From the NCBI GenBank assembly GCA_045601385.1, contig JAZRZM010000004.1:69351-133350 (forward strand): DNA of 64,000 nt, written 5' to 3'. Below the pieces are notes generated by a model, which was not told the DNA's origin, made no database searches, and saw nothing but the letters and a program-made list of their open reading frames with translations. The position numbers were made by a program, and so were the translations under genes. Position 1 is the first letter of the stretch; the number at the start of each line of letters is the position of its first letter. This DNA comes from Clostridia bacterium (GTDB lineage Bacteria > Bacillota > Clostridia > Christensenellales > DTU072). This document shows positions 1 through 64,000 of this stretch, one piece after another.

Positions 1-1
1 T

Positions 2-637
2 GTTTCGGCGTGCGGATTGGCAAGAAAACTTTTGCACACGACTTCTCCGTGCTATATTATTACCTGCTCGGTCGAGCATGCTTTTTCGATAAGTAAAGAG
101 GAATATCACGATACGTTTACAAAGATGTTTGCCGCGGTGGAAGAGTTCCGCGATCTTTTGAAACTGCCTTTTGTTGTCGAAAACACCGATGACAAAACGC
201 GTCTTGTCGTGTCGTCGCCTTTTTCCGGATTTGCGGTCACCGCCGCATTGGAAAAAGCCGGGTTCGTCGCCGAGATGAGTTCGGAAAACAAGTCCGTCTT
301 TTTTGTGACGCCCGATAACTATCGGACCTTACCTAAACTTGCGCAAGCGTACAACGGTTTGGACACGACGTCCTTTCCCGACTATATGGCGGACAAAATA
401 TTCTTTACACCCCATGACGAAGCGGTAGAATTGACTTTCGGCGGAGAATGGGAAGAAGTGCCGCTCGAACAAGCCGAGGGCAAAAAACTGTACTACGAAG
501 TCGGTCTGTATCCCCCGGGTGTTCCGCTCGCTTATTCTCACGAAAGACTGACGAAAAAGATGATCGAACTGCTGCGAACACACCCCGACAGACGATTCGG
601 CGTGGAGAAAGGAAACGTTTACGTCTTGAAAGAATAA
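2..637 (+). CDS. PLP-dependent Orn/Lys/Arg decarboxylase-family protein, C-terminal fragment (5' end outside window)
   Basis: The frame is open from nt 2 with no upstream stop, and the track start at 17 is a TTG. The stretch YEVGLYPPGVPLAYSHERLT resembles the conserved PPGIP..GE motif of the decarboxylase C-terminal domain. A hairpin terminator follows. Confidence 0.5.
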   Translation, partial: VSACGLARKLLHTTSPCYIITCSVEHAFSISKEEYHDTFTKMFAAVEEFRDLLKLPFVVENTDDKTRLVVSSPFSGFAVTAALEKAGFVAEMSSENKSVFFVTPDNYRTLPKLAQAYNGLDTTSFPDYMADKIFFTPHDEAVELTFGGEWEEVPLEQAEGKKLYYEVGLYPPGVPLAYSHERLTKKMIELLRTHPDRRFGVEKGNVYVLKE

Positions 638-641
638 TAAA

Positions 642-674
642 AAGCGCGGCTGTTTTTAACCGCGCTTATTTATT
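642..674 (+). terminator. Rho-independent terminator
   Basis: Perfect 8-bp stem AAGCGCGG (642-649) / CCGCGCTT (660-667), followed by the T-rich ATTTATT. Confidence 0.6.
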
Positions 675-676
675 AA

Positions 677-748
677 GTGACAATGGTTCGTGCGAGAAAA
701 CTTTATAATGTTTTACCGAAATAATATTGTTATATTTTTCGTTCTACG
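677..748. repeat. Direct repeat copy A (about 72 bp)
   Basis: About 88% identical by eye to 886-959. The shared core is GGTTCGTG.GAG.AAA.TTTATA..ATGT.TTACCGAAATAATATTGTT.TATTTTTCGTTCTACG. Confidence 0.8.
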
Positions 749-885
749 GTATTTGCGATAAAACTTGTAGGGTGGATGGGATAGGGAAAAAGACGTAGAT
801 TCCTTGTTCTTCGCACGCAGTTGTACCGTCGTACTACAAGGTGCGAAAACAAGGAAAGAAAAATAAAACAAATAGATTTATCCTT

Positions 886-959
886 GTGTCAAAGGTTCGT
901 GAGAGTAAAATTTATATAATGTATTACCGAAATAATATTGTTTTATTTTTCGTTCTACG
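886..959. repeat. Direct repeat copy B (about 74 bp)
   Basis: Second copy of the 677-748 repeat. It ends 17 nt from the hisIE stop codon. Confidence 0.8.
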
Positions 960-975
960 TTTTTTTAACATCCCA

Positions 976-1632
976 TCACTTTGTCATTTTTTCTTGTTTG
1001 ACCTTCTTGTCGATAACATGCCGCGAGGCAAGTTCTTTGTGGATATCTTCCGGCGAAATATCCATGTCGATCATCAGTACCATTAAGTGATACAGCAGAT
1101 CGGAGATTTCGTAAATCGTCTCTTTTTTGTCGTCCGCTTTGCCGGCAATGACGACTTCCGTGCTTTCTTCGCCGACTTTTTTCAGGATTTTATCCCGTCC
1201 TTTTTCAAAAAGATAGGTTGTGTAGGAGCCCTCTTTTTTTTCGGTTTTTCTTCCGCGAATCAAGTCCAAAAGCATGCCGTAAGAAAACTCTTTTCGTTCG
1301 TCGCTCTCAAAAACCTCATTTGTAAAACACGAGTCGGTGCCGGTGTGGCAGGCGGGGCCGTCTTTTTCAACGACGATAACAAGCGCGTCCTTGTCGCAGT
1401 CCGCTTTTATCGACACGACGTGTTGATAGTTGCCGCTTGTCTCGCCTTTCAGCCAGAGTTGGTTACGGGAGCGGCTCCAAAAACAGGTCAGTTCTTTTTC
1501 CATCGTAATCGCCAGACTCTCTTTGTTCATGTAAGCAAGCGTCAGCACTTTTTTGGAAAAAGCGTCGACGACGATAGCCGGAATCAGCCCTTTTTCATCG
1601 AATTTTAATTCGTCGATATTCATATTTATCAT
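976..1632 (-). CDS. hisIE: Bifunctional phosphoribosyl-AMP cyclohydrolase / phosphoribosyl-ATP pyrophosphatase
   Basis: The N-terminal half has the HisI pattern (LAYMN..SL..T......FWSRSR..LW.KGETSGN, C..D....V...GPACHTG..SCF). The C-terminal half is HisE-like ([17 protein letters not shown]). It is the last gene of the his operon. Confidence 0.95.
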
Positions 1633-1645
1633 AATTTATGCTCCT

Positions 1646-2404
1646 TTATATCCTTGTTTGGATACCCTTTTTTATCATTTCTCGTTTCAATTCTTCAATT
1701 TTTACTTCGCCGAAGTGGAAGATGGACGCGGCGAGCCCCGCGTCTACTTTGGGTAAGGCGGTAAAGAGGGTGATGAAGTCTTCCGTTTTGCCGGCACCGC
1801 CCGAAGCGATGACTGGGACGTCCACGACGTCGGAGACGGCTTGGAGCATTTCCAGATCGAATCCTCCTTTGACGCCGTCGGTATCGATGGAGTTGAGGAC
1901 GACTTCGCCCGCGCCGTTTGCGACGCAACGCTTAATCCATTCGATCGCTTCCAACCCGGTGTCCTCTCGGCCTCCTTTGGCAAACACGCGAAAAACGCCG
2001 TCTACCCTTTTGACGTCGGCACTGAGTACGACGCATTGATCGCCGTAGCGACGGGCGGCTTCGCTTATCAGATCGGGATTCTTTATCGCGCCCGAATTGA
2101 CGCTGACTTTATCCGCACCGCATTTTAACACCCGATCGAAGTCGTCGAGCGTGTTGATGCCGCCGCCGACCGTCAGTGGAATGAATACTTTTTTTGCCGT
2201 TTCACACAGAATGTCGGTAAATATTTTTCTGCCGTCGCTTGACGCGGTTATGTCATAAAAGACGAGTTCGTCCGCGCCGCTTTGGCTGTAATATTCGGCA
2301 AGTTCGACAGGCGACGAAACGTCGCGCAGACCTTGAAAATTGACGCCCTTGACGACTTTTCCGTCTTTTACGTCCAAGCAGGGAATAATTCTTTTCGTAA
2401 TCAT
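1646..2404 (-). CDS. hisF: Imidazole glycerol phosphate synthase, cyclase subunit
   Basis: MITKRIIPCLDVKDGKVVKGVNF...GADELVFYDITAS...PLTVGGGI: canonical HisF motifs. It has an ATGA overlap with the hisA stop. Confidence 0.97.
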   Translation of the reverse strand: MITKRIIPCLDVKDGKVVKGVNFQGLRDVSSPVELAEYYSQSGADELVFYDITASSDGRKIFTDILCETAKKVFIPLTVGGGINTLDDFDRVLKCGADKVSVNSGAIKNPDLISEAARRYGDQCVVLSADVKRVDGVFRVFAKGGREDTGLEAIEWIKRCVANGAGEVVLNSIDTDGVKGGFDLEMLQAVSDVVDVPVIASGGAGKTEDFITLFTALPKVDAGLAASIFHFGEVKIEELKREMIKKGIQTRI

Positions 2405-3114
2405 TTTGTTGCCTCGATTGCTTCGCTGAGAGAAACCGCGCCCGAATAATAGGCTTTGCCGACGATAGCACCGTACACGCCGCTTTCTTTTAAGGCAATC
2501 AGGTCTTTCAGGTCGGATACGCCGCCCGAAGCGATAACGTTCATTTTTACGTTTTGCAGGAGGGTTTTATACAGATTGACATTCGGACCTTTCATTGCGC
2601 CGTCTTTACTTATATCGGTGCAAATGACGGTGGATACGCCCATTTGTTCGAGTTCTTTGCAGAACGAAACGGCTGTAAAATCCGAGTTTTCCGTCCAACC
2701 TTTTATGGCGACGAACCCGTCTTTTATATCTACGCCGACAGCAATTTTCTCTCCGTATAAACGCAGGGCTTCTTCTAAAAAAACGCGGTCGGTCACTGCC
2801 GCCGTACCGATGATAACGCGCGACGCACCCGCTTCTTCAATATACTTTTTTACGGTGTCGAGATTTCTCACGCCGCCGCCGACCTCGGTATATGGTTCGA
2901 CGGCGATCAGAGAACGGATTATGTCGAAGTTCGGGGTGTTGCCGTCCCTTGCTCCTTCCAGATCGACCACGTGCATTTGCTTTGCACCCTGTTTGAAAAA
3001 GTCGCGGGCGATTTCGACGGGGTTATCCGAATAAACGGTCATTTGTTTGTAGTCGCCTTTGTACAGGCGAACGGCTTTCTTGTCGAAAATGTCAATGGCG
3101 GGAAAGATTTTCAT
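2401..3114 (-). CDS. hisA: ProFAR isomerase (HisA)
   Basis: MKIFPAIDI..KKAVRL.KGDY...VVDLEGA: HisA family. I place the start at ATG 3114 (ATGA overlap with the hisH stop, GAGGAG RBS) rather than the track's TTG at 3129. Confidence 0.93.
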   Translation of the reverse strand: MKIFPAIDIFDKKAVRLYKGDYKQMTVYSDNPVEIARDFFKQGAKQMHVVDLEGARDGNTPNFDIIRSLIAVEPYTEVGGGVRNLDTVKKYIEEAGASRVIIGTAAVTDRVFLEEALRLYGEKIAVGVDIKDGFVAIKGWTENSDFTAVSFCKELEQMGVSTVICTDISKDGAMKGPNVNLYKTLLQNVKMNVIASGGVSDLKDLIALKESGVYGAIVGKAYYSGAVSLSEAIEATK

Positions 3115-3725
3115 AGTGTCTCCTCGCAAAATGCTTTCAGTATTTTCAAACCCGTTTCACCGCTTTTTTCGGGGTGAAACTGGCAGCCGTAAATGTTTCC
3201 GCAGGCGACGGCGGCGGTGATTTCCGCGCCGTATTCGGTGGACGCGACAAGACTGTCCGAGCAATTTTTGGCATAATAAGAATGCACAAAATAGACGTGT
3301 TCTCCCTCTTTCACATAGCGGAAGAGAGGATTTTCGCGGACAAAGTGCAGACTGTTCCAGCCCATGTGCGGCACTTTCAGTTCGTCGGGTATGTCGCTTT
3401 TTATCGGGCAGATTTCGCCGCGCAGCAGCCCGAGTCCGTCGCATACGCCGTATTCATGACTTTTTTCAAAAAGAAGTTGCATACCCAAACAAATCCCGAG
3501 AAGCGGTTTGCCTGCTTTTGCAAGGGCTTTGACGGTTTCGTCCAAACCGGTTGAACGCAATTTTGCCATCGCGTCGGCAAAAGCGCCTACGCCCGGCAAA
3601 ACGATTTTGTCTGCCTGCGAGAGTATTTTCGGATCCGCAGTTACGACGACTTCTTGCCCAAGCGTTGCGAATGAACTTTTCAGCGAAAACAGATTTCCGA
3701 CTCCGTAATCAACGATGGCTATCAT
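3111..3725 (-). CDS. hisH: Imidazole glycerol phosphate synthase, glutamine amidotransferase subunit
   Basis: MIAIVDYGVGNLFS...LPGVGAF...GICLGMQLL...HSY...QFHPEKS: class I GATase triad context typical of HisH. Confidence 0.96.
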   Translation of the reverse strand: MIAIVDYGVGNLFSLKSSFATLGQEVVVTADPKILSQADKIVLPGVGAFADAMAKLRSTGLDETVKALAKAGKPLLGICLGMQLLFEKSHEYGVCDGLGLLRGEICPIKSDIPDELKVPHMGWNSLHFVRENPLFRYVKEGEHVYFVHSYYAKNCSDSLVASTEYGAEITAAVACGNIYGCQFHPEKSGETGLKILKAFCEETL

Positions 3726-3728
3726 TTT

Positions 3729-4316
3729 TTATAAAACTCCTTTCGTAGACGGAATCTCGGCGGCAAATTTTTCGTCGATGGAGACGGCTTGTCTCAAAGC
3801 GCGTCCCGCCGCCTTAAAAACGCCCTCGATAATATGGTGCGTGTTTTTGCCGGTAAGCAGTCTCAAATGCAGTGCGCACTGCGCCTTGCGGATGAAGCCG
3901 AGCCAAAATTCTTCGACCAATTCGGTGTCGAAATCCCCCACTTTTTCGGTCGGCAGGTTTACGGAAAAATCGAGAAAAGCACGCCCCGAAAAATCGACCG
4001 AGGCGAGGACGAGCGTTTCGTCCATCGGCAGAAATATGTCTCCGTATCGCCGTATGCCTTTTTTGTCGCCGAGCGCTTCAAAAAAAGCCTCTCCGAGAGC
4101 GATCCCTATATCTTCGGTCGTGTGATGATAGTCTACGTCGGTGTCGCCGACGCACTTGACGGCAAGGTCAAAACGTCCGTGCGAGGCAAAAAGCGTCAGC
4201 ATGTGATTGAGGAAGCCGCACCCGGTGTCGACGTCGCTTTTCCCCGTTCCGTCCGGGCAAAACGAAAGGGCGATGTCCGTTTCGGCGGTTTTTCTTATAA
4301 TCGTACTTTCTCTCAT
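3729..4316 (-). CDS. hisB: Imidazoleglycerol-phosphate dehydratase (monofunctional)
   Basis: RKT.ETDI...GTG..D..TG.GFLNHML..F..HG.FDL...GD..VD.HHT.ED.GI.LG: IGPD motifs. At 195 aa it carries no fused phosphatase domain. Confidence 0.95.
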   Translation of the reverse strand: MRESTIIRKTAETDIALSFCPDGTGKSDVDTGCGFLNHMLTLFASHGRFDLAVKCVGDTDVDYHHTTEDIGIALGEAFFEALGDKKGIRRYGDIFLPMDETLVLASVDFSGRAFLDFSVNLPTEKVGDFDTELVEEFWLGFIRKAQCALHLRLLTGKNTHHIIEGVFKAAGRALRQAVSIDEKFAAEIPSTKGVL

Positions 4317-5365
4317 AGCAGTTTTTCCACCTTTTCCAAAAAGATTTTCATTTCGTCTTCACTGCCGATTGTTACGCGGTTATAGTCGCGTATTTTTTCT
4401 TTTGAAAAGTGGCGGACAAGTACGCCTTCGTTTTTCAACGCAAGGTACAGTTCTTCTCCGCCGATTTTTTCGTGCTTGATAAAAAGGAAATTGGCTTTCG
4501 AGTCGGTCACGCAAAAACCCATAGCGACAAGCGCCGAACGGACGTATTCCCGTACGCGTATAATTTCGGCGTTGTTCTTTCGGAAATACTCTTCGTCGCA
4601 AAGGGCTCCCACGCCGGCTGCCGCCGTCATACGGTTGACGTTGTACGGGTTCGTCGAATACTTGATTCTGATAAGATCGGCGATTATTTCTTCGCTCCCG
4701 ACGCCGACGCCCAGCCTTGCTCCGGCAAGAGAACGGGACTTGGAAAATGTCTGCGTAACGAGCAAATTGTCATATTTTTCGAGGAGCCGAATCGCGCTTT
4801 CCGCGCCGAAATCGACGTATGCTTCATCAACGACGATAACATTGTTTGGGTTGCTTTGAACGATCGTTTCGATATCCGAAAGAGACAAAGCGATTCCTGT
4901 CGGTGCATTCGGGTTAGCGATAAAAATCGTTTTATTTATGCTTTTATAATCGTTTATATCGATCGAAAAATCGTCTTTCAGCGGAATTTCCGTATACGGA
5001 ATGCGGTTGAGCCGTGCAAAAACGGGATAAAAACCGTAGGTAATATCGGGGAATACGGCGGGCGATTTTTCGTCGCAAAAAGCCATAAACGAAAAGTTCA
5101 GAATTTCGTCCGAACCGTTGGTGAAGAGAAGGTTGTTTTTGTTCACGCCGTATTTTGAGGCGGCGACGGCGACAAGGTCGCGGCACTCGGGATCGGAATA
5201 AAGATTCAGATCGCCCGCCGCTTCGCGCGCAAGTCTCTGCGCGTACGGGGACGGCGGAAAGGGCGATTCGTTTGTGTTGAGTTTGATATATTTACGTTCT
5301 TTCGGTTGTTCGCCGGGGACGTACGGATCGAGGAATGAAAACTTTGGACTGAAAAATTTACTCAT
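4313..5365 (-). CDS. hisC: Histidinol-phosphate aminotransferase
   Basis: Class II aminotransferase pattern (LNTNESP.PPSP, TFSKS.SLAGARLG). The start is set at ATG 5365 (MSKFF), which overlaps the hisD stop as ATGAGTAA. The track's upstream extension lies inside hisD. Confidence 0.92.
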   Translation of the reverse strand: MSKFFSPKFSFLDPYVPGEQPKERKYIKLNTNESPFPPSPYAQRLAREAAGDLNLYSDPECRDLVAVAASKYGVNKNNLLFTNGSDEILNFSFMAFCDEKSPAVFPDITYGFYPVFARLNRIPYTEIPLKDDFSIDINDYKSINKTIFIANPNAPTGIALSLSDIETIVQSNPNNVIVVDEAYVDFGAESAIRLLEKYDNLLVTQTFSKSRSLAGARLGVGVGSEEIIADLIRIKYSTNPYNVNRMTAAAGVGALCDEEYFRKNNAEIIRVREYVRSALVAMGFCVTDSKANFLFIKHEKIGGEELYLALKNEGVLVRHFSKEKIRDYNRVTIGSEDEMKIFLEKVEKLL

Positions 5366-6638
5366 TGTCGTCCTCCAAGCGGACCAACGCGCTTTTTGCG
5401 TGCGCGCCCAAGCCTTCTTTTTCGGCAAACAGCGCTACGCTTTGGGCGACCTTTTTGATTGCCGTTTCGTCATAATAAATGTATTGTGTTTTTTTGATAA
5501 AGTCGTCCACCGAAAGAGGACTGGAAAACTTTGCCGTTCCGCTTGTCGGTAAGGTGTGATTCGTTCCGGCAAGATAGTCGCCGAGGGCTTCGGGACAGTT
5601 TTTGCCCAAGAACACCGATCCGGCATTCAAAATCCGCGGCAAATATTTTTTCGGATCGTCCGTCATGATTTCCAGATGTTCGGGCGCAATCTCGTTGGCG
5701 ATGTCGATGACTTCGTCGAGATTTTGCGCGACGATTATTTTTCCGTTTCCGTCGATAGACGCGCGCGCGATATCCTTTCTGACCAGGAGCGGAATTTGCT
5801 TTTCGAGTTCGGCCTGTACCTTTTCGGCAAGTTCGGGACTGTCGGTGACGAGCACGGCGCTTGCCATTCTGTCGTGTTCGGCTTGCGACAAAAGATCGGC
5901 GGCAATGTGCCTCGGGTTGTTGTTCTTGTCGGCGATAATCATGATTTCGCTCGGCCCGGCGATCATGTCGATCGAGACTTTTCCGAAAACCTGACGCTTC
6001 GCCTCGGCGACAAAGGCGTTGCCCGGTCCGACGATTTTATCGACTTTTCCCACGCTTTCGGTGCCGTACGTCAAAGCGGCGACGGCTTGCGCACCGCCCA
6101 TTTTATAAATCTTGTTTACCCCGGCAAGTTGTGCCGCGACAAGAACGTTCGGATTGATTTTGCCTTCCCGATTCGGGGGCGTGGCGATGACGATTTCGTG
6201 ACAGCCGGCTATCTTTGCCGGAATCGCGTTCATAAGAACCGTCGACGGATACGCCGCCGTTCCGCCGGGGACGTAGAGCGCGACTTTGGCGATCGGGGTT
6301 ATTTTTTGCCCGAGTAGGGTACCCGAACCGCTTATTTCAAAACCGCTTCGCGCTTGTTTCGAGTGGAATTCGGTTATGTTTTTCGCCGCTGTTTTTAAGA
6401 CGGAGACAAACTTTTCGTCTACGAGCGCCCGCGCTTCGGCAAGTTCGTCCCCGCTGACGATCACGGATGTCAGGTCGGCGTGATCGAACCTCTTTGCATA
6501 GTCGAAAAGGGCTTCGTCGCCGCGTTTTATTACGTCGTCGATGATGTCGCACACGGCGTCTTCCACCGTGCAGGTCGTTTCGGCACGGGCAAAAATCTCT
6601 TCTTTCGGTACCGATTTGCTGTTCAGTATTCTGATCAT
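5358..6638 (-). CDS. hisD: Histidinol dehydrogenase
   Basis: 426 aa with the ...YVPGGTAAYPSTVLM..IPAK.AG...GPGN.FV..AK...IDM.AGPSE...QAEHD... hallmarks. It has an ATGA overlap with the hisZG stop. Confidence 0.96.
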   Translation of the reverse strand: MIRILNSKSVPKEEIFARAETTCTVEDAVCDIIDDVIKRGDEALFDYAKRFDHADLTSVIVSGDELAEARALVDEKFVSVLKTAAKNITEFHSKQARSGFEISGSGTLLGQKITPIAKVALYVPGGTAAYPSTVLMNAIPAKIAGCHEIVIATPPNREGKINPNVLVAAQLAGVNKIYKMGGAQAVAALTYGTESVGKVDKIVGPGNAFVAEAKRQVFGKVSIDMIAGPSEIMIIADKNNNPRHIAADLLSQAEHDRMASAVLVTDSPELAEKVQAELEKQIPLLVRKDIARASIDGNGKIIVAQNLDEVIDIANEIAPEHLEIMTDDPKKYLPRILNAGSVFLGKNCPEALGDYLAGTNHTLPTSGTAKFSSPLSVDDFIKKTQYIYYDETAIKKVAQSVALFAEKEGLGAHAKSALVRLEDDNE

Positions 6639-8179
6639 TTTTCTCCCTGTAACAGCGCGGATATTTTTTCCGCAATGTTCTCTATTTGTTTTTCTTTGAA
6701 TTTGCTTGCCGACTTATTGGCGACCAGTCTCGCGCTGATAGGCACGATGACTTCTTTGATTTCGAGATCGTTTTCTTTCAGCGTCGTGCCCGTTTCCACG
6801 ATGTCCACAATGACGTCGGACAGTCCCAGAATAGGGGCGATTTCGATAGAGCCGTTCAGGTGGATAATATCGATGTCGCGCCCTTTCGAGCGGTAATAGT
6901 CGGTAGCGATCGAAGCGAATTTCGTCGCCACGCGTAAGGTCTTTTTGCCGTCGTCGGAAAATGTTTTCGGCCCGGCGACCGCCATGCGACATTTGCCCAT
7001 ACCAAGATCGGCAAGTTCGCATACGTCCGGTTTGTATTCCAAAAGAATGTCTTTGCCGGCGACTCCGATATCCGCCGCGCCGCGTTCGACATAAATGGCG
7101 ACGTCGCTCGGTTTTACCCAAAAGTAGCGCACTTTTTTTTCGGCGTTTTCAAAGATCAATTTCCGACTGCCGCTGTCGAGAATGCCGTCGCAGGGGAAAC
7201 CCGCTTTTTCAAAAATAGCGTATACCTTTTCGCCGAGTCGCCCTTTCGGCAGGGCGATATTGACGAATTCTTCCTTTTCGTTCTCGCCGCTTTCTTCGAT
7301 CCGTTCGAGTTCGTCGGTGTAGACGGCAAACCCGATCGCTTTTGACTTGTGCCCGAGTTTTTGCATCAGCCGGTCGTATTGTCCGCCCGACAATACGGCG
7401 TTCGGCAGACCGCGGACAAAGCCTTTGAAGAGGATGCCGTTATAATAATTGACGTCGCCGAGAACGGAAAAATCGATATAGATAAGATCCTTGACCTCTT
7501 CCGGAAGAGCGGAAAGAATGTCGATAAAATCACTTGTTTGGGCTCCCATTCTTTTCAAAGCGGGCAGCACTTCGGCCATTTTTCCGTGCGCCGCAAGCAA
7601 GGACGTCAAAGACGAGAAATCGAGGGAAGGAAAAAGCGAAGCAAGATCGTGCATATTTTTTGCCGATATGGACTTGTATACCGCGGCGCGCTTTTCCGTC
7701 GGGCATTTTGCCGCGTCCAGAGCGTATTCGATGACGTCGTGGCTCGATACCGCCAAAGTGACGTCGGGCGATATGGCGAGCAGACTTTTTGCGGCGAGGG
7801 TTATTACTTCGCATACGTTTTCTTTTTGCACGTTGCCGAAGCACTCCAATCCCGTCTGCATGATTTCCTGATAGGCGTTTGTCCCTTTGGATACGCGATA
7901 TACGTTCTCGCCGTACCATACCTTTTGCGTAACTTCGGGCAGATCCTTGCTGTTTTTAATAATGGATAAAGTAACGTCCGGCTTTAACGCCATCAGTTTT
8001 CCCGTGGTGTCGGTAAAGGTAATCACATTGTCGGAGACAAGAAAATTTTTATTGGAAGCGTACAAATCGTACTCTTCGAACTTGCTCATACGGTACGGCT
8101 TGTACCCGTACGCGGAGTACAGTTCGCGCAGGCCGAAAATGACCTTTTCGCTTTTGGAAAAAACGTTTTCGTTAATCAT
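6635..8179 (-). CDS. hisZG: Fused ATP phosphoribosyltransferase regulatory subunit (HisZ-like, N-terminal about 300 aa) and short-form catalytic HisG (C-terminal about 210 aa)
   Basis: The N-terminal part is HisRS-paralogue-like (LRELYSAYGYKPYRMSKFEEYDLY, ALKPDVT, YYNGILFKGF, SGGQYDRL, AIGFAV). The C-terminal part is HisG-short-like (IALPKGRL, YFWVKPSDV..YVERGAADIGV.GKD, IVETGTTLKEN). Both lie in a single uninterrupted ORF. Confidence 0.85.
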   Translation of the reverse strand: MINENVFSKSEKVIFGLRELYSAYGYKPYRMSKFEEYDLYASNKNFLVSDNVITFTDTTGKLMALKPDVTLSIIKNSKDLPEVTQKVWYGENVYRVSKGTNAYQEIMQTGLECFGNVQKENVCEVITLAAKSLLAISPDVTLAVSSHDVIEYALDAAKCPTEKRAAVYKSISAKNMHDLASLFPSLDFSSLTSLLAAHGKMAEVLPALKRMGAQTSDFIDILSALPEEVKDLIYIDFSVLGDVNYYNGILFKGFVRGLPNAVLSGGQYDRLMQKLGHKSKAIGFAVYTDELERIEESGENEKEEFVNIALPKGRLGEKVYAIFEKAGFPCDGILDSGSRKLIFENAEKKVRYFWVKPSDVAIYVERGAADIGVAGKDILLEYKPDVCELADLGMGKCRMAVAGPKTFSDDGKKTLRVATKFASIATDYYRSKGRDIDIIHLNGSIEIAPILGLSDVIVDIVETGTTLKENDLEIKEVIVPISARLVANKSASKFKEKQIENIAEKISALLQGEK

Positions 8180-8469
8180 TTTTTCGTCTCCTTGGCGTCG
8201 TCGATCGCTTTCCGATAGCCGCCGCTTCCGTAGTTGAGACAGTGATTTACGCGGCTGATCGTCGCCGAACTTGTGCCGACTTTTTCCGAAATCGCCTGAT
8301 AACTTTCTCCTTTGTCCAAAAGAATCGCCGTATAAAACCGCTGCGCCATATCCTGTATTTCTTTAATGGTGCATAAGTCTTCGAAAAAATCGTAGCACTC
8401 TTCGACCGATTCCAGTTTTGCAATCGCTTCGAACAGCCTGTCCATATTTTCGTTCCTATATTTTTGCAT
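8176..8469 (-). CDS. TrpR-like YerC/YecD-family DNA-binding protein, first cistron of the his operon
   Basis: 97 aa. MDRLFEAI..L....ECY.FFEDLCTI.E...MAQRF.....L..G.SY..I....G.S.ATISRV......G.GGY matches the YerC/YecD (TrpR-like) family. Its TGA overlaps the hisZG ATG as ATGA. Confidence 0.8.
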   Translation of the reverse strand: MQKYRNENMDRLFEAIAKLESVEECYDFFEDLCTIKEIQDMAQRFYTAILLDKGESYQAISEKVGTSSATISRVNHCLNYGSGGYRKAIDDAKETKK

Positions 8470-8498
8470 GATTTACCCCCTTGTCGGATTCCTTTTAC

Positions 8499-8527
8499 AG
8501 TTTAGCACTTTAATTTGATAAAGTCAA
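8499..8527 (-). promoter_or_regulatory. Sigma-A-type promoter of the yerC-like/his operon
   Basis: On the minus strand: TTGACT (8527-8522), 17-nt spacer, TGcTAAACT extended -10 (hexamer at 8504-8499). A GGGGG RBS lies upstream of ATG 8469. Confidence 0.6.
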
Positions 8528-8580
8528 ACGAATTTTTCAAGGGTAACAAAAATTTCGTTGCGAAAAATTTTTCAAAAACT

Positions 8581-10128
8581 TTATTTTCGGAAGCGAACGG
8601 GACACAACACGACGGACATGCCGAGTTTGAGGAAGAAAAGAATCGCCGGAGTAAGAACGGGAACATCGGGTATGACGCCGCTGACGACCGCGTTACTTGC
8701 TACGAACGAGCGAAAGTTGGGAAAGCATTTTGTCGTGAGCGAAAAGCCTTTTTTGTTGGGTTTGATAATAAATTCTTTCGTTGCAAGGGTGTTCAGAGGG
8801 CGTGTGACGATATGGAGGCGTCCTTTTTCCCAATAGCCGTACGACCATACCGTATAGGGGCAGCCGACGACCGACATACTGCCGATACGCGCTTCGCCGT
8901 CCAGACCGCAGTCGAGCGAGATCGTTTCGTCTTCTTCTTTCCATTCGACGTGGCAAAAGCCGTCTTCGAAGCGGAAAGAGAACTTGTCGAACGATTTTTT
9001 CGGACGGCGGGCATAACTGGAATTGACGCTGTTTGCGATAAAACCGTTCGGAAAGCCCGTCAACGCTTGCGCTAATTCGCAGGCGATACCTTTGCGAGAA
9101 AAAACGGCGCCCGAAAGCATTTTTTCTTTTTCGGTTTCGCGTGGTAAAGACACGGCAAGGAAGCGGCGGCTTCTTTCTTCGAGGTAAGCCGACAAAGCCG
9201 CTTCGTCTTCTTCTTTGCCTTGGGTAAACAAGTCTTTGGCAAGGATATTGTGGAGCATAGAAGCCACTTTTGTTTCACTGTCGTACGCTCCGGTGACAAC
9301 GATAGCGGTGTTCTCGGACGGAATAGCCAGCCCGAACTGTCCGAAAAGCCCATCCATACGAATGCCGCCGTCTTGAAGCCACAAGCAGTAACCGAAGCCG
9401 TCGGCGTAGTAGTGCTTGGTAGGCGTCGTTCTTTTTATTTGGGATTCCTTAATCCATTTTTCGGGAACCACTTGCACGCCGTTATACTTTCCGTCGTTTA
9501 AGATAAGCAAGGTCAGTTTAGCGACGTCGCGCGTTTTCAGATACAAACCCGAACCACCGATGCAGACGCCTTTTTCGTTCTTTTCCCAAAACGGTTTTTC
9601 GATGCCGATGGGAGCAAAGAGACGGGGCGTGAGATATTCGAGCAGGTTTTCACCCGTGACTTTCTGAACGAGCGAAGAGAGCATATGAACGTCGTTGTTG
9701 CTGTACGAAAACCCTTTCTTTTTGCGGAAGGTCGCTTTCATAAACAGTTCGGCGTGGTCTTTGGTCATGTCCTGGATAAAACTGAAATTTTTGTTGCTGT
9801 TCATCGTGAGCAGACTTTTTACCGTCAGGTTTTCCCACTCTTTACTTTCGGGGTGGTCGTATTCGGTAAAGTAGGGTAAGACCTTTGTGTCGAGCGTCAA
9901 CTTTCCTTCTTCGATTGCGAAGCCGACGGCAAAGCCGACCGCCGTTTTCGTGATGGAAAACATTGTATGCGGATAATCTGCCCCGTACGGATAGCAGTAT
10001 TCTTCGTAGACCGTTTCGCCGTTTTTCACAATCATTACACTGTGGTTTTCGGCGTGGAGTTTGTCAAGTTCCCGATAAAAATTCAGGATGGCGAGGCTGT
10101 TTAATCCATTTTTTGTCAGTTCGTGCAT
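8581..10128 (-). CDS. Serine hydrolase, beta-lactamase/PBP4*-related family
   Basis: The S-x-x-K motif (FSITKT) lies near the N-terminus in a class C beta-lactamase-like context (GADYPHTMFSITKTAVGFAVG). 515 aa with an extra C-terminal domain. Confidence 0.75.
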   Translation of the reverse strand: MHELTKNGLNSLAILNFYRELDKLHAENHSVMIVKNGETVYEEYCYPYGADYPHTMFSITKTAVGFAVGFAIEEGKLTLDTKVLPYFTEYDHPESKEWENLTVKSLLTMNSNKNFSFIQDMTKDHAELFMKATFRKKKGFSYSNNDVHMLSSLVQKVTGENLLEYLTPRLFAPIGIEKPFWEKNEKGVCIGGSGLYLKTRDVAKLTLLILNDGKYNGVQVVPEKWIKESQIKRTTPTKHYYADGFGYCLWLQDGGIRMDGLFGQFGLAIPSENTAIVVTGAYDSETKVASMLHNILAKDLFTQGKEEDEAALSAYLEERSRRFLAVSLPRETEKEKMLSGAVFSRKGIACELAQALTGFPNGFIANSVNSSYARRPKKSFDKFSFRFEDGFCHVEWKEEDETISLDCGLDGEARIGSMSVVGCPYTVWSYGYWEKGRLHIVTRPLNTLATKEFIIKPNKKGFSLTTKCFPNFRSFVASNAVVSGVIPDVPVLTPAILFFLKLGMSVVLCPVRFRK

Positions 10129-10185
10129 AAGACATTTTCCTTTTTGATTTTATTTATGCGATATAGCCGTATTTGCAAAGGTAAA

Positions 10186-11208
10186 TCACTCAAAAGATCC
10201 ACACCGATAGCCGTTCGGGTTTTCGGACTGCCACTTCCACAGGTCGCGGCACATGTCTTCCAAATTATGTTTGGCGACGAATCCGAGTTCTTTTTTCGCT
10301 TTGTCGCAGTTCGCGTAGCATTCGGCGACGTCTCCGCTTCTTCTGGGGGCAACTTTGTAGGGGATTTCGCGCCCGCACGCTTTGCCGAACGCTTTGACCA
10401 TGTCGAGGACGGAGTAGCCTATGCCCGTGCCGACGTTATAGACGCCGATGTCGTGTTCGTCGATGTGTTCGAGCGCGGCAAGGTGTGCTTCGGCGAGATC
10501 GACGACGTGGATATAATCGCGTACGCCCGTGCCGTCCGGCGTCGGATAGTCGTCCCCGAAGACGTTCAGATAGGGCAGTTTGCCGACGGCGACTTGACTG
10601 ACATAGGGCATCAGATTATTCGGAATCCCGGACGGATCTTCTCCGATCATTCCGCTTGCGTGCGCGCCGACGGGGTTAAAGTAGCGCAAAAGCATAACGT
10701 GCCACTCCTTGTCGGCACGGCAGACGTCGGAAAAAATCTGTTCGCCGTGCAGTTTGGTCGCGCCGTACGGATTAGTTACGCTCAATGGGCAGTCTTCCGT
10801 AAGCGGTAGTTTTTTCGGCACTCCGTAGACGGTCGCCGACGACGAAAAGACGAGTTTTTTGCATCCGAATTCCGACATAACGGTGACGAGCGCAAGGTTG
10901 CTGTTAATGTTGTTGTCATAATACAGAATAGGCTTGCGGCAACTTTCCCCGACGGCTTTCAGCCCGGCGAAATGTATGACCGCGTCGATTTTGTTTTCGG
11001 TAAAAATCTTTCTCAAAAGTTCTTTGTCGCGGCAGTCGCCTTTGTAGAAAAGAATCTTTTTGCCGGTGATTTTTTCCACGCGACGGACGCTTTCTTCCGA
11101 ACTGTTACATAAATTATCGAGAGCGACGACTTCATAGCCGCGTTCGAGCAGCAGAACGTTGGTGTGGCTTGCGATGTATCCGGCGCCGCCGGTAACGAGT
11201 ATTTTCAT
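10186..11208 (-). CDS. galE: UDP-glucose 4-epimerase
   Basis: MKILVTGGAGYIASH...LDNL.NS...SSSATVYG...YG.TK: SDR Rossmann and YxxxK motifs with GalE-length architecture (340 aa). Confidence 0.9.
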   Translation of the reverse strand: MKILVTGGAGYIASHTNVLLLERGYEVVALDNLCNSSEESVRRVEKITGKKILFYKGDCRDKELLRKIFTENKIDAVIHFAGLKAVGESCRKPILYYDNNINSNLALVTVMSEFGCKKLVFSSSATVYGVPKKLPLTEDCPLSVTNPYGATKLHGEQIFSDVCRADKEWHVMLLRYFNPVGAHASGMIGEDPSGIPNNLMPYVSQVAVGKLPYLNVFGDDYPTPDGTGVRDYIHVVDLAEAHLAALEHIDEHDIGVYNVGTGIGYSVLDMVKAFGKACGREIPYKVAPRRSGDVAECYANCDKAKKELGFVAKHNLEDMCRDLWKWQSENPNGYRCGSFE

Positions 11209-11295
11209 AGACGAATCCTCCTTAAATTTACAATATTATTATATCAATACGTTATACCATTTTCAAGCGTTCAACCCAAATTGCACTAAAGGCTT

Positions 11296-11325
11296 TTGAC
11301 ACGCAAAGGCGCGGTATGGTATACT
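11296..11325 (+). promoter_or_regulatory. Sigma-A-type promoter for the ROK/SIS gene pair
   Basis: TTGACA (11296-11301), 18-nt spacer ending in TGg, TATACT (11320-11325). Confidence 0.55.
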
Positions 11326-11341
11326 ATGGACAGGGGTAAAA

Positions 11342-12280
11342 ATGGCTTATTACGGAATTGATATCGGCGGCACGAAATGCGCCGTCTCTGTGGCGGACGT
11401 AGAAAAAGGCAACGTGTCCGTCTTGAAAAAAGAAGCGTTTGCGACCAAGAAAAACGACGCGTCAGGGGTGTTGAATACCCTCGTCGGAATTTTGCGGACG
11501 TATATGTCGGTATACGGTAAAGGGAATATCGGCATAAGTTGCGGCGGCCCGCTCGACGAAAAGAACGGCATCGTTCTCGGTCCGCCCAATTTGCCCGGAT
11601 GGGAACACGTGGAGATAGTCGATTTCTTTGAAAAGGAAACGGGTTGCCGCGCGAAACTTCTCAATGACGCCAACGCGTCCGCTCTTGCCGAATGGCGTTT
11701 CGGCGCGGGTAAAAAATGCGACAATATGGTTTTCCTTACGTTCGGCACGGGTTTCGGCGCGGGACTTATTCTGAACGGAAAACTTTATTCCGGGACAAAC
11801 GGAAACGCGGGAGAAGTGGGGCATGTCCGCATGGAAAAAAGCGGTAGCGTCCACTACGGGAAAGCGGGTAGTTGGGAGAGTTTTTGCAGCGGTAGCGGTA
11901 TTGCCGACCTTGGAGCGGAAGCCGTCCGAAAACACCCCGATTGTCCCTTGGCTAAACGCGCCGAGAAAGAGCCGATCACGGCAAAGTTAATTGCGAAAAT
12001 GGCGCGTTCGGGTGACGAAACTTGCAAAAAGATATACCGAAAAAGCGGAAAAACGCTCGGGAAAGGGCTGGCGATTCTGATAGACGTACTGAATCCCGAA
12101 AAAATCGTAATCGGGGGCGTATATATGCGAAGTCACGACTTGATGACGCGTTCGATGTACGCCGCGATCAAAAAAGAGGCGTTGCCTTTTTCGGCAAAAG
12201 TGTGCAAAATACTGCCTGCAAAACTGTCGGAAAATATAGGGGATTATGCCGCGATCAGCGCGGCGATGGAGTTATTATGA
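11342..12280 (+). CDS. ROK-family sugar kinase
   Basis: YYGIDIGGTKCAV N-terminal ATPase motif, then GAGLILNGKLY.G..GNAGE.GH, typical of ROK kinases. Confidence 0.8.
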   Translation: MAYYGIDIGGTKCAVSVADVEKGNVSVLKKEAFATKKNDASGVLNTLVGILRTYMSVYGKGNIGISCGGPLDEKNGIVLGPPNLPGWEHVEIVDFFEKETGCRAKLLNDANASALAEWRFGAGKKCDNMVFLTFGTGFGAGLILNGKLYSGTNGNAGEVGHVRMEKSGSVHYGKAGSWESFCSGSGIADLGAEAVRKHPDCPLAKRAEKEPITAKLIAKMARSGDETCKKIYRKSGKTLGKGLAILIDVLNPEKIVIGGVYMRSHDLMTRSMYAAIKKEALPFSAKVCKILPAKLSENIGDYAAISAAMELL

Positions 12281-12915
12281 AAGAAGAAACGGCATCGGTT
12301 CTGACCGAACTTATTCAGCGCTATCCGCGCCTTGCGGAGTGCCGCGAAGAAATCGAAAATGCTTTTGCCCTCATGAAAGACGCTTTTGAAAGCGGCGGTG
12401 CTTTGTACGCATGCGGCAACGGCGGCAGCGACGCCGACGCGCGGCATATCGTCGGGGAATTGCGGAAAAAATTTCGTCGGTCAAGACCGCTTGACGAAGA
12501 CTTCGTTGACAAACTGTCTTTGCTTGGAAAAGACGGCTCTTATCTTGCCGCTCATCTCGAAGGCGCTTTGCCCGTTTTTTGTTTGAGTGAAAATTCTTCT
12601 TTGATTACGGCTTATGAGAACGACGCGGCACCCGACGCGGCTTTGGCGCAATCTCTTTTCGGCGTTGCAAAACGCGGCGACGTCCTTCTTTGCATTTCCA
12701 CTTCGGGCGAAAGTCGGAATCTCGTCCTTTGCGCCACTCTTGCCCGCGCTCTCGGCATGGTGACCGTCTCTCTCACCGGGCAAAAAGAGTCCTCTCTTTC
12801 CGCCCTCTCCGACGTGACCGTTCGCGTCCCGGAAACCGAAACGTACAAAGTACAGGAGATGCATTTGCCCGTCTATCATTGTCTGTGCGCTATGTTGGAA
12901 TCAAACCTTTTTTAG
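12277..12915 (+). CDS. SIS-domain protein, GmhA/DiaA-like phosphoheptose isomerase family
   Basis: LYACGNGGSDADARHIVGEL...GDVLLCISTSGES.N...A...G..TV.LTG: SIS signature. The start is set at ATG 12277 (ATGA overlap with the ROK stop). The track's 12022 start lies inside the ROK gene. Confidence 0.75.
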   Translation: MKEETASVLTELIQRYPRLAECREEIENAFALMKDAFESGGALYACGNGGSDADARHIVGELRKKFRRSRPLDEDFVDKLSLLGKDGSYLAAHLEGALPVFCLSENSSLITAYENDAAPDAALAQSLFGVAKRGDVLLCISTSGESRNLVLCATLARALGMVTVSLTGQKESSLSALSDVTVRVPETETYKVQEMHLPVYHCLCAMLESNLF

Positions 12916-12917
12916 AA

Positions 12918-13200
12918 ACGTCGCTTTGGAATAATTCGGCCGAAGCGTTCGCTTGCAGTACTTTTTGTACAGCGGCGCTCCGTTTTGTCCGAATTCTCCT
13001 CAAATCGGCGTTTCTATGACGTCGCTTTGAAATAATTCGACCGAGGCGTTTGCTTGTTGTGTCTTTTGTACAGCGGCACTCCGTTTCGTCCGAATTCTTC
13101 TCAAATCGGCGTTTCTACCGAAACTACTGTGGAAAATTCTACCGAAGTATTCGCTTGCGGTGTTCTTTACGCGGCGACGTTCCGTTTAGCCCGAATAAAG
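12918..13200. repeat. Tandem array (about 2.8 copies, 101-bp period) of a hairpin-forming intergenic repeat
   Basis: Copies lie at 12918-13018, 13019-13119 and a diverged copy at 13120-13200. The core imperfect palindrome in copy 1 is 12935-12993 (TTCGG...GCAGTAC TTTTT GTACAGC...CCGAA). Confidence 0.85.
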
Positions 13201-13307
13201 TATGAAATTTTTGTAAAATTTTTGGCAGATTAAAAGGTTTTTTTTGAATAAACTTTAATTCTTGATTCTATAAGAAAAATAAGATATAATAATACAAAGG
13301 AGAAGAA

Positions 13308-14039
13308 ATGATAAACATGAAAAAGAAAATAGCGACAATCATACCGGTAATTCTTCTCTTGTGTATATTAATGGGAACATTTTACGGTTGTTTTAAAAAA
13401 GATAAGTATTTTAAAACCGAGTATTTCAGATATAGTATTGGTCACAGCGAAGATTATGACTTTGTTTATATTGAAGGATTGACCGAGGAAGGAGCACAAT
13501 TAAAAAACATAGTCATTCCGGAGGAAATTGACGGAATGCCGGTAAAATATTATCGTGGGGCTTCGGCAGCACCTAATGTAAAAAAAATTATCGTATCTTG
13601 TAACATTAGCACAATCAACACAATTGGTGGCTTAAACAGCGGAAATCTTTTTGTATATGATTTCCCTGACGGATTGAAAATATTATATATTAACTGTCAA
13701 TATAATAGATCCACTTTGATGGGACGGAGCTTTTATATAGCGAGCGCGGCGTTGGAAAGTTTTCAAAAAAACATTGCAAATCCTGCAGCATATTCCCTTG
13801 CCAATATGCAATATTTGTTTAATTACGATGATTCACCAAATAATGGAGTTTCCTTCATTGATGATTTGGACATAGGAGAAGAGTTGGAAATCATTCCCAC
13901 TACTCCAAAACGTGATGGATACATTTTCACCGGATGGTACGTCGAGCCGGAATGTCAAAACAAGATTGAACTAAACGGTTATGTCAAAGCCGACGAAGAA
14001 ATCATTTATTTGTATGCAGGATGGAAAGAAAACGAATAA
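13308..14039 (+). CDS. Surface lipoprotein with a BspA-type LRR-like segment and a C-terminal Listeria-Bacteroides (Flg_new) repeat
   Basis: Signal peptide with Cys (LMGTFYGCF). IVIPEEIDGMPV is an LRR_5-like segment. The C-terminal GYIFTGWYVEPECQNKIELNGYV..EEIIYLYAGW is the classic Flg_new repeat. Confidence 0.7.
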   Translation: MINMKKKIATIIPVILLLCILMGTFYGCFKKDKYFKTEYFRYSIGHSEDYDFVYIEGLTEEGAQLKNIVIPEEIDGMPVKYYRGASAAPNVKKIIVSCNISTINTIGGLNSGNLFVYDFPDGLKILYINCQYNRSTLMGRSFYIASAALESFQKNIANPAAYSLANMQYLFNYDDSPNNGVSFIDDLDIGEELEIIPTTPKRDGYIFTGWYVEPECQNKIELNGYVKADEEIIYLYAGWKENE

Positions 14040-14560
14040 TGAAATATTTAGTCGCTTCCGATTTGCACGGTTCTCTCGGCGGATACGAATTGTTGCAAGA
14101 GATTTTTGCACGGGAACTGCCCGACAAAACGGTTTTGCTCGGAGATCTTTCGAGGTACGGATTTTTGGGGGAAACGGAGAGGGCTTTTTTGCGAGAGACG
14201 CGCTGTTTGCCGATTGCCGTACAAGGAAACTGCGACCGCGACGACTTCTCCGCTTGTCCCGAACTGGACGCGCGCGGAGAATACTACTGCGACGTAATCG
14301 GCGGTAAAACGCTGTTTTTTACGCATGGTCACAGGTATAACGCGGGGCGTCTGCCGCCTTTTCTTGCCGAAGGAGACGTCCTTGTGTACGGGCATACGCA
14401 TTGCGCTTTGTTGGGGAAAATGCGGGGAATCATCGTGGCAAACTGCGGTAGCCTGGGCGCGCCGAGAGACGAATACGGACGGTCTTATATAATAATAGAC
14501 GAAAGCGGAATCACGGCGAAAGACGCCGACGGAAACAAAATCGATAAAATAAACTTTTGA
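14039..14560 (+). CDS. YfcE/MJ0936-type metallophosphoesterase
   Basis: MKYLVASDLHGS...LGD...THGH...VYGHTH...NCGS motif series. The start is at ATG 14039 (TAATG junction with the upstream gene). Confidence 0.8.
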   Translation: MKYLVASDLHGSLGGYELLQEIFARELPDKTVLLGDLSRYGFLGETERAFLRETRCLPIAVQGNCDRDDFSACPELDARGEYYCDVIGGKTLFFTHGHRYNAGRLPPFLAEGDVLVYGHTHCALLGKMRGIIVANCGSLGAPRDEYGRSYIIIDESGITAKDADGNKIDKINF

Positions 14561-14578
14561 AAAAGGAGAAAATAAAAA

Positions 14579-14869
14579 ATGGTAAAACACATTGTATGCT
14601 TCAAACTCAAAGACGCAAGCAAAGAAAACTGCGAAAAGGCGAAAGAAGTGCTGATGAGCATGAAAGGAAACGTCGCTTTGTTGCAGGATATCGACGTACA
14701 TATCGACCAATTACGTTCGGCGCGCAGTTATGACGTGATGCTCGAAGTGGTGTTGAAGTCGTGGGAAGATCTGGACGCTTATCAAAACGATCCGTATCAC
14801 TGCGGCGTGGTCAAGACGCATATGCATGCCGTGCGCGAGTCGTCCGTCGCGTTCGATTACGAATTCTGA
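14579..14869 (+). CDS. Dabb (stress-responsive A/B-barrel) family protein
   Basis: 96 aa. MVKHIVCFKLKD..........L..M.G.V..L........D....SYDV.L.V.....EDL..Y..DP.H is the typical Dabb pattern. Confidence 0.75.
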   Translation: MVKHIVCFKLKDASKENCEKAKEVLMSMKGNVALLQDIDVHIDQLRSARSYDVMLEVVLKSWEDLDAYQNDPYHCGVVKTHMHAVRESSVAFDYEF

Positions 14870-14880
14870 TAATAAAGATT

Positions 14881-16086
14881 ATGAAAAAAAGCATGAAAAT
14901 TTTTACCGCCGTTTTTTGCGTCGTGCTGATAATCGGCATGTGTGTTTCCGCACTGCTCGTGTGGGAAAAGTCGGTTAAAAAGTGCGTTCACGTCGGGCTT
15001 GTTTCTTCGGAAACGTTTGACGAAACGGCGGAGTTTTGCGACGAAAGCGGTTTTGTCACTCTATATAAGGAAAAAGACAGGGATTTTGTGATCCTGAACG
15101 TGTCCGACACGCATCAAAGCGACTTTGACTATCGGGCGTTTACCGGACCGCTGGCGCGGCGGGAAATCACGCGGCTCGTCGAGGCTTTGCAACCCGACCT
15201 TATTACGGTATCGGGGGATATTACCTGCGCAAAAAGCGAGTTTTACAGCGTAAAGGCGTTTACCGATTTTATGAACGGTTTGCAAATTCCGTGGGCGCCG
15301 GTGTTCGGCAACCATGACGGAGAGAGCGATAACTGCGATAAAAACTACCTCGCCGACGTCATGACGGGCGGCGAAGACAGTTATTGCCTGCTGAAAAAAG
15401 GTCCGAATAATCTTGCAAACGAAGACGATCGGGAAGGCAGAGTCGGCAACTACGTCATCAATATCGTCGAAAGAGGGACGAACAAACTTTGCCAAACGTT
15501 ATACATGGTCGATACCGGACGTTCGCACCTGACGCAAAAACAAATCTCTTGGTACGAGCAGGCGGCGCGGACGGTTCGCAAGGTGTACGGCTATGCCGAT
15601 TCGGCGATGATCATGCACATCCCCACGGTCGAGTATTTTTATGCCTATATGCAAGGGTATGATTTGGATAAAAGGGAATGGAAAGACGCCCCGAAAGAAG
15701 GGGGTGCGTACGGCAACTGCTACGAACCCGATATTGTTTGTTGCGACAAGAAGCGTTTTTCGACCGAAGAAGAAATGCTGACCGGTCGGGAATATCTTGA
15801 CCTTTTGCAAAGCGGCGTGACGGTATCGGAAGGGTTGAAAAAGAATCTTATGCGGTACGGCGTGCCGAAGCAAAACGGTTTGTTCGGGAAACTGAAAGAG
15901 TACGGCACGAAGAACGTCCTTTGCGGACACGACCACCTGAACAATTTTTATTGCACATATGACGGTATCAACCTGATGTATTCGCTTAAAAACGGTATGG
16001 GCAGCGGCTATCGCGTCGGGAGAAACGGCGGTACCGTGTTGACCGTAAGGGGCGAAACGCTTACAATGGAACACTATTATTTATAA
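14881..16086 (+). CDS. Membrane-anchored calcineurin-like metallophosphoesterase
   Basis: N-terminal TM segment (IFTAVFCVVLIIGMCVSALLVW), then NVSDTH, SGDI, GNHD, MHIP and GHDH motifs. The start is set at ATG 14881 because the track's longer start overlaps the Dabb gene. Confidence 0.8.
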   Translation: MKKSMKIFTAVFCVVLIIGMCVSALLVWEKSVKKCVHVGLVSSETFDETAEFCDESGFVTLYKEKDRDFVILNVSDTHQSDFDYRAFTGPLARREITRLVEALQPDLITVSGDITCAKSEFYSVKAFTDFMNGLQIPWAPVFGNHDGESDNCDKNYLADVMTGGEDSYCLLKKGPNNLANEDDREGRVGNYVINIVERGTNKLCQTLYMVDTGRSHLTQKQISWYEQAARTVRKVYGYADSAMIMHIPTVEYFYAYMQGYDLDKREWKDAPKEGGAYGNCYEPDIVCCDKKRFSTEEEMLTGREYLDLLQSGVTVSEGLKKNLMRYGVPKQNGLFGKLKEYGTKNVLCGHDHLNNFYCTYDGINLMYSLKNGMGSGYRVGRNGGTVLTVRGETLTMEHYYL

Positions 16087-16096
16087 GGGGATAAAA

Positions 16097-17548
16097 ATGA
16101 TTGCACTTTACTGTATTTTGGGGCTTATCGGCGCGTTTCTGATTTTTACGATCGTTCGTACCGTCGTTACGCGCCCGAAAGATGAGAAAAAAGCGGAAGT
16201 GACCGCATACGAAGTAGACGCGCAAAAAGCGGCGGAGATACTGTCGGGAGCGGTGCGTATTCCGACGGTGACGAAGTATAACGAGGGCGATGACCAAAGC
16301 CCGTTTCTTGCCTATCACGAGTATCTGGAAAAGACCTTTCCGCATATTTTTGCGCACGCGGAAAAGACGGTTATTCACGATTACAGCCTTATCTTGAAAG
16401 TCGGCGGCAGTCGGGAAGACCTGTTGCCCGGCTGTATTCTCGCGCACCAGGATGTCGTCCCGGCGACGAAAGAGGGGTGGGAGCACGAGCCGTTCGGCGG
16501 AGAGATAGAGGGCGGTTTTGTCCACGGCCGCGGCAGTCAGGATATGAAAAGTCAGATGATCGCTTCCATGATGGGTTTGGAAAGTCTGCTCGCCGAGGGA
16601 AAAACGCCGCAAAGGACGATTTATTTTTGCTTCGGACACGATGAAGAAGCGACGGGTAAAGAGGGTGCGAAATATATCGTGGACTATCTCCTTGCCCATA
16701 ATATCCGCTTTGAATTTGTCTTGGACGAGGGCGGGACGATGCTCGACGGCGGTATGCTCGGGATCAAGAACAAGTACGTCGCCTTGATCGGAACGTGCGA
16801 AAAAGGGTATGCCGATTATACTTTGACGGCGAAACGGGACGGCGGACACGCGTCCGCACCCAAGAAAAAAAGCGCGGTGGACGAGGTGGCGGAGGCGGTC
16901 TACGACCTTTCGCATACTCCGATGAAACGGTATTTCTCCAAGCCGGTAAAAGAAACGTTCGCTACGCTCGCGCCCTATATGAACAACCCGATTTTCAAAT
17001 ACTTTTTGGTAAATCGTGATGTGTACGCATGGTTGCTTAAACCCGTTTTCGGATTGGTCAACCCCATTCTGAACAGTTTGCTTCGGACGACGTTTGCGTT
17101 TACGCAGATGAAAGGAAGCGACGCGCCGAACGTGATTCCCGTTAAAGCCGAAGCGGTGGTCAACTGCCGTATCAATATCGGACAAACGCGCGCAGACGTA
17201 TTGAAGCATATCAAAAAAGTAGTGGGGAAAAATATCGAAGTGACCGAATTGAGAGACACGTTCGATCCGTCTCCCGTCAGTCTGACCGATACCGACACGT
17301 ACCGTACTCTTGTCCGCACGGTGCGCGAAACTTACAAAGACTTTGTCGTCGCGCCCTATCCTTTTATCGCGGCGACGGACAGTAAGTGGTATTATCCCGT
17401 TTGCAACGGCGTATACCGCTTTACGCCTTTTATCAACACGCTCGAAGACGAAAAACAAATACACGGACTTAACGAAAAATGTCGGATAGAAGGACTTGCG
17501 CAGGCGGTGAAATTCTACCGCAGGCTGTACGAAAACTTCGCTTTTTAA
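16097..17548 (+). CDS. M20-family metallopeptidase (carboxypeptidase S-like) with N-terminal TM anchor
   Basis: N-terminal hydrophobic helix. HQDVVP....W...PF.GEI..G...GRGSQDMK and GHDEE metal-binding motifs. Confidence 0.8.
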   Translation: MIALYCILGLIGAFLIFTIVRTVVTRPKDEKKAEVTAYEVDAQKAAEILSGAVRIPTVTKYNEGDDQSPFLAYHEYLEKTFPHIFAHAEKTVIHDYSLILKVGGSREDLLPGCILAHQDVVPATKEGWEHEPFGGEIEGGFVHGRGSQDMKSQMIASMMGLESLLAEGKTPQRTIYFCFGHDEEATGKEGAKYIVDYLLAHNIRFEFVLDEGGTMLDGGMLGIKNKYVALIGTCEKGYADYTLTAKRDGGHASAPKKKSAVDEVAEAVYDLSHTPMKRYFSKPVKETFATLAPYMNNPIFKYFLVNRDVYAWLLKPVFGLVNPILNSLLRTTFAFTQMKGSDAPNVIPVKAEAVVNCRINIGQTRADVLKHIKKVVGKNIEVTELRDTFDPSPVSLTDTDTYRTLVRTVRETYKDFVVAPYPFIAATDSKWYYPVCNGVYRFTPFINTLEDEKQIHGLNEKCRIEGLAQAVKFYRRLYENFAF

Positions 17549-17558
17549 GGAGGAAACC

Positions 17559-18443
17559 GTGAAAAAAACAGTGCGTCTACTGCTGATAGTCCTTTGTGTG
17601 CTGCTTGCTTTCGGGACGGCTGCATGCGAAGACGGACAGGGCGAATTTACGCCGCTCGAAACGCAGGTGGATATCTTTACCGCCTTGCGCTCGAAGACGG
17701 CGGACGTCGGGTTTATGGACTATACCCTTGCTTCTTATCTTATCGCAACCGACGTCAACCTTTCCGATTTTGCCATTGTGGAGAACGTCGAACTCGGCGA
17801 GCACGACGCTTTTGCCGTGTCCGCATACAAAGGTGAAAAGTCGGGGACGTACGACGTGCTGACCGATAAAATCAATCTGTCGCTTGCCGCCGTCGAAGCA
17901 AAAGGAACGTATAAAAATATTGCCGATAAATACGGTTTGGGAGACCTTATTTTGCCGCTTGCGTATACCAAACCGCAAGGAGACGGAGACAGTGCGCTGT
18001 GGGATAAGGTCGTAAAAAGCGGTAAAATCATAATCGGATACAACACCGCGCCGCCGATGTCGATAACAACCGACGACAAAAAGAAACCGGATGGGTTTGC
18101 GACCGAACTTGCCAAAGCGGTCTTTGCGGATATCTGCGAACAAGAAAAGGTGAGTATCGATATCGAATTTCGTTGGATCAATTTTGACAACTACCCGACC
18201 GAATTTCAAGCGGGCTATATGGATATTTTTTGGAGCGATATGTCTTATACGGACGAACGCGCGGAGAAACTTTACTTTTCGACAAAGTTTATGCAAAACC
18301 GCACTTGCGCGGTTGTGCGGAAAGAAGATAAAGAAAAATATTCGACCGTAGCAAGTATGAAAAAAGCGCGGCTCGTTGCCGAAAGCGCAGGCGTCGGATC
18401 GGGCGTGGCGAAAGATATTTTGTCGGGCAAAATCACCGACTGA
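17559..18443 (+). CDS. Amino-acid ABC transporter substrate-binding lipoprotein (family 3 SBP), apparently permuted
   Basis: GTG start. Lipobox LLAFGTAAC. Family-3 SBP segments are present but in swapped order (see finding). Confidence 0.7.
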   Translation: MKKTVRLLLIVLCVLLAFGTAACEDGQGEFTPLETQVDIFTALRSKTADVGFMDYTLASYLIATDVNLSDFAIVENVELGEHDAFAVSAYKGEKSGTYDVLTDKINLSLAAVEAKGTYKNIADKYGLGDLILPLAYTKPQGDGDSALWDKVVKSGKIIIGYNTAPPMSITTDDKKKPDGFATELAKAVFADICEQEKVSIDIEFRWINFDNYPTEFQAGYMDIFWSDMSYTDERAEKLYFSTKFMQNRTCAVVRKEDKEKYSTVASMKKARLVAESAGVGSGVAKDILSGKITD

Positions 18444-18457
18444 AAAGAGGGGAAAAA

Positions 18458-19117
18458 ATGACGACGACAATCGGGTTTTGGGAAGTTACCGCGCAACTCG
18501 GAAAAGGGTTCGGTGTGACCTGCCTTTTGTTCGTCGCCTCTTTTTTGCTTTCTCTTGTTTTTGGACTTTTGCTTTGCCGGGGCGAAACGTCGAAAATAAA
18601 ACCCCTGTCATACGCATGTAAAGCGCTCATTTCCGTCATACGCGGCACGCCTCTTATTTTGCAGATTATCGTCGTATATTATGTGCCGGGGCTTGTTTTC
18701 GATTATCCTATGCGGTCGAAGTTCCTTGCCGTATTGATCTCTTTCGTCATTCATTATTCGTGCTACTTCGCCGAGATATACAGGGGCGGACTCGAGAGCG
18801 TCAGCGTGACGCAGACGGACGCCGGATGCGCGCTCGATATGACGAAAGGGCAGATTTTTTGGTATATAAAACTGCCGCAAATTGTTAAAAACATTATTCC
18901 GCCGCTCAGCAACGAAACGCTGACGATGGTAAAAGATACGTCACTCGCTTCGACGGTCGGGCTGTTTGAACTCTTTTCGTACGCAAAAGAAATCGAAAAA
19001 GTGTACGTCATATTGTGGCCGCTGTTTTATGCCGGGCTGTTTTATTTTGTGTTTAATTTTATTCTTTCCAAACTGTTCCGACTTGTCGAAAAAAAATTCG
19101 ATTATTACAAAATCTGA
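18458..19117 (+). CDS. Amino-acid ABC transporter permease (His/Glu/Gln/Arg/opine family)
   Basis: Polytopic protein with an EAA-like loop (SVTQTDAGCALDMTKGQIFWYIKLPQ), typical of polar amino-acid permeases. Confidence 0.8.
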   Translation: MTTTIGFWEVTAQLGKGFGVTCLLFVASFLLSLVFGLLLCRGETSKIKPLSYACKALISVIRGTPLILQIIVVYYVPGLVFDYPMRSKFLAVLISFVIHYSCYFAEIYRGGLESVSVTQTDAGCALDMTKGQIFWYIKLPQIVKNIIPPLSNETLTMVKDTSLASTVGLFELFSYAKEIEKVYVILWPLFYAGLFYFVFNFILSKLFRLVEKKFDYYKI

Positions 19118-19118
19118 C

Positions 19119-19973
19119 TCATAAAAGGATCGCGTCTAAAAGCAGACAAAAACCGATGACGACGACCTGACCGCCGAGATAAATCCATAAAGAGTATCTG
19201 CCAGGATATGAAAAAACATAGTGCCACTTGCCGTCGAGAGCAGGGAAGAGGCTCTTTTTTTTGCGGTACAAAAGATAGGATACAGACGCGCCCAAAAAGA
19301 AAAACGATATATAAGGAAAGAGGGGGAAATAGTCGGCTGTCCACCAACTGTCTTCATAGAAGAACAGTCCGCGCCAGTCGTTGTTGTAGGCGATCGTTTT
19401 CGCGGAAGAAAAGACCTCGATTATCGGCACGTTATAGCGTTTGTTTATTATAAAAAAAGTAATGGACAGGGCAAGCAGCGCGACGGAGAAGACGATTTTT
19501 TTTGCGTGTTCCGAAAACCTTTTCCGTGCGATTTTTTCGGTTAAAAAAGCAAAAAAGCGAAAGATATAATCGCTTATTGCATAGCCAATCGTGATAAGCG
19601 CGAGGCAGTGCAGGACGCCCAGCAGAATAAAACAGTTCTGCCTGAGGAGATCTTGGGCAAAATACGTCACGACGCTCAAAAGAGCGGCGACGGCAAAGAG
19701 TCGCAGACCGCGGATAAGATTGTCGCGCGAAAAGGCGGTGCATACGCCCGATACGAAAAAGAAGAGGAACAAAAAAGACGGACGCCAGAAAGCGCGCGTC
19801 GGACCGTTCATATAGGCATAGCCTATTTGTTGCAGACTGTTCAGAAAAGCGTTCGATGAGGTTTTCCAACCCGAAAACATATAGGCAAAGTCATACATCG
19901 CATGGTCGATGACCACCATTACGATAGCAAAACCGCGGATAAAGTCGAGTTCCCATATACGCGTTTTTTTCAT
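19119..19973 (-). CDS. Polytopic membrane protein, DUF1624/acyltransferase-like
   Basis: N-terminal RIWELDFIRGFAIVMVVIDH resembles the heparan-alpha-glucosaminide N-acetyltransferase-like (DUF1624) signature. Multiple hydrophobic helices follow. Confidence 0.55.
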   Translation of the reverse strand: MKKTRIWELDFIRGFAIVMVVIDHAMYDFAYMFSGWKTSSNAFLNSLQQIGYAYMNGPTRAFWRPSFLFLFFFVSGVCTAFSRDNLIRGLRLFAVAALLSVVTYFAQDLLRQNCFILLGVLHCLALITIGYAISDYIFRFFAFLTEKIARKRFSEHAKKIVFSVALLALSITFFIINKRYNVPIIEVFSSAKTIAYNNDWRGLFFYEDSWWTADYFPLFPYISFFFLGASVSYLLYRKKKSLFPALDGKWHYVFSYPGRYSLWIYLGGQVVVIGFCLLLDAILL

Positions 19974-20593
19974 TTGTATTCCACTCCGATCGAGATGAGT
20001 TCGTTGTTTTTGCCGATCTTGAAAAGTTCGAAGCGGTCAACGTATTCGTGTACCAGTATTTCGGGACGGAGTTTTGAAAAATAGACTTGCGGTTCTTCGT
20101 ACTTGGGACGGCTCGTGACTTGCGGTGTGGGTTCGTTTTCTTTTTTTTCGGGAAGCCAGTCGTAATAATAAATTTTTTCGTCCGGTTTCTTTTTGTCTTC
20201 AAAAAGGGGAGGCAGAATCCGACGTTCGCATTCTTTTTCCCGTTCGAAAGAATCGCCTTTTTGACGAAGGCGGAAAAGATCGGTTTTTTTCTTACGCGAA
20301 AAGATTTTTTTTGCCGGCAGATAAATGGCGTTTTTGGCAAAAAGAATGACGGCGCAAACGACGCTTGCGACCGCCCCCGAAAGATAAATGCAACTTTCCA
20401 AAGAAAAATCGAACGGATCGAAAGAAAAACCGAAATACAAAACGACTCCCAATATCGCGTAAGTAGCCGGAACCCACAGTCCGCAGCCGAACACGATTTT
20501 TAGGAGCAGTTTCGGTATTCTCGAAACGGCGGTATCTATTTTGCGGAAGACGCCGCCGTTGTCGCTGTTCGGGTTTTCTTTATCCCTGTTCAT
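19970..20593 (-). CDS. Hypothetical membrane protein
   Basis: Two or three hydrophobic segments followed by a K/E/P-rich tail. It overlaps both neighbours by 4 nt, which suggests real translation. I recognise no family. Confidence 0.5.
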
Positions 20594-21852
20594 CCGATTT
20601 TATCGACGCCCATGTACGGACGAAGTACTTCGGGAATCGTGATGGTTCCGTCGGCGTTCTGATAGTTTTCCAAAACCGCCGCGGTCGTCCTGCCGATGGC
20701 GAGTCCGCTCCCGTTGAGGGTATGGACAAGTTTGACTTTTCCGTCTACGTCGCGGAAGCGGATATTGGCGCGGCGCGCTTGGAAGTCCACGTAGTTACTG
20801 CACGAAGAAATCTCCACGTAGCGGTTATAGGACGGCATCCATACTTCGATGTCGTACGTCTTTGCCGAGCCGAATCCGATATCGCCCGAGCAGAGGCAAA
20901 CGACTCTGTAAGGAAGTTTTAACTTTTGCAAAATCAATTCGGCTTCGTTTGTCAGCGATTCCAATTCTTCATAACTGTGATCGGGGTGAGCGAACTTGAC
21001 GAGTTCGACTTTGTTGAATTGATGTTGACGAATGACGCCGCGCGTGTCTCTGCCGGCGCTACCGGCTTCGCCGCGGAAGCAGGCGGTGTATGCGCAATAC
21101 TTGATCGGCAAGGACTTGACGTCGAGGATGTCGTCCCGATGCAGGTTGGTGACGGGTACTTCCGCCGTCGGCACAAGATAGCAGTCGGTGCCTTTGATCG
21201 CGTACATATCTTCTTCAAACTTCGGCAACTGTCCCGTGCCGAGCATGGAATCGCGGTTGACCATAAAGGGAGGAAAAACTTCTTCGTAGCCGTTTGCCGT
21301 GTGCGTGTCGAGCATCAGGTTCATGATCGCTCTTTCCAGACGCGCCCCCAAACCGTGGTAGACGTGGAACCGTGCGCCCGTGATTTTCGCCGCTTGTTTC
21401 GGATCGAGAATGCCGTATTTTTCGCCGATGTCCCAGTGGGCAAGAGGCTCGAAGTCAAACTTCGTCGGTTCCAGATAGCGACGAATTTCCGGATTGTCTT
21501 CCGAGTCTTTCCCGTACGGTACGCTGTCGTCCACAAGGTTGGGAATAACATACATGATTTCGGTCAAACGGGATTCTATATCGGCGAGTTCGGTGTCCAG
21601 TTTCTTGATTTCTTCACCTTTTGCTTTCATGTCGGCGATGATGTCGTCGCAAGGCGCTTTTTCGCGTTTTAACTTCGCTATCTGTTCGCTCGCGCGGTTT
21701 TTTTCCGCTTTTAAGGATTCCACGAGGCGAATGTCGGTACGACGTTTGTCGGCAAGAACGGATATCTCGGAAATATCGAGAGAACTGTTCCGCATGGCGA
21801 GTTTCTTTTTTACCAATTCGATATTGTCGCAGACAAATCTCAAATCTAACAT
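20590..21852 (-). CDS. serS: Seryl-tRNA synthetase
   Basis: N-terminal coiled-coil arm, then class II core motifs ([32 protein letters not shown]). Confidence 0.96.
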
Positions 21853-21920
21853 AAAAGGTATCCTCCGTAAAAACTTATAATATAGGCTGTCTTTATTTTA
21901 CAATAGAATGCCCGATAAAG

Positions 21921-21947
21921 CAATAAAAAAAAGGGATTTTCCCTTTT
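21921..21947 (-). terminator. Rho-independent terminator after argH
   Basis: On the minus strand: AAAAGGGAAAATCCCTTTT followed by a T-run, immediately after the argH TAA. Confidence 0.65.
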
Positions 21948-23339
21948 TTAATTCTTGTGCGATTTATGTTTAAGGACGTCTCGGACGTATAGCAACTGTT
22001 TTTCCACCGAAGACGGGCACGTCGCGCCAAGCGAGTTTCTTTTTTTCACGCACGTTTCCGGCTTGATGTCTTCGTACACGTCTTCTTCGATCAGGTCGGA
22101 AAACTCCCGATATATGTCGAGAGGCAGCGTTTCGAGCGTTTCGTTTTGTTCGACGCATTTTGCCACGATCTGTCCGGCGATTTTGTAGGCGGTGCGGAAC
22201 GGAACGTTCTTTTTCGTCAGATAGTCGGCAAGATCGGTCGCGTTGATAAAGCCTTTCGATACCGCGTTCCGCATGTTTCCGGTGTTGGCTTTCATTGTCC
22301 GTATCATCGGAGAAAGGACTCCCAAACACATATGAACGGTATCCAATGCGTCAAAAACGCACTCTTTATCCTCTTGCATATCTTTGTTGTAAGCGAGGGG
22401 CAGTCCTTTCAGGACGGTCAGCATGGAAATAAGGTCGCCGTACACTCTTCCCGTTTTTCCGCGTATAAGTTCCGCCATGTCGGGGTTCTTTTTTTGCGGC
22501 ATAATGGACGAGCCTGTCGTGAATTCGTCGGACAAAGAAACGAAGCGGAATTCCCACGAAGACCACAGGATGAGTTCTTCGCTCAGGCGCGACAGGTGCG
22601 TCATCAATAGGGAAAGGTCGGACAAAATTTCCACGACGTGGTCGCGGTCGGACACGCCGTCGAGGCTGTTTTGGGTGACGTCGTCGAATCCGAGGATCGC
22701 GGCTTCTTTTTTGCGATCGATCGGATACGTCGTGCCGGCGAGAGCGCAACAGCCGATCGGCGAGACGTTCATGCGTTTTTTGCAGTCGGCAAGACGGTCT
22801 TTATCGCGCAGGAGCATCATGGCGTACGCCATAAGGTAGTGACCGAAAGTCACCGGTTGCGCCCGTTGCAGATGGGTATAGCCGGGCATGATCGCTTCCT
22901 TGTACTTTTCCGCCCGATCGCATAGCGCGTACAAAAGTTCGTCGAGTTCTTCTTGCAATAGGTCCACTTGATTTTTCAGATACAGTTTTATATCGAGGGC
23001 GACCTGATCGTTCCGACTGCGCGCGGTGTGCAGTTTTTTTCCGGTATCTCCGATTCTGTCGGTCAGCACCTGTTCGATGAACATGTGGATATCTTCGGCG
23101 TCGTCGCCGATTTTGAGAGAACCCGTTTCGATATCGTTGAGGATGCTTTGCAGTCCGTCGAGAATGCGTTCGGCTTCGGCGTCGGTGATTATTTTTTGCG
23201 CGCCGAGCATGACGGCGTGCGCCATGCTTCCTTTGATGTCTTCGGCGTACATTCTTTTGTCGAAGCGTATGGAAGAATTAAAGTCGTCGGCGAGTTTGTT
23301 TGTCTTTCCGTCGGTGACGCCCGTCCACATTTTTTCCAT
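21948..23339 (-). CDS. argH: Argininosuccinate lyase
   Basis: MEKMWTG....................DI.GS.AH..ML..........GYTHLQ.AQP...GH...SSIMPQKKNPD: fumarate-lyase signature. The start is set at ATG 23339 with an AGGGGA RBS. The track's 72-codon R/K-rich extension is rejected. Confidence 0.93.
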   Translation of the reverse strand: MEKMWTGVTDGKTNKLADDFNSSIRFDKRMYAEDIKGSMAHAVMLGAQKIITDAEAERILDGLQSILNDIETGSLKIGDDAEDIHMFIEQVLTDRIGDTGKKLHTARSRNDQVALDIKLYLKNQVDLLQEELDELLYALCDRAEKYKEAIMPGYTHLQRAQPVTFGHYLMAYAMMLLRDKDRLADCKKRMNVSPIGCCALAGTTYPIDRKKEAAILGFDDVTQNSLDGVSDRDHVVEILSDLSLLMTHLSRLSEELILWSSWEFRFVSLSDEFTTGSSIMPQKKNPDMAELIRGKTGRVYGDLISMLTVLKGLPLAYNKDMQEDKECVFDALDTVHMCLGVLSPMIRTMKANTGNMRNAVSKGFINATDLADYLTKKNVPFRTAYKIAGQIVAKCVEQNETLETLPLDIYREFSDLIEEDVYEDIKPETCVKKRNSLGATCPSSVEKQLLYVRDVLKHKSHKN

Positions 23340-23422
23340 AATTTTTCCCCTTTTTTTACGAACGGCGAAAGCCTTTTTGCGCTTCCGCCGTCGATGATTA
23401 TTTTGAATGAAAATCGTTACGA

Positions 23423-24640
23423 TTATTTCCCGTTTACTTTTGCCGCGACCTGAATGGGCAGACCGAACAGGTTGATAAATCCTTCGGCGTCTTTCTGATT
23501 GTAATTGCTTTCGCCGAAAGTCGCTATCTCTTCGCTGTACAGAGAGTACGGACTCCATACGCCGGCGTTAATCATATTGCCTTTATAGAGTTTGAGGCGA
23601 ACCTTACCGGTGACGGTTTCCTGCGTTTTGTCAACGAAAGCGGAGAGCGCTTCGCGCAGCGGCGTAAACCATTGTCCGTTATAGACGAGTTCGCCGAAAG
23701 TAACGGACAGTTTTTGTTTTTCGTGCATCGTCATTTTGTCGAGGCAGAGCGTTTCGAGGACGCTGTGCGCCTTGTACAAAATGGTTCCGCCGGGGGTTTC
23801 GTACACGCCGCGGCATTTCATACCGACGAGACGATTTTCCACGATGTCGAGCAGACCGATACCGTTTTCGCCGCCGAGTTTGTTCAGTTTATAGATGATT
23901 TCTTTCGCCGATTTCTTTTCGCCGTCGATAGCGACCGGGACGCCTTTTTCAAATTCGATTTCCACGTACGTCGGGACGTCGGGTGCCTGAATGGGAGATA
24001 CGCCCATTTCCAAAAAGCCTTCTTTTTCGTACTGCGGCTCGTTGCCGGTGTCTTCGAGGTCGAGACCTTCGTGCGACAGGTGCCACAGGTTTTTGTCTTT
24101 GCTGTAATTGGTTTCGCGGTTGATGCGCAAAGGCACGTTGTGCGCTTCGGCATAGTCGATTTCTTCGTCGCGGGACTTGATCGACCACTCGCGCCACGGA
24201 GCGATGATGGGCATGTCGGGTGCAAAATGCTTGATGGCGAGTTCGAACCGCACCTGGTCGTTTCCTTTGCCGGTGCAGCCGTGACAAATCGCGTCGGCGT
24301 TTTCCTTTTCGGCAATTTCGACGAGGGCTTTTGCAATACACGGACGGGCATGGCTCGTGCCGAGCAGGTATTCTTCGTACAGCGCGCCCGCTTTCATCGT
24401 CGGAATGATATAGTTGTCCACATAGTCGTCGGTAAGGTCGAGAATGTACAGTTTCGACGCGCCCGTTTTCAACGCTTTCGTTTGCAGACCGTCCAGTTCG
24501 TCGTTCTGCCCGACGTTGCCGGCGACGGCGATGACTTCGCAGTTATTGTAGTTTTCTTTCAACCACGGAATAATAATGGATGTGTCCAAACCGCCCGAAT
24601 AGGCAAGCACGACTCTTTTTATTTGTTCTTTGTTCATCAT
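23423..24640 (-). CDS. argG: Argininosuccinate synthase
   Basis: [13 protein letters not shown]-loop-like motif, then [15 protein letters not shown] and a YS.D.NLWH.S.EG pattern. Confidence 0.96.
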
Positions 24641-24674
24641 AAACTCCTTATTTCACGAACGAATCGTTGTCATA

Positions 24675-24703
24675 AGTGTATTCTTTTTTCTTCAAAATGT
24701 CAA
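24675..24703 (-). promoter_or_regulatory. Candidate argG promoter
   Basis: On the minus strand: TTGACA (24703-24698), 17 nt, TACACT (24680-24675). Confidence 0.45.
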
Positions 24704-24856
24704 CGGGTTTGCATATCAAAGGGAAAAATACCGTTATTTATTCATATTTTACGGTTTTATGCACATATTTGTGTATAATATTTAATCGTCGGAATAACCT
24801 TGCGTAAAAGTCGGAAATCGTTTATAATAAAATAATACTAAATAAGGTAGGTTATT

Positions 24857-25921
24857 TTGGAAATGAACGAGAACGAAAAAAACGAAATAAACGTACCGGA
24901 ATCCGCTCCGGAAGAGGTCGCGGCGAGCATCGCGCCGGCGGAGGAAACGTTTGATTTTTCCACCTTAAAGCCGAAGGTCAAACCGATCGGAAAAATTTTG
25001 TTTATTGTCTTTCTGATTGTCTGTATCGGATTGGGTTTGTTTTTCAGTTTTTATTCGGTATCGCTTGAATTATACGAGTTTTCGGAAAAGGACGGCGGCT
25101 ACGAATTGTCCGCGTTTCATAACGATAATTCGGTCACGTCGGTGACGTTTGACCGCGTCATGGAAAAGAAGGGTAACAAATGGGAAGCCACGGATAAACC
25201 GATAACTTCGATCAAGAGATATGCGCTTTGCGGCGACTCTGTTCTGACCGAAATCAATATCGGGAAAGACGTGGCTTTTATTGATTATCAGGCATTTTAT
25301 TCGTGTACCGCTCTGCGGAAGATAAACGTCGACACGCGGAACGAGCACTACTGCTCGGACGAAGGTATCCTTTATAATAAGGACAAGACGGAAATACTTC
25401 TTTTCCCGATTTGCTATTGCGAAAACGCCTCGGACGCTCTTTCTTCCGCCGTTTCGGCTCGGAAAGAAACCAACGAAAAAGGGGAAGAAACGACTTTTCT
25501 TACTTTTACCGTTCCCGAAAGCGTAGCGACGATCGGCGAACTGTGTTTTTCGGATGTGAAAAACGTCGAAAAGGTGACGCTCCCGTCCGGACTGAAAGAA
25601 ATGAAAACGCTTGCCTTTTTCAAATGCAAAGCGCTGAAAGAAATATCTTTGCCCGACGGACTTGAAAAAATCGGATCGGACGCTTTTTCGTACTGTTCAA
25701 AACTGACGTACATGTATATCCCCGCGTCGGTGACCGAGATAGGGCACCATGCCTTTTTTGACTGCGACGGCATCGGACAAATGTGCGTCGCCGCGGGAAA
25801 AGACGATTTCAAAAAAGTGGAAACGGGCGATCAATGGTTGCCGCAGACGTATGTCAGCGGTGCCAAACTGTTCAGTAAAGATATTGAAATCTTGTACGGT
25901 CAGGAAAGGAGAAGCGAATGA
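24857..25921 (+). CDS. Membrane-anchored BspA-type leucine-rich-repeat (LRR_5) protein
   Basis: An acidic N-terminal tail, one TM (ILFIVFLIVCIGLGLFFSFY), then repeated ..I.IP.SV..IG..AF..C..L..I motifs. The true start may be ATG 24863. Confidence 0.75.
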   Translation: MEMNENEKNEINVPESAPEEVAASIAPAEETFDFSTLKPKVKPIGKILFIVFLIVCIGLGLFFSFYSVSLELYEFSEKDGGYELSAFHNDNSVTSVTFDRVMEKKGNKWEATDKPITSIKRYALCGDSVLTEINIGKDVAFIDYQAFYSCTALRKINVDTRNEHYCSDEGILYNKDKTEILLFPICYCENASDALSSAVSARKETNEKGEETTFLTFTVPESVATIGELCFSDVKNVEKVTLPSGLKEMKTLAFFKCKALKEISLPDGLEKIGSDAFSYCSKLTYMYIPASVTEIGHHAFFDCDGIGQMCVAAGKDDFKKVETGDQWLPQTYVSGAKLFSKDIEILYGQERRSE

Positions 25922-27663
25922 AGGGACAGGCGAAAACCAAACTCCGGAATTTCGGGAAAGAGTTAAAGACCTATTGGAACAAACCGGCTCCGGGCAAATT
26001 CGTACCGTATAAAGAATACCTCGAAATATGCGGCGCGATCAACTTTAACTACGCGTTGAAGACGCCGGTGTCCTATATCAGTTTTGCGGCGAACTGTTAT
26101 CTTATTATGTATCACTACCACGTGCCGTATCTGACCTTTTCCATCATCACTTTGATCGGATTGCCGCTCGGATATTTGTGGAAGTTTTTAAGTTGGATTG
26201 TCGGCGACAACCTCGGCTTTATGGACAAGAAGACGACGAGGACGATTTTTACCATATACGCGGTAGCCATCGCGCTCGGAATCGGCTTGATTGCGTCCGA
26301 CCTTTCGGGACTGTTTGCCCTGAACGAAACGCTGGCGGCAAAAATCAATTCTTTGAGCGGTATCAACACGACGACCTTTTTGAAAATATTCGGCGTGCAA
26401 CTGCTTGCCGATAGCGGCGCGGGGCTATGGGATATGTTCTGGTCGAAAAAATTGATACCGAAATACGGGCGGTATAAGTACCGCATTTACAGCGACTGGG
26501 CACCCAAAGCGCTCTTATTTATTTTGATCGGCTGGTTGCCGATCGAAGCGATTGGGGACGACGCGCAAAGGATATGGGTGGCGTATCTGATGATACGTTT
26601 GTTTACGATGTTCAATTCGGACGACCGTATGACCAGTTGTGCCGCGCAAATAAGTCCCAATCCGCAAGAGCGCATTCTGGTGCGGACGTGGCCGGTCAAA
26701 CTCGGGCACTTGTTTAATTCGATACTTGCGTTCATCTTGCCGATCGTTATTGCATGGTTTCCGGGCGGTTTTGCCGATATCGGCATCTATCGCTACGTCA
26801 TGCCGGCAAGTTTTATTTTGTGCGGCGCGCTTACCTATATCCTTGCGCCCAAAGTACACGAAAGAATACCGCAGCCGCCTTTGGACAAGAAAGTCAAAAT
26901 CAACTTTTGGGACGGCGTCTTCGGCGTCATGCGCAATAAATACCAATGGATAAATACGATTGTCAATACCTTCGATTCGCTCGGCAACGGCATGCTTGAT
27001 ATTACCGTCGTTATCCTCTTATATACGATGCGCGTAGACGGTATCGTGTACAGCATTTTGGTGACACTGATTTCGGCGGCGGGGACGATCCCGTCCTTTA
27101 TTGCGCCCTATTTTATCAAGCGGTTTTCCTATAAATCCATTCGTATTTTCGGACAACTTGCTTCCGCGATCGTCAGCGGACTGTATATCGTCGCCTTGTA
27201 TTTTTGCGGCACGCATTATATCGCGCTCGGCGTTTTTCTCGTGCTTCTTCGCATGGTGTACAACTTTACCCGCGAAGTCCCGATCGTGGCGCAAAAAGAT
27301 ATGGACGAAAGGCTTTTTGACTATCAAATGTATCTTTCGGGAGAAAGGTTACAAAACTTTTCCGGGCTTTTCAGTATTATTAACAGTCCCATTACGACCT
27401 TTGTCGGTTTGCTGATACCGATGATTTTGCTGAAAAACGGGTTTAATAACAACTGGGATATTCTTTTTGTCGATTCGGCACGGTTTAAGATCATAGCCGT
27501 TCCGATTGCGCTGGACGCGGTAGGCTTTTTGCTGATGGCGATTCCGTTTTTCTTTTGGGATTACGATAATAAAAAACATGAAACGGTCATTAAAGAACTG
27601 AATCGTCGCGCCGAGATTCTCGGCGGTCAGGTTTATGAAGATAAGGAGAAAGACGCCGCATGA
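25918..27663 (+). CDS. Polytopic membrane protein, putative GPH/MFS-like transporter (paralog A)
   Basis: About 12 hydrophobic segments. The DYQMYLSGERLQNF loop is reminiscent of GPH symporters. ATGA overlap with the LRR gene stop. The family assignment is tentative. Confidence 0.55.
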   Translation: MKGQAKTKLRNFGKELKTYWNKPAPGKFVPYKEYLEICGAINFNYALKTPVSYISFAANCYLIMYHYHVPYLTFSIITLIGLPLGYLWKFLSWIVGDNLGFMDKKTTRTIFTIYAVAIALGIGLIASDLSGLFALNETLAAKINSLSGINTTTFLKIFGVQLLADSGAGLWDMFWSKKLIPKYGRYKYRIYSDWAPKALLFILIGWLPIEAIGDDAQRIWVAYLMIRLFTMFNSDDRMTSCAAQISPNPQERILVRTWPVKLGHLFNSILAFILPIVIAWFPGGFADIGIYRYVMPASFILCGALTYILAPKVHERIPQPPLDKKVKINFWDGVFGVMRNKYQWINTIVNTFDSLGNGMLDITVVILLYTMRVDGIVYSILVTLISAAGTIPSFIAPYFIKRFSYKSIRIFGQLASAIVSGLYIVALYFCGTHYIALGVFLVLLRMVYNFTREVPIVAQKDMDERLFDYQMYLSGERLQNFSGLFSIINSPITTFVGLLIPMILLKNGFNNNWDILFVDSARFKIIAVPIALDAVGFLLMAIPFFFWDYDNKKHETVIKELNRRAEILGGQVYEDKEKDAA

Positions 27664-29453
27664 AAAAAGGGGTGCTGAAAGGGAAATTACAGTCTCTCGG
27701 TCGGGAAATCAAAGAACATTGGAATCAGCCTGCTCCGGGAAAATTTGTCCCTTATAAAGAATATATCAATATTTTTGCGGGGATCAGTTTTAACTACGCA
27801 TTGCGTACGCCGGTATCCTATATCAGTTTTGTCGCCGGTTGCTATCTGATCATGTACCACTACCACATACCGTATCTGACGTTTTCGGTCATTACGTTGA
27901 TCGGACTGCCGCTCGGGTATTTGTGGAAGTTTTTAAGTTGGATTGTCGGGGACAACCTCGGCTTTATGGATAAAAAGACCGATCGGACGATTTTTTGGAT
28001 CTACGTCGTCGCGGCGGCTTTGGGCGTCGCTTTGATTGCGACCGACCTCGCGCCACTATTTAATTTGAGCGAAACGTTGTCGGGCAAGATCAATTCCATG
28101 AGCGGAATCAATACGACGACGCTTATGAAGATATTCGGCGTTCAACTCCTCGCCGACAGCGGCGGCGGGTTGTGGAATATGCTTTGGGCAAAGAAACTTA
28201 TTCCCAAACACGGCAGATATAAGTACCGTATCTACTGCGATTTGTTACCGAAAGCGGCTTTATTTATTTTGATCGGTTGGTTGCCGATCGAGTCGATCGG
28301 GGACGAAGCGCAACGGGTGTGGGTGGCGTATCTTATGATCCGCCTGTTCGAGATGTTCGACTCCGAGAACAGAATAGAACACTGCGCCGGGCAAATCAGT
28401 CCGAATCCGCAAGAACGTATTATGGTCCGTACCTGGCCGGTTAAGATGGGACACTTGTTCAATTCTTTGCTCGAATTCGTCGTTCCCATCGTTATCGCCT
28501 GGTTCCCGGACGGTTTTGCCGATATGGGCATATACCGCTACGTTATGCCGGCGACGTTTATTCTGTGCGCGGTTTGCACTTATATTTTCGCTCCGAAAGT
28601 CAAAGAGAGAATACCGCAGCCGCCGTTGGATAAAAAAGTCAAAATAAACTTTTGGGACGGTGCGTTCGGCGTCATGCGGAATAAGTACCAATGGGTAAAC
28701 ACCATCGTAAACACCATCGATTCTCTCGGGAACGGTATGCTCGATATCACCATTGTCATCTTGTTGTATACCATGCGTGCCGACGGTATCGTATATAGCC
28801 TTATTGTTACCGTCTTGTCAATAGCCGGCAGCGCGCCGTCTTTCTTTGCTCCGTATTTTCTGAAACGCTTTTCTTACAAACAAATCCGTATTTTCGGACA
28901 ATTGGCGGCAGGTACGGTCAGTGCGCTTTATATCGTCATATTGTATTTTTGCGGCTCGAATTACACTCTTATGAGCGCGTTGTTGGTTATTTTGCGTATG
29001 GCGGCGAACTTCTGCAACGAGATACCGTCCGTAGCCAGACAGGATATGGAAGAAAGACTGTATGACTATCAAATGTATCTTTCGGGAGAAAGGCTGCAAA
29101 ATTTCACCGGAATTTTCACCATGCTCAGCAGTCCTATCACTACGCTTGTCGGCTTGCTTATTCCTCTTATCTTGTTGAAAAACGGCTTTAATAACAACTG
29201 GGACATTCTGTTCGTGGATTCCGCGCGTTTTACGATTCTTGCCGTTCCGATCGCTATCGATACCGTCGGACACTATTTAATGTTAATTCCGTTTTTGTTT
29301 TGGGATTATGACGGCGAAAAGCACGCTAAAGTCATTAAAGAACTGAACCGCCGCGCAAAAATCCTCGGCGGACAGGTTTACGCGAACGACGCCGCGCCGC
29401 AACCGGCACCGCAAACGGTCGCGGAAGTCGCCGCTTCCGCAGAAAATCAATAA
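27660..29453 (+). CDS. Polytopic membrane protein, putative GPH/MFS-like transporter (paralog B)
   Basis: Colinear with paralog A over nearly the full length, with roughly three quarters of residues identical by eye. ATGA overlap with paralog A. It has a unique A/P/Q-rich tail. Confidence 0.55.
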   Translation: MKKGVLKGKLQSLGREIKEHWNQPAPGKFVPYKEYINIFAGISFNYALRTPVSYISFVAGCYLIMYHYHIPYLTFSVITLIGLPLGYLWKFLSWIVGDNLGFMDKKTDRTIFWIYVVAAALGVALIATDLAPLFNLSETLSGKINSMSGINTTTLMKIFGVQLLADSGGGLWNMLWAKKLIPKHGRYKYRIYCDLLPKAALFILIGWLPIESIGDEAQRVWVAYLMIRLFEMFDSENRIEHCAGQISPNPQERIMVRTWPVKMGHLFNSLLEFVVPIVIAWFPDGFADMGIYRYVMPATFILCAVCTYIFAPKVKERIPQPPLDKKVKINFWDGAFGVMRNKYQWVNTIVNTIDSLGNGMLDITIVILLYTMRADGIVYSLIVTVLSIAGSAPSFFAPYFLKRFSYKQIRIFGQLAAGTVSALYIVILYFCGSNYTLMSALLVILRMAANFCNEIPSVARQDMEERLYDYQMYLSGERLQNFTGIFTMLSSPITTLVGLLIPLILLKNGFNNNWDILFVDSARFTILAVPIAIDTVGHYLMLIPFLFWDYDGEKHAKVIKELNRRAKILGGQVYANDAAPQPAPQTVAEVAASAENQ

Positions 29454-29472
29454 ACGTGATCCGCCTGACGAT

Positions 29473-29507
29473 AGGGCGCGACGAGGATATGCGTCGCGCC
29501 CTTTTTG
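29473..29507 (+). terminator. Rho-independent terminator
   Basis: Stem AGGGCGCGACG (29473-29483) / CGTCGCGCCCT (29492-29502), followed by TTTTTG. Confidence 0.75.
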
Positions 29508-29582
29508 TATAATTTTTTCCGTTAAGTCAATACTTATTTTGGCAATCCGTAAAAAATTTTTTTGAAAATGTAAAACAAATCC

Positions 29583-29611
29583 TTGACAGGACGAAAAAAA
29601 CGTGTTACGAT
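29583..29611 (+). promoter_or_regulatory. Sigma-A promoter of hsp20
   Basis: TTGACA (29583-29588), 17 nt ending in TGt, TACGAT (29606-29611). Confidence 0.55.
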
Positions 29612-29612
29612 A

Positions 29613-29639
29613 TTAGCAGTCAAAGGCAATGAGTGCTAA
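29613..29639 (+). promoter_or_regulatory. CIRCE operator (HrcA binding site)
   Basis: TTAGCAGTC-N9-GAGTGCTAA against the consensus TTAGCACTC-N9-GAGTGCTAA (one mismatch). It starts 2 nt after the -10 hexamer. Confidence 0.85.
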
Positions 29640-29688
29640 CAAAATATAGCGCGGATTGCTAAAAAAATAAAAAAGAGGAGAGAGAGAA

Positions 29689-30090
29689 ATGAAAAACTAC
29701 ATTATTAAAAGGAACGATTTATTCGGAGACGCGTTTGACGGTTTGTTCCGTCCTTTTTTCCCGACGGTGGCAAAGGACCTGATGCGGACGGACATACGGG
29801 AGAACGAAGGGGAATACGTATTTGACGTGGAGATTCCCGGGTTCAGCAAAGAAGAGATTACCGTATCTTATGAGGACGGCTATCTCGGAATCGGTGCAAA
29901 ACGCGCCGACAGCGAAGGTGACGTCGAATTTTTGCGCAAAGAGCGGAACGTCTCCTGCGAACGTAATTTTTACGTTGGCGAAGTGGACGAAAAAGGTATC
30001 AAGGCAAAATACGAAAACGGCGTTTTGACGGTTTGCGTACCGAAGAAACAACCGGAAAGGGTTGCCCCCCACAATATCGCCATCGAATAA
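29689..30090 (+). CDS. Hsp20/alpha-crystallin small heat-shock protein
   Basis: 133 aa. TDIRENEGEYVFDVEIPGFSKEEITVSYEDGYLGI.AKR.......F.R.ER.......F.....VDE..IKAKYENGVL.V..PK is the alpha-crystallin domain. Confidence 0.9.
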   Translation: MKNYIIKRNDLFGDAFDGLFRPFFPTVAKDLMRTDIRENEGEYVFDVEIPGFSKEEITVSYEDGYLGIGAKRADSEGDVEFLRKERNVSCERNFYVGEVDEKGIKAKYENGVLTVCVPKKQPERVAPHNIAIE

Positions 30091-30099
30091 TCGGAACAG

Positions 30100-30188
30100 A
30101 CTGTTTGGACGATTTCACCCGAAGCGTTCACTTGCAGTGCTTCTTGCACGGCGGCGTTCCGTTTCGACCGAAATCCCCGGCGTTCCGC
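30100..30188. repeat. Solitary copy of the hairpin repeat family seen at 12918-13200
   Basis: CCCGAAGCGTTCACTTGCAGTGCTTCTTGCACGGCGGCGTTCCGTTTCGACCGAAAT aligns with the 12935-12993 core. A compensatory A:T to G:C change occurs in the central stem. Confidence 0.75.
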
Positions 30189-30240
30189 TGCGAAAGAGAA
30201 CCGTTAAAGCCGTTCACCGAAAAAGAGGGAACGATGAACG

Positions 30241-30283
30241 AAAAAAAGACTGTCGTCATATTGGCGACAGTCTTTTTATTTTC
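30241..30283. terminator. Bidirectional hairpin terminator between convergent hsp20 and the coiled-coil gene
   Basis: 10-bp stem AAGACTGTCG (30246-30255) / CGACAGTCTT (30265-30274), flanked by an A-run upstream and a T-run downstream. Confidence 0.65.
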
Positions 30284-30316
30284 TTATATATAATATGGAT
30301 AAGAAAGCGGGCTTTA

Positions 30317-33300
30317 TTATGCCCCGAATACAGGCGATACGTTGTTTTTGTCGGCGTATTCGATGATTTTCGCAAACAGCGTCATATCCTGCGGTTTCGG
30401 CGCGTTGATATGAACGATGCGCGAATAGGAAGGACAGCCGAGAGCGTCGAGAACGGTGTTTTCGGCGGCGGCGGCGCAGACAGTCAGCAGGCTGAGTATA
30501 TCGTTGTTCGGAACGGAAACTTCCGTTTCGAGTCCATCGCCGTTGTCTTGGAAGAGAGCAAGGCGGTTGCCGACGGGTTTGACCGAATAGGTGCGGTCGA
30601 AGCGCGACATTTCGTGCGTAATAAGGCTGGCGTACAAATGCGCGATATCCTTTTTCTGACAAGCGGATACGATATTGTATTTAACGATAGCCACATCCAA
30701 TACTTTCTGAATGGCTTTCTTCTTTTCTTTTGCCATATCGGCGAGGTTTTGTTGATTGCAAAGGGCGATCAGATCTTCCGTCCGTTCCGCTATCAGAGCG
30801 CGCGCGTCGTCCCAAGCGGCTTGATTTTCGGCAAGTTTGCGTTGAATTGCCTCGTTCTCGGCGATTAAGCGGTCGTATTCTTCGCATTTTGCGGCGTACT
30901 TGGTAATGTCGAGTTCGTGCTGAACGGTGTCGTTTAAGATATCGTCTTCGTCTTCCGCGCTGAGGACGTCTTTTTTCAGATCGCGGATCAGTTCTCTCGT
31001 CGGCGTTTCGCCTTTGAAAGGACTGAGTTGTTGCAACATACCGAGGACGTCGTTATTATGGTCGATTTGTTCTTTTAGCGCGGTCGTTTCGGAAATCATT
31101 TTGTTCAGTTCGATACGCTTCGATTCCAATAAACGGGCGGTTGCGGCGACGGATTCGACCGCTTTTTGTTTCGCTTGTTCTTCTTCGCGGATCTGATCGA
31201 GGATCATAACGAGTTGTTTGCCCGAGTACATAACGCAAAGTTGCGCCAGGGTATATTGGTTGCCGTCTTCTTCATAGAGGTAATCCCGTCTTTGCAGATC
31301 GGCGAGTTCTTTTCTGACTTCGGCAAGTTCTGCGTTCAGGTCGGCTTGTTTTGCCCAAAGATCTTTGAGTTCGGAGACGATGATGTCTTCGGTCTGCTCG
31401 GTTTCGTTGAGGATGCCGAACCATTCGGCGGGCGTTTTGCCGCCCATGGCGGGCGCGATTTTTTCCAGCGTGCTTTCGTGCTTCTTCGTCAAGTCGGCGA
31501 TTTCGGAAAGGACGGCGTTTTCTTTTTCGAGCGTTTCCGTGGACATGACCGTGATGATGTCGCCGAGTTTCTTTGCGTTGGAACCGGTGACGACTTCTTC
31601 CGAAGAGTAGCCGGTCATATCGGCGAGGTTCTCGGCAAACACATTGATGTCGTGTTGCAATTCGTCCAAAAGTCTCGACAGCGAGTCGTGATCGGTCGCG
31701 CCGGCTTCGGCGTACAGATTATTCAGAAGAGCGGTCTTGGCAAGTTTGGTTTCTTCCAGGCTCTTGCTGTAAGATTTTCCGTCGTCGATACGCGTTTGGA
31801 GTACGCCCATACGGGTATAGATCGTCTTTAATTTTTCTTGATATTCGGCGAGGATCGCTTTTACTTCCATTAGCGGAGCCGATTCGGCTTCGATTTGCGT
31901 CTGAATATCGTTGAACGCTTCGGTCGTGTCGAATTTTTCGGTTACGACGGCGTCGCAAATGGGACATTTGTTACCGTATTCGAGACGAGAGATGTCGTCG
32001 AGGTGATAGAGTTGCGCGCGAAGAGCCAAAATGGCTTTTTCCTTTTCGCTAACCTGTTCCTGCGCTTTTTCGGTGTATTGCAGGAGCGTCTCTTTGGCGC
32101 GTTCGAGCGCAACGAGTTTTTCTTCGTTTTCGCGGACGGATTCGCGGTTTTCTTCGATTTTTTTGTCAATGGCTTCCAGTTCCTGCAAGATGCCCGCGCA
32201 TACGATCTGATTACGATACAGATCCTGACGGCGGTGGATCAAAGCGTTATACTGTTCGCGACGGGCGGTCAAAGAACTGTCTCCGTCGGAAAAGGCTTCG
32301 TGCTTCGACTTCGCCATGGTGTACTTGTCGATGTTTTCGGCGCGGAGCGCGTTCAGGTCGGCGGTGGTCTTCTCATTCGCGTAGACGAGCGCGTTGAGCG
32401 TTTCCGTCATATTGTAGTCTTCTTGTAACATAGCGTCGGTGACGCCGTTGTCGCGAACCGATTTTTTGAAAGCGGAAGCAAAATGCACCCCTTCGAAGTC
32501 CTTTTTCTTGCTCTCGATTTCTTTTTCGAGGTCCGCTATTTGTTGCGAAAGCAGTTGTTCGCGTTCTTGAAGCAGATTGATCTTTGCGACGACTTCGGAA
32601 ACGGAGCGTTCGATTTCCGTCATCAGGACCGTGTTTTTGCCGGCGACGCCGTTATCCTGCGCTTTTTCGGCAAGGACGGTATAGAGCGCCTTGATTTTAT
32701 TCAGGCACGCATGGTATTCGTTTTGCAGATTGACCAAATGCCGTTCGCCGATTTCCAATTCTTTTTTACGGCGATCGATTTCTTCGCTGTTGGCGGCGAC
32801 TGCGTCTTCAAAAGTCTTCGTTTCGGCAATCAGTTCGCCCGCTCTTTCCCAAAAAGCGATTTTGGCTTTGGCGTCGCGGCTCTTCCAGACTTTTTGTTCC
32901 AGTTCGCGGTCTGTTTCGCGTTGACGAATGGCGTTGTCGAGACGATTTTTGTTGTCGTCGAAATCGCGGATGTTGCGGACGTTATTTTTGCCGATTTGGA
33001 TTTCGGCGGCAAGGTCGTCGGCTTTTTCCTGCAAAGCCTTTATCTCGTCGCGTACCTCTTTGATACGGTCGTCGATATCGTCGGGCGTTTCTTTTTGCAG
33101 ATTTTCAAAAACGGAAACGGAGGTTTCGTACGCGCTGATTTCTTTGGCGTGAATGGCGGCGGTCGAGGCTTTGTCGGCTTCCGTCACGGAAAGTTTGTGG
33201 CACACCTTGTCGAAGTGGGCGAGCGCGTCGGAAGCTATCTCGCGGTAAGAATCGGGAAAAGCGGCGAGCGAAAGCCACTCTTCGGTCGAAAGGTGAAAAA

Positions 33301-33664
33301 CCGATTCCAATTCGCGGCCGATGGCGGCGGAGCCCGTTATCGTTTCGTCATCTTTCTTCAACGTGAGCGAATGTGTGGCGAACTTCCGCGTCAGGACGTA
33401 GTTATGTTCGTCCGAACCGAACGTAAAAGCGATCTCGCCCGACGGGAAGGTGTCCGCGCCGTCGAAAAGCCAGGTAAAGAGCTTTTTGATGCGCTTGACA
33501 TCCGTTTCGGTATAAGCCGCTCTTTCGGGATCGAACGAAAAACCGTCGTCCTGTCTTTTCGAGAAAAGGACGTATTCGATCGAAGAATCGAGCGTGCCGA
33601 CAATGGCGTCCGTCGTTTTTTCGCAAATGCCGTTGACTGTTAACTTTTTAGGTATCATATCCAA
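30317..33664 (-). CDS. Rad50/SbcC-like long coiled-coil protein with a central CxxC hook; ATPase motifs not recognisable
   Basis: 1115 aa. Long heptad-like E/K/L/A/Q-rich stretches. CPIC is at residues 567-570 (nt 31955-31966), almost exactly mid-protein. There is no GxxxxGK[ST] in the N-terminal globular part and no clear LSGG / hhhhDE at the C-terminus. Confidence 0.6.
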   Translation of the reverse strand: MDMIPKKLTVNGICEKTTDAIVGTLDSSIEYVLFSKRQDDGFSFDPERAAYTETDVKRIKKLFTWLFDGADTFPSGEIAFTFGSDEHNYVLTRKFATHSLTLKKDDETITGSAAIGRELESVFHLSTEEWLSLAAFPDSYREIASDALAHFDKVCHKLSVTEADKASTAAIHAKEISAYETSVSVFENLQKETPDDIDDRIKEVRDEIKALQEKADDLAAEIQIGKNNVRNIRDFDDNKNRLDNAIRQRETDRELEQKVWKSRDAKAKIAFWERAGELIAETKTFEDAVAANSEEIDRRKKELEIGERHLVNLQNEYHACLNKIKALYTVLAEKAQDNGVAGKNTVLMTEIERSVSEVVAKINLLQEREQLLSQQIADLEKEIESKKKDFEGVHFASAFKKSVRDNGVTDAMLQEDYNMTETLNALVYANEKTTADLNALRAENIDKYTMAKSKHEAFSDGDSSLTARREQYNALIHRRQDLYRNQIVCAGILQELEAIDKKIEENRESVRENEEKLVALERAKETLLQYTEKAQEQVSEKEKAILALRAQLYHLDDISRLEYGNKCPICDAVVTEKFDTTEAFNDIQTQIEAESAPLMEVKAILAEYQEKLKTIYTRMGVLQTRIDDGKSYSKSLEETKLAKTALLNNLYAEAGATDHDSLSRLLDELQHDINVFAENLADMTGYSSEEVVTGSNAKKLGDIITVMSTETLEKENAVLSEIADLTKKHESTLEKIAPAMGGKTPAEWFGILNETEQTEDIIVSELKDLWAKQADLNAELAEVRKELADLQRRDYLYEEDGNQYTLAQLCVMYSGKQLVMILDQIREEEQAKQKAVESVAATARLLESKRIELNKMISETTALKEQIDHNNDVLGMLQQLSPFKGETPTRELIRDLKKDVLSAEDEDDILNDTVQHELDITKYAAKCEEYDRLIAENEAIQRKLAENQAAWDDARALIAERTEDLIALCNQQNLADMAKEKKKAIQKVLDVAIVKYNIVSACQKKDIAHLYASLITHEMSRFDRTYSVKPVGNRLALFQDNGDGLETEVSVPNNDILSLLTVCAAAAENTVLDALGCPSYSRIVHINAPKPQDMTLFAKIIEYADKNNVSPVFGA

Positions 33665-33867
33665 AGCCTCCGTTTGTTTGCCTTTGCCGTTTTTTGCCGA
33701 ATTTTTTTTCGGAAACAGTGGCGAAACGGCAAATTGTGTGGTATACTCATAGTCACACGTGATCGGAAATGCGGGTTCGCATTGCCCAATACCGTATAGT
33801 AATATATATTATACACAATATTCAGCATCTTTGCAAGATGTAGACAACAATTTTTCGGAGAAATTTT

Positions 33868-35289
33868 ATGGGATTTGTCAAAATCAGCGGCGAATATATG
33901 CGTCGGGCGTTCACGTCGGTGGATAACGTCTTCATAAGAGACTATCTTCCCGAAGCGAACGCGGAAGACGTGAGGATCTATCTTTACGGGCTTTCAAACG
34001 CGGAAAGCGAGGATTGCTCGGTCGAATCCGTCGCCGAAAAACTGCAACTGACGCGCCAAAGGGTACTGGACGGCTTTGCGTATTGGGCGCAAAAAGGGCT
34101 TGTGTCCCTTTCTGCCGTTGAGCCCGTTACGGTTACTTATTTGCCTGTTCGGGCGCCCGAACCGGCGATTATTAAGGTTCATGCCGAAAAATACAAGACG
34201 TTTGCCGAAGAGGCGGCGCGCATTTATCCCGAACGTGTATTGATGCCGAACGATCTCAATACGTATATAGAATTGATGCACACCGAAAAAATTGAAGTCA
34301 ACGCGATGCTGCTTGTCATGCAGTATTGCAAAGATCTCGGCGGAGGCAAAACGGGGACAAAATATGTCTGCGCCGTGGCAAAAGCGTGGGCGCAAGCGGG
34401 CTTTGCGACCGAAAAACAGGTTGCCGACCACATTGCCGAATTGGAAAATAACAACGAGCAAATCCGCGTTCTGTTCGAGACGTTGGGACTGAAACGCGCC
34501 GCGTGCGTCGACGACCGACAGATGTATTATCGTTGGGTGGGCGACGGCTTTTCGCAAGACGCCATTCTGACGGCGGCAAGATCGCGAAAGAAAAAAGGCG
34601 GCATGGAAAAACTCGACCTTTATATGGAAGAACTGAAAAAGGCGAACGCCATGACCGCCGCGGAGATAGCCTGCTATACCGAAAACAAGGAAAAAATCCA
34701 TAATCTCGCTATCGAGATATGCAAGAATCTCGGCGTATACTATTCCAATACCGAAAACCTGACCGAGGTGTATATTTTGCCGTGGATCGGGCGCGGTTTT
34801 GAGCCGGAAGCGTTGCTGCGGCTGTCAAAATATTGCTTTTTGCGAAACGTGCACACTTTCGACGTCATGTGTCAGATGGTGGAAAAAATCGCGGCGATCG
34901 GGCTTTTTACCGAAAGCGAAATCACGTCTTACGTCGATCGGCAAATCGCTTTGGACGAAACGGTGCGTAAGGTGTACGACGTGAGCGGATATGTCGGAGC
35001 GATCACCAATCGGGATCGGGACGCGTATAAAACGTGGATCGAGTGGGGGTACGATGAGGAGACGATTCTTGCCGTCGCGGAGCATTTTGCCGGGACGACT
35101 TTCCCCATGCAGTCTATCGGAAGGACTATGGGCACTTTGCGTGCAAATAAGATTTTTTCCAAGGAAGCAGCCGTTTCGTTTTTGAAGAGAGACGGACAAA
35201 AACAGGGTGTGAAAGAAGAATTCCAAAGACATCAATATTCGGAAGAACGCCTGAAAAATGCGCTTATCAATTTTGACAACTGGGAGTAA
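33868..35289 (+). CDS. DnaD-domain replication initiation / membrane attachment protein (Firmicute DnaB/DnaD type)
   Basis: N-terminal winged-helix-like region (FIRDYLP.A....V.IYLYGL), then DnaD-like repeats (..YI.....W...G..T...V..HI.E). It lies immediately upstream of a DnaI-like loader, as in the Firmicute dnaB-dnaI arrangement. Confidence 0.65.
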   Translation: MGFVKISGEYMRRAFTSVDNVFIRDYLPEANAEDVRIYLYGLSNAESEDCSVESVAEKLQLTRQRVLDGFAYWAQKGLVSLSAVEPVTVTYLPVRAPEPAIIKVHAEKYKTFAEEAARIYPERVLMPNDLNTYIELMHTEKIEVNAMLLVMQYCKDLGGGKTGTKYVCAVAKAWAQAGFATEKQVADHIAELENNNEQIRVLFETLGLKRAACVDDRQMYYRWVGDGFSQDAILTAARSRKKKGGMEKLDLYMEELKKANAMTAAEIACYTENKEKIHNLAIEICKNLGVYYSNTENLTEVYILPWIGRGFEPEALLRLSKYCFLRNVHTFDVMCQMVEKIAAIGLFTESEITSYVDRQIALDETVRKVYDVSGYVGAITNRDRDAYKTWIEWGYDEETILAVAEHFAGTTFPMQSIGRTMGTLRANKIFSKEAAVSFLKRDGQKQGVKEEFQRHQYSEERLKNALINFDNWE

Positions 35290-35292
35290 AAT

Positions 35293-36195
35293 ATGAACGT
35301 ACGGGAAAAGGCGTATGCCTATATAAAAAATCGGGCAAGGACTCAAAAAGAAGAGCGAGCTGCCGCGCTGGGAAAACTGCGCGAGGACGAAAAATTCGAC
35401 GATATGTACCGTGCGCTCAATTCCCTTCGGTGGGACGTCGCGCGAAAAGACGGCGAAGAAAAAGAAAAAGCGAAAGCGCAATGCGAGCGTGTAAAAAAAG
35501 AGTTGGTCGACTACTTAATCTCGAAAGGGTATTCCGAAGACTTGCTTTCGGATGCCGAAATCTGCAATAAATGCCACGACACCGGCGTTTGCGACGGTAA
35601 AATGTGCGAGTGTGCGGAAAAAGTGAGAATCGACATAACGCGGCAGAAAAACCCTCTTTTACGCGGCCTTGCGGATTCGCATGAAAAAATCGATTTTTCC
35701 TTTTATCGCGGCTGTGAAAAAAATTACAAAATATACGCCGATTTTATCGAAAAAAAATTCGTCCAAGGCGACTTGAATTATGTTGTTTTGTCGGGAAAAC
35801 CGGGGACGGCGAAGAGTTATCTTGCAAGTGTTTTTACAAACGAAATGCTTGTTTCGGGTAATGACGTTCGTGCGGTAAACGCCCTTGAAATGAACAAAAT
35901 CTTTCTTGCCTATCACTGCGCTTTTTTGGAAAATAAACAAGAAATATGGGACGAATTGGTCGAGCCGGACGTGCTGTTTATTGACGATCTCGGCGTCGAA
36001 CCGCTGCTGAATAACGTGACTTTGCCGTGCTTGTACGCTCTTCTGGTCGAGCGCATGGAAAAGAAAACCATTATTACGACCAACCTCGGCGTGGTCGAGA
36101 CCGAAAAAAAATACGATCAACGGATTGTCAGTCGCCTGCTGGATAAAAGACGGGGTGCAATGCTTCCGATCGAGGGGGACGATTTCCGTTTTTAA
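35293..36195 (+). CDS. DnaI/DnaC-like helicase loader ATPase
   Basis: N-terminal Cys cluster (CNKCHDTGVCDGKMCEC). The Walker A-like motif is SGKPGTAKS (Ala where Gly is usual), Walker B is VLFIDDLG, and the tail is IstB/DnaC-like. Confidence 0.7.
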   Translation: MNVREKAYAYIKNRARTQKEERAAALGKLREDEKFDDMYRALNSLRWDVARKDGEEKEKAKAQCERVKKELVDYLISKGYSEDLLSDAEICNKCHDTGVCDGKMCECAEKVRIDITRQKNPLLRGLADSHEKIDFSFYRGCEKNYKIYADFIEKKFVQGDLNYVVLSGKPGTAKSYLASVFTNEMLVSGNDVRAVNALEMNKIFLAYHCAFLENKQEIWDELVEPDVLFIDDLGVEPLLNNVTLPCLYALLVERMEKKTIITTNLGVVETEKKYDQRIVSRLLDKRRGAMLPIEGDDFRF

Positions 36196-36204
36196 GGGGG
36201 AAAT

Positions 36205-36783
36205 ATGGTTACAAAAAAAATAGTTTCCGTTATCGGCGACGCCTTTGTGGAAGTCGGATCGCCGCGCTACGAACTTGCTTTTAAGGTAGGGAAAGCCCTG
36301 GTTGACAACGGCTATCGGGTGCAAACGGGCGGTTTGAACGGCGTTATGGCTGCGGCGAGCGCCGGGGCAAAATCGTCCGAAAAATACAAAGAAGGGGACG
36401 TTATCGCCCTTGTTCCGTCTTTTGACAGTGAAACGGCGAACGAATTTGCCGATATCGTCATTCCGACGGGGCTTGACGTATTCCGCAACGTTATCGTGGC
36501 GAACGCTTATGCCGTCATCGCCGTCGGCGGCGGTGCGGGGACGCTGTGCGAAATGGCGAACGCCTGGTCGCTGAAACGGCTCCTTATCGGAATGTGCGGA
36601 ACGGGCGGCTGGTCGGAAAAACTTGCGGGGCAGAAACTCGACGAGCGCGTCCGCTATGAAAACATGCCCGACGACTGCGTTTTCGGGGCGTATACGGCGG
36701 AAGAAGCCGTTGCCGTTCTGAATGAAAAAATCGGTTTATATACCGCGCGGCATACGGGTATACCGTATCGGAGACAACTATGA
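36205..36783 (+). CDS. TIGR00725 / LOG-like (SLOG Rossmann) family protein
   Basis: V.VIG.......Y..A...G..L...G....TGG..GVM.A...GA......G..I...P..........IPTG....RN......A.AVIAV.GG.GTL.E pattern. Confidence 0.6.
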   Translation: MVTKKIVSVIGDAFVEVGSPRYELAFKVGKALVDNGYRVQTGGLNGVMAAASAGAKSSEKYKEGDVIALVPSFDSETANEFADIVIPTGLDVFRNVIVANAYAVIAVGGGAGTLCEMANAWSLKRLLIGMCGTGGWSEKLAGQKLDERVRYENMPDDCVFGAYTAEEAVAVLNEKIGLYTARHTGIPYRRQL

Positions 36784-37523
36784 TAAACACCGTTTTTTGG
36801 GACTGGAACGGCACGCTTTTGGACGACGCCGCCTACGAAGTGGATTGCATAAACACCCTCCTCGAACGGCGAAACATGCCGAAAATAGATTTGAAACGGT
36901 ACTATGAGGTGTTCGGTTTTCCCGTTATCGACTTTTACAAGCGGCTCGGATTCGACTTTGAAAAAGAGAGTTTTGACGACGTGGCGGTCGAATATACCGA
37001 TCGGTATAATAACGGCGGCGTTGACGACGTACCTTTCAGAAAAGGGGTGTCCGAAGCGCTTGCCGTCTATAAAGATAAGGGCTTAAAGCAGGTGCTTCTC
37101 AGTGCGAGCGAAAAGAAAATACTGACGCACGGAATCGCCTTGCGCAAGGTGGAAAACTATTTTTGCGACGTGCTTGCGTTGGATAACATTTATGCCGAAA
37201 GCAAAACGGGCATTGCTCTCGAATATCTGAAAAACAATCCCGATTCAAAGCAAGGAATTCTGATAGGGGACACCGAACACGATTATTTTGTAGCCCAAAC
37301 GCTCGGAATTGACTGTGTTCTTGTGCGCGGCGGACATGCGAGCGGGGAGGCTCTTTTGTCCACCGGAGCGCCGGTTGTAAACGAGGTGAACGAGACATAC
37401 CGCTACGTGCTGCAAACGGGACGCGGTTTTTGTCGGGAACGGGTTTGCGACGTCTCTTTTACGTCGAGATACAAGGCTTTTTACGACGACTTGAAAAACA
37501 CGAACAAAACCGAAGACTGGTAA
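36780..37523 (+). CDS. HAD-superfamily hydrolase (PGP-like subfamily)
   Basis: Motif I reads VFWDWNGTLLDD, with Asn at the second acidic position. It also has motif II LLSAS and motif III/IV K......GDTEHD. Confidence 0.7.
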   Translation: MINTVFWDWNGTLLDDAAYEVDCINTLLERRNMPKIDLKRYYEVFGFPVIDFYKRLGFDFEKESFDDVAVEYTDRYNNGGVDDVPFRKGVSEALAVYKDKGLKQVLLSASEKKILTHGIALRKVENYFCDVLALDNIYAESKTGIALEYLKNNPDSKQGILIGDTEHDYFVAQTLGIDCVLVRGGHASGEALLSTGAPVVNEVNETYRYVLQTGRGFCRERVCDVSFTSRYKAFYDDLKNTNKTEDW

Positions 37524-37635
37524 GACGGAAACGGGCAAAAAGTCGGGAGGATTTGTGCGGTGAACGCGGTATGCGAAAGGCGGGGAAATTTCTCGTCTTT
37601 TTTGTTTATTAAATTAAACTAAAAATTTTTTTCCG

Positions 37636-37664
37636 TTGACTTCCTATTCGCGCGGGTGTATAAT
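37636..37664 (+). promoter_or_regulatory. Near-consensus sigma-A promoter upstream of the giant ORF
   Basis: TTGACT (37636-37641), exactly 17 nt, TATAAT (37659-37664). It sits about 100 nt upstream of ATG 37764. Confidence 0.65.
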
Positions 37665-37763
37665 GTACGTGATAAAAGGGGTGAAGTATGCCCTTTTTAC
37701 GAAAAACATATCGGCTTAACCGCCCCAAAGTAGGCTGAAAAGGGGCGGAAACGGAGATGAAGT

Positions 37764-37835
37764 ATGAAAAACAAGTATTTGAAATTTGCCATTCTGGTGT
37801 TGTGCCTTGTGCTCGCTTTTTGCGTGGCGGCTTGT
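37764..37835 (+). other. Lipoprotein signal peptide of the giant protein
   Basis: MKNKYLKFAILVLCLVLAFCVAAC: basic n-region, hydrophobic core, lipobox V-A-A-C with Cys at residue 24, followed by the acidic SEREEEQE. Confidence 0.75.
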
Positions 37836-40800
37836 TCCGAGCGTGAAGAAGAGCAGGAAATCGATATCGGCGGCGAGGACGTCGAACAGGAAGTCCTTTA
37901 CGAATCGACGAACAAAGCGGGCGCCTTTGCCGCGGTCAAGTCGGCGATGGCATATATGGAAGCGAGTACGGCGTACGACAGTCCGGACTGGTTTTCCGTC
38001 AGTACCGTCCTTAACTTTACTTACCATGCCTACAACCAAGCGTCTTCGGGAAAATATCTTCCCGACTCCGTGAAGAAAAAAGCCGAATTCAGCCTTTCCG
38101 TTCTTGCCAATATCAACCTTGTCGATAACAGCCGCAGCGTCGTCTTCCTCGAACTGAACGAGGCGGAGACGAGGTTTACCGTCTTCGGGCTGTATTACTA
38201 TCAGTCGGCGGTTTATCTGAACGTGTTCGGCAAAAAATATTATGCCGACGAACTGAATATGACGACGGTCGGAAACGCCTTGATGACCGCGCTTGCCATC
38301 GGTACCGAGGACGAAACCAATATCGTGCGTATCGGCGGCAACTTCTTCCAAGCCATCCTTCCGTCGATTATGATCGGCGCTATCGATCTGAACAGCGTCG
38401 CCGGTATCGCGTGGGATATTCTTTTCGAGTCGTACGGCATACGGTACAGCGAAGAAAAAGTCGATTATGAAGAACTGGTTGACGGCGTTAAGCAAACGGT
38501 GTCGAAACCGCGGTATATGTACGTGGAAGAGTTCTTCAAGTTGAACTGGCTCATGGACATGGTCTGCATGGGGAAAATCGAACTGCGCAGCATCGTCTCC
38601 ATCGATATCGGTTGGGAAGCGTTCGGCTTGCCGAATTTCGATCCGATCATGAAAGACATACTCGGATTCAACCTCCACGACATTATGACGAAAGACTGGC
38701 CGACGATGTCCTGTCCTTTCTACGCGGTGGCGGAACTGCAACCGGTAACGGAAGAAGGGGAAGGTTCTTCGGGCTACGCGTACGTGTTTAACGGCCTCGG
38801 TATCGGAGTCACCGCCGCCGACGGAGAATTCGACGTCAGACTGGAAATCACGCCTTTCCGTTTCGGGCCCGTTGCCGACGCGCAAATCAAGGAAAAAGGC
38901 GCGGAAATCGACCTTTCGGAGTATTCGGTCGGTACCGCCGGAAAGAATAAAGTTTACAGCAAAGGCAGTTTTGCCAATATCGAAGCGAATTTCCGCATGG
39001 GCGTGGAATCGCCCGAGGGCGATCGCATCACCGTGAGCGACATGCTCGGCGGTCTGCTCGATTTGGGCGGAATCGGCGAAATACCGATCGTTTTGCAGGA
39101 AGGCGCGTCGTACATATTCGACGTCAAACTCGCCGCCGCGCTTGACCTTTTTAACAACGCGGGCAACTTTTTGCAACTGACGTACCGATATAACCGAAAA
39201 GAGGTCTTGTCGGTATATCTCGCGCCCGAATTCGATCAGGTGACGATCGGGGATAAGACGTTCACGCCGACGTCCATTTATTTCGATACGTCGCATCTGA
39301 CAAGCGGCGGGGCGGAGTTTTTCCCGAATACCAAGCAGACGAATATTGACTTTACGGAGCGCGTTACGGGGCTCCTCGGTTCCGACTTGATGGCTTATCT
39401 CGATCCGTACGTCAGTTCTTCGGCGTCAAGGAACGCGGCGCAAAACGCCGACGGTGACGAAGAAGAGGGCGGACTCGACGTAATGGCGATCATCGCCATG
39501 CTGATCGAGCGGAACGAAAGCGGCGACGGGTATAAATATCTGGAATTGCCCAAACGGGACGGGGAACATTTTCTGAAAGTGCAATTCGACAATTCGGGGC
39601 TCAACCGCGTGTTGTCGATGATAATGCCGACGGTTCGTTTCGTTGACGACGGCGAAGAAGGCTTTTACGAAAACGGTATCGGTTTGAAAGGCGTTACGCT
39701 TTCGATCGACTTTACCCGTCCGTTCGATTCGATCGCGCTTACGGTCGATTTTACCGAAAACACCTCTATGTATGTGGGAATCGGCTCGCACAACGAAGAC
39801 GGTTCGTACAATACGGGACTTTCTTATTTTTCGCGTCCGGCGTTTGAAATGGAAGCGCTCGGGCTCAATTCTTCCTTGACGGTCGATAACAAGGATCAGG
39901 AAACCGCGGCGCGGGCTTTGCGCGGCGCGTACAGAGACCTGGATAAAAACCTGAGCTATACCGCGACGATGACCGGTTCGGTCAAAGTCGGTTCGCACGA
40001 CAATACGAGCATCAACCTCGACTCTTTGGTCGCGCTCGTGTCCGAGTCGCTGATCGCTTCTTTCGGAATCGCGACGGGCAGCGAAATGAATATCGGATAC
40101 GAATTGCAATTGGGCGTCGTTTTGACCGATATGAGCCAGACCGCGCTTATTCTTGACCTGTACTTTATGGACAAAGACAACGTCAGAGTCCACGCGCAGG
40201 CGCCGTTTGTGGAATTGTATTACCGTGGCGCGGCGGATACGCTGTACGTCAATACGCAAGTCGACCCCGATAACGATATGGTGTCGCAACTGCACGAATT
40301 TCTGAACGTAACCAACGTGCTGACCGGTTCGATTCCGAAGTTTGCCATCGACAACCTCGGTTTGAGCACGGCGCTCGGCGCGATCCGCCTGGATATAAGC
40401 GATTTGTATTCGGCGATCGGCGTCGTGACCGAAAAAGCGTCGAACGCGGCGTTTTATATCGGAAAAGACGCTTTGACGACGACCGAGAACAGCGATTATG
40501 TCGAAGTTATGCCAAGTAACGCCGGTCTGGACGTCATGTCTCTTATCGGGCAGGCAATCACGTCGGTTTCCGTCACGGACGGTCTGCTCGGCGTTATCGT
40601 CAACGAACAGGTCCTGAACGCCGTCATCACCATGCTGGATATCGGCATCAACGGCGGACTGCCCGGCATCAAAGCGAGCGTCGGACTGCAAATCGGTACC
40701 GAATATGCCAAGACGGAAACGGGCGAAACCTACTATAAGCAAACGAACGGTAATATCTATTATGTCAAGTTCGATCCCGAGCAGGAAAAAGAAATCGTCT

Positions 40801-43800
40801 ATGACGCCGACGGAAACGCGACCGAACTGCCGGTGACGAGTCTCGAACTCAACCCGGTGCTGAAAGACAAAGAGTTTGCCGAGGTTCATTTCGGCTTAAT
40901 CGACAGCAACGAGGGACTGGTCGAATCTTTCTATTTCAACTGGATTCTGATCGACACGATCAATATCACGAGGACCAATTCGGTTTCGCCGAAGGGCAGT
41001 TTCAGTACGACCGATTACGGCTCTTTCCAAGAATGGATCGACGCGCTGAACGTTTCTTTGAACGTGGAGACGGAATTTATTGTCAAAGCCAATGCCGAAC
41101 AGTTTGCCTGGGCGCAGGTGTATCAATTATTGACCGAAACGGGGCTTGCTTCCGGCATGAACTCCACGATTACGTCGGTGTTGCAAACGGCGGTTATCCG
41201 TTTGACAAGTACGCTGTTTGATTCGACGGACAGCGAAACGGCTCTCGGCGGTTTGCAAATCGGTCTTGCCGTCCGCGGCACCGCGTGCTTGCAGGACCTT
41301 TTCAAGAGCGAACTTGCGGTGGTTATCTTTGATAAACGCGTTCGTTCCGCCGGCGGATATACGGCGAACGACGGCATTTCTTATCAGGTGCTTTTGGGCG
41401 TTTACTTAAAAGACGGCGAAGGCATCCTCGATCTTACCTATTTTGACATCGACCTTTTGAAAATAAACGACGTCAAGAGCACGTATCAGGGCATTATTGC
41501 CGGTATGTGGGACTCGTACGTCAACGCCGGAAAATCGGACAGCGTTTCGCCCGAAAATCACTTTACGAGCGGTAACAACTTTGTCCGCGGCGTTATGCAA
41601 CAGGAGATCCTTTCCTACTTTTTCAGCGAACAGTACGACAAGTACAATCAGGGATATTTTGCCAAGACGTATTCGACGACGCGTTACAAATATATGACGT
41701 TGACCGACGGGTACATTTATTTGTACGAAACGTCTCGTTTGTCCGCATACTTTACCTATACCGCGGACGATAACGAACTCAGACTGCTCCCCAACTATTC
41801 GTACTATCTTATTTCTTCGGACGGGACGATCTCGGTTTACGAAGCCGGTCGTGCGGGCGCACGCGCTGAGATTACGCCTCTTATGCGTGACGGCGCATAC
41901 TATCGTATCGACGTATACGATATCGAAAACAAAATGCTTACCAACAACTACGGGCAGTCTTCGTATAACGAGGCGCTGTTTGACGCCATGCTGAAATCGG
42001 AAGCGTATTCCTTGTTCGATACGCGGCAGGAAAAATTCTCGCAAAACTGGAAAGCGACCTACAATAAGGCGTCCGAAGCGGTAAAAATTTATATGGACGA
42101 ACAAAAGCAGGCGACGATAGACGAACTGAAAAACTTCTTGACGCTTTCGTTCAAAGCGAGTGCCGATTATACGACGAGACTTGCCGACGTGGCGAGTGAG
42201 GCGGCGTACAAAACGCGTGAAACGTATCCGGCTTACGAATACACCACGTTGAGAGTGCTGCAAGCGACGGCGGAATATAAGCGCATTTATGCCGAAATGT
42301 CGGCGGAAATGGTCGAAGACGAGGTGAACGACTTATACAACAACTATAATCAAAGCCAGTTGTTCTCCTTCCTCGGTAGTTCCGGCGGTTCTCTCAGCGA
42401 CGACTATCTTAATGCCGTGACGTGGTACAGAATTTATCGCAACGCCGATATTTCTCCTATCGCCGTATACAACGCGGCGGTGTTCGACGTATACGAATAC
42501 TATGCGAAAAACGCGCCGATCGATATTCACGTCGCGTCCAACGCCGAAGTGTCCGACGCGGGCAAAATCGCTTTGCAAATGAATTATAACAAGGGCAGAA
42601 TCACCCTCGGCCTTGCCGAAGAAGTCATCAACGCGTTCTTCCTGACGCTGCATATCAACTTCGGCGGATACCGTGTTTTCCGTTCGTTTGACGCCGAGAT
42701 CGATTTGACCGACGGCGTGGGCGCGAGCGTTGCGATCAACATATTCGACGTGTATAACGTGTCCGTCGGTATCCTGTCCCTGCGCGCAAGTCTGGACGAA
42801 AACGACTCGACGTCTTACTATAAAGTGACGCTCCCGACCGACGAAAGCGGCGCGGCGGTGGAAGGTGTGCCGAGCGCGGTCAGAGTGAAGGCGGAAGCCT
42901 ATATCAATATGCTGAATAAACTGGCGACGAACAATACCGGAGAAGAGTCGATATACGACTTGTCCGATCTGTTGACCTTGCTTCTGACGAACTCCGAATT
43001 CGTCCTTGCCGATCTGAAAGACTACTATAAGAAAACGGAAAGTTCTTTTGCCGATACGAAGTCGGACGAAGCCGTCATCGCCATCAAGGCGACCGCGTTC
43101 AGGTCTTTGCAGGAAGAAACCGATACCCGTACGTCGGAAGCGAAGACAGCCGAACTTGAAAAATACGTGGCGCAGGCGTGGGAAGATATCGTTACCGGTT
43201 CTGCCGACGGTAAGTATAAAGGCGCGGCGGAATTCAGTAATCAGCACTATGCTCTTGCATGGGATAAACTGGAAGGTTCTTCCGTGCGTATCCATATGGA
43301 CGAATTGCAACTGGACGTTCTGCTCGAATTCTTGGAAGAAATGGACGACAGTCTGCATATTTATGCCGATTTGTGGTTTAATATGAACAATTTGTACGCA
43401 AGCAGCCTGAAAGTGACGGTGACCAAAGAAGTCCTCGGCGAATTCGAAGAGGCGGTTGCCGTTGACGAATTGCGTTACGATCCGACCGACATCAAACAGT
43501 ATTATATCGGACAGTCGATCCCCGAAGGGCGGTTCTATACCTTGTCCGACGGGAAATATACCCTGCACAAGAGCATAAACGAAAACACAAGAGAAACGTA
43601 CAAGTTTGCGGCGGGCGAAACGTATTATATCCGCAAAGAAGCGACCGTTCTTGCCGTATTATACGATGGCAGCGAAGTGACTTCGACGTCGGAGTTTGCC
43701 GGCAAAGTGTACCTGACGTCGGGTATCTTCGGACTCGGTAACGTCATGATGCAAGACGTCACCGGCGCGGTCGAATCGATATACAGCGCCCTCGATATTA

Positions 43801-46800
43801 ACTTCATGAGCAATATTTCCGATACCGTGCGCGACTTCTTCGGCATGGCGGAAAAGGCGCAGAGCGCGGCGCCATCGAACGCTTCTTCGCAAAACGCGGC
43901 TACCGACTTGCATACCTATCTGGATATTCTTTTCAATGAGAAACAGTTTGCCGTTCAGTTATTGAAGACATCGCTTATTACCCTCGTTTACGTGCTTGCC
44001 GACGGCGATATCGCCGACGCGATAGCCGATCTCGATTTCGGACTTTCGGTCGGTATCGATTACGGCGAAAACGACTTCGGTTTGGGTGTGGAAGTCGATT
44101 TTGCCAATAATGAAATCCGCGCGCAGAACTTCCGCGAGGACGAAAGCGGCAAAGTGCAGGATACCACCGCCATTTCTTTGGGCGTACGCGGTATCAACGT
44201 CGGTTTTGCAAGCGACAGAAACGAACTTGCCGGCGTTACGACCGATTTAGCCGTACCCGAAACGGCGGACGGCGGAGAATATATCACGATGGAAGAGTTC
44301 TCCAAAATCGGGCTCGCGCTTGGCGGCTATCTCAAAATCAAGATGACGGAAACCGAAACGGACGTCGACAAACCCGAGGGGCAAGCCGATTTTAACTTCG
44401 ACTATGCCGTCAATATCTTCTCCCGGTACTGGTTGGAAAGAAGCCTCGATCTCGGTTTCCAAGCGGATATACCCGATTATACCGACATCGAAGAAGAGAT
44501 TTATTTGGATATCAAAGGCAACATCAACTTGCAGACGCTGTCGTCGCTGAAAGACATCGGGCTGTATATTTCCATGACTTCCCGCTCGCAAAGAGAGATT
44601 TACGATCTTGCGTACATGCGTGCGCGCAGAGAAGAAATGATGAAGGTTCTTGCCGACTGCGACAATAATTATCAGGAAGCCTGGATGACCTATTCTACCA
44701 TGTTGCGCAGCGGCGCGCAGGGCGGCAATACGGTGGATCCTATCTATAAGAGACTGCAATACGATTATCAAACGTATCTTATTATGAATGATATAACCAA
44801 GTATCTCCGTACCGCTTATGCCGGACTGACCGACGAGGAGTATTACGAGAAATACTGGAACGAACTGTACGGACAGTGCGGCGACTATTACCTCGGAGAT
44901 ATCCTCGGGATGTACGTCGAACTCGACAAAGAAGGTCGCGGTTATATCTATATCGACCTCGGATTTCTGAACGTCGAACCGATCGTGATCGACGACGTCA
45001 GCGAAGTCGTCAAGCAGGTCGCAAAAACGTTCGGTATTGATTGGCGTACCGTATTCTTCCCGGGCGAACTGAAAGCGCAAAACGTCGCTTTCGGAGAAAA
45101 TAACGAAGTATCCGTTCCTTCGGTCGGCGCGCTCTGCAACGCCGCGACCGACAGCGATCCGTTCGGCGTCGTCGCCAACCAGATTCTGATCGCGCTCAAC
45201 ACCAAACAGTATCAGCAGTTCTTGCTTGTATCGGCGACCAGCGCGGCTATTTATTCGGTATTCAGCGTGCTCGGCAACAGCGGTACGCAAAAATACTTCG
45301 GCGACGTTCAGCCCAGTGAAGACGACGACTATTATCTGCCTCATTATTCGCCCAACCTTTCGGTCAACCTCGAAGACTGGGACGAACAGTCCGAGACGTA
45401 TAAACTCGTCAACGTCGAACTCGCGCTCGACAACTTCCTGACGTTCTCCCTCGGTATCGATAATCCGACGTTGGACGTCGCACGCGGAGCGCAATTTATT
45501 ACCGTCCGCGAAAAGATCATCGGCGAGGACAACATCTATTCCGATTATTATACTTCGATCGACGATCTGTGGGTGCAAAAACCCGAAGTCAAACTGAATA
45601 TGGAAGGACAACTTCTGATCGCCGCGCAGGGCGAAAACGAAGACAGCGAAGTGTCCGGCACAATTAACCTCGGCAAACTGATCCGCTCTATCGTCGGGGA
45701 CGACTTCCCCATCGATGTGATGATCGAGACGCTCGAAACGATCGACGCCGATTTGTTCTTTACTTTGGAAGTTAAACTCAATATTCTGAAAATGCTCAAT
45801 ACGCTGACGAGTCTTGACGCAATCGGCGGCGTGGGCGACGTGTTCGGACTTCTGAACGGAATGGGTTTGGAAGCCTATATCGAAATCACCTCGCGCGAAC
45901 ACGACGACTCGGGACTGATCGTCGCAAACAACGTGTTGATGGGTATCTATCTTATCGAAGAGGGGCCGACGACGAATCGCTATCTGTCTTTGTATATCGA
46001 TTTCTCGGTGTTCCATATCAGCCCGATAAAGATAACCAATCTCGCCTCTGTGGGAGCCGATTTATTTGAAAATATCGAAAAAATCATGAGCGGCGGAGAC
46101 GCGGAGAACGCGGCGGGCGACCTTGGAAAACAAGAGCGTGTAATGGATATGCTCAGGCTCTATACCGGTGTGACGGCGTCCGAACAGGCGGCTTTGTTCA
46201 ACGCGGCGAGCGACGAAGAAAAGGCGCAGGCATGGGACGGCAAAGCGGTGGAGAACTATCTCCTGCTTACCATCGGCAACGGCTACGGTATCACGATGAC
46301 CGCCGTCGCGGCAGTGCTTGTCGAAGTACTGGATCAACTGTTCAACGACGATAAAAATATCGCTACCCGTGCTTTCGAGGGTATGGCGGAAGACAGAATA
46401 ACCGCTTCTTATAAAGAACAGATCGACCTTTTGGAAGGGATCGCCGCCACGATGGAAAGTCTTGTCGAAGGCTCGGTCGAAGACGCATGGGATAACCTGA
46501 CCGCCGATACGGCGCAGTATCTGACCGTCGAGGAAAAAGAAAAAGCGCAGAAAGTTTATCGCATGATTACCGATTCCAACTATTACGGGCTTACCGAATC
46601 GGAAATGAAAGAAATGGCATGGTACGCGTACTATTGGGATATCGTCGGCGTGTCGTATCTGCAAATCATACAGATCTTTGGCGAGACCAATGCCCAACGG
46701 TTCGTTAACATGACCGGGTTTGCAAGCAAAGTTTCCGTTTCCGAAGACTATGCCGGAAGACTCGAAGCGGTCAAATACGGTGCGGAAAGTTCGACGCTTT

Positions 46801-49800
46801 TGGACGAGTCCACGTTTGCCATCGCCGCAGAGTATGCCGACTATTATATTTCGGCGGCGGCGTTCGACAAGTTGTATTGGCACGTTGACGGGCTCGTTTC
46901 CGTCCTTATCGAATCCAAACAGACTGCGACGCAGGCGGGCGGGACCAAGAAGACGGAAGAAATCAACAATGACGCGTTCATGTTGTTCCGTAACAATCCG
47001 AACCTGTCCGTCGAAGACAAAGAGGCATATACTGCCGTTTACGAAAACTATCGCAGAACGGCGGCGACCGACATTATTGCCGGCAGCAAGGCGTGGGAGC
47101 AGGCTTATAACGAAATAACGGCGATGCAGGACGCGCTTCTTGCCGCCATGAAGTATACGAACAACTACGCCGTTTCGTCTCTCGGGTTGGAGATTCAGCC
47201 CTTCTTGCTTGTGGCGGACAAATATGACGTTTCCAACGAGTATACGGCGGTATCCGTTATCGTCGGACAGAACGTCCCGAACGGTTTGTATTATAAGAGC
47301 GGCGAAGAGTACGTCGAGGCGACGGGGCTGTTTGTCAGAGACTTGCAGTATTATGTAAAGACGTTCTCGCCCGCGTGGAAGGCGATGGCGTGGGACTATC
47401 TCGAAAAGAAAGGACTCATTGCCGAAGATACGCTGACGCAATACCGCTTGAACGAAAGAAATCGCGCTTTGCGGAACGCGCGTGGCACCGTCGTGGAAAG
47501 CAATATCTACCCGTACGTGTGGGAAAAATACGTTTCGGAAGTATCGACGGCGACGTTGAACGGCACGCAGGACGGCTATCTTGTCCGCAAGCAGACGAAA
47601 TACAGCGTGACTTTGTCGGGCGGCGAATACTCGGAGACGCATAGCGATACCCTCGTTGACGGTATGAGCGTATGGTATCTCGAAACGGTCGATTCCGTCT
47701 TGCCCGATGTTCTGACGGGTGCAAACGAAGACAGTTATTATACCAAAGCGTATTCCGCCATGCCGGAATTGATCATCGACACGGCGAACGGCGTCGGCAC
47801 GGTCGAACTCGGCTTGTTCAACGAAGGAAACCTCCTTTCCCTCTTGCTTGCCGTCGCAAACTTTAACATAAAAATCAAGTTCGTACAGGCGAATATCGCA
47901 TTTTCGAACGACAAAACGGGACTTATCCGGAAAGAATACGAAATCGTCAGCGACGACGTCGGTTTGAGCGCGGAACAGGAAATCGTGGAAGAATCGGTTT
48001 CCGATTATATCGCCGAAAAAGACGAGGAAGGCTTCTTTATTTCCATTGACAGCGACTTCGGGTACGTCTATACCAAGTTGGAACTGAACTTCTCGTTCAA
48101 CGCCGACGAAACGTCGTACGACATGGGGAACCTGATCCAGACGGTTATGTCCGGATTCGGCGGAAACTTCTCGATCAACGGCTATGATATTTCGGCAAAC
48201 GTCCTGATCGACATCCTGTCCGAAATCAGCAAGAACTATTGTCTGACGATCGAAGCGAGAGTCAACGTCTTCAACCTGATGAAAGACATCGAAAAAGGTT
48301 TGTCGACGATCGACTTTGCCATCACCCTTAACCCGATTCTCAGCGACGGTATCACGGTGAACTACGACGACGACATTATTCAGATCGTTCTCGGTTCTTT
48401 GAGCGAGAGCGAAAGTTTCGTCTTCGTCGATCTGTCGCGTTTCAACATTCAAAAACTGTATATCCGGAACGCCATTAACTACGTCCGTAATCTGCTTATG
48501 GCAAACAATCTCGGACCGGCTTTCTTCGATCCGTACGGTGAAGAAAGCATGGCGGCTATTATCGAAGACGTTTTCCTCTATTCCTACTTTGCAAGCGCGG
48601 CGAACGCCGAAGAAGGCGACGAAGAATACGTCGATTTGTCCGTTTTGTTACAGGAAAGAGGATTAAGTACGGCGATCGGCAGTATGGCGATTTTCGCATT
48701 CCTCGACATGCTTAACATGAGCGCGCTGGAAGATTTCCTCGGGGCGTCGGGCGACCTCGGTATCGATCTTGCTATTTTCAGCCTTGCCGAAGATATCAAC
48801 ATAACCGCCGACTGGGACGACTCCGACCGCGACCTTATCCGTCTCGGTGTGTCTTACGACTCTTTGGACGCCAACAACGTGACCAGCGGCAACGGTATTT
48901 CGCTCGACTTCTCCATCCATAACATGCAACTCGACCTCGATCAGACGAAGAGAATCCTCGGAGTCACCGTAGGCGACGCGACCGAAGAAAGCGAAGAAAT
49001 CGCCGAAGCGAGACAGTCGCTCGAAGAGGCTTTGGGACTTACCCGCAACAGTGAAGGCGACCTCGTGGCGATTCATAAAGAGGACGGAAAAGTCTACTAT
49101 ACCTACTACGACGAATACAAGGGGCAGACGATACGCACGACCGACGTGGACGAAGCGGATGTCGCCCGTATTGCGGAAATCGACGACGATTTGCCCAATA
49201 TCGTGGTACATACTACGATTTATATCACCGCCAACCTGAAAAAACTCGCCGGGACCGACTTGAACAAGTCGCCGATAAGCGATCTTCTCGACACGTTCGG
49301 ATCGGGACTTCCCGTCGGCAGCGGTTTGTCCGATTTGCTCGGCAGTCTGATGCTTTATATCGCCGACGACCACATGGTGACTTTCGCCTTGGATATCGAC
49401 GCCGAGATCGAACTCGGCAACGGTCAGGACAGCAACTACCTCGCGCATATTATCAATGGTTCCGTTATCCGTATCCGTATCCGCGCATGGCATACTTCCG
49501 ACGGGCAGGAATCGGATAGAGTGTGGGCGACCGTGACGTATCAGGAAGGCAGTTTGTACGTCAACGCCACTCCGATTAACACCGACGACGGCGAAACGCC
49601 GCTGAAACTCGTCATGTATAACGTAGCCGATATGGTCTTCCCCTCCGACGCGGCGTCGGTCAATGCCTGGACGGCGATTGCCGAAGACTGGAAAGCCGCC
49701 GTATCGGGTACAAGTATCGGCATGAACCTCAATCTCGAATGGAAGTCCACCGGTTTTTACGCGCTCGCTCTCCGCAGTGCGGTCGTATCCTTATTAAATA

Positions 49801-52800
49801 TCTTCAACCTCGGCGGTTTCGACATTTTGCCCGAAATCGGAGCCGAAGTCTTTATCGAAGCCAACGAGATCGAAGACAGATTCGGCGTGGAAAACGACAA
49901 GGTCATCAGTTTTGCCATCGGCGTTACCGCGGCAATCGGAGAGACCTTCTACAATAACAACGATTCTTCCCTGCTTGAAAGCGGCGGACTTGCTCTGACG
50001 GTCGGTATCCGCGACTTCTTCGTCGGGTTTGAAAACTTCGAAGAATGGGGCGTCACCGACGGAACGAGTTACGTTTCGATCGACGAATTGGAACTTGTCC
50101 AGGTCAGTACCGTCCTTACCATGGGACTTACCGACGAAGAAGGTCGCTACACGCTTGCCGAACTTTTGGCAAACGTCGTCGATCTCGCGTCGTTCGGCGT
50201 GACGAAAGAAGTCTATCCCATGCTCGACTTTATGGAAGACGACAGCGCGACTTTGCTTGTCAAAGTGACCGCTCGCGTCAATCCGTCGGCATTTTTGGAT
50301 GAAAACGGCAATCTGCTCGACGACTTGCAGGCACAAATAGCGATTTCGGTTCAGACGGACGAAGGTTTGCGCGAAAATATCATCGTTTTGTCTTTCGTGC
50401 GCGGAGACGTTTATATCGATTTGAGCAAACTTAATTCTTCCCTCGGCAGAGTGAAGATAGCGTCGGTGCTTGACATCGTTTCGTCTTTGACCGGTTCTTC
50501 GGCGCAGGGCGCCGGCTTCCCGCAGGACGTAAGAGATACGCTTTTGTCCATTCAGGAAGCATTCGCCGGAGCAGAGAACGCGACGCAGGCGCTGTCGAAA
50601 GCCGAAGTCCTTAACGCCGTCATCAATCTCCGTTTCAGCGGAGCGCAAGGCTTGGGGCTGGAAGTCTTCTACGGCTCGCTGTATTGGTTCTTAAAGGCCT
50701 TTATCGACGAGAATATCGCCGACACGATGGAACTTGTCGCATACGTCAGTAATCCGTCGTTGTCTCTCGGTATCGATTATAACGTGGACGTGAAACTGAA
50801 TCTGAACGTACCGTCGACGATTTATAACGACGACGAACTGATTTTGTTGCAGCAATATATGTCGCAGGCAAAAGACTACTACGGCTATAACGGGCTCGAC
50901 GTGCTTTTGTACAACGATATTTATAAAGGGTACGAAGAAAAAACGCTGAACGCGCTTCGTGAAAAACTGACGATATCCGGATTGACTTATACTTATCCCG
51001 ACGCGTCGGTTACCTCGATCGGGTACGCGACGGAAATACTCAAAAAAGACTTCCGTCTCGACCTTATGCAAGAGGTATCGGAGTACGTGTTGATCAACTA
51101 CCCGGCGACCGACGTCATTCAGACGTATAAAGCCGCTCTCGAAAACGCTTACGACGACTTGCAAAACGTGTGGATAAGCGGCGCGAGCGGTACGGACGGA
51201 ACGGGATATTCCACATTGAAAGCCGTCCTTTTAGGTATGGCGCATGCGACGGCGACCGAAAAGCGCGCCGTATTGTACGCTCTTGTCGACTATATGCGTG
51301 CGGCGGCTTACGATATCAAAGCGTCTTCCGCCTATCTGACCGTCGCCGAGGACGTGATCGACGCATACGACGAAATGCTGTCGCGCTATATGTCGGGCGA
51401 AATGTCGGAAAACACCTATTATCAAGGCGTTTTGATCCCGCAAGTAGCCGCTTACGGCACAAAAACGACAATTACGGTATACGATGCCGTGGAAAACATC
51501 GTCCGTTCGACCGGCTTATACAAAGCGGTGGAAACGACGCCGTCGGCTGAAAAAGTCAGAGACGTCAACGGATGGCTGGATTCCGCGTTGATCGTTAACG
51601 GGCTGACGCTCCGTCAGTGGCTGACCAATTTGCAGAGCCGCTATTCCTATCTTGACGAAGACGGATGCAAAGTCGCGCTCTTCGACATGTTCGCGATCGA
51701 ACTTTACAGCAAACCGACCAAAGCGGAATACGGCGAATATGTCGACGAACTGTATTCGATGACGGACGGCAAAGACCAATATGCGATTACGGACGCGATC
51801 GTCGCTTATTACGACGACGGAAAAGGATTCCTTGCCGATTACCTCGATGAAAAATTCGATTATACGGCAAACGAACGGATCGCTTTGCAAAAACTTGCCG
51901 CGGCTTACGAACGCGGAAAAGTAATCGTTCAGGACGCTTGGCTTGTGGAAATCGGCAAAGAGACGTCTACGACGACTACCTCCGAACCGCCGATCGAAGT
52001 GCACAGCGCGAAGTACGACGAAATGATGCGGAGCCTGAAAGTAAAGGCGTGGGACGCGTACCGCGAAAGCATGGCGGAAAAGAGCGCGGACGAACGCTAT
52101 ACCGAAGGGGAAAGAAACGAAGCGAAGCGGAATTATGCGTTGAGCGAATTCGCTTACGACAACGCGCGGATTAAAGTCGGCGAAGACGACGCCGAATTGC
52201 TGAAAGAAGCGGCGTTCGATAATTTGCAGTTGTATCAATCCGATTATGCCGCCAAACTGATGGAAAGTCTTGTCGACGGCAGTACGGACGGGCTTTTGTA
52301 TACTTCCTGGTTTGAGGCGGTCGTCTATTCTTATATGGACGCGGCGACGCTTACCGCGCTTGCGGACGCAACCTTTGCGGCAAACGATCCGTATGCGATC
52401 CGTACGATTTTGCAATCGATTCCGAAATCGATTCGCGAGTACAACAAGACGGTCGGCGTTATGCTTACCGAAGTGCAGGAAGTTGCGCTTACTTATTATC
52501 TTTTGACCGATACGTCGGAAGCGTACCTGTTTATCGCGAAGAACTACTCCACGCCGATAGAAACGGGCAAACAGACCGCCGTTTCTATGTTGCAAGGCGT
52601 GATCGATCGCGTCGGAAAAGGATTTATCGATTCTCTCGGAAAAGCCATTTTGTCGGGTATCGTCGACGAAGTGAACGACGCGACGGGAACGGCTTACAGC
52701 GTGCAAAGTCTGACCGCCACCGAGGCGAACGAGGTCGTTTACGCAAAATATGTCGGATTGATCGAAAAACTGTTCGCATTGACGCGCGCGATCGACAAAG

Positions 52801-55800
52801 GCTATGACGAATGGAACATATCCGCCGAGTCGTGGGACGCGCTCGTAAAAGGCGTGGACTTCGATTCGTATGACAACTTCGACGACTTTATCGCTGCCGC
52901 CGAAGCCGCTATCGACGCCGCCGCCGACGAGAACCTCGGATACGGCGTCAGAAAATCGTCCAAAGATACGAAATACTTCCGTACCGTAATGCAAGACATA
53001 TACGATATTTATAAAGAACAGTATGCGACGATTTTGAGCGAAGGCGACGAAGAACTGAACATGCTCCTTGCCCAACTTTTCGACGGAGCCATGACAATCA
53101 ATGCGTTTGCGCAGAAATACGACAGTTCCGACGCTAATAAGCAGTTACAGACGGCAACCAATATTGCGTACCGTATCGCCGGCAGCGCGCTGGGCAGTAC
53201 GGCTTATCCGTTTACCGTCAATATGTACGTCTATCCCGCCGCGCTCGCTTTCGCGCAGACAAAACGGAATGGCGCGCAGGGTACGGCGGACGCCGTCGTA
53301 AAAGCCACGCAATATCTGAATAAAGCCGGTACGTCGGACGACTCGCCCGTGCTGGATTACTTTAATAACGATATTCTTGTATATGCGGTCGCTTATGGCG
53401 CGCTCCTTGCCGACGATCACGTTGCGGACGCGGTAAAACGGCAGGCGATCGAGTATTACAACCTGTACACGGAAGAAAAGTATACCGTCGATTCGTACAA
53501 ATTGACGGCGGACGCTTTTGACGATCTCGCTTCGAGCGACTACTTTGTCTCCGGTATGTCCACGGCGAACAAGGCGCTTGCAAAGGTCGTGGAATACCGC
53601 TATGACATTCTGGACGGCGGACTTGCTTTCAAGAATGAAGTTTATCGCAAGGCTTTTGAATTGCTGCTCCGTTACAGCGCGTCGGCAGACCGTTATGAAG
53701 AATTGCAGAACGTGCGCAATTCGGTTATTTTCGAATATCTGTACGTCAACGACGAAAAGACTCGCGTCGAGATGAAAGACACCATTACCGATGCCGCGCA
53801 AACGGTTATCGCCGGCATAATGAAAGCGATTTCGGGCGAAAAGAGTTATTATTCCGCCGACAATATCGATATTTTTATGATGTTATACGACGAGTTTGCA
53901 ACCGCAATCGGCGCGTTGTACGACAATCTGAAATATGACCTCGACGGGGCGAACGCGGTCGCTTCTTTGTTTGAAACGGTCAAAGAAAGCCTCGCGCAGA
54001 GCGTTTTTGAAATGAAGTTTACCGCCGAAGACTACGCTTTGGCGATAGACGAGGTTCTTGCCGAACGCGAACAGGGCGGCGTTATGCACGAGACGACGGG
54101 CGTATATAAAGATATAATCAATACCTTTATCGACGCGATAGAATGTATCGCCGACTATGCGGAAACGCTGGAATATTACGCCGAAAGCATGCTGGATTCT
54201 TATGCCGGCACGACCGCCGCAGACGCTCTCGTAAAAGCGGGATACGACGACTTGCTGAATTATATCCGCGGCGTGGAAGCGGCGTACAAGGGTGCGGTTG
54301 AACAGTTCGTTCTGGATAACTACCGCAGCGCGACGCACTATTCCAACAAGACGGTTAAACAACTGATCGACAACATTGCGATTCCGGACGCGAAGAGTCT
54401 TCTGAACACGCAGTGGTATAACAGCGAAGTGTACAGTATCGACAGCGGACTTCTGAAAACGGAGAGTTCGCAGACGCTGTATTATCGCAGCGGTTCGTCC
54501 GTGGGAGAGCCGAATCCGCCTACGCCCGAGGGGAGCGAGGAAATAAGCGGTACGGCAAAAGTAACGTACGTCGAGACTTATACCGTCACGATGAAAGTCA
54601 ATGTCAACGCCATCAATTATGCTTCCGTTTACGGCAGTTCTTCTTTGGCAAGTATCATCGGCGCGCAGGGCGTCAACCTGACCGGCGTCAAGACGTATAA
54701 GAAGACGACGGATACCGAACGCGTAAAAGACAAAAAGTATTACGAAAAGACGGCGAAGGAAGTCACGGCGAAACTTGTCGATCAACCGATTATGTCGGCG
54801 ATGTACGTCGTCAACCCGGGCGACGCGACGGAGTATACGCAGACAAGCGACTTGTTCTATCAGGACAGACAAGGCTATTACTATACTTTCAAAACGTCGA
54901 ATTCGACCGATATGAACAGCCTGTACGAAGTCGAGTCGCATTGGATCGAAAGCGAATATGCGAAGACGCTGACCTATCAGGACGGCAGTACGACGATGTA
55001 TTCGTATGCCTTCAAAGCGTCGGCGCAGAATGCGTCGAGCGCGTCTCAGGAGACAAGCGACAATAAGGACGAGGCTTACGCCGCAGAAGAAGCCAAGTGG
55101 AACGACTGGGTTAAGAGTATCCGCAGCGGCGTCGTGGCGGATCTGAAAGGACAATACGAAAACGACATCAATAACATCATCACTTATATCGACGGCATGA
55201 AGACCAAGTTGAACGACTACCTGAGCGGAATCACTTCGGCGGGACTCCTTGCTTCGTTCGCCGATAAGATCATTACTTCGTTGAACGGTTGGAGTTATGA
55301 AAAACCCGAGCAAAAGACGCTCGAAGTAGACGCAAGAATACCTGCCGGCGTGTACTTTGAACAAAAAACGGTCGGAGCGGACGTCTTCAAGACGTATGAA
55401 CCGACGCGCGACGCCGTCGTTTCTTCGGGAAAAATCTATTATGTAAAATCGCCCGTTTCGTACAGTTTCGGAGACGAAAACGTCAAGATGCAACCTCTCT
55501 CCGATTGGATCGATTACGAGGCGATCGGCGGCTTGTCTTTCTATAAGCAATACGAACAGATCGAACAGATGACGTATATCGCGGCGACTTCTTTGACGTC
55601 GGACAGCGGTTATAACGTCGGCGGCGATTCCGTCGTTACGGCAAAAGCCGTTTCCGGGTATCTGGCGACGTTGCTGGAAGGAAAGGCGTCGGCAATTACG
55701 CCCAAAGAGGCGCGCAGTATGCTTTACCTTGCCTATACCGATTATAAAGAAGGTACGGGCGTAAGTTGGATGAATAACAAGTTCGACATAACCGTCGGAA

Positions 55801-58800
55801 ATCAGATTATCAGAAAGAACATGAAAGAACTGTTTGACGCATTCAAACAGGAACTGTCCAATCTGACTATCGACAAGTACAGCGACAAGGGATATTCGGC
55901 GACCGATTCGGCGGCGGAAGAACTCGTCAAGTACGGATACGAAGAAGCCGCGGGTTACTCGTCGCGTTCTTTGTACGGCTTATTCCGCGATTGGTTTGAA
56001 ACAAACGGTTATGAAGAGGCTTTCCACGAAATCATCTATAACGCCGTCTATAACGTCATTTCCGCCGAAGAAGCGGCGATTCTCAACAGAGCGTTCGCAG
56101 AGACGTTCGGTTCGAGAGAATTCCGCCTCGGCGATTATACGACGTGGATGAACACGTATCGCGAAGAGGAAGGGCAACAACTGCTTGCGTACTTTGAAGA
56201 CGTCGTGGGACAACTGAACACGGTTTACAGCGGCTACGATTCGGTTGCCACGCTGACGACCGTGATGGGCGCGCAATATACCGCGTTTACGAATGCGCTT
56301 GCGTCCTTACTTGTCAACAAATACAATTCCGTTTGGGCAAGCGAAAACGCCCTCGATCCGTCGACCTCGTTTGCGGGTGTGCTCGAAGCGATCGGCGCGC
56401 TGAACGCAGGCGTCTACAAAGCCGATTCGGGGCTCGTACGGTTTGCGCAACAAATCGGCGAATTGCCGCACGAAACGGCGGCGGAATTGCGCTCGGTCTG
56501 GGCAACAGTCATTAACGATATCGAGAACGCGGTGTTCTTTGTTCCGATGACAACCGCCATGCAACAGGCGTACGACGCCGTGATCGACGCGTACTACACC
56601 TTGCTCTTTACGGCAAAACCGGACGGAGACGGCGTCGCCGACTACTACGAGGAATTTGTCGCGGGCTATCTTGCCGGGTTGGATACGGCGAAAATCGAGG
56701 GCGACAAACTCTTTGCGCAATACGCTTCCGCAAGATACGCCGAGATTAGCGCTTACATGACGGGCTCCGTGGCGCTAATGGAAGACGCCGCCGCGTTTAT
56801 GGGCTCCAAGGCTGCTTTTGACGCGCTTTCGGCAACCCAAAAGATGAGAATCCTCATCGATTTGCAAACAAGAAACGCATACGGACTGAACGGCGTGACC
56901 AACGCCGTCAAAGGGGAATTCAACGTTTATTCCACGATGACTTCGATATACGAGTATCTTATTTACCGTTCCGAAGATTATGTGTCCGCGCTTGTCTGCG
57001 AATACGATCGTTTCCTTTCGGTGAGCGGCAATGTCGCTCTCCGTACCGCCGCCGGTCTTACCGATCCGGCTTTGAGTGCGTCCGACCGTGAAAAAGCGAC
57101 CTTTATCCTCGGTATCGCGCAGTATATCGACGGACATATCGAAGACGCCGTCGTGACCGAACAGTTGCACGCATGGTACGGAGACGCCGCGCAAGCACAG
57201 GACGCGAGAACGAGCCTGTTCTATCTGCTACATTGTGTTTCCGAACCCGAAACGTATATGAACCTTGCCCTTTGGACGAGATACTTCGGTAGTGACAGAG
57301 AGTATTATACCGAAGAAAGCGTCACCGTGACGGCAAACGATCCGATTCCCGAAGAAGAGGGCGTTTGGTATGTCAAAAACGGCGATACGGGACTCGAAAC
57401 GGCGACGGGTTCGTTCAGCGGCTCGGCTTATAAGAAGTTTACGCGCGTTACGTCGTATACCGTTCTGCCCTCGACCTACTATGTCCTTTGTGATGGGTTT
57501 ATGGCGGTCGCGGCGGGTACGCCGGTTCAATCGGGAGCGTCTTATGCGACCTTTGCGCCCGTTTCGTTCGGTTTCTGCGAAGAAATTGACGGCGACGTGT
57601 ACGAACTCGCAGGCGGCGTTTATACCTTATCTATGGATAACTATGCCGACGGTAAGACCGTTTATTACCGTCTGACGCCTTCGGTACAGGGCGGATCGAA
57701 CGTCGCGGGAAGCAACGTTTACGTGAAAAAATCCTTCTTTGTCGAAGCGGACGAAGTATACTTCGCGTCTTACCGCGACGCATACTCGAAAGCGGAAAGC
57801 AAGTTTGCCGTTGTGTACAAAGTGGATAAAATCGATACGAACAGCACGGCGGAAGAGGTCGCGCGTCTTCTCAGAGATTTGACCTTTACCGACGACGGCG
57901 AAATTCTTGACGAATACGTCGGACTGCTCCGCGAGAACGCGTCCGAAGCGATGGGAACGTATCTGACCGATAAAAACGTAATTTCGCAGGCGATGTTTGC
58001 CGACTTCCTTGCCAAAGAAGAGAACGCAAAGACGGTCGCCGACCTGGGACTTTCTATCGGTATCCGCGGTCAGGATACGACGATCGGCGCGTACGACGCA
58101 AAATCGACGCCGACCGACGTAGTCACCAATCCGGACGACTTTGTCAACTTCGACGAAATGCAACTGTATCTGTCTTTCGGCGGATTTATGGAATTCGGTA
58201 TGGACGCCGGAAGAAGTAACGTCGTACCCCTTATCAACATGCTTTTCAGCGGACTGAATATGTCCGAAATCTATTTGGAATTCTTGTCCACCTCCGTGCT
58301 CGGCGGCAGTTTGCAAGCGGAATTTGCGCTCGATATGCAAAAAGCCCTCAGCGACGATTCGAACGAGGTAAAAGAATCGTTGACGGCAAGTCTGCTCATG
58401 AATTACGTATTGCTCCGTTACGATTCCACGGGCGAAGCGGGCAGATTCGAGCAGGCGATTATTTCCATCTATATCAGCGGCGGTTATGTATACGCCGGCG
58501 TCGAAATCTTCGATACCAATCTGAAAATCGCGCTCGAACTGGACGTCGTATCCCTCGTCCGCTCTTTGCTCGGACTTGCGCCGAGTGAAAGCGACAACGC
58601 CGCTGCGATCGAAAAGATCGTCGAAGTATTCGGTTCGGGAAGTAAACTGAACCCCTTTGCGCAACTTGCCGACGCCGCTTTGACGGGGAACCGGGCGGAA
58701 GGTTTGCAGGCGATACTCAGAATGAGCAGTTCGGAAGCGAGCCTCATTTTGTCGGTGGATATTCTGCTCGAAGCGATGCGCGTTATCGTCAAACTGATCC

Positions 58801-61800
58801 GCGGTACCGACGATCCTTCCGAATCGACCACCGTCGCGTTTGTCAATTCCGATAACTTCGTCGACTTTGTCAACATGGTCTTTACGCAAGGCGATCTGAC
58901 GATCGAATACGGCAACGACTTCGGCTTGCTTCTTAATATCGATAACAATAAGAAACTGGGCGGAACGGGCGACAACCTCGCTTATTCGTTTACGTTCGGC
59001 TTATTGAACGATACCAAGTTCTCGATGGGATCGGCAAACGATCAAAGAGAGGACTTCTTCGACGTCTTTACTCGGAATATCGGCGAAAAAGAAGGACAAG
59101 GCTTCTTCGACGACTATTACCGCTCTTCGTTCAGCGTCCGCGACCTTATCAACGGCAACGTGCCCGAGAACTACGGCGTTTCGGAAATGCTGACCGACGT
59201 CCTCGGTACCCGTCTGCAAGTCAACCTTTCTCTTACGATGTCGAGCGAAGTATTGAAGACGGTCATCGATTGGAGCCGTCTGTTCGACGCGATGAAGACG
59301 GAAGGCGTGGAAGCGTACTTCTTTATGAAGATGATGGATAACGCGTCGGGCGACATTCGTCTGGAAATCAGCGCCGATATCGATATCAGCGATATTTATT
59401 TCGACGTCAGATTGAGCGGTTATAACAGCGACAACGTCAATATCTTTAACATTTACGAAATGAGCGGTTACTTGAACACCGACGAAGCGCAACAGATGAA
59501 CCCGGTCTTCTACTTCGATATGGGCGAAGTCGGCGACGAAAAGTACTACGTCGACGGGACGCAATTCTATGAATTCCTCGACGTCAACGTCATTTACGTA
59601 TTTTTGAGCCTGTTCGGCAGTACGACCGCCACCAACTACGATAACTATATCAAGCGGTTGATGAACGTAGACAGTTCCAATGCGAGCGGCATCATGGGCA
59701 GCGACTCGGCGACCGACATATCGGAAATCGACTTCGGCAAGGTGTTCGACAGTCTTGCGATCGGCGAAAAAACGCTCGGTATCCGTCTCAGTTCCGCCGC
59801 GGTCAATACGATCATCGAATTGCTTGACAGCGACTGGACGTTCTGCGATATCGGTAATATCGCGGTAGACATCGACTTTGTCGATAACTCGATCGCCCTT
59901 ACTTTCCCGCTCGACGTCGCCGTACAGGACGAAGACGGCAATACGCTCAGCGACAGTAAGGTGTCCTACGGTATGAAGATCGGCGGACTCGATATACACA
60001 TCGGCGAAGCGGTGGACTTCCTCGGTGACGGACAGAGTATTCAAAAGAAGTTCCGCGGTTACGAAGAGATCACGGATTATGTCTGGATATCCGAAGTCAA
60101 CAGCCGTTTTGTCATTAACGACGACTTCAATACCCTCATCGATCTTTCCAACGTGACCAGCGGTCTTGTCGAAGGGTTTGAAATGCAACTGCAAAGCAAC
60201 GAAGATCAACTCGACCTCGAACTTGACTTCGTACTGCGTACCGAAGTGAACTTCTCCGACTTGTCGGCGCTTTCGCTCGAACTGCTTATCAAGAGCAAAG
60301 CGGGCAACGTAATTCTCGGTATAACGTTCGAGGGCGCGTACAACGACGGTACGATTTATCTCGATCTGAGCGGTCTCGGCTATCCGCAGGTGTACCTGTC
60401 GAATATCGATCTCGGACACTATCTGAAAAACATGCTCGGCGGTATTCTGAACGGGCTGACGACGGGATCGGACGACGAAGCGTCAAGCGGCGCGTTCAAC
60501 GCAAGCGGCTCTACCGACAATCCGATCGGCGCGGACGCGCAAAAGGCGTATCAATACAATTCGATCAAGGACGCCGACTTTACCGCCAACGTTTTGTTCC
60601 TGCTTTATACGCAAGATATTTTCAACGTGGCGATAACCGGTTCGCTTATCTATACGCTACTCGATTACGTCATCGAAGTCCCCACGTTCGCCCCCGAATT
60701 CGCAAGTCTCGAAATCGGTTATGAAAAGGACGAAATCTCCGGTATTCGTATCGTTATCGACGATCATAAACAGTTTAATCTGAATTACAGTTTCCGTAAG
60801 AGTTTCTCGTATATGGCGCCGATTTCGAAAATCAAGACGAACAGCAACACCGAATACGACGACGCGCGCACGCACAGTATCAGTTACTCTTCGGACAAGA
60901 AGACGTACTTTGCCGGATTTACCGCAATCGACAATATCAAGAACGTCTTCCTCGGACTCAATCTCGAAGTCATCATCAACACGATGGACGACGAAGGACA
61001 TAAGAGCGACGTTATCGTCGGATTTGAAAACATGCTTGAAGAAATGCTCGGCATGGCGGAAGGTTCGGTCGATTTGCAATGCCAGGATACCTATATGAAA
61101 CTGGACGTTTCGTTGCAGGTAGCCATCGATTTGAGAGACTTTACGAAGTCGGTCATTCTGATCGACATCATGTATCAGGACGAGACGTTCCTCGGCGTAT
61201 ATTACGTTGACGGCGGCACCTATATCGATCTCGGCGCGCTCGGGCTGTTCCGCGCGAACGCAAACGGCGTCAACCTCGGCGCGTTCCTGAACGGCATGGT
61301 GGGCGACGCACTCGGCGGCATGGGCATTACGCTCGACGGCGAAAAAGGTCTGGACGTACGCGGACTTGTTCAGGATATTCTGAGTCTTACCGCCGAAAGC
61401 CCGACCGAAACGCAGACGAAAACGGAGGAGCCCGACAAGACGAACGTTCTGCTCCTTGCCGAACGCGACCGTCTGATCGCGCAGTATACCGCCAACGCGC
61501 AGAACGGCATGTATGACGACCTCGACGCAAACGAAGAAAACCTGTTCAAAGAAGAGGTTCGCGTCGCGTTGGAAGCGTTGAGCGCCGCTTATCCGGGTGA
61601 AATGACAAACGAGATGTACGCAAGCACGCAAAAAGCCGTATATGCGGCGGCGGGCGTGCGGAACGAAGCGCAACTTGTCGAAGAGAAGACGCCCGCGGCG
61701 ATTCGCCTTAACCTCCTTCTTTATAACGACTCGGTCACGATTTCTCCCGAACTCGCCGGAATAGGCGACCTCCTCGGCATGAATCTGCCCGAACTGAATT

Positions 61801-64000
61801 CCATCGTTATTTCGTCCAACAACTTCAATAACATTTCCGTTACCGTAAAACTGGACGAAAGTAACCGTATTTCGATTGCCATTCCCGAAAACGGGCTTGC
61901 CCTGAAATTCAATATCGGCGTCGGACAAGGCGTCAATAAGAAAGACAAGTCCTTCTTCGAGGTTGCCGAACTTAACATCCCCGATCTTAACGAATTCGGC
62001 GGACTGAACGGCATCTTTATGGCGGAAAGCGGTCTGAAATTGGAGACGAACGACCTCGTCAACGCGATTATCGACAACCTGTGGGTGGACGGTCTGACGT
62101 TGAGTCTGGAAAGCCGCACCGACTATTGGAACAGAAAGGATCTGTACTCCTGGTATCCGAAAGTCAACGCCGATACGGGTCCGTTCTCGTACGCCGACGA
62201 CGACGCAGGGTACGACGGTACCGACGCGGAGATGTTCTCCAATATCATCAAAGCCATCAATATCATTATCGAAGCGGTCAAACTGATTGTGGCAATCGCG
62301 AAACTCGCTTCCTGGAACCCGTCCGGGTTATTGGATCTATATGACACAATCAAAGGTTTGTACGACGGTATCAAGAGTATAACGGGGCAACTGGATTCTT
62401 CTTATCTGAACTACCCGAAACTGCACCGTAATACGTATTCGAGAGCCAAACTCGTCGTACAAAAGACGAACAGCAACGTAATCGACGCCGTGCTGACGGC
62501 ACCGTCGTACAAGAGCGGCAAGGGCGATATTTCGGCACACGTGGAGCACCACTTCTTAGCGGTGGCGGTCACGTGCGAACTGTCTCTCAATCTGTTCGGG
62601 CTGTTCACGCTTGACTTCGGGACCATCCTCGGTGGAAAACTGCTCGGGACGCTCCTTGCCAAGGACAATATTAAAGCCGATCCCGGACCGTCCTTTGAAA
62701 GTAACGGTCTGATTCTGCCCGTCACGCTTTTCCCGGATAACATGATGGAGACGGCGCAAGAGACCGTTCAAGGTATGGGCGCGGTCGGACGTATGTACGG
62801 TACCGTACACGACACAGAGGGCAATCCCATACCGGGCGCAACCGTGACTTACACGGCGACGAGCGCGGAAAGTCTGTTATTGGGACAGACCGATAGCGAA
62901 AGCAAGGCGATATATCAGGCCGTCACCGATAAGGACGGACGGTATTACTTCCTCGAAATCGAAGTGACCGCGCACGCCGATATCGGCGATAAATATCTCA
63001 TTCGCACGCTGGATAAGGCGCTGTTGCAACACCTTAACGCGGTGCAAAACACGACGACCTGGACGGGCGACAAAAGCGATAGCGACCTGAACGAACAAGC
63101 GACCGAACTTCGCGAAGAATTGGAACGCGGTATCGACCTCGGAACGGGAAGAAAACTGAAACTCGAAGCGGGCCCCGCTTTCGAAGGCGTTTATCCCGAC
63201 GGAAAAACCTATACCGGCGCGTACAGTAACGGACTGAAAGCGGACGACTTTGTGTTCGATTACGGCGGTGTAAAATATCGCTATCTGGGTAACGGATATT
63301 ATTACTACGAAAACGCGAAAGGTACCCTGAACGTGTCGAAAGCCGGTTACAGCACCGACAGCCGTGACGGTATCATTATTACGCCGAAAGAGGGTAATCT
63401 TGCGAGAATGTACGACTGCATTTTGCAAGACTGCCGCGAAAGCGGTTCGCAGGACATTCTGCTTACCGGTATGACGGTCGCTTCGTGGAAAAACAGCGAA
63501 AGCGATTATTCCTCCCTTTCGACGGCGGAACTTCGCTCCAAACTGACTTCGCTTTCCAAAAACGATAAGATAGGCGACGTCAAGATTATTTACAATCAAG
63601 GCGAACAGGTTGCGTACAGCGGAAGCGAAGACGAATTCCGCGGGTTGTTCGGCTTTAATCTGACCGAATATACCGCAGTGCGTCAGGCGGTCAACGCGGG
63701 GACGGCGGGACGGAATATGTACCATTCGTTTGATATCAAAGCGGACGGTTATGAAAAACGCGGCTTTGTCGTTCATTACGAAGCGCCGGGAACGGACAGT
63801 TGGCGTTACTATAATTCGAGCGATATGCAAGGCGTCGATACGAGAATAAAAGAAATCTGCGAACTTGACGGAACGGATAAAGTCAATATCACGATGTACG
63901 TCATTCTGAAAAAGAGCGCCGCAACCCAATTAAAGATAACGGGCAACGTGTTTACGTACGAAGAAGTCGCCGTTCTGCCCAAGTCCGCGGTGGACGGAGA
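37764..64000 (+). CDS. Giant orphan lipoprotein, 3'-partial (at least 8,745 codons in window)
   Basis: ATG 37764 is preceded by an in-frame TGA (37758-37760) and GGAG (37753-37756). I read the frame by eye and spot-checked it at 46020, 53040, 62880, 63921 and 63960, and it stays open to nt 64000. The track lists no plus frame-0 ORF here, which is expected only if the ORF has no in-window stop. All long minus-strand ORFs are codon-aligned antisense to it. Confidence 0.9.
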   Translation, partial: MKNKYLKFAILVLCLVLAFCVAACSEREEEQEIDIGGEDVEQEVLYESTNKAGAFAAVKSAMAYMEASTAYDSPDWFSVSTVLNFTYHAYNQASSGKYLPDSVKKKAEFSLSVLANINLVDNSRSVVFLELNEAETRFTVFGLYYYQSAVYLNVFGKKYYADELNMTTVGNALMTALAIGTEDETNIVRIGGNFFQAILPSIMIGAIDLNSVAGIAWDILFESYGIRYSEEKVDYEELVDGVKQTVSKPRYMYVEEFFKLNWLMDMVCMGKIELRSIVSIDIGWEAFGLPNFDPIMKDILGFNLHDIMTKDWPTMSCPFYAVAELQPVTEEGEGSSGYAYVFNGLGIGVTAADGEFDVRLEITPFRFGPVADAQIKEKGAEIDLSEYSVGTAGKNKVYSKGSFANIEANFRMGVESPEGDRITVSDMLGGLLDLGGIGEIPIVLQEGASYIFDVKLAAALDLFNNAGNFLQLTYRYNRKEVLSVYLAPEFDQVTIGDKTFTPTSIYFDTSHLTSGGAEFFPNTKQTNIDFTERVTGLLGSDLMAYLDPYVSSSASRNAAQNADGDEEEGGLDVMAIIAMLIERNESGDGYKYLELPKRDGEHFLKVQFDNSGLNRVLSMIMPTVRFVDDGEEGFYENGIGLKGVTLSIDFTRPFDSIALTVDFTENTSMYVGIGSHNEDGSYNTGLSYFSRPAFEMEALGLNSSLTVDNKDQETAARALRGAYRDLDKNLSYTATMTGSVKVGSHDNTSINLDSLVALVSESLIASFGIATGSEMNIGYELQLGVVLTDMSQTALILDLYFMDKDNVRVHAQAPFVELYYRGAADTLYVNTQVDPDNDMVSQLHEFLNVTNVLTGSIPKFAIDNLGLSTALGAIRLDISDLYSAIGVVTEKASNAAFYIGKDALTTTENSDYVEVMPSNAGLDVMSLIGQAITSVSVTDGLLGVIVNEQVLNAVITMLDIGINGGLPGIKASVGLQIGTEYAKTETGETYYKQTNGNIYYVKFDPEQEKEIVYDADGNATELPVTSLELNPVLKDKEFAEVHFGLIDSNEGLVESFYFNWILIDTINITRTNSVSPKGSFSTTDYGSFQEWIDALNVSLNVETEFIVKANAEQFAWAQVYQLLTETGLASGMNSTITSVLQTAVIRLTSTLFDSTDSETALGGLQIGLAVRGTACLQDLFKSELAVVIFDKRVRSAGGYTANDGISYQVLLGVYLKDGEGILDLTYFDIDLLKINDVKSTYQGIIAGMWDSYVNAGKSDSVSPENHFTSGNNFVRGVMQQEILSYFFSEQYDKYNQGYFAKTYSTTRYKYMTLTDGYIYLYETSRLSAYFTYTADDNELRLLPNYSYYLISSDGTISVYEAGRAGARAEITPLMRDGAYYRIDVYDIENKMLTNNYGQSSYNEALFDAMLKSEAYSLFDTRQEKFSQNWKATYNKASEAVKIYMDEQKQATIDELKNFLTLSFKASADYTTRLADVASEAAYKTRETYPAYEYTTLRVLQATAEYKRIYAEMSAEMVEDEVNDLYNNYNQSQLFSFLGSSGGSLSDDYLNAVTWYRIYRNADISPIAVYNAAVFDVYEYYAKNAPIDIHVASNAEVSDAGKIALQMNYNKGRITLGLAEEVINAFFLTLHINFGGYRVFRSFDAEIDLTDGVGASVAINIFDVYNVSVGILSLRASLDENDSTSYYKVTLPTDESGAAVEGVPSAVRVKAEAYINMLNKLATNNTGEESIYDLSDLLTLLLTNSEFVLADLKDYYKKTESSFADTKSDEAVIAIKATAFRSLQEETDTRTSEAKTAELEKYVAQAWEDIVTGSADGKYKGAAEFSNQHYALAWDKLEGSSVRIHMDELQLDVLLEFLEEMDDSLHIYADLWFNMNNLYASSLKVTVTKEVLGEFEEAVAVDELRYDPTDIKQYYIGQSIPEGRFYTLSDGKYTLHKSINENTRETYKFAAGETYYIRKEATVLAVLYDGSEVTSTSEFAGKVYLTSGIFGLGNVMMQDVTGAVESIYSALDINFMSNISDTVRDFFGMAEKAQSAAPSNASSQNAATDLHTYLDILFNEKQFAVQLLKTSLITLVYVLADGDIADAIADLDFGLSVGIDYGENDFGLGVEVDFANNEIRAQNFREDESGKVQDTTAISLGVRGINVGFASDRNELAGVTTDLAVPETADGGEYITMEEFSKIGLALGGYLKIKMTETETDVDKPEGQADFNFDYAVNIFSRYWLERSLDLGFQADIPDYTDIEEEIYLDIKGNINLQTLSSLKDIGLYISMTSRSQREIYDLAYMRARREEMMKVLADCDNNYQEAWMTYSTMLRSGAQGGNTVDPIYKRLQYDYQTYLIMNDITKYLRTAYAGLTDEEYYEKYWNELYGQCGDYYLGDILGMYVELDKEGRGYIYIDLGFLNVEPIVIDDVSEVVKQVAKTFGIDWRTVFFPGELKAQNVAFGENNEVSVPSVGALCNAATDSDPFGVVANQILIALNTKQYQQFLLVSATSAAIYSVFSVLGNSGTQKYFGDVQPSEDDDYYLPHYSPNLSVNLEDWDEQSETYKLVNVELALDNFLTFSLGIDNPTLDVARGAQFITVREKIIGEDNIYSDYYTSIDDLWVQKPEVKLNMEGQLLIAAQGENEDSEVSGTINLGKLIRSIVGDDFPIDVMIETLETIDADLFFTLEVKLNILKMLNTLTSLDAIGGVGDVFGLLNGMGLEAYIEITSREHDDSGLIVANNVLMGIYLIEEGPTTNRYLSLYIDFSVFHISPIKITNLASVGADLFENIEKIMSGGDAENAAGDLGKQERVMDMLRLYTGVTASEQAALFNAASDEEKAQAWDGKAVENYLLLTIGNGYGITMTAVAAVLVEVLDQLFNDDKNIATRAFEGMAEDRITASYKEQIDLLEGIAATMESLVEGSVEDAWDNLTADTAQYLTVEEKEKAQKVYRMITDSNYYGLTESEMKEMAWYAYYWDIVGVSYLQIIQIFGETNAQRFVNMTGFASKVSVSEDYAGRLEAVKYGAESSTLLDESTFAIAAEYADYYISAAAFDKLYWHVDGLVSVLIESKQTATQAGGTKKTEEINNDAFMLFRNNPNLSVEDKEAYTAVYENYRRTAATDIIAGSKAWEQAYNEITAMQDALLAAMKYTNNYAVSSLGLEIQPFLLVADKYDVSNEYTAVSVIVGQNVPNGLYYKSGEEYVEATGLFVRDLQYYVKTFSPAWKAMAWDYLEKKGLIAEDTLTQYRLNERNRALRNARGTVVESNIYPYVWEKYVSEVSTATLNGTQDGYLVRKQTKYSVTLSGGEYSETHSDTLVDGMSVWYLETVDSVLPDVLTGANEDSYYTKAYSAMPELIIDTANGVGTVELGLFNEGNLLSLLLAVANFNIKIKFVQANIAFSNDKTGLIRKEYEIVSDDVGLSAEQEIVEESVSDYIAEKDEEGFFISIDSDFGYVYTKLELNFSFNADETSYDMGNLIQTVMSGFGGNFSINGYDISANVLIDILSEISKNYCLTIEARVNVFNLMKDIEKGLSTIDFAITLNPILSDGITVNYDDDIIQIVLGSLSESESFVFVDLSRFNIQKLYIRNAINYVRNLLMANNLGPAFFDPYGEESMAAIIEDVFLYSYFASAANAEEGDEEYVDLSVLLQERGLSTAIGSMAIFAFLDMLNMSALEDFLGASGDLGIDLAIFSLAEDINITADWDDSDRDLIRLGVSYDSLDANNVTSGNGISLDFSIHNMQLDLDQTKRILGVTVGDATEESEEIAEARQSLEEALGLTRNSEGDLVAIHKEDGKVYYTYYDEYKGQTIRTTDVDEADVARIAEIDDDLPNIVVHTTIYITANLKKLAGTDLNKSPISDLLDTFGSGLPVGSGLSDLLGSLMLYIADDHMVTFALDIDAEIELGNGQDSNYLAHIINGSVIRIRIRAWHTSDGQESDRVWATVTYQEGSLYVNATPINTDDGETPLKLVMYNVADMVFPSDAASVNAWTAIAEDWKAAVSGTSIGMNLNLEWKSTGFYALALRSAVVSLLNIFNLGGFDILPEIGAEVFIEANEIEDRFGVENDKVISFAIGVTAAIGETFYNNNDSSLLESGGLALTVGIRDFFVGFENFEEWGVTDGTSYVSIDELELVQVSTVLTMGLTDEEGRYTLAELLANVVDLASFGVTKEVYPMLDFMEDDSATLLVKVTARVNPSAFLDENGNLLDDLQAQIAISVQTDEGLRENIIVLSFVRGDVYIDLSKLNSSLGRVKIASVLDIVSSLTGSSAQGAGFPQDVRDTLLSIQEAFAGAENATQALSKAEVLNAVINLRFSGAQGLGLEVFYGSLYWFLKAFIDENIADTMELVAYVSNPSLSLGIDYNVDVKLNLNVPSTIYNDDELILLQQYMSQAKDYYGYNGLDVLLYNDIYKGYEEKTLNALREKLTISGLTYTYPDASVTSIGYATEILKKDFRLDLMQEVSEYVLINYPATDVIQTYKAALENAYDDLQNVWISGASGTDGTGYSTLKAVLLGMAHATATEKRAVLYALVDYMRAAAYDIKASSAYLTVAEDVIDAYDEMLSRYMSGEMSENTYYQGVLIPQVAAYGTKTTITVYDAVENIVRSTGLYKAVETTPSAEKVRDVNGWLDSALIVNGLTLRQWLTNLQSRYSYLDEDGCKVALFDMFAIELYSKPTKAEYGEYVDELYSMTDGKDQYAITDAIVAYYDDGKGFLADYLDEKFDYTANERIALQKLAAAYERGKVIVQDAWLVEIGKETSTTTTSEPPIEVHSAKYDEMMRSLKVKAWDAYRESMAEKSADERYTEGERNEAKRNYALSEFAYDNARIKVGEDDAELLKEAAFDNLQLYQSDYAAKLMESLVDGSTDGLLYTSWFEAVVYSYMDAATLTALADATFAANDPYAIRTILQSIPKSIREYNKTVGVMLTEVQEVALTYYLLTDTSEAYLFIAKNYSTPIETGKQTAVSMLQGVIDRVGKGFIDSLGKAILSGIVDEVNDATGTAYSVQSLTATEANEVVYAKYVGLIEKLFALTRAIDKGYDEWNISAESWDALVKGVDFDSYDNFDDFIAAAEAAIDAAADENLGYGVRKSSKDTKYFRTVMQDIYDIYKEQYATILSEGDEELNMLLAQLFDGAMTINAFAQKYDSSDANKQLQTATNIAYRIAGSALGSTAYPFTVNMYVYPAALAFAQTKRNGAQGTADAVVKATQYLNKAGTSDDSPVLDYFNNDILVYAVAYGALLADDHVADAVKRQAIEYYNLYTEEKYTVDSYKLTADAFDDLASSDYFVSGMSTANKALAKVVEYRYDILDGGLAFKNEVYRKAFELLLRYSASADRYEELQNVRNSVIFEYLYVNDEKTRVEMKDTITDAAQTVIAGIMKAISGEKSYYSADNIDIFMMLYDEFATAIGALYDNLKYDLDGANAVASLFETVKESLAQSVFEMKFTAEDYALAIDEVLAEREQGGVMHETTGVYKDIINTFIDAIECIADYAETLEYYAESMLDSYAGTTAADALVKAGYDDLLNYIRGVEAAYKGAVEQFVLDNYRSATHYSNKTVKQLIDNIAIPDAKSLLNTQWYNSEVYSIDSGLLKTESSQTLYYRSGSSVGEPNPPTPEGSEEISGTAKVTYVETYTVTMKVNVNAINYASVYGSSSLASIIGAQGVNLTGVKTYKKTTDTERVKDKKYYEKTAKEVTAKLVDQPIMSAMYVVNPGDATEYTQTSDLFYQDRQGYYYTFKTSNSTDMNSLYEVESHWIESEYAKTLTYQDGSTTMYSYAFKASAQNASSASQETSDNKDEAYAAEEAKWNDWVKSIRSGVVADLKGQYENDINNIITYIDGMKTKLNDYLSGITSAGLLASFADKIITSLNGWSYEKPEQKTLEVDARIPAGVYFEQKTVGADVFKTYEPTRDAVVSSGKIYYVKSPVSYSFGDENVKMQPLSDWIDYEAIGGLSFYKQYEQIEQMTYIAATSLTSDSGYNVGGDSVVTAKAVSGYLATLLEGKASAITPKEARSMLYLAYTDYKEGTGVSWMNNKFDITVGNQIIRKNMKELFDAFKQELSNLTIDKYSDKGYSATDSAAEELVKYGYEEAAGYSSRSLYGLFRDWFETNGYEEAFHEIIYNAVYNVISAEEAAILNRAFAETFGSREFRLGDYTTWMNTYREEEGQQLLAYFEDVVGQLNTVYSGYDSVATLTTVMGAQYTAFTNALASLLVNKYNSVWASENALDPSTSFAGVLEAIGALNAGVYKADSGLVRFAQQIGELPHETAAELRSVWATVINDIENAVFFVPMTTAMQQAYDAVIDAYYTLLFTAKPDGDGVADYYEEFVAGYLAGLDTAKIEGDKLFAQYASARYAEISAYMTGSVALMEDAAAFMGSKAAFDALSATQKMRILIDLQTRNAYGLNGVTNAVKGEFNVYSTMTSIYEYLIYRSEDYVSALVCEYDRFLSVSGNVALRTAAGLTDPALSASDREKATFILGIAQYIDGHIEDAVVTEQLHAWYGDAAQAQDARTSLFYLLHCVSEPETYMNLALWTRYFGSDREYYTEESVTVTANDPIPEEEGVWYVKNGDTGLETATGSFSGSAYKKFTRVTSYTVLPSTYYVLCDGFMAVAAGTPVQSGASYATFAPVSFGFCEEIDGDVYELAGGVYTLSMDNYADGKTVYYRLTPSVQGGSNVAGSNVYVKKSFFVEADEVYFASYRDAYSKAESKFAVVYKVDKIDTNSTAEEVARLLRDLTFTDDGEILDEYVGLLRENASEAMGTYLTDKNVISQAMFADFLAKEENAKTVADLGLSIGIRGQDTTIGAYDAKSTPTDVVTNPDDFVNFDEMQLYLSFGGFMEFGMDAGRSNVVPLINMLFSGLNMSEIYLEFLSTSVLGGSLQAEFALDMQKALSDDSNEVKESLTASLLMNYVLLRYDSTGEAGRFEQAIISIYISGGYVYAGVEIFDTNLKIALELDVVSLVRSLLGLAPSESDNAAAIEKIVEVFGSGSKLNPFAQLADAALTGNRAEGLQAILRMSSSEASLILSVDILLEAMRVIVKLIRGTDDPSESTTVAFVNSDNFVDFVNMVFTQGDLTIEYGNDFGLLLNIDNNKKLGGTGDNLAYSFTFGLLNDTKFSMGSANDQREDFFDVFTRNIGEKEGQGFFDDYYRSSFSVRDLINGNVPENYGVSEMLTDVLGTRLQVNLSLTMSSEVLKTVIDWSRLFDAMKTEGVEAYFFMKMMDNASGDIRLEISADIDISDIYFDVRLSGYNSDNVNIFNIYEMSGYLNTDEAQQMNPVFYFDMGEVGDEKYYVDGTQFYEFLDVNVIYVFLSLFGSTTATNYDNYIKRLMNVDSSNASGIMGSDSATDISEIDFGKVFDSLAIGEKTLGIRLSSAAVNTIIELLDSDWTFCDIGNIAVDIDFVDNSIALTFPLDVAVQDEDGNTLSDSKVSYGMKIGGLDIHIGEAVDFLGDGQSIQKKFRGYEEITDYVWISEVNSRFVINDDFNTLIDLSNVTSGLVEGFEMQLQSNEDQLDLELDFVLRTEVNFSDLSALSLELLIKSKAGNVILGITFEGAYNDGTIYLDLSGLGYPQVYLSNIDLGHYLKNMLGGILNGLTTGSDDEASSGAFNASGSTDNPIGADAQKAYQYNSIKDADFTANVLFLLYTQDIFNVAITGSLIYTLLDYVIEVPTFAPEFASLEIGYEKDEISGIRIVIDDHKQFNLNYSFRKSFSYMAPISKIKTNSNTEYDDARTHSISYSSDKKTYFAGFTAIDNIKNVFLGLNLEVIINTMDDEGHKSDVIVGFENMLEEMLGMAEGSVDLQCQDTYMKLDVSLQVAIDLRDFTKSVILIDIMYQDETFLGVYYVDGGTYIDLGALGLFRANANGVNLGAFLNGMVGDALGGMGITLDGEKGLDVRGLVQDILSLTAESPTETQTKTEEPDKTNVLLLAERDRLIAQYTANAQNGMYDDLDANEENLFKEEVRVALEALSAAYPGEMTNEMYASTQKAVYAAAGVRNEAQLVEEKTPAAIRLNLLLYNDSVTISPELAGIGDLLGMNLPELNSIVISSNNFNNISVTVKLDESNRISIAIPENGLALKFNIGVGQGVNKKDKSFFEVAELNIPDLNEFGGLNGIFMAESGLKLETNDLVNAIIDNLWVDGLTLSLESRTDYWNRKDLYSWYPKVNADTGPFSYADDDAGYDGTDAEMFSNIIKAINIIIEAVKLIVAIAKLASWNPSGLLDLYDTIKGLYDGIKSITGQLDSSYLNYPKLHRNTYSRAKLVVQKTNSNVIDAVLTAPSYKSGKGDISAHVEHHFLAVAVTCELSLNLFGLFTLDFGTILGGKLLGTLLAKDNIKADPGPSFESNGLILPVTLFPDNMMETAQETVQGMGAVGRMYGTVHDTEGNPIPGATVTYTATSAESLLLGQTDSESKAIYQAVTDKDGRYYFLEIEVTAHADIGDKYLIRTLDKALLQHLNAVQNTTTWTGDKSDSDLNEQATELREELERGIDLGTGRKLKLEAGPAFEGVYPDGKTYTGAYSNGLKADDFVFDYGGVKYRYLGNGYYYYENAKGTLNVSKAGYSTDSRDGIIITPKEGNLARMYDCILQDCRESGSQDILLTGMTVASWKNSESDYSSLSTAELRSKLTSLSKNDKIGDVKIIYNQGEQVAYSGSEDEFRGLFGFNLTEYTAVRQAVNAGTAGRNMYHSFDIKADGYEKRGFVVHYEAPGTDSWRYYNSSDMQGVDTRIKEICELDGTDKVNITMYVILKKSAATQLKITGNVFTYEEVAVLPKSAVDG
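62787..62970 (+). other. Carboxypeptidase-regulatory-like / Cna-B-like beta-sandwich domain within the giant protein
   Basis: GRMYGTVHDTEGNPIPGATVTYTA......LGQTDSES......VTDKDGRYYFLEIEV matches the G.V.D..G.PI.GA.V........TD..G.Y.F..L pattern of CarboxypepD_reg-type domains. Confidence 0.55.

What the first reader, a model, noticed from the sequence alone, without database searches (positions are those of the whole stretch)
30317..33664. Rad50/SbcC-like zinc-hook coiled-coil protein with apparently degenerate ATPase heads and no nuclease partner
The 1115-aa product has globular ends, very long heptad-like coiled-coil arms, and a CxxC (CPIC, nt 31955-31966) at residues 567-570, close to the exact midpoint. 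That is the hallmark geometry of the Rad50/SbcC zinc hook. However, the N-terminal roughly 100 aa lack any GxxxxGK[ST] Walker A. The C-terminal region shows ...NDILSLLTVCAAAAE... and ...SRIVHINAP... where the LSGG signature and hhhhDE Walker B would be expected. No SbcD/Mre11-type phosphoesterase is adjacent. The gene sits divergently from dnaD/dnaI-like replication-restart genes. Inference: this is either a structural (non-ATPase) SMC-like tether or a very divergent ATPase.
Basis: partly seen in the sequence, partly recalled or inferred. Interest (0 to 1): 0.6.

Follow-up and report, generated by a model that had tools for sequence, protein, structure and literature searches.

The report
ATPase-dead SbcC zinc-hook rod protein
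This gene encodes a descendant of the DNA-repair protein SbcC/Rad50 that keeps the head fold, long coiled-coil arms and zinc hook but has lost every ATP-using motif and its nuclease partner; nearly every genome of one family of uncultured gut Clostridia keeps it under selection, so rod and hook appear to do something useful without the motor.

Summary

- **Gene.** It lies on the minus strand at 30317-33658 and encodes 1113 aa. The start is an ATG with a GGAGG ribosome-binding site, two codons inside the TTG ORF.
- **Hook.** CPIC sits at the apex of a predicted antiparallel coiled coil. CPxC is kept in 56 of 57 full-length relatives.
- **Heads.** Both lobes are homologous to SbcC heads (hhalign E 6e-22 and 4e-12; cross-lobe controls negative). 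Walker A, the LSGGE signature and Walker B are absent in every member tested by pattern. The profile alignment also shows no Q-loop or H-loop.
- **Nuclease partner.** The genome has no SbcD or canonical SbcC.
- **Selection and spread.** The gene is not decaying: dN/dS is about 0.1, heads included. It is single-copy in at least 75 of 81 genomes of one Christensenellales-type family and essentially absent from the rest of the order.
- **Origin (new here).** In four sister families, canonical sbcD-sbcC sits divergent from dnaB-dnaI, exactly where this gene sits. A fifth family carries a half-degenerate pair. So this gene is the positional orthologue of sbcC, and the dnaB-dnaI adjacency is inherited.
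- **Charge.** The N-lobe has become acidic (net -9, against +4 in canonical SbcC). This argues against head-mediated DNA binding.

The most likely role is an ATP-independent, zinc-hook-dimerised scaffold, possibly at replication forks. That role is inferred, not shown.

The parts
30317..33658 (-). Coding sequence of the ATPase-dead SbcC-like protein (1113 aa plus stop).
   Evidence: ORF list and translation. ATG with GGAGG at the same spacing in 19 orthologues. dN/dS 0.10-0.12.
33667..33671 (-). Ribosome-binding site GGAGG, 8 nt upstream of the ATG.
   Evidence: Sequence. The same motif is present in all orthologues.
33808..33836 (-). Promoter TTGCAA-17-TATAAT (10/12 match, TG-extended -10). 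It gives a 5' leader of about 150 nt.
   Evidence: Scan. The same TTGCAA-N17-T(G)TATAAT lies 145-281 nt upstream of the ATG in 19/19 family loci.
33089..33658 (-). N-terminal head lobe (residues 1-190). It is homologous to the SbcC N-lobe, but the P-loop is deleted or replaced and the Q-loop is lost. G67, R91 and F93 are conserved. Net charge is about -10.
   Evidence: hhalign Prob 99.4%, E 5.8e-22, 184 columns. Secondary structure of the model. No Walker A. Charge.
33551..33616 (-). Species-specific 22-aa insertion (residues 15-36) in the N-lobe, predicted disordered.
   Evidence: Gap in all other orthologues. pLDDT 37-48.
31988..33085 (-). N-terminal coiled-coil arm (residues 192-557), with breaks at 335-343, 389-395 and 456-463.
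   Evidence: AlphaFold2 model, pLDDT about 75-90. Foldseek matches to SMC, MukB, Smc5/6 and Rad50 arms.
31925..31987 (-). Hook loop (residues 558-578), consensus 'EYG..CPVC......K'. CPIC is at 31955-31966. Only two Cys ligands per chain are conserved, and the loop has no further Cys or His. A tetrahedral Zn site therefore needs two chains.
   Evidence: C565, P566, C568, G562 and K575 are conserved at 93-98% across 57 sequences. The loop lies between helices in both models.
31679..32221 (-). Hook-proximal coiled coil (residues 480-660). This is the stretch with the most family-wide conserved positions: K500, I501, G618, Y630, L634, L660.
   Evidence: Column conservation. Fragment model with pLDDT 94 and pTM 0.73 forms a helical hairpin.
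30656..31924 (-). C-terminal coiled-coil arm (residues 579-1001), with breaks at 652-657, 738-743, 789-803 (small beta-hairpin, conserved 'DGK.Y.Y..LC') and 878-900.
   Evidence: Model. Alignment.
30320..30655 (-). C-terminal head lobe (residues 1002-1113). It is homologous to the SbcC C-lobe. 'NDILSLLTVCAAAAE' replaces LSGGE plus its helix, 'SRIVHINAP' replaces the Walker B strand, and there is no H-loop His.
   Evidence: hhalign Prob 97.6%, E 3.7e-12, 164 columns; cross-lobe controls negative.
30243..30277 (.). Perfect 16-bp hairpin flanked by A and T runs. It is a likely bidirectional terminator shared with the convergent hsp20, so the gene is monocistronic here.
   Evidence: Terminator scan.
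33868..36195 (+). Divergent dnaB-like (DnaB_2 domain, 473 aa) and dnaI/dnaC-like (300 aa) helicase-loader genes. They are the constant neighbours of this gene family and, in sister families, of canonical sbcD-sbcC.
   Evidence: Pfam. Synteny in every family locus with enough flank. Sister families.

Best explanation
**Identity (shown).** The gene is the positional and sequence descendant of sbcC in one family of Christensenellales-type Clostridia.

- In this lineage the nuclease gene sbcD was lost.
- SbcC lost Walker A, the LSGGE signature and Walker B. The profile alignment also shows no Q-loop or H-loop.
- It kept the bipartite head fold, an antiparallel coiled coil lengthened to about 1110 aa, and the CPxC zinc hook.
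- The whole protein, including the motif-less heads, is under purifying selection. It is a near-universal single-copy gene of that family.

**Mechanism (inferred).**

- Two chains share one Zn through their two-cysteine hooks and form a long, strongly acidic rod-shaped dimer.
- The dimer cannot bind or hydrolyse ATP, so it cannot run the ATP-driven head engagement and DNA clamping cycle of SbcCD.
- The N-lobe has changed from basic to acidic, so the heads probably bind proteins rather than DNA.
- The protein therefore acts as a nucleotide-independent scaffold or tether. The hook-proximal coiled coil, its best conserved part, is likely the dimer (rod) interface or a partner site.

**Site of action (guess).** The replication fork or helicase-loading machinery is the most plausible place. 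Canonical SbcC works at forks, and the gene has stayed divergently paired with dnaB-dnaI. This is the least certain step.

**Confidence by part.** About 0.9 for the identity, about 0.6 for a non-enzymatic hook-dimerised scaffold, and about 0.3 for a replication-linked role.
For: - **Head homology.** Deep profiles (57 family members against 28 canonical SbcC) give N-lobe Prob 99.4%, E 5.8e-22, and C-lobe Prob 97.6%, E 3.7e-12. Cross-lobe controls are negative. A shallower version agrees for the N-lobe.
- **Global profile search.** A search of 1.84 billion representatives finds 93 family clusters at E<=1e-10. Below the family, the hits are nearly all canonical SbcC with Walker A, CPxC, LSGGE and DEG. 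A 57-sequence HMM hits canonical SbcC down to E 5e-58.
- **Motif loss.** No Walker A, LSGGE or hhhDE[GP] at the positions where SbcC has them in any of 56 full-length members. Three stray pattern matches lie elsewhere: LSGGE at residue 85 of P0005, IFDEG at 11 of P0012, LILDEP at 889 of P0061. 55 of those 56, and the window's protein, have a central CP[VILF]C.
- **Structure.** The AlphaFold2 model has pLDDT 79 and an SbcC-like order of strands and helices in both lobes. Its best Foldseek hits are Smc2/4, MukB, Smc5/6, JetC and Rad50, including Rad50 head crystals 3av0, 3auy and 5dny. The hook fragment has pLDDT 94 and pTM 0.73 and forms a helical hairpin with CPIC in the loop.
- **Selection.** dN/dS is 0.10-0.12 overall and 0.08-0.19 in the heads, for pairs with dS about 0.9.
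- **Distribution.** 75/81 genomes of the GTDB family have it, in 15/17 genera. Three of the 'misses' do carry it. In a 201-genome sample of the order, only the own family matched, apart from one marginal 6.7e-11 hit to the f23 type.
- **Positional orthology.** In sister families, canonical sbcD-sbcC lies divergent from and 100-320 bp away from dnaB-dnaI: f29 6/6, f40 7/7, f8 3/4 and f21 3/4 of genomes with SbcD. Four were checked at sequence level. Family f23 has a degenerate SbcD ('SDWNIGK', 'SGNVFG') plus a Walker-A-less SbcC at the same place.
- **Absence of SbcCD.** The own genome has none. SbcD occurs in only 3 of 25 genomes of the genus.
- **Charge.** N-lobe net charge is -9.3 +/- 3.2 in the family against +3.9 +/- 5.7 in canonical SbcC.
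- **Literature.** B. subtilis SbcC localises with the replication machinery (PMC1533848), and this depends on the SSB C-terminus (PMC3000357).
Against:
- Zn binding and dimerisation are inferred from the motif only.
- The Pfam Rad50 zinc-hook model does not hit, and Foldseek on the hook fragment does not discriminate. The best hit has E 1.4e-3 to Smc5/6 arms; the human Rad50 hook 5gox has E 0.026 and TM about 0.5.
- The dnaB-dnaI adjacency is ancestral, shared with canonical sbcDC. It does not by itself show a functional tie for the dead protein.
- Net charge of a 150-residue segment is a crude proxy for a DNA-binding surface.
- The protein diverges about twice as fast as SMC in the same genomes: 20-28% against 40-58% identity. 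This also fits a loosely constrained or conflict-driven role.
Confidence: 0.6

Rival explanations
1. It is an ATP-independent DNA tether. The protein still binds DNA directly with its heads and bridges two DNA molecules or ends through the hook. It would keep the structural half of Rad50/SbcC function without processing.
For: It descends from a DNA-bridging protein and keeps the hook and arms. Its position beside replication genes is conserved.
Against: In Rad50/SbcC, DNA is clamped by the ATP-engaged head dimer, which cannot form here. The N-lobe is acidic across the family, -9 against +4 in canonical SbcC. The whole protein has net charge -63.
Confidence: 0.15
2. It is a conflict or defence-related sensor. 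In this reading, a fast-evolving SMC-like protein works in phage or plasmid restriction, as Lamassu, Wadjet or RloC-type Rad50 relatives do.
For: It diverges quickly: 20-28% identity within a genus where SMC is 40-58% and DnaB-like is 47-65% identical. Foldseek lists JetC and Lamassu LmuB among its structural neighbours.
Against: It is a single-copy, near-universal core gene at a fixed chromosomal site among housekeeping genes. There is no effector domain or partner gene and no mobile-element context. dN/dS of about 0.1 shows no sign of diversifying selection. All known SMC-type defence proteins need their ATPase.
Confidence: 0.05
3. It is a very divergent but still active ATPase that binds nucleotide with non-canonical residues.
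For: The head fold is retained and under purifying selection.
Against: The P-loop segment is shortened and lacks both the glycine-rich loop and the Lys-Ser/Thr in all 57 sequences. The Walker B acidic pair, the signature, the Q-loop and the H-loop are all missing at the aligned positions. No alternative conserved acidic or basic cluster appears in the heads.
Confidence: 0.04
4. It is a decaying relic (pseudogene in progress) of sbcC with no function.
For: All catalytic motifs and the partner gene are lost.
Against: An intact reading frame of about 1100 codons is present in at least 75 genomes across 15 genera. dN/dS is about 0.1 in every region. The RBS and promoter are conserved. The hook is nearly invariant.
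Confidence: 0.01
5. It is an unrelated coiled-coil protein that acquired a CxxC by convergence and is not derived from SbcC.
For: Pfam, NCBIfam and PDB sequence searches with the single protein give only coiled-coil noise.
Against: Lobe-specific profile homology holds with negative cross controls. Canonical SbcC proteins are the next-best hits among 1.84 billion proteins. It occupies the same genomic slot as sbcDC in sister families, with a half-degenerate intermediate.
Confidence: 0.02

Closest known systems
SbcC / Rad50 (ATPase subunit of SbcCD / Mre11-Rad50; e.g. E. coli SbcC, B. subtilis SbcC/YirY, M. jannaschii Rad50 structures 3av0/3auy/5dny)
   Same: It has a bipartite N-lobe plus C-lobe head that is homologous at profile level. 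It has an antiparallel intramolecular coiled coil with a CPxC hook at the apex and only two Cys per chain. It occupies the same chromosomal slot (divergent from dnaB-dnaI) as canonical sbcD-sbcC in sister families.
   Different: Walker A, the signature and Walker B are absent, and no Q-loop or H-loop appears in the alignment. There is no SbcD/Mre11 partner in the genome. The N-lobe is acidic rather than basic. The arms are longer: about 1110 aa in total, against 870-900 aa in the neighbouring families' SbcC.
Half-degenerate SbcD-SbcC pair of a sister family (f23; proteins P0178 and P0100, annotated only as 'hypothetical protein, Clostridiales bacterium')
   Same: It is an SbcC-type hook protein without a functional Walker A. 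In some genomes it sits at the same place beside dnaB. The CPIC hook is kept.
   Different: It still has an SbcD-like partner, with catalytic DxH changed to DxN and GD changed to GN. It retains recognisable remnants of the signature and Walker B ('LGEGER', 'VLFIEGFEAFG'). It is 1256-1275 aa long. The family profile matches only its N-terminal 300 residues (E 6.5e-8).
SbcE/YhaN with SbcF/YhaO of Bacillus subtilis (PMC2811018)
   Same: It is a second SbcC-like SMC-type protein of Bacillota involved in DNA transactions.
   Different: According to that paper's abstract, SbcE has a unique central domain where SbcC has the hook, and it acts in double-strand-break repair and competence. From general knowledge, not tested here, it is an active ATPase encoded beside a phosphoesterase.
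RloC (Rad50-like zinc-hook ATPase fused to an anticodon nuclease; PMC3458546)
   Same: The Rad50-type coiled coil with a zinc hook is reused outside the Mre11-Rad50 complex.
   Different: RloC depends on its DNA-dependent ATPase and carries an effector nuclease domain. The protein here has neither.
SMC, MukB, JetC and RecN (other SMC-like proteins)
   Same: The overall architecture is head, long antiparallel coiled coil, then apex. These are the top Foldseek neighbours.
   Different: They dimerise by a hinge, or in RecN by a coiled-coil interface, rather than by a CxxC hook. All are active ATPases. The own genome separately encodes normal SMC, RecN and RecF.

Membership tests
SbcC/Rad50 ABC-type ATPases | Walker A P-loop GxxxxGK[ST] near residue 30-40 | tested here: not met
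   No match in the first 120 residues of the window protein or of 56 full-length relatives; canonical SbcC have it at residues 29-37. hhalign places a 4-5 residue gap and unrelated residues opposite 'GxtGsGKS'.
SbcC/Rad50 ABC-type ATPases | Signature LSGGE, Walker B hhhhDE(G), Q-loop and H-loop | tested here: not met
   The aligned positions read 'VPNNDILS', 'SRIVHINAP', 'AAFPDS' and 'VSPVFGA'. No LSGGE or hhhDE[GP] stands at the expected C-lobe positions in any family member. Pfam SbcC_Walker_B and AAA_23 do not hit this protein, but they do hit the neighbouring family's SbcC.
SbcC/Rad50 ABC-type ATPases | Bipartite head: N- and C-terminal lobes homologous to ABC lobes I and II | tested here: met
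   hhalign gives N-lobe E 5.8e-22 and C-lobe E 3.7e-12, with negative cross controls. Foldseek hits Rad50 head crystals 3av0_B, 3auy_B and 5dny_D with prob 1.00. The PDB profile hit to M. jannaschii Rad50 has E 0.006.
SbcC/Rad50 ABC-type ATPases | Long antiparallel coiled coil with a CxxC zinc hook at the apex | tested here: met
   The models show helices 192-557 and 579-1001 joined by a loop carrying CPIC. CPxC is 98% conserved. Zn coordination itself was not tested.
SbcC/Rad50 ABC-type ATPases | Partner nuclease SbcD/Mre11, normally encoded immediately upstream | tested here: not met
   No SbcD is adjacent or anywhere in the genome. It is absent from 22 of 25 genomes of the genus.
SbcC/Rad50 ABC-type ATPases | Orthology by descent (same locus as sbcC in relatives) | tested here: met
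   Canonical sbcD-sbcC lies divergent from dnaB-dnaI in 19 of 21 SbcD-bearing genomes of four sister families. A degenerate pair lies there in a fifth.
Rad50 zinc hook (Pfam PF04423) | Match to the Pfam hook model | tested here: not met
   No member of the 17-sequence alignment hits PF04423 at E<=0.1. The local motif G..CP[VIL]C resembles the canonical one.
Rad50 zinc hook (Pfam PF04423) | One Zn shared by two chains (Zn(Cys)4) | not testable with these tools
   Only two Cys are conserved, and the loop has no other Cys or His. That is compatible with an intermolecular site. No multimer prediction or metal analysis was available.
SMC proper | Globular hinge domain at the apex | tested here: not met
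   The apex is a 21-residue loop. The NCBIfam SMC hit scores 28 bits against a 567-bit cut-off and covers coiled coil only.

The most novel reading that the evidence does not exclude
After complete loss of its ATPase, its DNA-binding face and its nuclease, the Rad50/SbcC rod and zinc hook have an autonomous, selectable cellular function. In this reading the acidic heads have become protein-binding (or DNA-mimicking) modules that tether or regulate the Gram-positive helicase-loading and fork-restart machinery (DnaB-DnaI, SSB). The canonical, half-dead and fully dead loci of neighbouring families would then record stepwise how a molecular machine turns into a passive scaffold.
Probability: 0.25. 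Interest if true: 0.75.

Novelty: new variant of a known kind. Interest (0 to 1): 0.62.

Why it matters
What the long coiled coils and zinc hook of Rad50/SbcC do, apart from serving the ATPase, is a long-standing question. It is usually addressed with engineered hook or coiled-coil mutants. Here nature has made the reverse construct: hook, arms and head fold are kept under purifying selection for a whole bacterial family while the motor and nuclease are gone.

The protein can be expressed on its own. That makes the question directly testable through zinc-dependent dimerisation, rod geometry and a search for binding partners.

The locus series also gives a rare stepwise picture of pseudo-enzyme evolution at one fixed chromosomal position. 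The steps are an intact sbcDC, then a dead SbcD with a half-dead SbcC, then a lone motif-less SbcC.

It further flags an annotation problem. They escape Pfam and NCBIfam, and some weakly hit SMC/Rad50 models through coiled-coil composition only.

Tried and rejected
- **Single-sequence searches.** Pfam, NCBIfam and PDB-sequence searches gave only sub-threshold coiled-coil hits.
- **Word-indexed homologue search.** The full protein returned nothing because coiled-coil words swamped the candidates. I switched to whole-genome and exhaustive profile searches.
- **Locus search with the 17-sequence alignment.** It failed for lack of a conserved 7-10 residue block. A 7-sequence alignment worked.
- **First C-lobe comparison.** A shallow comparison with 5 SbcC sequences was not significant (E 0.09). 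Only the deeper profiles settled it.
- **Hidden nuclease partner.** TIGR00619, tblastn with two canonical SbcD sequences, and tblastn with the two degenerate SbcD (P0178 of L051 and that of G160) found nothing in the genome.
- **SOS (LexA/Cheo box).** There is no site better than chance: 63 matches against 74 expected, and only a 2-mismatch site in the leader.
- **DnaA boxes.** One 1-mismatch box overlaps the -10 of the promoter. Such boxes are frequent across the window, so nothing can be concluded.
- **Foldseek on the isolated hook fragment.** The fragment is a confident helical hairpin, but its matches are generic antiparallel coiled coils. Rad50 hooks appear only at E 0.03-0.09. The structure supports the geometry but not hook identity.
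- **RadC as a partner.** A RadC JAB gene follows directly only in one branch of the genus (L012, L015, L017) and not in this window or most loci. It was rejected as a general partner.
- **Literature.** The searches found no description of an ATPase-less SbcC/Rad50.

Full report
**1. The observation.**
The window holds one long ORF at 30317..33664 on the minus strand. All 19 complete orthologues start at the equivalent ATG with the same ribosome-binding site. The product is therefore 1113 aa.

CPIC lies at nt 31955-31966, which is residues 565-568 and 51% of the length. There is no G....GK[ST] in the N-terminal 120 residues.

Upstream and divergent lie a DnaB_2-domain protein (473 aa) and an IstB/DnaC-like DnaI-type protein. 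Downstream and convergent lies hsp20. A perfect 16-bp hairpin at 30243-30277 separates the gene from hsp20, and a TTGCAA-17-TATAAT promoter lies at 33836-33808. In this genome the gene is monocistronic.

**2. Single-sequence searches fail; relatives exist.**
Pfam, NCBIfam and PDB sequence searches gave only sub-threshold coiled-coil matches. The word-indexed protein search gave nothing.

Six-frame searches of related genomes found one orthologue per genome in 21 of 24 other genomes of the genus. Identity was only 20-28%. SMC from the same genomes is 40-58% identical and the neighbouring DnaB-like protein 47-65%.

In the 17-sequence alignment the invariant residues are:
- M1, L6, G67, G74, R91 and F93 in the N-terminal domain;
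- a cluster around the apex: K500, L518, Y528, G562, C565, P566, C568, K575, Y630 and L634.

**3. It is an SbcC derivative.**
A profile of the 17 sequences was run against 1.84 billion representative proteins. It found 93 clusters at E<=1e-10. Below the family, nearly all remaining hits were canonical SbcC/Rad50.

A pattern census shows a sharp boundary:
- The family hits, from the top of the list down to P0092 (E 8.5e-13), lack Walker A, LSGGE and hhhDE[GP] at the positions where SbcC has them. The full-length ones carry a central CP[VILF]C. One canonical SbcC, P0088 at E 1.4e-17, sits among them and has all the motifs.
- Most weaker hits have Walker A at residues 29-37, a central CxxC, LSGGE and hhhDEG.

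The lobes were then compared separately, using 57 family members against 28 canonical SbcC:
- N-lobe: Prob 99.4%, E 5.8e-22, 184 columns.
- C-lobe: Prob 97.6%, E 3.7e-12, 164 columns.
- The two cross comparisons (N against C) were negative (Prob 2.5% and 1.3%).

The alignment puts a short gap and unrelated residues opposite the P-loop. It puts 'VPNNDILSLLTVCAAAAE' opposite 'tLSGGEtflaSLslalals', 'SRIVHINAP' opposite 'sLFiDEGFgsLD', and 'VSPVFGA' opposite 'vgiITH'.

**4. Structure.**
The AlphaFold2 model from the 17-sequence alignment has mean pLDDT 79. Its parts are:
- an N-lobe of strands 2-11 and 36-41, helix 51-66 and strands 75-108;
- two arms, 192-557 and 579-1001, with matching breaks;
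- a 21-residue loop carrying CPIC;
- a C-lobe of strands 1024-1046, helix 1052-1072, strand 1080-1084, helix 1092-1104 and strand 1107-1112.

This is the SbcC/Rad50 order of elements. Foldseek against the PDB returned Smc2/Smc4, MukB, Smc5/6, JetC and C. thermophilum Rad50. It also returned the M. jannaschii Rad50 head crystals 3av0, 3auy and 5dny with probability 1.00, and two-helix SMC arm fragments.

A separate model of residues 470-670 has pLDDT 94 and pTM 0.73. It is a helical hairpin with the CPIC loop at its tip. Its Foldseek matches are generic antiparallel coiled coils. The human Rad50 hook 5gox appears at E 0.026 with TM 0.51-0.55. Structure therefore confirms the fold-back geometry but cannot by itself prove a zinc hook.

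The loop has only two conserved Cys and no other Cys or His. A tetrahedral Zn site would need two chains, as in Rad50.

**5. It is maintained, not decaying.**
Nei-Gojobori dN/dS for the two orthologue pairs with unsaturated dS (0.87 and 0.92) is 0.10 and 0.12 overall. In the motif-less head lobes it is 0.08-0.19.

The profile finds the gene in 75 of 81 genomes of the GTDB family, and in 46 of 49 high-quality ones, across 15 of 17 genera. It is always single-copy.
- Three of the six 'misses' carry a 1125-1131-aa Walker-less CPxC gene at the expected place. They are simply too divergent for the profile.
- A fourth ends at a contig edge.

In a 201-genome sample of the order, only the 8 genomes of the own family matched, apart from one marginal 6.7e-11 hit.

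Public records name the carriers only as uncultured Clostridia or Clostridiales MAGs from gut, rumen and digesters. One is called 'Christensenella sp. UBA1782'. No cluster member has a name other than 'hypothetical protein'.

**6. Origin at a fixed locus.**
Every family locus with enough flank has the dnaB-like gene divergently upstream, usually followed by dnaI-like. This holds even where DnaB-like identity falls to 35% and the downstream genes differ.

I then asked what occupies that slot elsewhere in the order. I compared the coordinates of SbcD and DnaB-like in genomes that have SbcD. In the four families below, canonical sbcD lies divergent from dnaB-like and 100-320 bp away:

| Family | Genomes with sbcD next to dnaB-like |
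|---|---|
| f29 | 6 of 6 |
| f40 | 7 of 7 |
| f8 | 3 of 4 |
| f21 | 3 of 4 |

These are among the families whose DnaB-like proteins most resemble the window's.

Four such loci were read. SbcD has intact DxH and GD motifs and passes the Pfam Metallophos threshold. The SbcC that follows is 873-899 aa with Walker A and Walker B.

A fifth family, f23, has at the same place in two genomes a 375-aa SbcD-like gene with 'SDWNIGK' and 'SGNVFG'. It falls below the Metallophos cut-off. The SbcC-like gene that follows has 'LLGEHDKGVG' in place of the P-loop.
- Its full-length relative P0100 (1256 aa) keeps remnants 'LGEGER' and 'VLFIEGFEAFG' and a CPIC hook.
- P0100 is preceded by a similar dead SbcD, P0178.

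The simplest reading is an ancestral dnaI-dnaB | sbcD-sbcC arrangement. In the window's family, sbcD was deleted and sbcC lost all its nucleotide motifs while its arms lengthened by about 200 residues.

Canonical SbcCD is absent from the window's genome. It is rare in the genus (3 of 25 genomes). Where it is present it lies elsewhere and resembles the family less, so it was probably re-acquired.

**7. What it probably does.**
Shown: descent from SbcC, loss of every ATPase motif and of the nuclease, retention of fold, arms and hook, and purifying selection.

Inferred:
- The protein cannot perform ATP-dependent head engagement.
- It dimerises through a shared Zn.
- It acts as a passive rod-like scaffold.

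One further observation bears on what the heads bind. The first 150 residues carry a net charge of -9.3 +/- 3.2 in the family, against +3.9 +/- 5.7 in canonical SbcC. The whole window protein has a net charge of -63. The lobe that contributes much of the DNA-binding surface in Rad50 (established knowledge) has thus turned acidic. This favours protein binding, or DNA mimicry, over direct DNA tethering.

Most family-wide conserved positions lie in the hook-proximal coiled coil (residues about 480-660). That points to either the rod interface of the dimer or a partner site.

For the site of action, two facts point to replication forks. B. subtilis SbcC co-localises with the replication machinery (PMC1533848) in an SSB-C-terminus-dependent way (PMC3000357). 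The gene also stays paired with the helicase-loader operon. Because that pairing predates the loss of activity, I rate a replication-linked role at only about 0.3.

**8. Rivals.**
- A cryptic ATPase is very unlikely, given physical loss of the P-loop in all members.
- A decaying pseudogene is excluded by selection and distribution.
- Convergence is excluded by lobe-specific homology and synteny.
- A defence role fits the fast divergence. It does not fit a fixed, universal, single-copy housekeeping locus with no effector and dN/dS of 0.1.
- A direct DNA tether remains possible (0.15), but the charge shift disfavours it.

**9. Regulation (side observations).**
The TTGCAA-N17-T(G)TATAAT promoter is conserved 145-281 nt upstream of the ATG in 19 of 19 loci. 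In the window its -10 overlaps a plus-strand -10-like hexamer 58 nt before the dnaB-like start. The two genes may therefore compete for RNA polymerase at back-to-back promoters. No LexA box or convincing DnaA box was found.

**10. Novelty and earlier notes.**
Literature searches found no description of an ATPase-less SbcC/Rad50. Earlier unchecked notes of this scan describe the same family in three other genomes and reach the same identification and the same dnaB-dnaI association. I reached these points independently before reading them, and tested them here.

- the positional-orthology series across sister families;
- the half-degenerate intermediate at the same locus;
- the acidic shift of the N-lobe.

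I class the finding as a new variant of a known kind, with interest about 0.6.

Noticed in passing
window 33728-33836 (intergenic region between the hook gene and dnaB-like): The hook-gene promoter TTGCAA-N17-T(G)TATAAT is conserved in 19/19 family loci. In the window its -10 (33808-33813, minus strand) overlaps a plus-strand TATATT (33805-33810) that would serve dnaB-like. A second element conserved by eye, (A)GTATAnCAcA (about 33728-33748, minus strand), reads as an extended -10 (TGnTATACT) towards dnaB on the other strand. This suggests overlapping divergent promoters or leaders.
   Followed up: partly
L075 (G031) 2722-5400 and L083 (G045) 2772-5393: The canonical SbcC proteins of two sister families (892 and 873 aa) have an intact Walker A, and that of G045 also LSGGE and Walker B, but no CxxC anywhere. 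They are hook-less yet apparently active SbcC, the mirror image of the protein studied here.
   Followed up: no
L051 882-5752; L082 2025-4418: This is a dead-SbcD plus half-dead-SbcC operon of a sister family. SbcD-like has DxH changed to DxN and GD changed to GN and falls below the Pfam Metallophos cut-off. SbcC-like (1256 aa) has 'LGEGER' and 'FIEGFEAFG' remnants and a CPIC hook. In L051 it lies upstream of ppnK-argR-recN rather than beside dnaB.
   Followed up: partly
G088:C16:64555-65328: An SbcD-type match lies inside a 1289-aa open frame. This may be a single-chain SbcD-SbcC fusion.
   Followed up: no
L012, L015 and L017, 4 nt downstream of the hook gene: In one branch of the genus, a RadC-like JAB-domain gene (Pfam RadC, E 7e-22) follows the hook gene directly on the same strand. 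This is not so in this window or in most other loci.
   Followed up: partly
window 33551-33616 (residues 15-36): A 22-residue insertion unique to this species lies in the N-lobe, at the place where canonical SbcC has strand 2 and the P-loop. It is predicted disordered (pLDDT below 50).
   Followed up: no
G007:C15:27877-31002 (L064): The orthologue in this genome has one in-frame TGA. This may be a sequencing error or a recent inactivation.
   Followed up: no
own genome C6:2173-3774 (outside the window): A 534-aa AAA_23/OLD-like ATPase ORF has a Walker A motif and a C-terminal Toprim-like region. It is probably a defence-type gene (OLD, Gabija or PARIS-like).
   Followed up: no
window 35293-36195: The DnaI/DnaC-like loader has an N-terminal cysteine cluster (CNKCHDTGVCDGKMCEC), consistent with the zinc-binding N-domain of DnaI.
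   Followed up: no

Follow-up and report, generated by a model that had tools for sequence, protein, structure and literature searches.

The 3' part of the window (by which we mean the whole 64,000-nucleotide stretch analyzed) raises the question of whether a single plus-strand reading frame that stays open until the window ends is a genuine gene and, if so, what kind of protein it encodes. The frame starts at ATG 37764, immediately downstream of its closest in-frame 5' stop (TGA 37758-37760), and extends over 8,745 codons with zero stops (37764..63998, + strand; delimited by the stop-free frame and codon statistics) before the window end cuts the gene, specifying a product of 966 kDa so far. 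A Shine-Dalgarno GGAG, read from the sequence, lies 7 nt 5' of the start codon (37753..37756, +). The original prediction had described this frame, its upstream stop and its GGAG correctly, and was also right that the gene is missing from the ORF track, which has no plus-strand ORF past 37523 because ORFs running off the source go unlisted. Given the base composition of the region, stops should occur every 21.6 codons on average, and the probability of encountering none is ~1e-180 (log10 P = -180.5); the remaining two plus-strand frames contain 343 and 234 stops over the same stretch. The codon usage correlates with that of 14 neighboring genes (RSCU r = 0.91) and the codon log-odds are +0.445 in frame vs -0.48 and -0.51 out of frame, uniformly along the gene, in keeping with the native codon style noted earlier.

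The region upstream of the start codon has the elements of an independently expressed gene. An intrinsic-terminator-like hairpin with a T-run (37575..37601, +) at the 3' end of the upstream HAD hydrolase gene terminates the latter and thereby sets the giant gene apart as its own transcription unit. It is followed by a sigma-70-type promoter-like site (TTGACT-17-TATAAT; 37636..37664, +), ~100 nt 5' of the start codon, which is defined solely by its match to the consensus at 11/12 positions (shuffles expect 0.3), and by a hairpin in the 5' UTR (CCGCCCC/GGGGCGG; 37720-37748, +), read from the sequence just 5' of the Shine-Dalgarno. An Rfam search of the whole window returned zero matches, an exact 60-mer from the window end had no match in JGI metagenomes, and no exact record was found for the neighboring HAD protein.

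We recovered relatives of the product with an exhaustive profile search of 1.84 billion cluster representatives, which returned 50 sequences, five of them complete at 7,125-7,826 aa (P0009, 7,826 aa; P0012, 7,809; P0014, 7,376; P0025, 7,267; P0010, 7,125) with other genes on their flanks. A pattern scan of GTDB detected the family in 3/185,579 species, namely two Christensenella sp. MAGs (CAZUJW010000004.1 and DJPE01000068.1) and a Clostridiales MAG (CACXFJ010000047.1), whose genes are 34-35% identical to the window protein and align with it collinearly across ~4,100 residues, their frames meeting no stop for at least 4,533 codons, up to where the locus ends; the module-14 pattern scan (see below) returned compact-type relatives only. 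The protein is therefore not the orphan it was initially taken for. Genes of this kind are under-represented in protein catalogs, as a word-indexed search with aa 1-1200 found a single 1,063-aa fragment, with the MAG-encoded copies absent from the results; the same type of search with aa 7546-8745 gave no match. The five complete homologs and the three MAG genes show 23-35% identity to the window protein and share with it a lipobox-bearing N-terminus, 14 modules in the same order, a connector and a CarboxypepD_reg domain, being collinear throughout; the series of 14 ordered ~170-aa modules followed by the connector and CarboxypepD_reg is found in the window protein as well as P0009, P0010, P0012, P0014, and P0025. 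In the sister lineage represented by the GTDB MAG genes, dN/dS stays at 0.10-0.19 over the entire length, also within the insertions.

These observations bear on whether the frame could be an artefact or a dead gene, i.e., a chimeric assembly or a decaying pseudogene, a possibility that we consider practically negligible. It could draw on the gene end being missing from the window and on public protein collections holding no sequence more than ~45% identical to the giant protein. Against these stand the improbability of an accidental open frame (log10 P -180), the collinearity with independent assemblies across thousands of residues, purifying selection in the sister lineage, the uniform coding statistics, and the absence from the gene of DNA repeats >42 nt or >84% identity, which leaves nothing to mislead an assembler. 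Thus, the gene is real, native, and chromosomal, and the 26.2 kb seen here are its first part. By extrapolation, its full length is probably ~11,700 aa (>1.2 MDa), which to our knowledge would rank it among the largest bacterial proteins. We found no description, name or publication for the 14-module family in the literature and no Pfam family for its modules; it is an uncharacterized family of lipoproteins of 7,000-12,000 residues, so far seen only in uncultured Christensenella-related Clostridia from gut, rumen, and digester. Its general plan comprises a lipobox signal peptide, 14 individually conserved β-meander-plus-helix modules in fixed number, a short conserved connector, at least one prealbumin-like β-sandwich, and a conserved, non-repeated C-terminus of ~3,000 aa with scattered Ig-like signals.

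The N-terminus (MKNKYLKFAILVLCLVLAFCVAAC, followed by S) fits the Gram-positive lipoprotein pattern G+LPP, applied as a regular expression, and encodes a lipoprotein signal peptide (37764..37835, +) with the lipobox V-A-A-C, conserved in the homologs. It displays a positive n-region, a hydrophobic h-region and a lipobox of the form [LVI][ASTVI][GAS]C, with Cys24 as the predicted lipidated N-terminus of the mature giant protein. The strict G+LPP pattern is matched by 25/54 family sequences, and the others that bear an N-terminus show a hydrophobic run and then ..A-C-S/T... No further transmembrane-like segment was found in the window protein beyond the signal peptide. The composition (Cys 0.25%, Tyr 6.2%, Asp 7.8%), with a pI of 4.3 and a net charge of ~-661, is of the strongly acidic, Cys-poor type that is typical of extracellular proteins. 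We infer from these features that the giant protein would be lipidated and surface-exposed. The textbook lipoprotein signal and the acidic, Cys-poor, Tyr/Asp-rich composition claimed by the original prediction are thus borne out, and its picture of a Sec/Lgt/Lsp-exported, membrane-tethered surface megaprotein, still a prediction, agrees with all our results.

The bulk of the protein is organized around repeats that escape ordinary comparison. Profile iteration identified exactly 14 diverged β-rich modules of ~170 aa each in the window protein and in 5/5 complete homologs. In the window protein, these are encoded, all on the plus strand and all detected by profile, as module 1 (aa 82-190, 38007..38333; best match module 1 of P0009), module 2 (aa 395-598, 38946..39557), module 3 (aa 707-883, 39882..40412), module 4 (aa 1071-1259, 40974..41540), module 5 (aa 1825-2024, 43236..43835), module 6 (aa 2161-2427, with an internal insertion, 44244..45044), module 7 (aa 2581-2784, 45504..46115), module 8 (aa 3412-3590, 47997..48533), module 9 (aa 3791-3963, 49134..49652), module 10 (aa 4086-4262, the profile seed, 50019..50549), module 11 (aa 6782-6954, 58107..58625), module 12 (aa 7122-7308, 59127..59687), module 13 (aa 7417-7576, 60012..60491; also AF2, modeled as an antiparallel β-meander and then a 20-residue helix), and module 14 (aa 7710-7858, 60891..61337; also AF2), the best conserved, which ends in a Y-x-D-L-x-x-L-G-L-F motif. 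They show β-type hydrophobic periodicity and are mutually only 13-17% identical, and self-BLASTP of the window protein at E<1e-3 returned the self-match only, such that they are visible solely by profile methods. Their order is positionally orthologous: for 13/14 window modules, the closest match in P0009 is the module with the same number, and the comparison of P0009 with P0014 gives 14/14. The modules are thus ancient hidden repeats of an unrecognized fold. The earlier impression that obvious tandem repeats are missing holds at the level of self-BLASTP and DNA repeats, and fails if taken to mean that the protein is repeat-free: rather than being largely non-repetitive, it comprises 14 diverged copies of one module, with just three insertions (~3,700 aa) being non-repetitive.

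These Tyr/Ala-rich insertions of 565, 627, and 2,519 aa come after modules 4, 7, and 10 in the window lineage. The first (aa 1260-1824, 41541..43235, +; Tyr 9.0%, Ala 11.0%) has mixed periodicity and is absent from the compact homologs and present in L001 and P0002. The second (aa 2785-3411, 46116..47996, +), Tyr/Ala-rich with α-type hydrophobic periodicity, is common only to the window protein and L001-type relatives. For the third (aa 4263-6781, 2,519 aa, 50550..58106, +; Tyr 8.2%, Ala 11.9%, mostly α-type periodicity), which is absent from the compact family members, no homolog was detected anywhere, the word-indexed search included, leaving 2,519 of the ~3,700 inserted residues without a detectable counterpart among billions of proteins. 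No internal repeats were found inside the insertions. The five complete homologs are compact, with the 14 modules in ~4,100 aa (period ~290 aa), whereas three large insertions lengthen the window protein and the Christensenella-MAG genes, so that the former is already at 8,745 aa where P0009 is at ~residue 4,760.

Downstream of module 14, a post-module region (aa 7859-8344, 61338..62795, +) is collinear with the homologs, including a '..KRNDYW..' block, and bears at aa 8160-8183 an inserted amphipathic helix specific to the window. It leads to a prealbumin-like β-sandwich, the CarboxypepD_reg domain near aa 8,345 (62796..62960, +; Pfam E 4.8e-6), whose 27.3 bits in the window protein fall under the 32.3-bit cut-off; the equivalent position in the homologs scores 69-105 bits. 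The remainder (62961..63998, +) is the start of a C-terminal β-rich region, with the frame still open at the window end, and aa 8338-8665 are collinear with the region past the CarboxypepD_reg of the compact homologs (hhalign 95% probability). Across the window protein and homologs, Pfam β-sandwich signals of the CarboxypepD_reg, Big_1, Big_4, and SdrD_B type occur directly after module 14. We found no internal repeats in the C-terminal 3,300 aa of the homologs, no LPXTG motif at the C-termini of the complete ones, and nothing significant on comparing the P0009 C-terminus and window tail with PDB by sequence.

That the C-terminus of the window gene lies past the window end leaves room for a stalk presenting a toxin or enzyme located there, comparable to polymorphic toxins or contact-dependent inhibition proteins, and giant proteins of predatory Omnitrophota have been linked to cell-wall degradation (bioRxiv 10.1101/2023.11.21.568195). 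We nevertheless deem such a delivery platform highly improbable, given that the C-terminal regions of the complete homologs are conserved and collinear rather than variable tips and give no toxin, peptidase or glycosidase match (Pfam, PDB), that the genes 3' of the complete homologs differ by locus and hence include no conserved small partner gene, and that RHS, YD or filamentous-haemagglutinin repeats are lacking.

Searches of known families returned little more. Pfam, NCBIfam, PHROGs, and PADLOC run on both protein halves gave a single sub-threshold CarboxypepD_reg/Big_1 match, and PDB searched by sequence with both halves and the module profile gave nothing significant, in line with the earlier failure to recognize a family for >95% of the product. 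That share of it matches no curated family or solved structure, and the protein belongs to no characterized adhesin, NRPS or PKS family. With respect to phage structural or anti-phage defense proteins, PHROGs and PADLOC yielded 0 families at E <= 0.01, and BFVD no significant structural match. In Pfam and NCBIfam, there are no condensation, adenylation, KS, AT or carrier-protein domains of an NRPS/PKS megasynthase and no RHS/YD, Fil_haemagg or hemolysin-type Ca-binding repeats of an RHS/YD, haemagglutinin or RTX giant. The protein departs from fibrillar or periscope-type adhesins in its stalk (no Ig-like, cadherin or SdrD_B Pfam domains in aa 1-8,340; 14 fixed modules, 13-17% identical) and in its tip and anchor (no adhesive tip, LPXTG, SLH, LysM or SH3b in the window protein or complete homologs). 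There is no sequence similarity to AsmA-like or repeating β-groove proteins (no AsmA, TamB, YhdP or Chorein_N Pfam match; module profile vs E. coli TamB 0.07% probability in hhalign) or to LolA (module profile vs E. coli LolA 0.17% in hhalign; no LolA-clan Pfam match).

An AlphaFold (AF2) model of modules 13-14 (pLDDT 72.5, pTM 0.58), which covers 491/8,745 residues and is the sole fragment modeled with confidence, displays long antiparallel strands and helices, with strands of 13-17 residues in meanders each trailed by a helix; aa 1-1200, modeled from a 2-sequence alignment, reached a pLDDT of 30. A Foldseek search with the two-module model against PDB and BFVD gave nothing at E <= 0.001. The best, non-significant matches are to the LolA family (8cgm_A, E 0.018, prob 0.60; 4mxt, prob 0.63, TM 0.40 per target), with LolA-like matches overall at E 0.018-0.17, prob 0.5-0.63, TM 0.13-0.19 per query, and rmsd 14-18 Å. 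Other large curved antiparallel sheets are also among the matches to modules 13-14.

This model evokes an envelope-spanning conduit, in which 14 LolA-like open β-barrels would stack into a hydrophobic groove of fixed length, as a Gram-positive analog of TamB, YhdP, and VPS13 that might deliver hydrophobic cargo such as lipids or lipoglycans from the membrane to a partner cell or to the surface of the cell itself. The modeled meanders, the LolA-family carriers at the top of the Foldseek matches, the predicted membrane anchoring of the N-terminus, and the fixed number, conserved positions, and lack of homogenization of the modules are consistent with it; units of the latter kind are known from bridge-like transfer proteins and are not known from adhesin stalks. 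However, we judge this conduit, cargo included, to be quite unlikely: no Foldseek match is significant, TamB, VPS13, and ATG2-type entries are absent among the 50 matches listed, and the hhalign and Pfam comparisons with TamB/AsmA and LolA given above are negative. Further, a simple conduit would not be expected to have such large acidic insertions or a β-sandwich tail of 3,000 aa. Moreover, we assume a single-membrane host, as Christensenella-type Clostridia are presumably single-membrane cells, and such a host has no second membrane to bridge. In its boldest form, a long shot, the modules might be a new soluble open-barrel repeat building a hydrophobic, membrane-anchored conduit of fixed length for lipids, lipoglycans or hydrophobic metabolites in a single-membrane Clostridium, leading to the surface or to a partner cell, e.g., methanogens, with which Christensenellaceae are reported to associate, and the lineage-specific Tyr/Ala-rich insertions of 2.5 k aa would add a further layer of function.

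In terms of genomic context, a conserved PIG-L deacetylase, ROK, and transglutaminase-core cluster is found directly upstream in 4/5 compact lineages. Large surface-type RCC1/Big_2 and transglutaminase/Big_2 proteins are encoded next to homologs, and a BspA LRR protein elsewhere in the window. The upstream cluster may hint at glycan or wall chemistry and, together with the conserved module count and order, the extreme negative charge (~-661), and purifying selection that is uniform along the whole length, could suit a structural envelope scaffold, i.e., a fixed-length spacer or sheath, S-layer-like or wall-organizing, that would bind cations or wall polymers through its acidic surface. Yet the cluster travels with housekeeping synteny and is missing from the window, L001, and the P0014 locus, no SLH, CWB2 or other wall-binding domain is present, and the rare and patchy distribution of the family (3/185,579 GTDB species) argues against an essential envelope component; accordingly, we regard a scaffold as unlikely.

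Our preferred explanation, held at roughly even confidence, is a lipid-anchored rod that projects its C-terminal β-sandwich region to bind an external partner; both the rod shape and the binding role are what we infer. The giant protein would be exported via Sec and processed by Lgt/Lsp at Cys24, which is proposed to fix the N-terminus in the outer leaflet of the cytoplasmic membrane. The 14-module array would then form a rod of defined length, long enough to pass through the wall and rise above it, and the free C-terminal β-sandwich region, furthest from the anchor, might bind a polysaccharide, a host surface or another cell. Since the C-terminal part is outside the window, the presumed business end is outside as well. 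Against an adhesin role, homology offers no support for any ligand or for adhesion. Classical fibrillar adhesins have near-identical stalk repeats in variable number, and the fixed repeat count, 13-17% identity, and positional conservation seen here are closer to what one would expect of a defined machine or a ruler than of the stalk of an adhesin.

The combination of an N-terminal lipid anchor with 14 ancient modules that are individually conserved yet mutually unrecognizable is an unusual design, and the fold of the modules, the reason for there being exactly 14, and the distinction between ruler, stalk, and conduit are testable questions. The family appears confined to habitats of the gut, rumen, and digester type, in whose communities cell-cell and cell-substrate contact shapes ecology. 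The protein is almost wholly unannotated, whereas the other giant surface proteins with which we compared it are assembled from recognizable repeats.

Like the window gene, the giants of Omnitrophota and gut Clostridia (West-Roberts et al.) are metagenome-derived, >7,000 codons long, largely unannotated, and with a proposed surface role. Those of Omnitrophota have numerous transmembrane regions and mostly SecA DEAD-like domains, and those of Clostridia described there are built from known repeats, namely RCC1, Listeria-Bacteroides repeat, YG repeats, dockerin, and LRR (bioRxiv 10.1101/2023.11.21.568195); the window protein, in contrast, lacks all of these domains and has no transmembrane segment apart from its single signal peptide. 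Giant1-5 of Apilactobacillus kunkeei are extracellular products of single genes of 3,000-8,000 codons, whose function has been inferred solely via structure prediction (PMC12863079). They share with the window protein an origin in Bacillota, highly imperfect internal repeats, an atypical composition, and an elongated predicted shape. They differ in having a Sec/SPI signal, an N-terminal β-solenoid, mostly α-helical arrays of 13-51 copies, and C-terminal DUF5776/SH3b-like wall-binding domains by which they are held at their C-terminus (PMC12863079), as opposed to an N-terminal lipid anchor, 14 β-meander modules, and a free C-terminus, and no sequence relationship between the two was detected. 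Among the weak Foldseek matches to the two-module model, the highest ranks go to LolA/LolB-fold carriers, with their antiparallel open barrel and helices. Finally, from the bridge-like lipid-transfer proteins (AsmA-like TamB/YhdP; VPS13/ATG2), the window protein is set apart by the lack of sequence or significant structural similarity, a presumably single-membrane host, its β-sandwich tail, and its acidic insertions; it resembles them in its predicted N-terminal membrane anchoring and in a fixed count of non-identical β-meander units, each with a helix or loop, that form repeats invisible to BLAST.

The window closes inside a giant gene on the plus strand, whose frame runs from ATG 37764 to base 63998 through 8,745 codons without a stop, the closest in-frame stop 5' of this ATG being the TGA at 37758-37760. 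With one stop expected per 21.6 codons from the base composition of the giant-gene region, the chance of such a run is log10 = -180.5; the other two plus-strand frames over the gene contain 343 and 234 stops. The original prediction of an open-ended ORF missing from the ORF track is thus borne out, there being no listed plus-strand entry beyond 37523 because ORFs leaving the source go unlisted. The native codon style that it had proposed is likewise evident from the comparison with 14 neighboring housekeeping genes (RSCU r = 0.91; GC3 0.65 in the giant gene vs 0.61 in its neighbors, n=14) and from codon log-odds, which are +0.445 in the frame of the gene against about -0.5 in the others. A scan for DNA repeats able to mislead an assembler found none >42 nt or >84% identity. 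Upstream lie a terminator-like hairpin at the 3' end of the preceding HAD hydrolase gene (37575-37601), a near-consensus promoter (TTGACT-17-TATAAT, 37636-37664), and a GGAG ribosome-binding site 7 nt 5' of the ATG. The gene is therefore real, native, and transcribed on its own, truncated only by the limit of the window, and an artefact is essentially excluded. The predicted 5' UTR also carries, between the promoter-like and ribosome-binding sites, a CCGCCCC-15 nt-GGGGCGG hairpin (37720-37748), which, lacking a T-run, differs from the usual terminator and could serve in regulation or stabilization. Antisense to the gene are 16 minus-strand ORFs (157-796 aa, within 37716-63929); with codon log-odds of about 0.04 for the two tested, the long antisense ORFs are non-coding shadows of its codon bias, which a gene caller unable to emit partial genes might report in its place.

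The encoded protein had been taken for an orphan, a view that did not survive wider searches. A word-indexed search with aa 1-1200 recovered a single 1,063-aa fragment (35% identity), and a pattern scan of GTDB yielded three loci, 34-35% identical to the window protein, in each of which no stop interrupts the frame for at least 4,533 codons, up to where the fetched DNA ends. When 1.84 billion cluster representatives were searched exhaustively with a profile, 50 relatives were retrieved (29 at E <= 1e-30), five of which are complete proteins of 7,125-7,826 aa inside contigs with flanking genes; no relative >45% identical was found. The nearest relatives come from genomes recorded as 'uncultured Christensenella sp.', 'Christensenella sp. 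UBA6420', and 'uncultured Clostridiales bacterium RUG11213', which suggests a Christensenella-related Clostridium as the source of the window. Apart from three gaps, the window protein aligns collinearly with the complete homologs, and it does so with the three MAG genes (CAZUJW010000004.1, DJPE01000068.1, CACXFJ010000047.1) along some 4,100 aligned residues, identity being 28-45% in bins of 200 aa. Among themselves, the MAG genes are 87-91% identical; dN/dS is 0.10-0.15 overall and stays within 0.11-0.19 in each 500-codon bin, so that the whole length, insertions included, is under purifying selection.

The absence of obvious tandem repeats, as previously claimed, holds at the level of self-BLASTP, which returned nothing, but not under profile iteration. 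Weak off-diagonal signals emerged when 300-aa tiles were compared profile to profile, and an iterated profile seeded on aa 4086-4262 converged on a ~170-aa module ending C-terminally in G-x-x-Y-x-D-L-S-x-L-G. With a family-inclusive profile, the window protein and all five complete homologs each show exactly 14 modules. Identity is 13-17% between modules and 27-31% between orthologs; the same-numbered module of the complete homolog P0009 is the best match for 13 of the 14 window modules, and P0009 and P0014 pair in this manner at all 14. This positional orthology indicates that the 14-fold duplication predates the family and that concerted evolution has not occurred. A more distant lipobox-bearing relative (L013, OFGN01001580.1; ORF of 3,198 aa) has at least six copies; thus, 14 typifies the main clade rather than all relatives, and the module also exists in 'mini' versions outside it. 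In their fixed count and individuality, the modules are unlike adhesin stalks; these traits would also suit a structural spacer of the envelope, which we regard as unlikely. In another relative (L012, JGI24502J29692_10076993), the frame opens only about 570 codons 5' of module 14 and continues for 4,034 codons until the contig stops; truncation of a paralog, a frameshift in this copy, or an error in sequencing could each account for this. Read by eye, a short linker, acidic or Gly-rich and with an N-A-[A/S/G] motif, comes after most modules (e.g., aa 557-575, 2033-2050, 2455-2465, 2775-2785, 3610-3620, 6940-6950, 7300-7315, and 7570-7590 of the giant ORF) and precedes an amphipathic 'L-D-V-M-x-L-I'-type helix; the linker has low confidence in the AF2 model (model residues 159-175).

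An AF model from a two-sequence alignment was useless (pLDDT 30). A 33-row alignment (A5) of module 13-14 orthologs and in-phase, non-overlapping module pairs from six proteins gave an AF2 model of aa 7410-7900 with pLDDT 72.5 and pTM 0.58, in which the unit comprises an antiparallel meander of long strands (<=17 residues), a ~20-residue helix, and a shorter meander with helices. Foldseek found no PDB match for this model at E <= 0.001, and none in BFVD; LolA-family lipoprotein carriers rank highest among the weak matches (E 0.018-0.17, prob 0.5-0.63), porins and PKS dehydratase hot-dog domains come next, and all of these are large curved antiparallel sheets. Given no significant structure or profile match, the fold is either new or too distant from known folds for one medium-confidence model to place. 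Kinship with TamB or LolA was also considered, and profile comparison with the E. coli proteins was negative. LolA-like open barrels might form a hydrophobic channel of fixed length, as the constant number of individual modules would allow; we rate such a conduit as quite unlikely, the chance that the protein is in this way something categorically different being modest. A literature search found no published description of a 14-module giant lipoprotein family; the protein is the founder or a further member of an undescribed family, whose module is unrecognized.

In the compact members the module period is about 290 aa and the array fills about 4,100 aa; in the window protein three insertions, after modules 4 (aa 1260-1824), 7 (aa 2785-3411), and 10 (aa 4263-6781), stretch it over 7,858 aa. 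Insertions 1 and 2 also occur in the Christensenella MAG genes, as judged on fetched sequence that stops before insertion 3, and insertion 1 in a further relative, P0002. The insertions are rich in Tyr (7-9%) and Ala (11-12%), Pro-poor, and devoid of detectable internal repeats; by a crude measure, the hydrophobic periodicity of insertions 2 and 3 is α-type, the reverse of the β-type modules, and that of insertion 1 is mixed. Insertion 3 (2,520-aa query) had no homologs in 5.8 billion clusters within the word-based sensitivity of the tool. Module 14 is followed by a connector collinear with the homologs and a prealbumin-like domain, whose CarboxypepD_reg match of 27.3 bits lies under the Pfam cut-off of 32.3 bits and reaches 69-105 bits at the aligned position in homologs. 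The final 330 residues within the window are collinear with the following region of the compact proteins (hhalign 95%), and P0009 extends about 3,070 aa further; by collinear extrapolation, the complete gene, whose stop codon was searched for and not located, would encode an estimated 11,700 aa or so. The compact proteins resemble one another across their C-terminal 3,300 aa, a conserved and unrepeated stretch with no Pfam or PDB matches except weak Big_1/Big_4 signals, and no LPXTG motif or hydrophobic anchor at their C-termini. Delivery of an effector is very improbable, as the C-termini of the complete homologs are conserved and domain-free.

Outside the giant gene, the window holds ordinary chromosomal sequence. 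It includes a his operon (976-8179), in which a 514-aa minus-strand ORF (6635-8179) unites a HisZ-like domain (tRNA-synt_His, aa 9-291) with HisG (aa 356-507), such that the regulatory and catalytic subunits of ATP phosphoribosyltransferase appear fused, along with seryl-tRNA synthetase, argG/argH, an amino-acid ABC transporter, and an M20 peptidase. Three plus-strand genes with overlapping stops and starts (24857-29453), coding for a BspA-type leucine-rich-repeat protein (354 aa), a 581-aa protein without a Pfam match, and an MFS_2 transporter (597 aa), resemble a single operon for surface or transport proteins. A 1,115-aa minus-strand ORF (30317-33664), abundant in coiled-coil-like sequence and without a Pfam match, has the highest coding signal in the window (codon log-odds 0.56); four overlapping plus-strand ORFs (177-386 aa) are its shadows. 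Directly 5' of the giant gene are DnaD/DnaB_2, DnaI-like, SLOG, and HAD hydrolase genes; DnaD and DnaI are indicative of Bacillota. In four of the five compact lineages (L004, L005/L006, L008, L009/L010), the gene is directly adjoined upstream by a transglutaminase-core protein (~950-1,000 aa), an unknown protein, ROK, and a PIG-L deacetylase, and in L004 and L005/L006 a 2,046-aa RCC1/WD40_RLD/Big_2 surface-type protein is immediately 3'. This upstream cluster moves with housekeeping synteny and is absent from the P0014 locus, the insertion-bearing L001, and the window; the neighborhood thus gives little clue to the giant protein. The adjacent HAD hydrolases of the window (36780-37523) and the P0002 contig (L016, 266-1060) are 43% identical overall, lie in opposite orientations relative to the giant gene, and share a strikingly conserved C-terminal tail of 17 identical residues, YKAFYDDLKNTNKTEDW.

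The signal peptide is the sole transmembrane-like segment, the lipobox is conserved in the family with no other anchor, and the protein is strongly acidic (pI 4.3, net charge about -661). Based on this lipobox, the fixed 14-module β-rich array, the prealbumin-like domain, the acidity, and purifying selection, we propose, at about even chances, that the protein is exported via Sec, lipidated at Cys24, and projects from the membrane of what is presumably a single-membrane cell through the wall, with the C-terminal β-sandwich region as its distal, probably ligand-binding end.

The giant gene is real, of very large size, almost entirely without annotation, and unusual in architecture, with a function that we infer, and its product is best filed as a giant bacterial cell-surface protein of a new type within a known class. 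It shares a Bacillota host, megaprotein size, and imperfect repeats with the A. kunkeei Giant1-5 proteins, which are characterized by an SPI signal, α-helical repeat arrays, and C-terminal SH3b-like wall binding (PMC12863079). According to one preprint (bioRxiv 10.1101/2023.11.21.568195), the Clostridia giants described so far have RCC1, LRR, dockerin, and similar known repeats, and those of Omnitrophota have SecA-like domains and many transmembrane segments, in contrast to the lone signal peptide of the window protein.

Follow-up and report, generated by a model that had tools for sequence, protein, structure and literature searches.

The giant gene and its product

The window, that is, the whole stretch of 64,000 nucleotides that was analysed, carries a genuine giant open reading frame on the plus strand, which starts at the ATG at 37764, has a GGAG 7 nt upstream of it and runs stop-free through the window end over at least 8,745 codons. 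The gene and two of its features are:

37764..63998, plus strand, giant ORF, at least 8,745 aa, open at the window end
37764..37835, plus strand, lipoprotein signal peptide MKNKYLKFAILVLCLVLAFCVAAC with lipobox VAAC and Cys24, as read from the sequence
62796..62960, plus strand, sub-threshold match to a CarboxypepD_reg / Big_1-like beta-sandwich (aa 8345-8399, 27.2 bits), at the start of the distal region

By collinearity with the homolog of Christensenella sp. UBA1782, the complete protein is probably about 13,000-13,400 aa long. It is acidic, with 15% D+E vs 7% K+R. The N-terminal signal peptide leads into a lipobox of the form [LVI][ASTVI][GAS]C ending at Cys24, and the five full-length homologs P0005-P0009 have equivalent lipoboxes (...ALIGC, ...ALVGC, ...LLLSC, ...GVVAC and ...IIAAC). 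The giant is thus a predicted lipoprotein, with its lipidated N-terminal Cys as the putative membrane anchor; neither a C-terminal LPXTG motif nor a transmembrane segment was seen. The sole known-family signal in the window protein is the CarboxypepD_reg / Big_1-like match, which misses the gathering cut-off of CarboxypepD_reg (PF13620, 32.3 bits), and domain profile searches found no SLH, CWB2 or other wall-binding domain.

Family and distribution

The giant-lipoprotein family was defined as P0001-P0010 together with MFA5448907.1 and MCL2629995.1. At E <= 1e-3 it has 19 representatives, the closest homolog being 37-46% identical to the giant. Membership of the giant follows from collinear homology, as its residues 2-879, 3335-4306 and 6790-8155 align with P0007, an alignment that takes in both the N-terminal region and the final modules. 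A C-terminal block, DPYDLTDFTAIGGTW, is present in 8/8 long homologs and in 35 GTDB genomes; the corresponding part of the giant lies beyond the window end.

The homologs carry precomputed PF13620 matches, and MFA5448907.1 and MCL2629995.1 are filed as 'carboxypeptidase-like regulatory domain-containing protein'. CarboxypepD_reg and Big-type beta-sandwiches, distal to the module array, are the only known-family signals of the family. The CarboxypepD_reg domain that gives the database homologs their label covers less than 1% of the giant, lies outside the module array and is irrelevant to the motif and module described below. Family genes are currently annotated with this minor beta-sandwich label only, or broken up into false antisense ORFs.

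Among species-level genomes, 35 carry the family, almost all of them under the names Christensenella, Christensenellaceae, Stercoripulliclostridium or Clostridia MAGs, and the giant proteins (7-13 kaa) are restricted to uncultured Christensenellales-type gut Clostridia. The SerRS encoded in the window is closest to those of Clostridia and Christensenellales MAGs. Each genome has one copy of the gene, at a housekeeping locus. No conserved gene neighbourhood was found across the homolog loci, and there is therefore no operon-level support for a function. At one homolog's locus, the gene is adjoined by further large surface proteins with Ig domains and by a GH20 enzyme.

The hairpin motif

The sequence-only reading had proposed that a degenerate strand-turn-strand pattern of 30-40 residues recurs through the giant, in six clear and six looser copies. 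The pattern is real, and it is the best-conserved beta-hairpin of a repeat domain of about 270 residues. The peptides of the six clear copies and the coordinates of their hexa- or heptapeptides are exact, and all lie in one open frame. Their core regular expression occurs 6 times, vs 0.52 ± 0.70 in 1,000 shuffles (maximum 4), and the combined two-strand expression 3 times, vs 0.007 in shuffles.

Within the giant alone the signal is weak, because leave-one-out profiles place the omitted copy always among the top two or three non-training matches, but at just -1 to 5.8 bits, which overlaps the best scores of 50 shuffles. Wide profiles built from the giant itself recruited no further copies, and its self-vs-self BLAST gave a best E-value of just 1.6e-4. 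Such thin within-protein evidence would suit a compositional artefact, in which a beta-prone protein of 8,745 residues, rich in hydrophobic residues, Tyr and Asp, yields look-alikes without common ancestry. We regard this explanation as almost certainly wrong, given the core count of 6 vs 0.5, the consistent structural context in AF2 models and, above all, the homologs. The profile of the six copies retrieved 46 copies in independent homologs, at a regular period of about 270 aa, with a best shuffled score of -0.9 bits; this is the decisive, independent control for the motif. A module profile trained on homologs only scores up to 83 bits in the giant exactly at the hairpins. These two results, and the matching of modules to their counterparts in other species, refute the artefact.

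The six looser copies hold as well. Five are sub-threshold matches of the family profile at 38.18, 40.20, 41.39, 49.53 and 58.45 kb (starting at aa 139, 814, 1208, 3923 and 6897), at a setting that gives 12 matches in the giant vs about 1 per shuffle; the sixth, at 39.2 kb, corresponds to aa 478-508 (VLSVYL...SIYFDTSHL), where a module match ends. Across the family the consensus reads DENLLGVYY..NGDLYIDLSGLGLPKIKIDGV, and its Tyr and Asp are conserved to at least 90%. The motif forms the C-terminal beta-hairpin of the module, with a tight D/N-G turn and a third strand after it.

The module array

In homologs of 7,100-7,800 aa, the motif is found every 240-330 aa, and each protein has 8-12 strong copies; this recurrence defines a module of about 270 aa. 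The homolog-trained module profile, with the best of 100 shuffles (3.8 bits) as threshold, has 16 matches in the giant above the shuffle maximum, which make up 13-16 modules; 12 modules have a hairpin at their end (the six strong copies and all six looser ones). This accords with the earlier estimate of at least 12 large modules. The irregular spacing of 1-8 kb, also reported from the sequence, is seen in the window protein but is secondary: the ancestral period is regular, and the irregularity is due to insertions within and between modules and to one module-free block of about 2,400 aa. The array reads as follows:

38073..38231, plus strand, module 1, C-terminal part (aa 104-156, 9.1 bits); loose hairpin TVFGLYYYQSAVYLN, aa 139-153 (nt 38178-38222)
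38790..39299, plus strand, module 2 (aa 343-512, 9.5 bits); loose hairpin with enlarged turn, aa 478-508 (nt 39195-39287)
39318..40262, plus strand, module 3 (aa 519-833, 13.3 bits); loose hairpin PFVELYYRGAADTLYVNT, aa 814-831 (nt 40203-40256)
40287..41474, plus strand, module 4 (aa 842-1237, 24 bits); hairpin QVLLGVYLKDGEGILDLTYFDIDLLKINDV, aa 1208-1237 (nt 41385-41474)
42492..43520, plus strand, module 5 in two pieces (aa 1577-1754, 22.3 bits; aa 1834-1919, 6.8 bits), without recognisable hairpin
43731..44999, plus strand, module 6 (aa 1990-2412, 65 bits), enlarged by a Tyr-rich insertion; strong hairpin nt 44901-44999 (IYIDLG 44946-44963)
45066..46043, plus strand, module 7 (aa 2435-2760, 76 bits); strong hairpin nt 45936-46034 (LYIDFS 45990-46007)
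46044..46457, plus strand, marginal partial module (aa 2761-2898, 4.7 bits)
47757..48473, plus strand, module (aa 3332-3570, 40 bits); strong hairpin nt 48381-48464 (FVFVDLS 48417-48437)
48495..49586, plus strand, module in two pieces (aa 3578-3760, 15 bits; aa 3784-3941, 28.7 bits); loose hairpin TVTYQEGSLYVNATPIN, aa 3923-3939 (nt 49530-49580)
49614..50468, plus strand, module (aa 3951-4235, 56 bits); strong hairpin nt 50379-50459 (VYIDLS 50409-50426)
50691..58013, plus strand, module-free insertion of about 2,400 aa (aa ~4310-6750)
58026..58538, plus strand, module (aa 6755-6925, 11.5 bits, hhalign probability 96%); loose hairpin QAIISIYISGGYVYA, aa 6897-6911 (nt 58452-58496)
58500..59567, plus strand, marginal diverged module (aa 6913-7268, 2.9 bits, hhalign 36%), collinear with P0007 aa 2862-3427
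59472..60407, plus strand, module (aa 7237-7548, 64 bits); strong hairpin nt 60309-60398 (IYLDLS 60354-60371)
60396..61271, plus strand, module (aa 7545-7836, 83 bits); strong hairpin nt 61152-61250 (TYIDLG 61218-61235)
61521..62051, plus strand, half-module forming a terminal 'cap' (aa 7920-8096), collinear with P0007 aa 4089-4270 (29.5 bits) but below significance with the module profile (2.4 bits)

The large insertion is absent from the 7-8 kaa homologs and has 32-37% identity in the UBA1782 homolog; it matched no known family, nor did profile comparison relate it to the module.

Age of the duplication

The module array arose by ancient duplication, as the dissimilar nucleotide sequences of the copies had suggested: the in-register 99-nt cores average 36% identity, and short DNA repeats occur only at chance level. 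For 63/63 tested modules, the best match is the collinear module of another species, over any module of the same protein (median 139 vs 29 bits). Paralogous modules share 11-18% identity vs 28-46% for positional orthologs, and module order is collinear across species. Repetitive surface proteins often grow by recent tandem expansion in the manner of contingency loci, but the probability of such an origin here is close to nil; the absence of DNA repeats, the lower identity of paralogs than of orthologs and the collinear order refute it.

Fold prediction and known relatives

AlphaFold2 (AF2) models of one and two modules have moderate confidence overall (pLDDT 62-64, pTM 0.44-0.48). The strand-turn-strand predicted from the sequence agrees with these models, in which the motif is a strand-turn-strand-loop-strand with pLDDT 79-92. 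In model numbering, the strands are 280-289, 292-298 and then 307-312 for the module at aa 7237-7548 (pLDDT 85-89), and 571-579, 582-586 and then 594-598 for that at aa 7545-7836 (pLDDT 79-85). The module is predicted to be alpha+beta, with about 12 strands, a pair of internal helices and one more helix past the hairpin, and is followed by a low-complexity linker of about 30-50 residues rich in A/P/N/E/S.

The ~270-residue module is a previously undescribed domain. The motif could not be assigned to a named family from the sequence, and searches of Pfam, NCBIfam, PDB sequences and Foldseek (PDB, BFVD) returned no significant match to one; with the moderate-confidence one- and two-module models, the best Foldseek E-value was 0.016, with TM <= 0.26. 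Pfam gave no match to Big_x, Cadherin or Cna_B profiles in the modules, and Foldseek no significant match to an Ig-like fold for a module predicted to span about 270 aa with helices. YD repeats are tandem units of about 20 aa that form a beta-cocoon. Rhs/YD repeats (YxYDxxGRL) resemble the motif superficially in their Tyr-x-Asp beta-hairpin with a Gly turn; unlike them, the giant has one hairpin per module, with a period of about 270 aa instead of about 20, and no Pfam match to the RHS repeat (PF05593).

Proposed function

The reading that we favour, and hold to be reasonably probable, is that this undescribed repeat domain builds the membrane-proximal stalk of a fibril or adhesin on the cell surface. 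The array of about 13-16 anciently duplicated modules would form the N-terminal part of the lipoprotein, next to the membrane in which the lipidated Cys would anchor it. Most likely, the array would serve as an extended, semi-flexible stalk and hold the distal C-terminal region, mostly beyond the window and predicted to carry CarboxypepD_reg-like and Ig-like beta-sandwiches, at a distance from the cell. The protein may thus be exposed at the surface, presumably through a thick Gram-positive wall, the envelope type that we assume for the host, and the conserved Tyr and Asp may serve in Ca2+ or ligand binding.

Ebh/Embp is staphylococcal, and the arrays of giant adhesins have been duplicated anciently or recently. 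The giant shares with Ebh/Embp, Giant1-5 of Apilactobacillus kunkeei and the RTX adhesins LapA, SiiE and MpIBP (see also PMC9302970 and PMC12863079) an extreme length, extracellular signals, long arrays of duplicated modules, an acidic composition and distal beta-sandwich domains. It differs from them in its ~270-aa alpha+beta unit with disordered linkers, which matches neither FIVAR-GA, Big, cadherin-like nor RTX units, in its predicted anchoring by N-terminal lipidation, vs LPXTG, T1SS retention or a transmembrane segment, and in its confinement to Christensenellales-type Clostridia.

Instead of projecting, the modules could associate laterally into an S-layer-like surface layer or wall-spanning matrix, as might be expected of a very large, acidic, repetitive and lipid-anchored protein that is encoded once per genome at housekeeping loci and whose array has stayed collinear over long evolutionary time. 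We consider such a scaffold unlikely, since nothing points to self-association, wall-binding domains such as SLH and CWB2 were not found in the profile searches, and lineage-specific insertions as large as ~2,400 aa are more tolerable in a fibril than in a lattice.

It is distinctly unlikely that the protein is a bridge-like conduit for lipids or other hydrophobic cargo, in which amphipathic strands from consecutive modules line one continuous groove or make up a row of half-barrels that bind lipid and the lipidated N-terminus is the anchor, working like AsmA/TamB/VPS13 (repeating beta-groove) or LolA/Lpt-type carriers. The models do predict long amphipathic strands (up to 13 residues) with few helices, and the two-module pTM of 0.48 hints at some inter-module packing; among the top Foldseek matches, none significant, lipid binders with an open beta-sheet or a half-barrel are over-represented (DUF1329/LolA-like 4z48 and 3bk5, RseB, LptD, CD1, ApoB, LmcA). 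Repeating beta-groove proteins (AsmA-like/TamB/YhdP, VPS13/ATG2) are likewise very long, have an N-terminal membrane anchor and are built from repeated amphipathic-strand units punctuated by helices or loops. Against this, AsmA, AsmA_2, DUF748 and TamB (DUF490) profiles matched neither the whole giant (Pfam, E <= 1) nor any of 23 individual modules, and the moderate-confidence models found no TamB, AsmA, VPS13 or ATG2 structure among the Foldseek PDB matches. The module is also roughly twice as long as the repeating beta-groove unit, is separated from the next by a disordered linker of 30-50 aa and has helices predicted between its strands, as in capped domains; the distal half of the protein is Ig/CarboxypepD_reg-like, a feature of adhesins, and the Bacillota hosts presumably have no outer membrane, nor any known second one, to bridge to. 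Its boldest form, that the modules are ligand- or lipid-binding units of a new type, each an open beta-sheet capped by helices, in a ~13,000-aa membrane-anchored relay for hydrophobic molecules, across a monoderm envelope or between Christensenellales and partner cells, is very unlikely; if true, it would give Gram-positive bacteria a counterpart of bridge-like lipid transfer proteins, built on an unrelated fold.

Implications

In the human gut microbiota, the Christensenellales rank with the most heritable and most health-associated groups, and nearly all of them are uncultured. At 23-40 kb, or roughly 1-2% of a small genome, the giant-lipoprotein gene is among the largest that they have, and more than 95% of the protein length has no recognisable domain or detectable structural relative. 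The module and its diagnostic hairpin allow such genes to be annotated, permit a new Pfam-type family and make single modules available as manageable constructs for structural work and binding assays. Should the module be an adhesion stalk, as we favour, it would be a new building block for bacterial surface fibrils; if it binds lipids or other ligands, the implication would be much larger.

The giant gene and its surroundings

A stop-free frame on the + strand runs from nt 37761 to the end of the window, and holds all the coordinates at which the sequence-only reading had placed a recurrent motif of 30–40 residues. The giant gene starts at the first ATG of this frame (37764), with GGAG upstream, and encodes at least 8,745 residues within the window (amino-acid numbers refer to this protein, the giant). 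Its N-terminus, MKNKYLKFAILVLCLVLAFCVAAC followed by SE, reads as a signal peptide ending in a lipobox with Cys24. The composition is acidic (D+E 15% vs K+R 7.4%), and Pro, Cys, His and Trp are scarce. The genes upstream are an ordinary chromosomal set, comprising the his operon, SerRS, ArgH, DnaD/DnaB_2, DnaI, a SLOG protein and a HAD hydrolase, and point to Bacillota as the source of the genome. The SerRS shares 73–88% identity with proteins of MAGs that carry the name Clostridia or Christensenellales. A comparison of the gene neighbourhoods around members of the family revealed no conserved context.

Opposite the giant gene we observed antisense 'shadow' ORFs:

37716–63929, minus strand, many shadow ORFs, up to 861 stop-free codons
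46062–48452, minus strand, example of 796 aa
44247–46016, minus strand, example of 589 aa
53883–55550, minus strand, example of 555 aa

In the MAG of Christensenella sp. UBA1782, gene callers annotated minus-strand shadow ORFs, which have no Pfam match, in place of the upstream part of the giant gene. Such ORFs are an annotation hazard for this family.

Elsewhere in the window, the following were observed:

6635–8179, minus strand, 514-aa protein with a HisRS-like domain (tRNA-synt_His, i.e. HisZ-type) and HisG (ATP phosphoribosyltransferase)
24857–29453, plus strand, BspA-type leucine-rich-repeat protein (354 aa), then two overlapping ORFs of ~580–600 aa, one with no Pfam match and the other MFS_2-like
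30317–33664, minus strand, 1,115-aa ORF with no Pfam match, mostly long charged helical, coiled-coil-like stretches

The 514-aa protein appears to be a HisZ-HisG fusion inside the his operon, and the region 24857–29453 may be a further surface or transport cluster. The 1,115-aa ORF has a central CxxC motif, 'GNKCPICDAV', reminiscent of the Rad50/SbcC zinc hook, and no obvious Walker A at its N-terminus.

The motif in the giant and in independent homologs

The six peptides originally quoted for the motif, together with their core coordinates, were all exact on re-reading. The core expression (h-[YFV]-h-D-h-[SG]) matches the giant 6 times, where 1,000 residue shuffles give 0.52 ± 0.70 matches, and a two-strand expression matches 3 times, against 0.007 in shuffles. 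In leave-one-out profiles built from the giant only, the omitted copy was always among the top few, scoring −1 to 5.8 bits, while the best scores from 50 shuffles were 5–8 bits. Self-BLAST of the whole protein returned the identity match only, and self-BLAST of fragments gave a few weak pairs, the best being aa 7467–7613 with aa 7763–7898 (E = 1.6e-4). Neither a two-sequence profile nor a 7-copy wide (120-aa) profile recruited new copies in the giant alone. The evidence for the motif from the giant alone is modest, and self-only analysis does not have enough power.

We then turned to homologs. With giant aa 7401–8599 as the query, HMMER was run exhaustively against 1.84 billion cluster representatives and returned only 19 proteins at E ≤ 1e-3. 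These include P0005–P0010, giants of 6,720–7,826 aa, five of which are full-length and have N-terminal lipoboxes. When other proteins were scanned with a profile of the six quoted copies, as had been suggested, 46 copies were found in homologs, the best score in the shuffled set being −0.9 bits, and the iterated profile converged at 74 copies. The family consensus is DENLLGVYY..NGDLYIDLSGLGLPKIKIDGV, and each homolog has 8–12 strong copies, spaced 240–330 aa apart. At a sub-threshold cut-off this family profile has 12 matches in the giant, compared with ~1 per shuffle. Five of the six 'looser versions' of the motif are recovered among them, at aa 139, 814, 1208, 3923 and 6897 (38.18, 40.20, 41.39, 49.53 and 58.45 kb), and the sixth (39.2 kb) corresponds to aa 478–508, with an enlarged turn.

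The motif ends a repeat domain of about 270 residues

An alignment of 38 inter-motif segments, taken from homologs only, defines a module with these parts in order:

part 1, A/P/N/E/S-rich linker
part 2, 'h-s-L-s-l-s..AAL.ALL..LGLD'
part 3, several amphipathic strands
part 4, 'hdL..LL..LLg' helix
part 5, 'l.ldIeAniNI.Dl'
part 6, the hairpin (the motif)

The homolog-only profile has 16 matches in the giant (4.7–83 bits), each scoring higher than any of 100 shuffles (maximum 3.8 bits), and 12 hairpins stand at the C-terminal ends of these matches. After merging split matches and counting marginal ones, the giant has 13–16 modules, which therefore supports the earlier estimate of at least 12. The same profile has 16 matches >5 bits in P0007, the homolog used below for collinearity. 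A chance or compositional artefact as the origin of the motif is excluded by the shuffles, the copies in homologs and the module profile.

Two AlphaFold2 models were built, from alignments that contained orthologous as well as paralogous modules. The single-module model (aa 7545–7840) has a pLDDT of 64 and a pTM of 0.44, with residues 180–290 at 81–92. The two-module model (aa 7237–7840) has a pLDDT of 62 and a pTM of 0.48, and most of its second module is at 70–85. In both modules of the latter, the motif forms a strand-turn-strand, a short loop and a third strand:

first module, strands 280–289, 292–298 and 307–312
second module, strands 571–579, 582–586 and 594–598

The description of the motif as strand-turn-strand was thus right. 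In the models a long helix comes after these strands, then a disordered linker of ~40 residues. Each module is modelled with ~12 strands, together with two internal helices, and no other part of the domain is predicted with as much confidence, or is as well conserved, as the motif.

Age of the array and spacing of the modules

For all 63 well-defined modules tested (63/63, from six proteins), the best BLAST match lies in another protein. Its median score is 139 bits, whereas the best paralog in the same protein has a median of 29 bits. The best matches of the seven giant modules tested run in collinear order, and the last module is 28–32% identical to its positional orthologs vs 11–18% to paralogs. 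Collinear blocks between the giant and P0007 are:

giant aa 2–879, P0007 aa 3–806
giant aa 3335–3721, P0007 aa 1968–2282
giant aa 3798–4306, P0007 aa 2297–2770
giant aa 6790–7385, P0007 aa 2862–3427
giant aa 7398–7858, P0007 aa 3565–4044
giant aa 7980–8155, P0007 aa 4089–4270

This indicates that the array was already present in the common ancestor of these lineages. At the DNA level, in-register 99-nt cores of the copies average 36% identity, in agreement with the dissimilarity first described, and a repeat search of the giant gene gave only chance-level matches of 30–40 nt. With positional orthologs closer than paralogs and module DNA free of repeats, recent repeat expansion is excluded, and the array is, as first proposed, ancient and diverged.

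The irregular spacing of 1–8 kb reported for the motif holds in the giant, but not in the homologs, where spacing is regular; insertions set the giant apart. Relative to P0007, ~1,300 extra residues are dispersed between aa 879 and 3335, including a Tyr-rich insertion inside the module at aa 1990–2412. A larger block at aa ~4310–6750 (50691–58013, ~2,400 aa) is missing in the homologs of 7–8 kaa; Christensenella sp. UBA1782, the closest relative, keeps it at 32–37% identity. Profile-profile comparison of this block with the module (hhalign) gave a probability <0.3% throughout, compared with 96% for the flanking aa 6750–6920, and the block has no Pfam match. It is Tyr-rich, with very weak internal repeats only, and windowed amino-acid composition was uninformative about it.

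In the UBA1782 MAG (L038, DCGI01000015.1), a stretch of 3,337 open codons ends at nt ~10014, where the called 5,722-aa gene P0001 starts (nt 10001) in another frame. P0001 is accordingly the downstream portion of a giant gene that was mis-called or carries a frameshift; the split may be a frameshift from assembly, or else a real disruption or a programmed shift. Since the start of P0001 is equivalent to giant aa ~7730, the giant probably continues for ~4,900 residues past the window end, to a full length of ~13,400 aa.

Known families and distribution

Neither Pfam nor NCBIfam had a match for the whole giant, for 23 individual modules or for the homologs P0002 and P0004, and PDB sequence searches with the whole giant and the module profile were likewise empty. 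The sole exceptions are sub-threshold CarboxypepD_reg, Big_1 and Big_4 matches, all distal to the array. Foldseek revealed no significant match in the PDB, either to the single-module model (best E = 0.23, TM ≤ 0.17) or to the two-module model (best E = 0.016, TM ≤ 0.26), nor in BFVD (best E = 0.014). The motif matched no named family in these searches, and the sequence-only reading could not assign it to one either. Rhs/YD repeats (no Pfam match), RBG/AsmA-like proteins (no Pfam or significant fold match) and Ig-like repeats (no Pfam match in the modules, no significant fold match) were rejected as the identity of the module.

The weak top fold matches, namely porins, DUF1329/LolA-like proteins, RseB, double hot-dog folds, MHC/CD1 and LmcA, combine an open antiparallel sheet or a half-barrel with helices, which fits a predicted alpha+beta two-layer architecture without establishing a relationship.

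The database homologs, from Clostridia and Bacillota MAGs, bear only the name 'carboxypeptidase-like regulatory domain-containing protein', and a full-text literature search found no paper describing the family. A GTDB locus search with a single giant segment found no close relative. When a conserved C-terminal block was searched across the GTDB species representatives, the family turned up in 35 genomes, nearly all Christensenella, Christensenellaceae, Ca. Stercoripulliclostridium or Clostridia MAGs from gut, rumen and digester samples. Unlike all other carriers, one genome (L015, CAVIFU010000003.1) is labelled Ruminococcus bicirculans, which is probably mis-binning or mislabelling rather than real presence in Ruminococcus. 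In the Clostridia MAG with P0006, the region directly downstream of the giant gene (L036, 31726–39430) encodes a 2,046-aa protein with Big_2, Big_3 and RCC1/WD40_RLD, a Big_3 protein and a GH20 glycosidase. Such neighbours hint at a group of surface-protein genes in that genome, which the window does not share.

Proposed function

The homologs have an N-terminal lipobox and no C-terminal anchor. The array of novel alpha+beta modules, joined by flexible linkers, forms the N-terminal part, and beta-sandwich-type domains lie distally. The protein would be anchored on the outside of the cytoplasmic membrane, with the array as a long, semi-flexible stalk bearing a distal binding region. From the lipobox, the ancient array, the distal beta-sandwiches, the acidity and the taxonomic restriction, we infer that the whole would be a giant surface fibril or adhesin. 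The main rival, proposed by analogy with repeating-beta-groove proteins, is a conduit for lipid or hydrophobic cargo, for which the amphipathic strands and the non-significant fold matches are all the positive support. An S-layer-like scaffold is also possible. The hairpin would serve each module as its core for folding and stability. The two near-invariant residues of the hairpin, Tyr and Asp, share one face of a single strand and, speculatively, may pair through a buried hydrogen bond or make up a repeated putative Ca2+/ligand site.

The giant would fall among the known giant modular surface proteins, and its repeat domain is new: an undescribed domain in an almost entirely unannotated giant-lipoprotein family, whose host lineage is an important but uncultured gut group. 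If the modules bind or transport ligands, the weight of the finding would be sharply greater.
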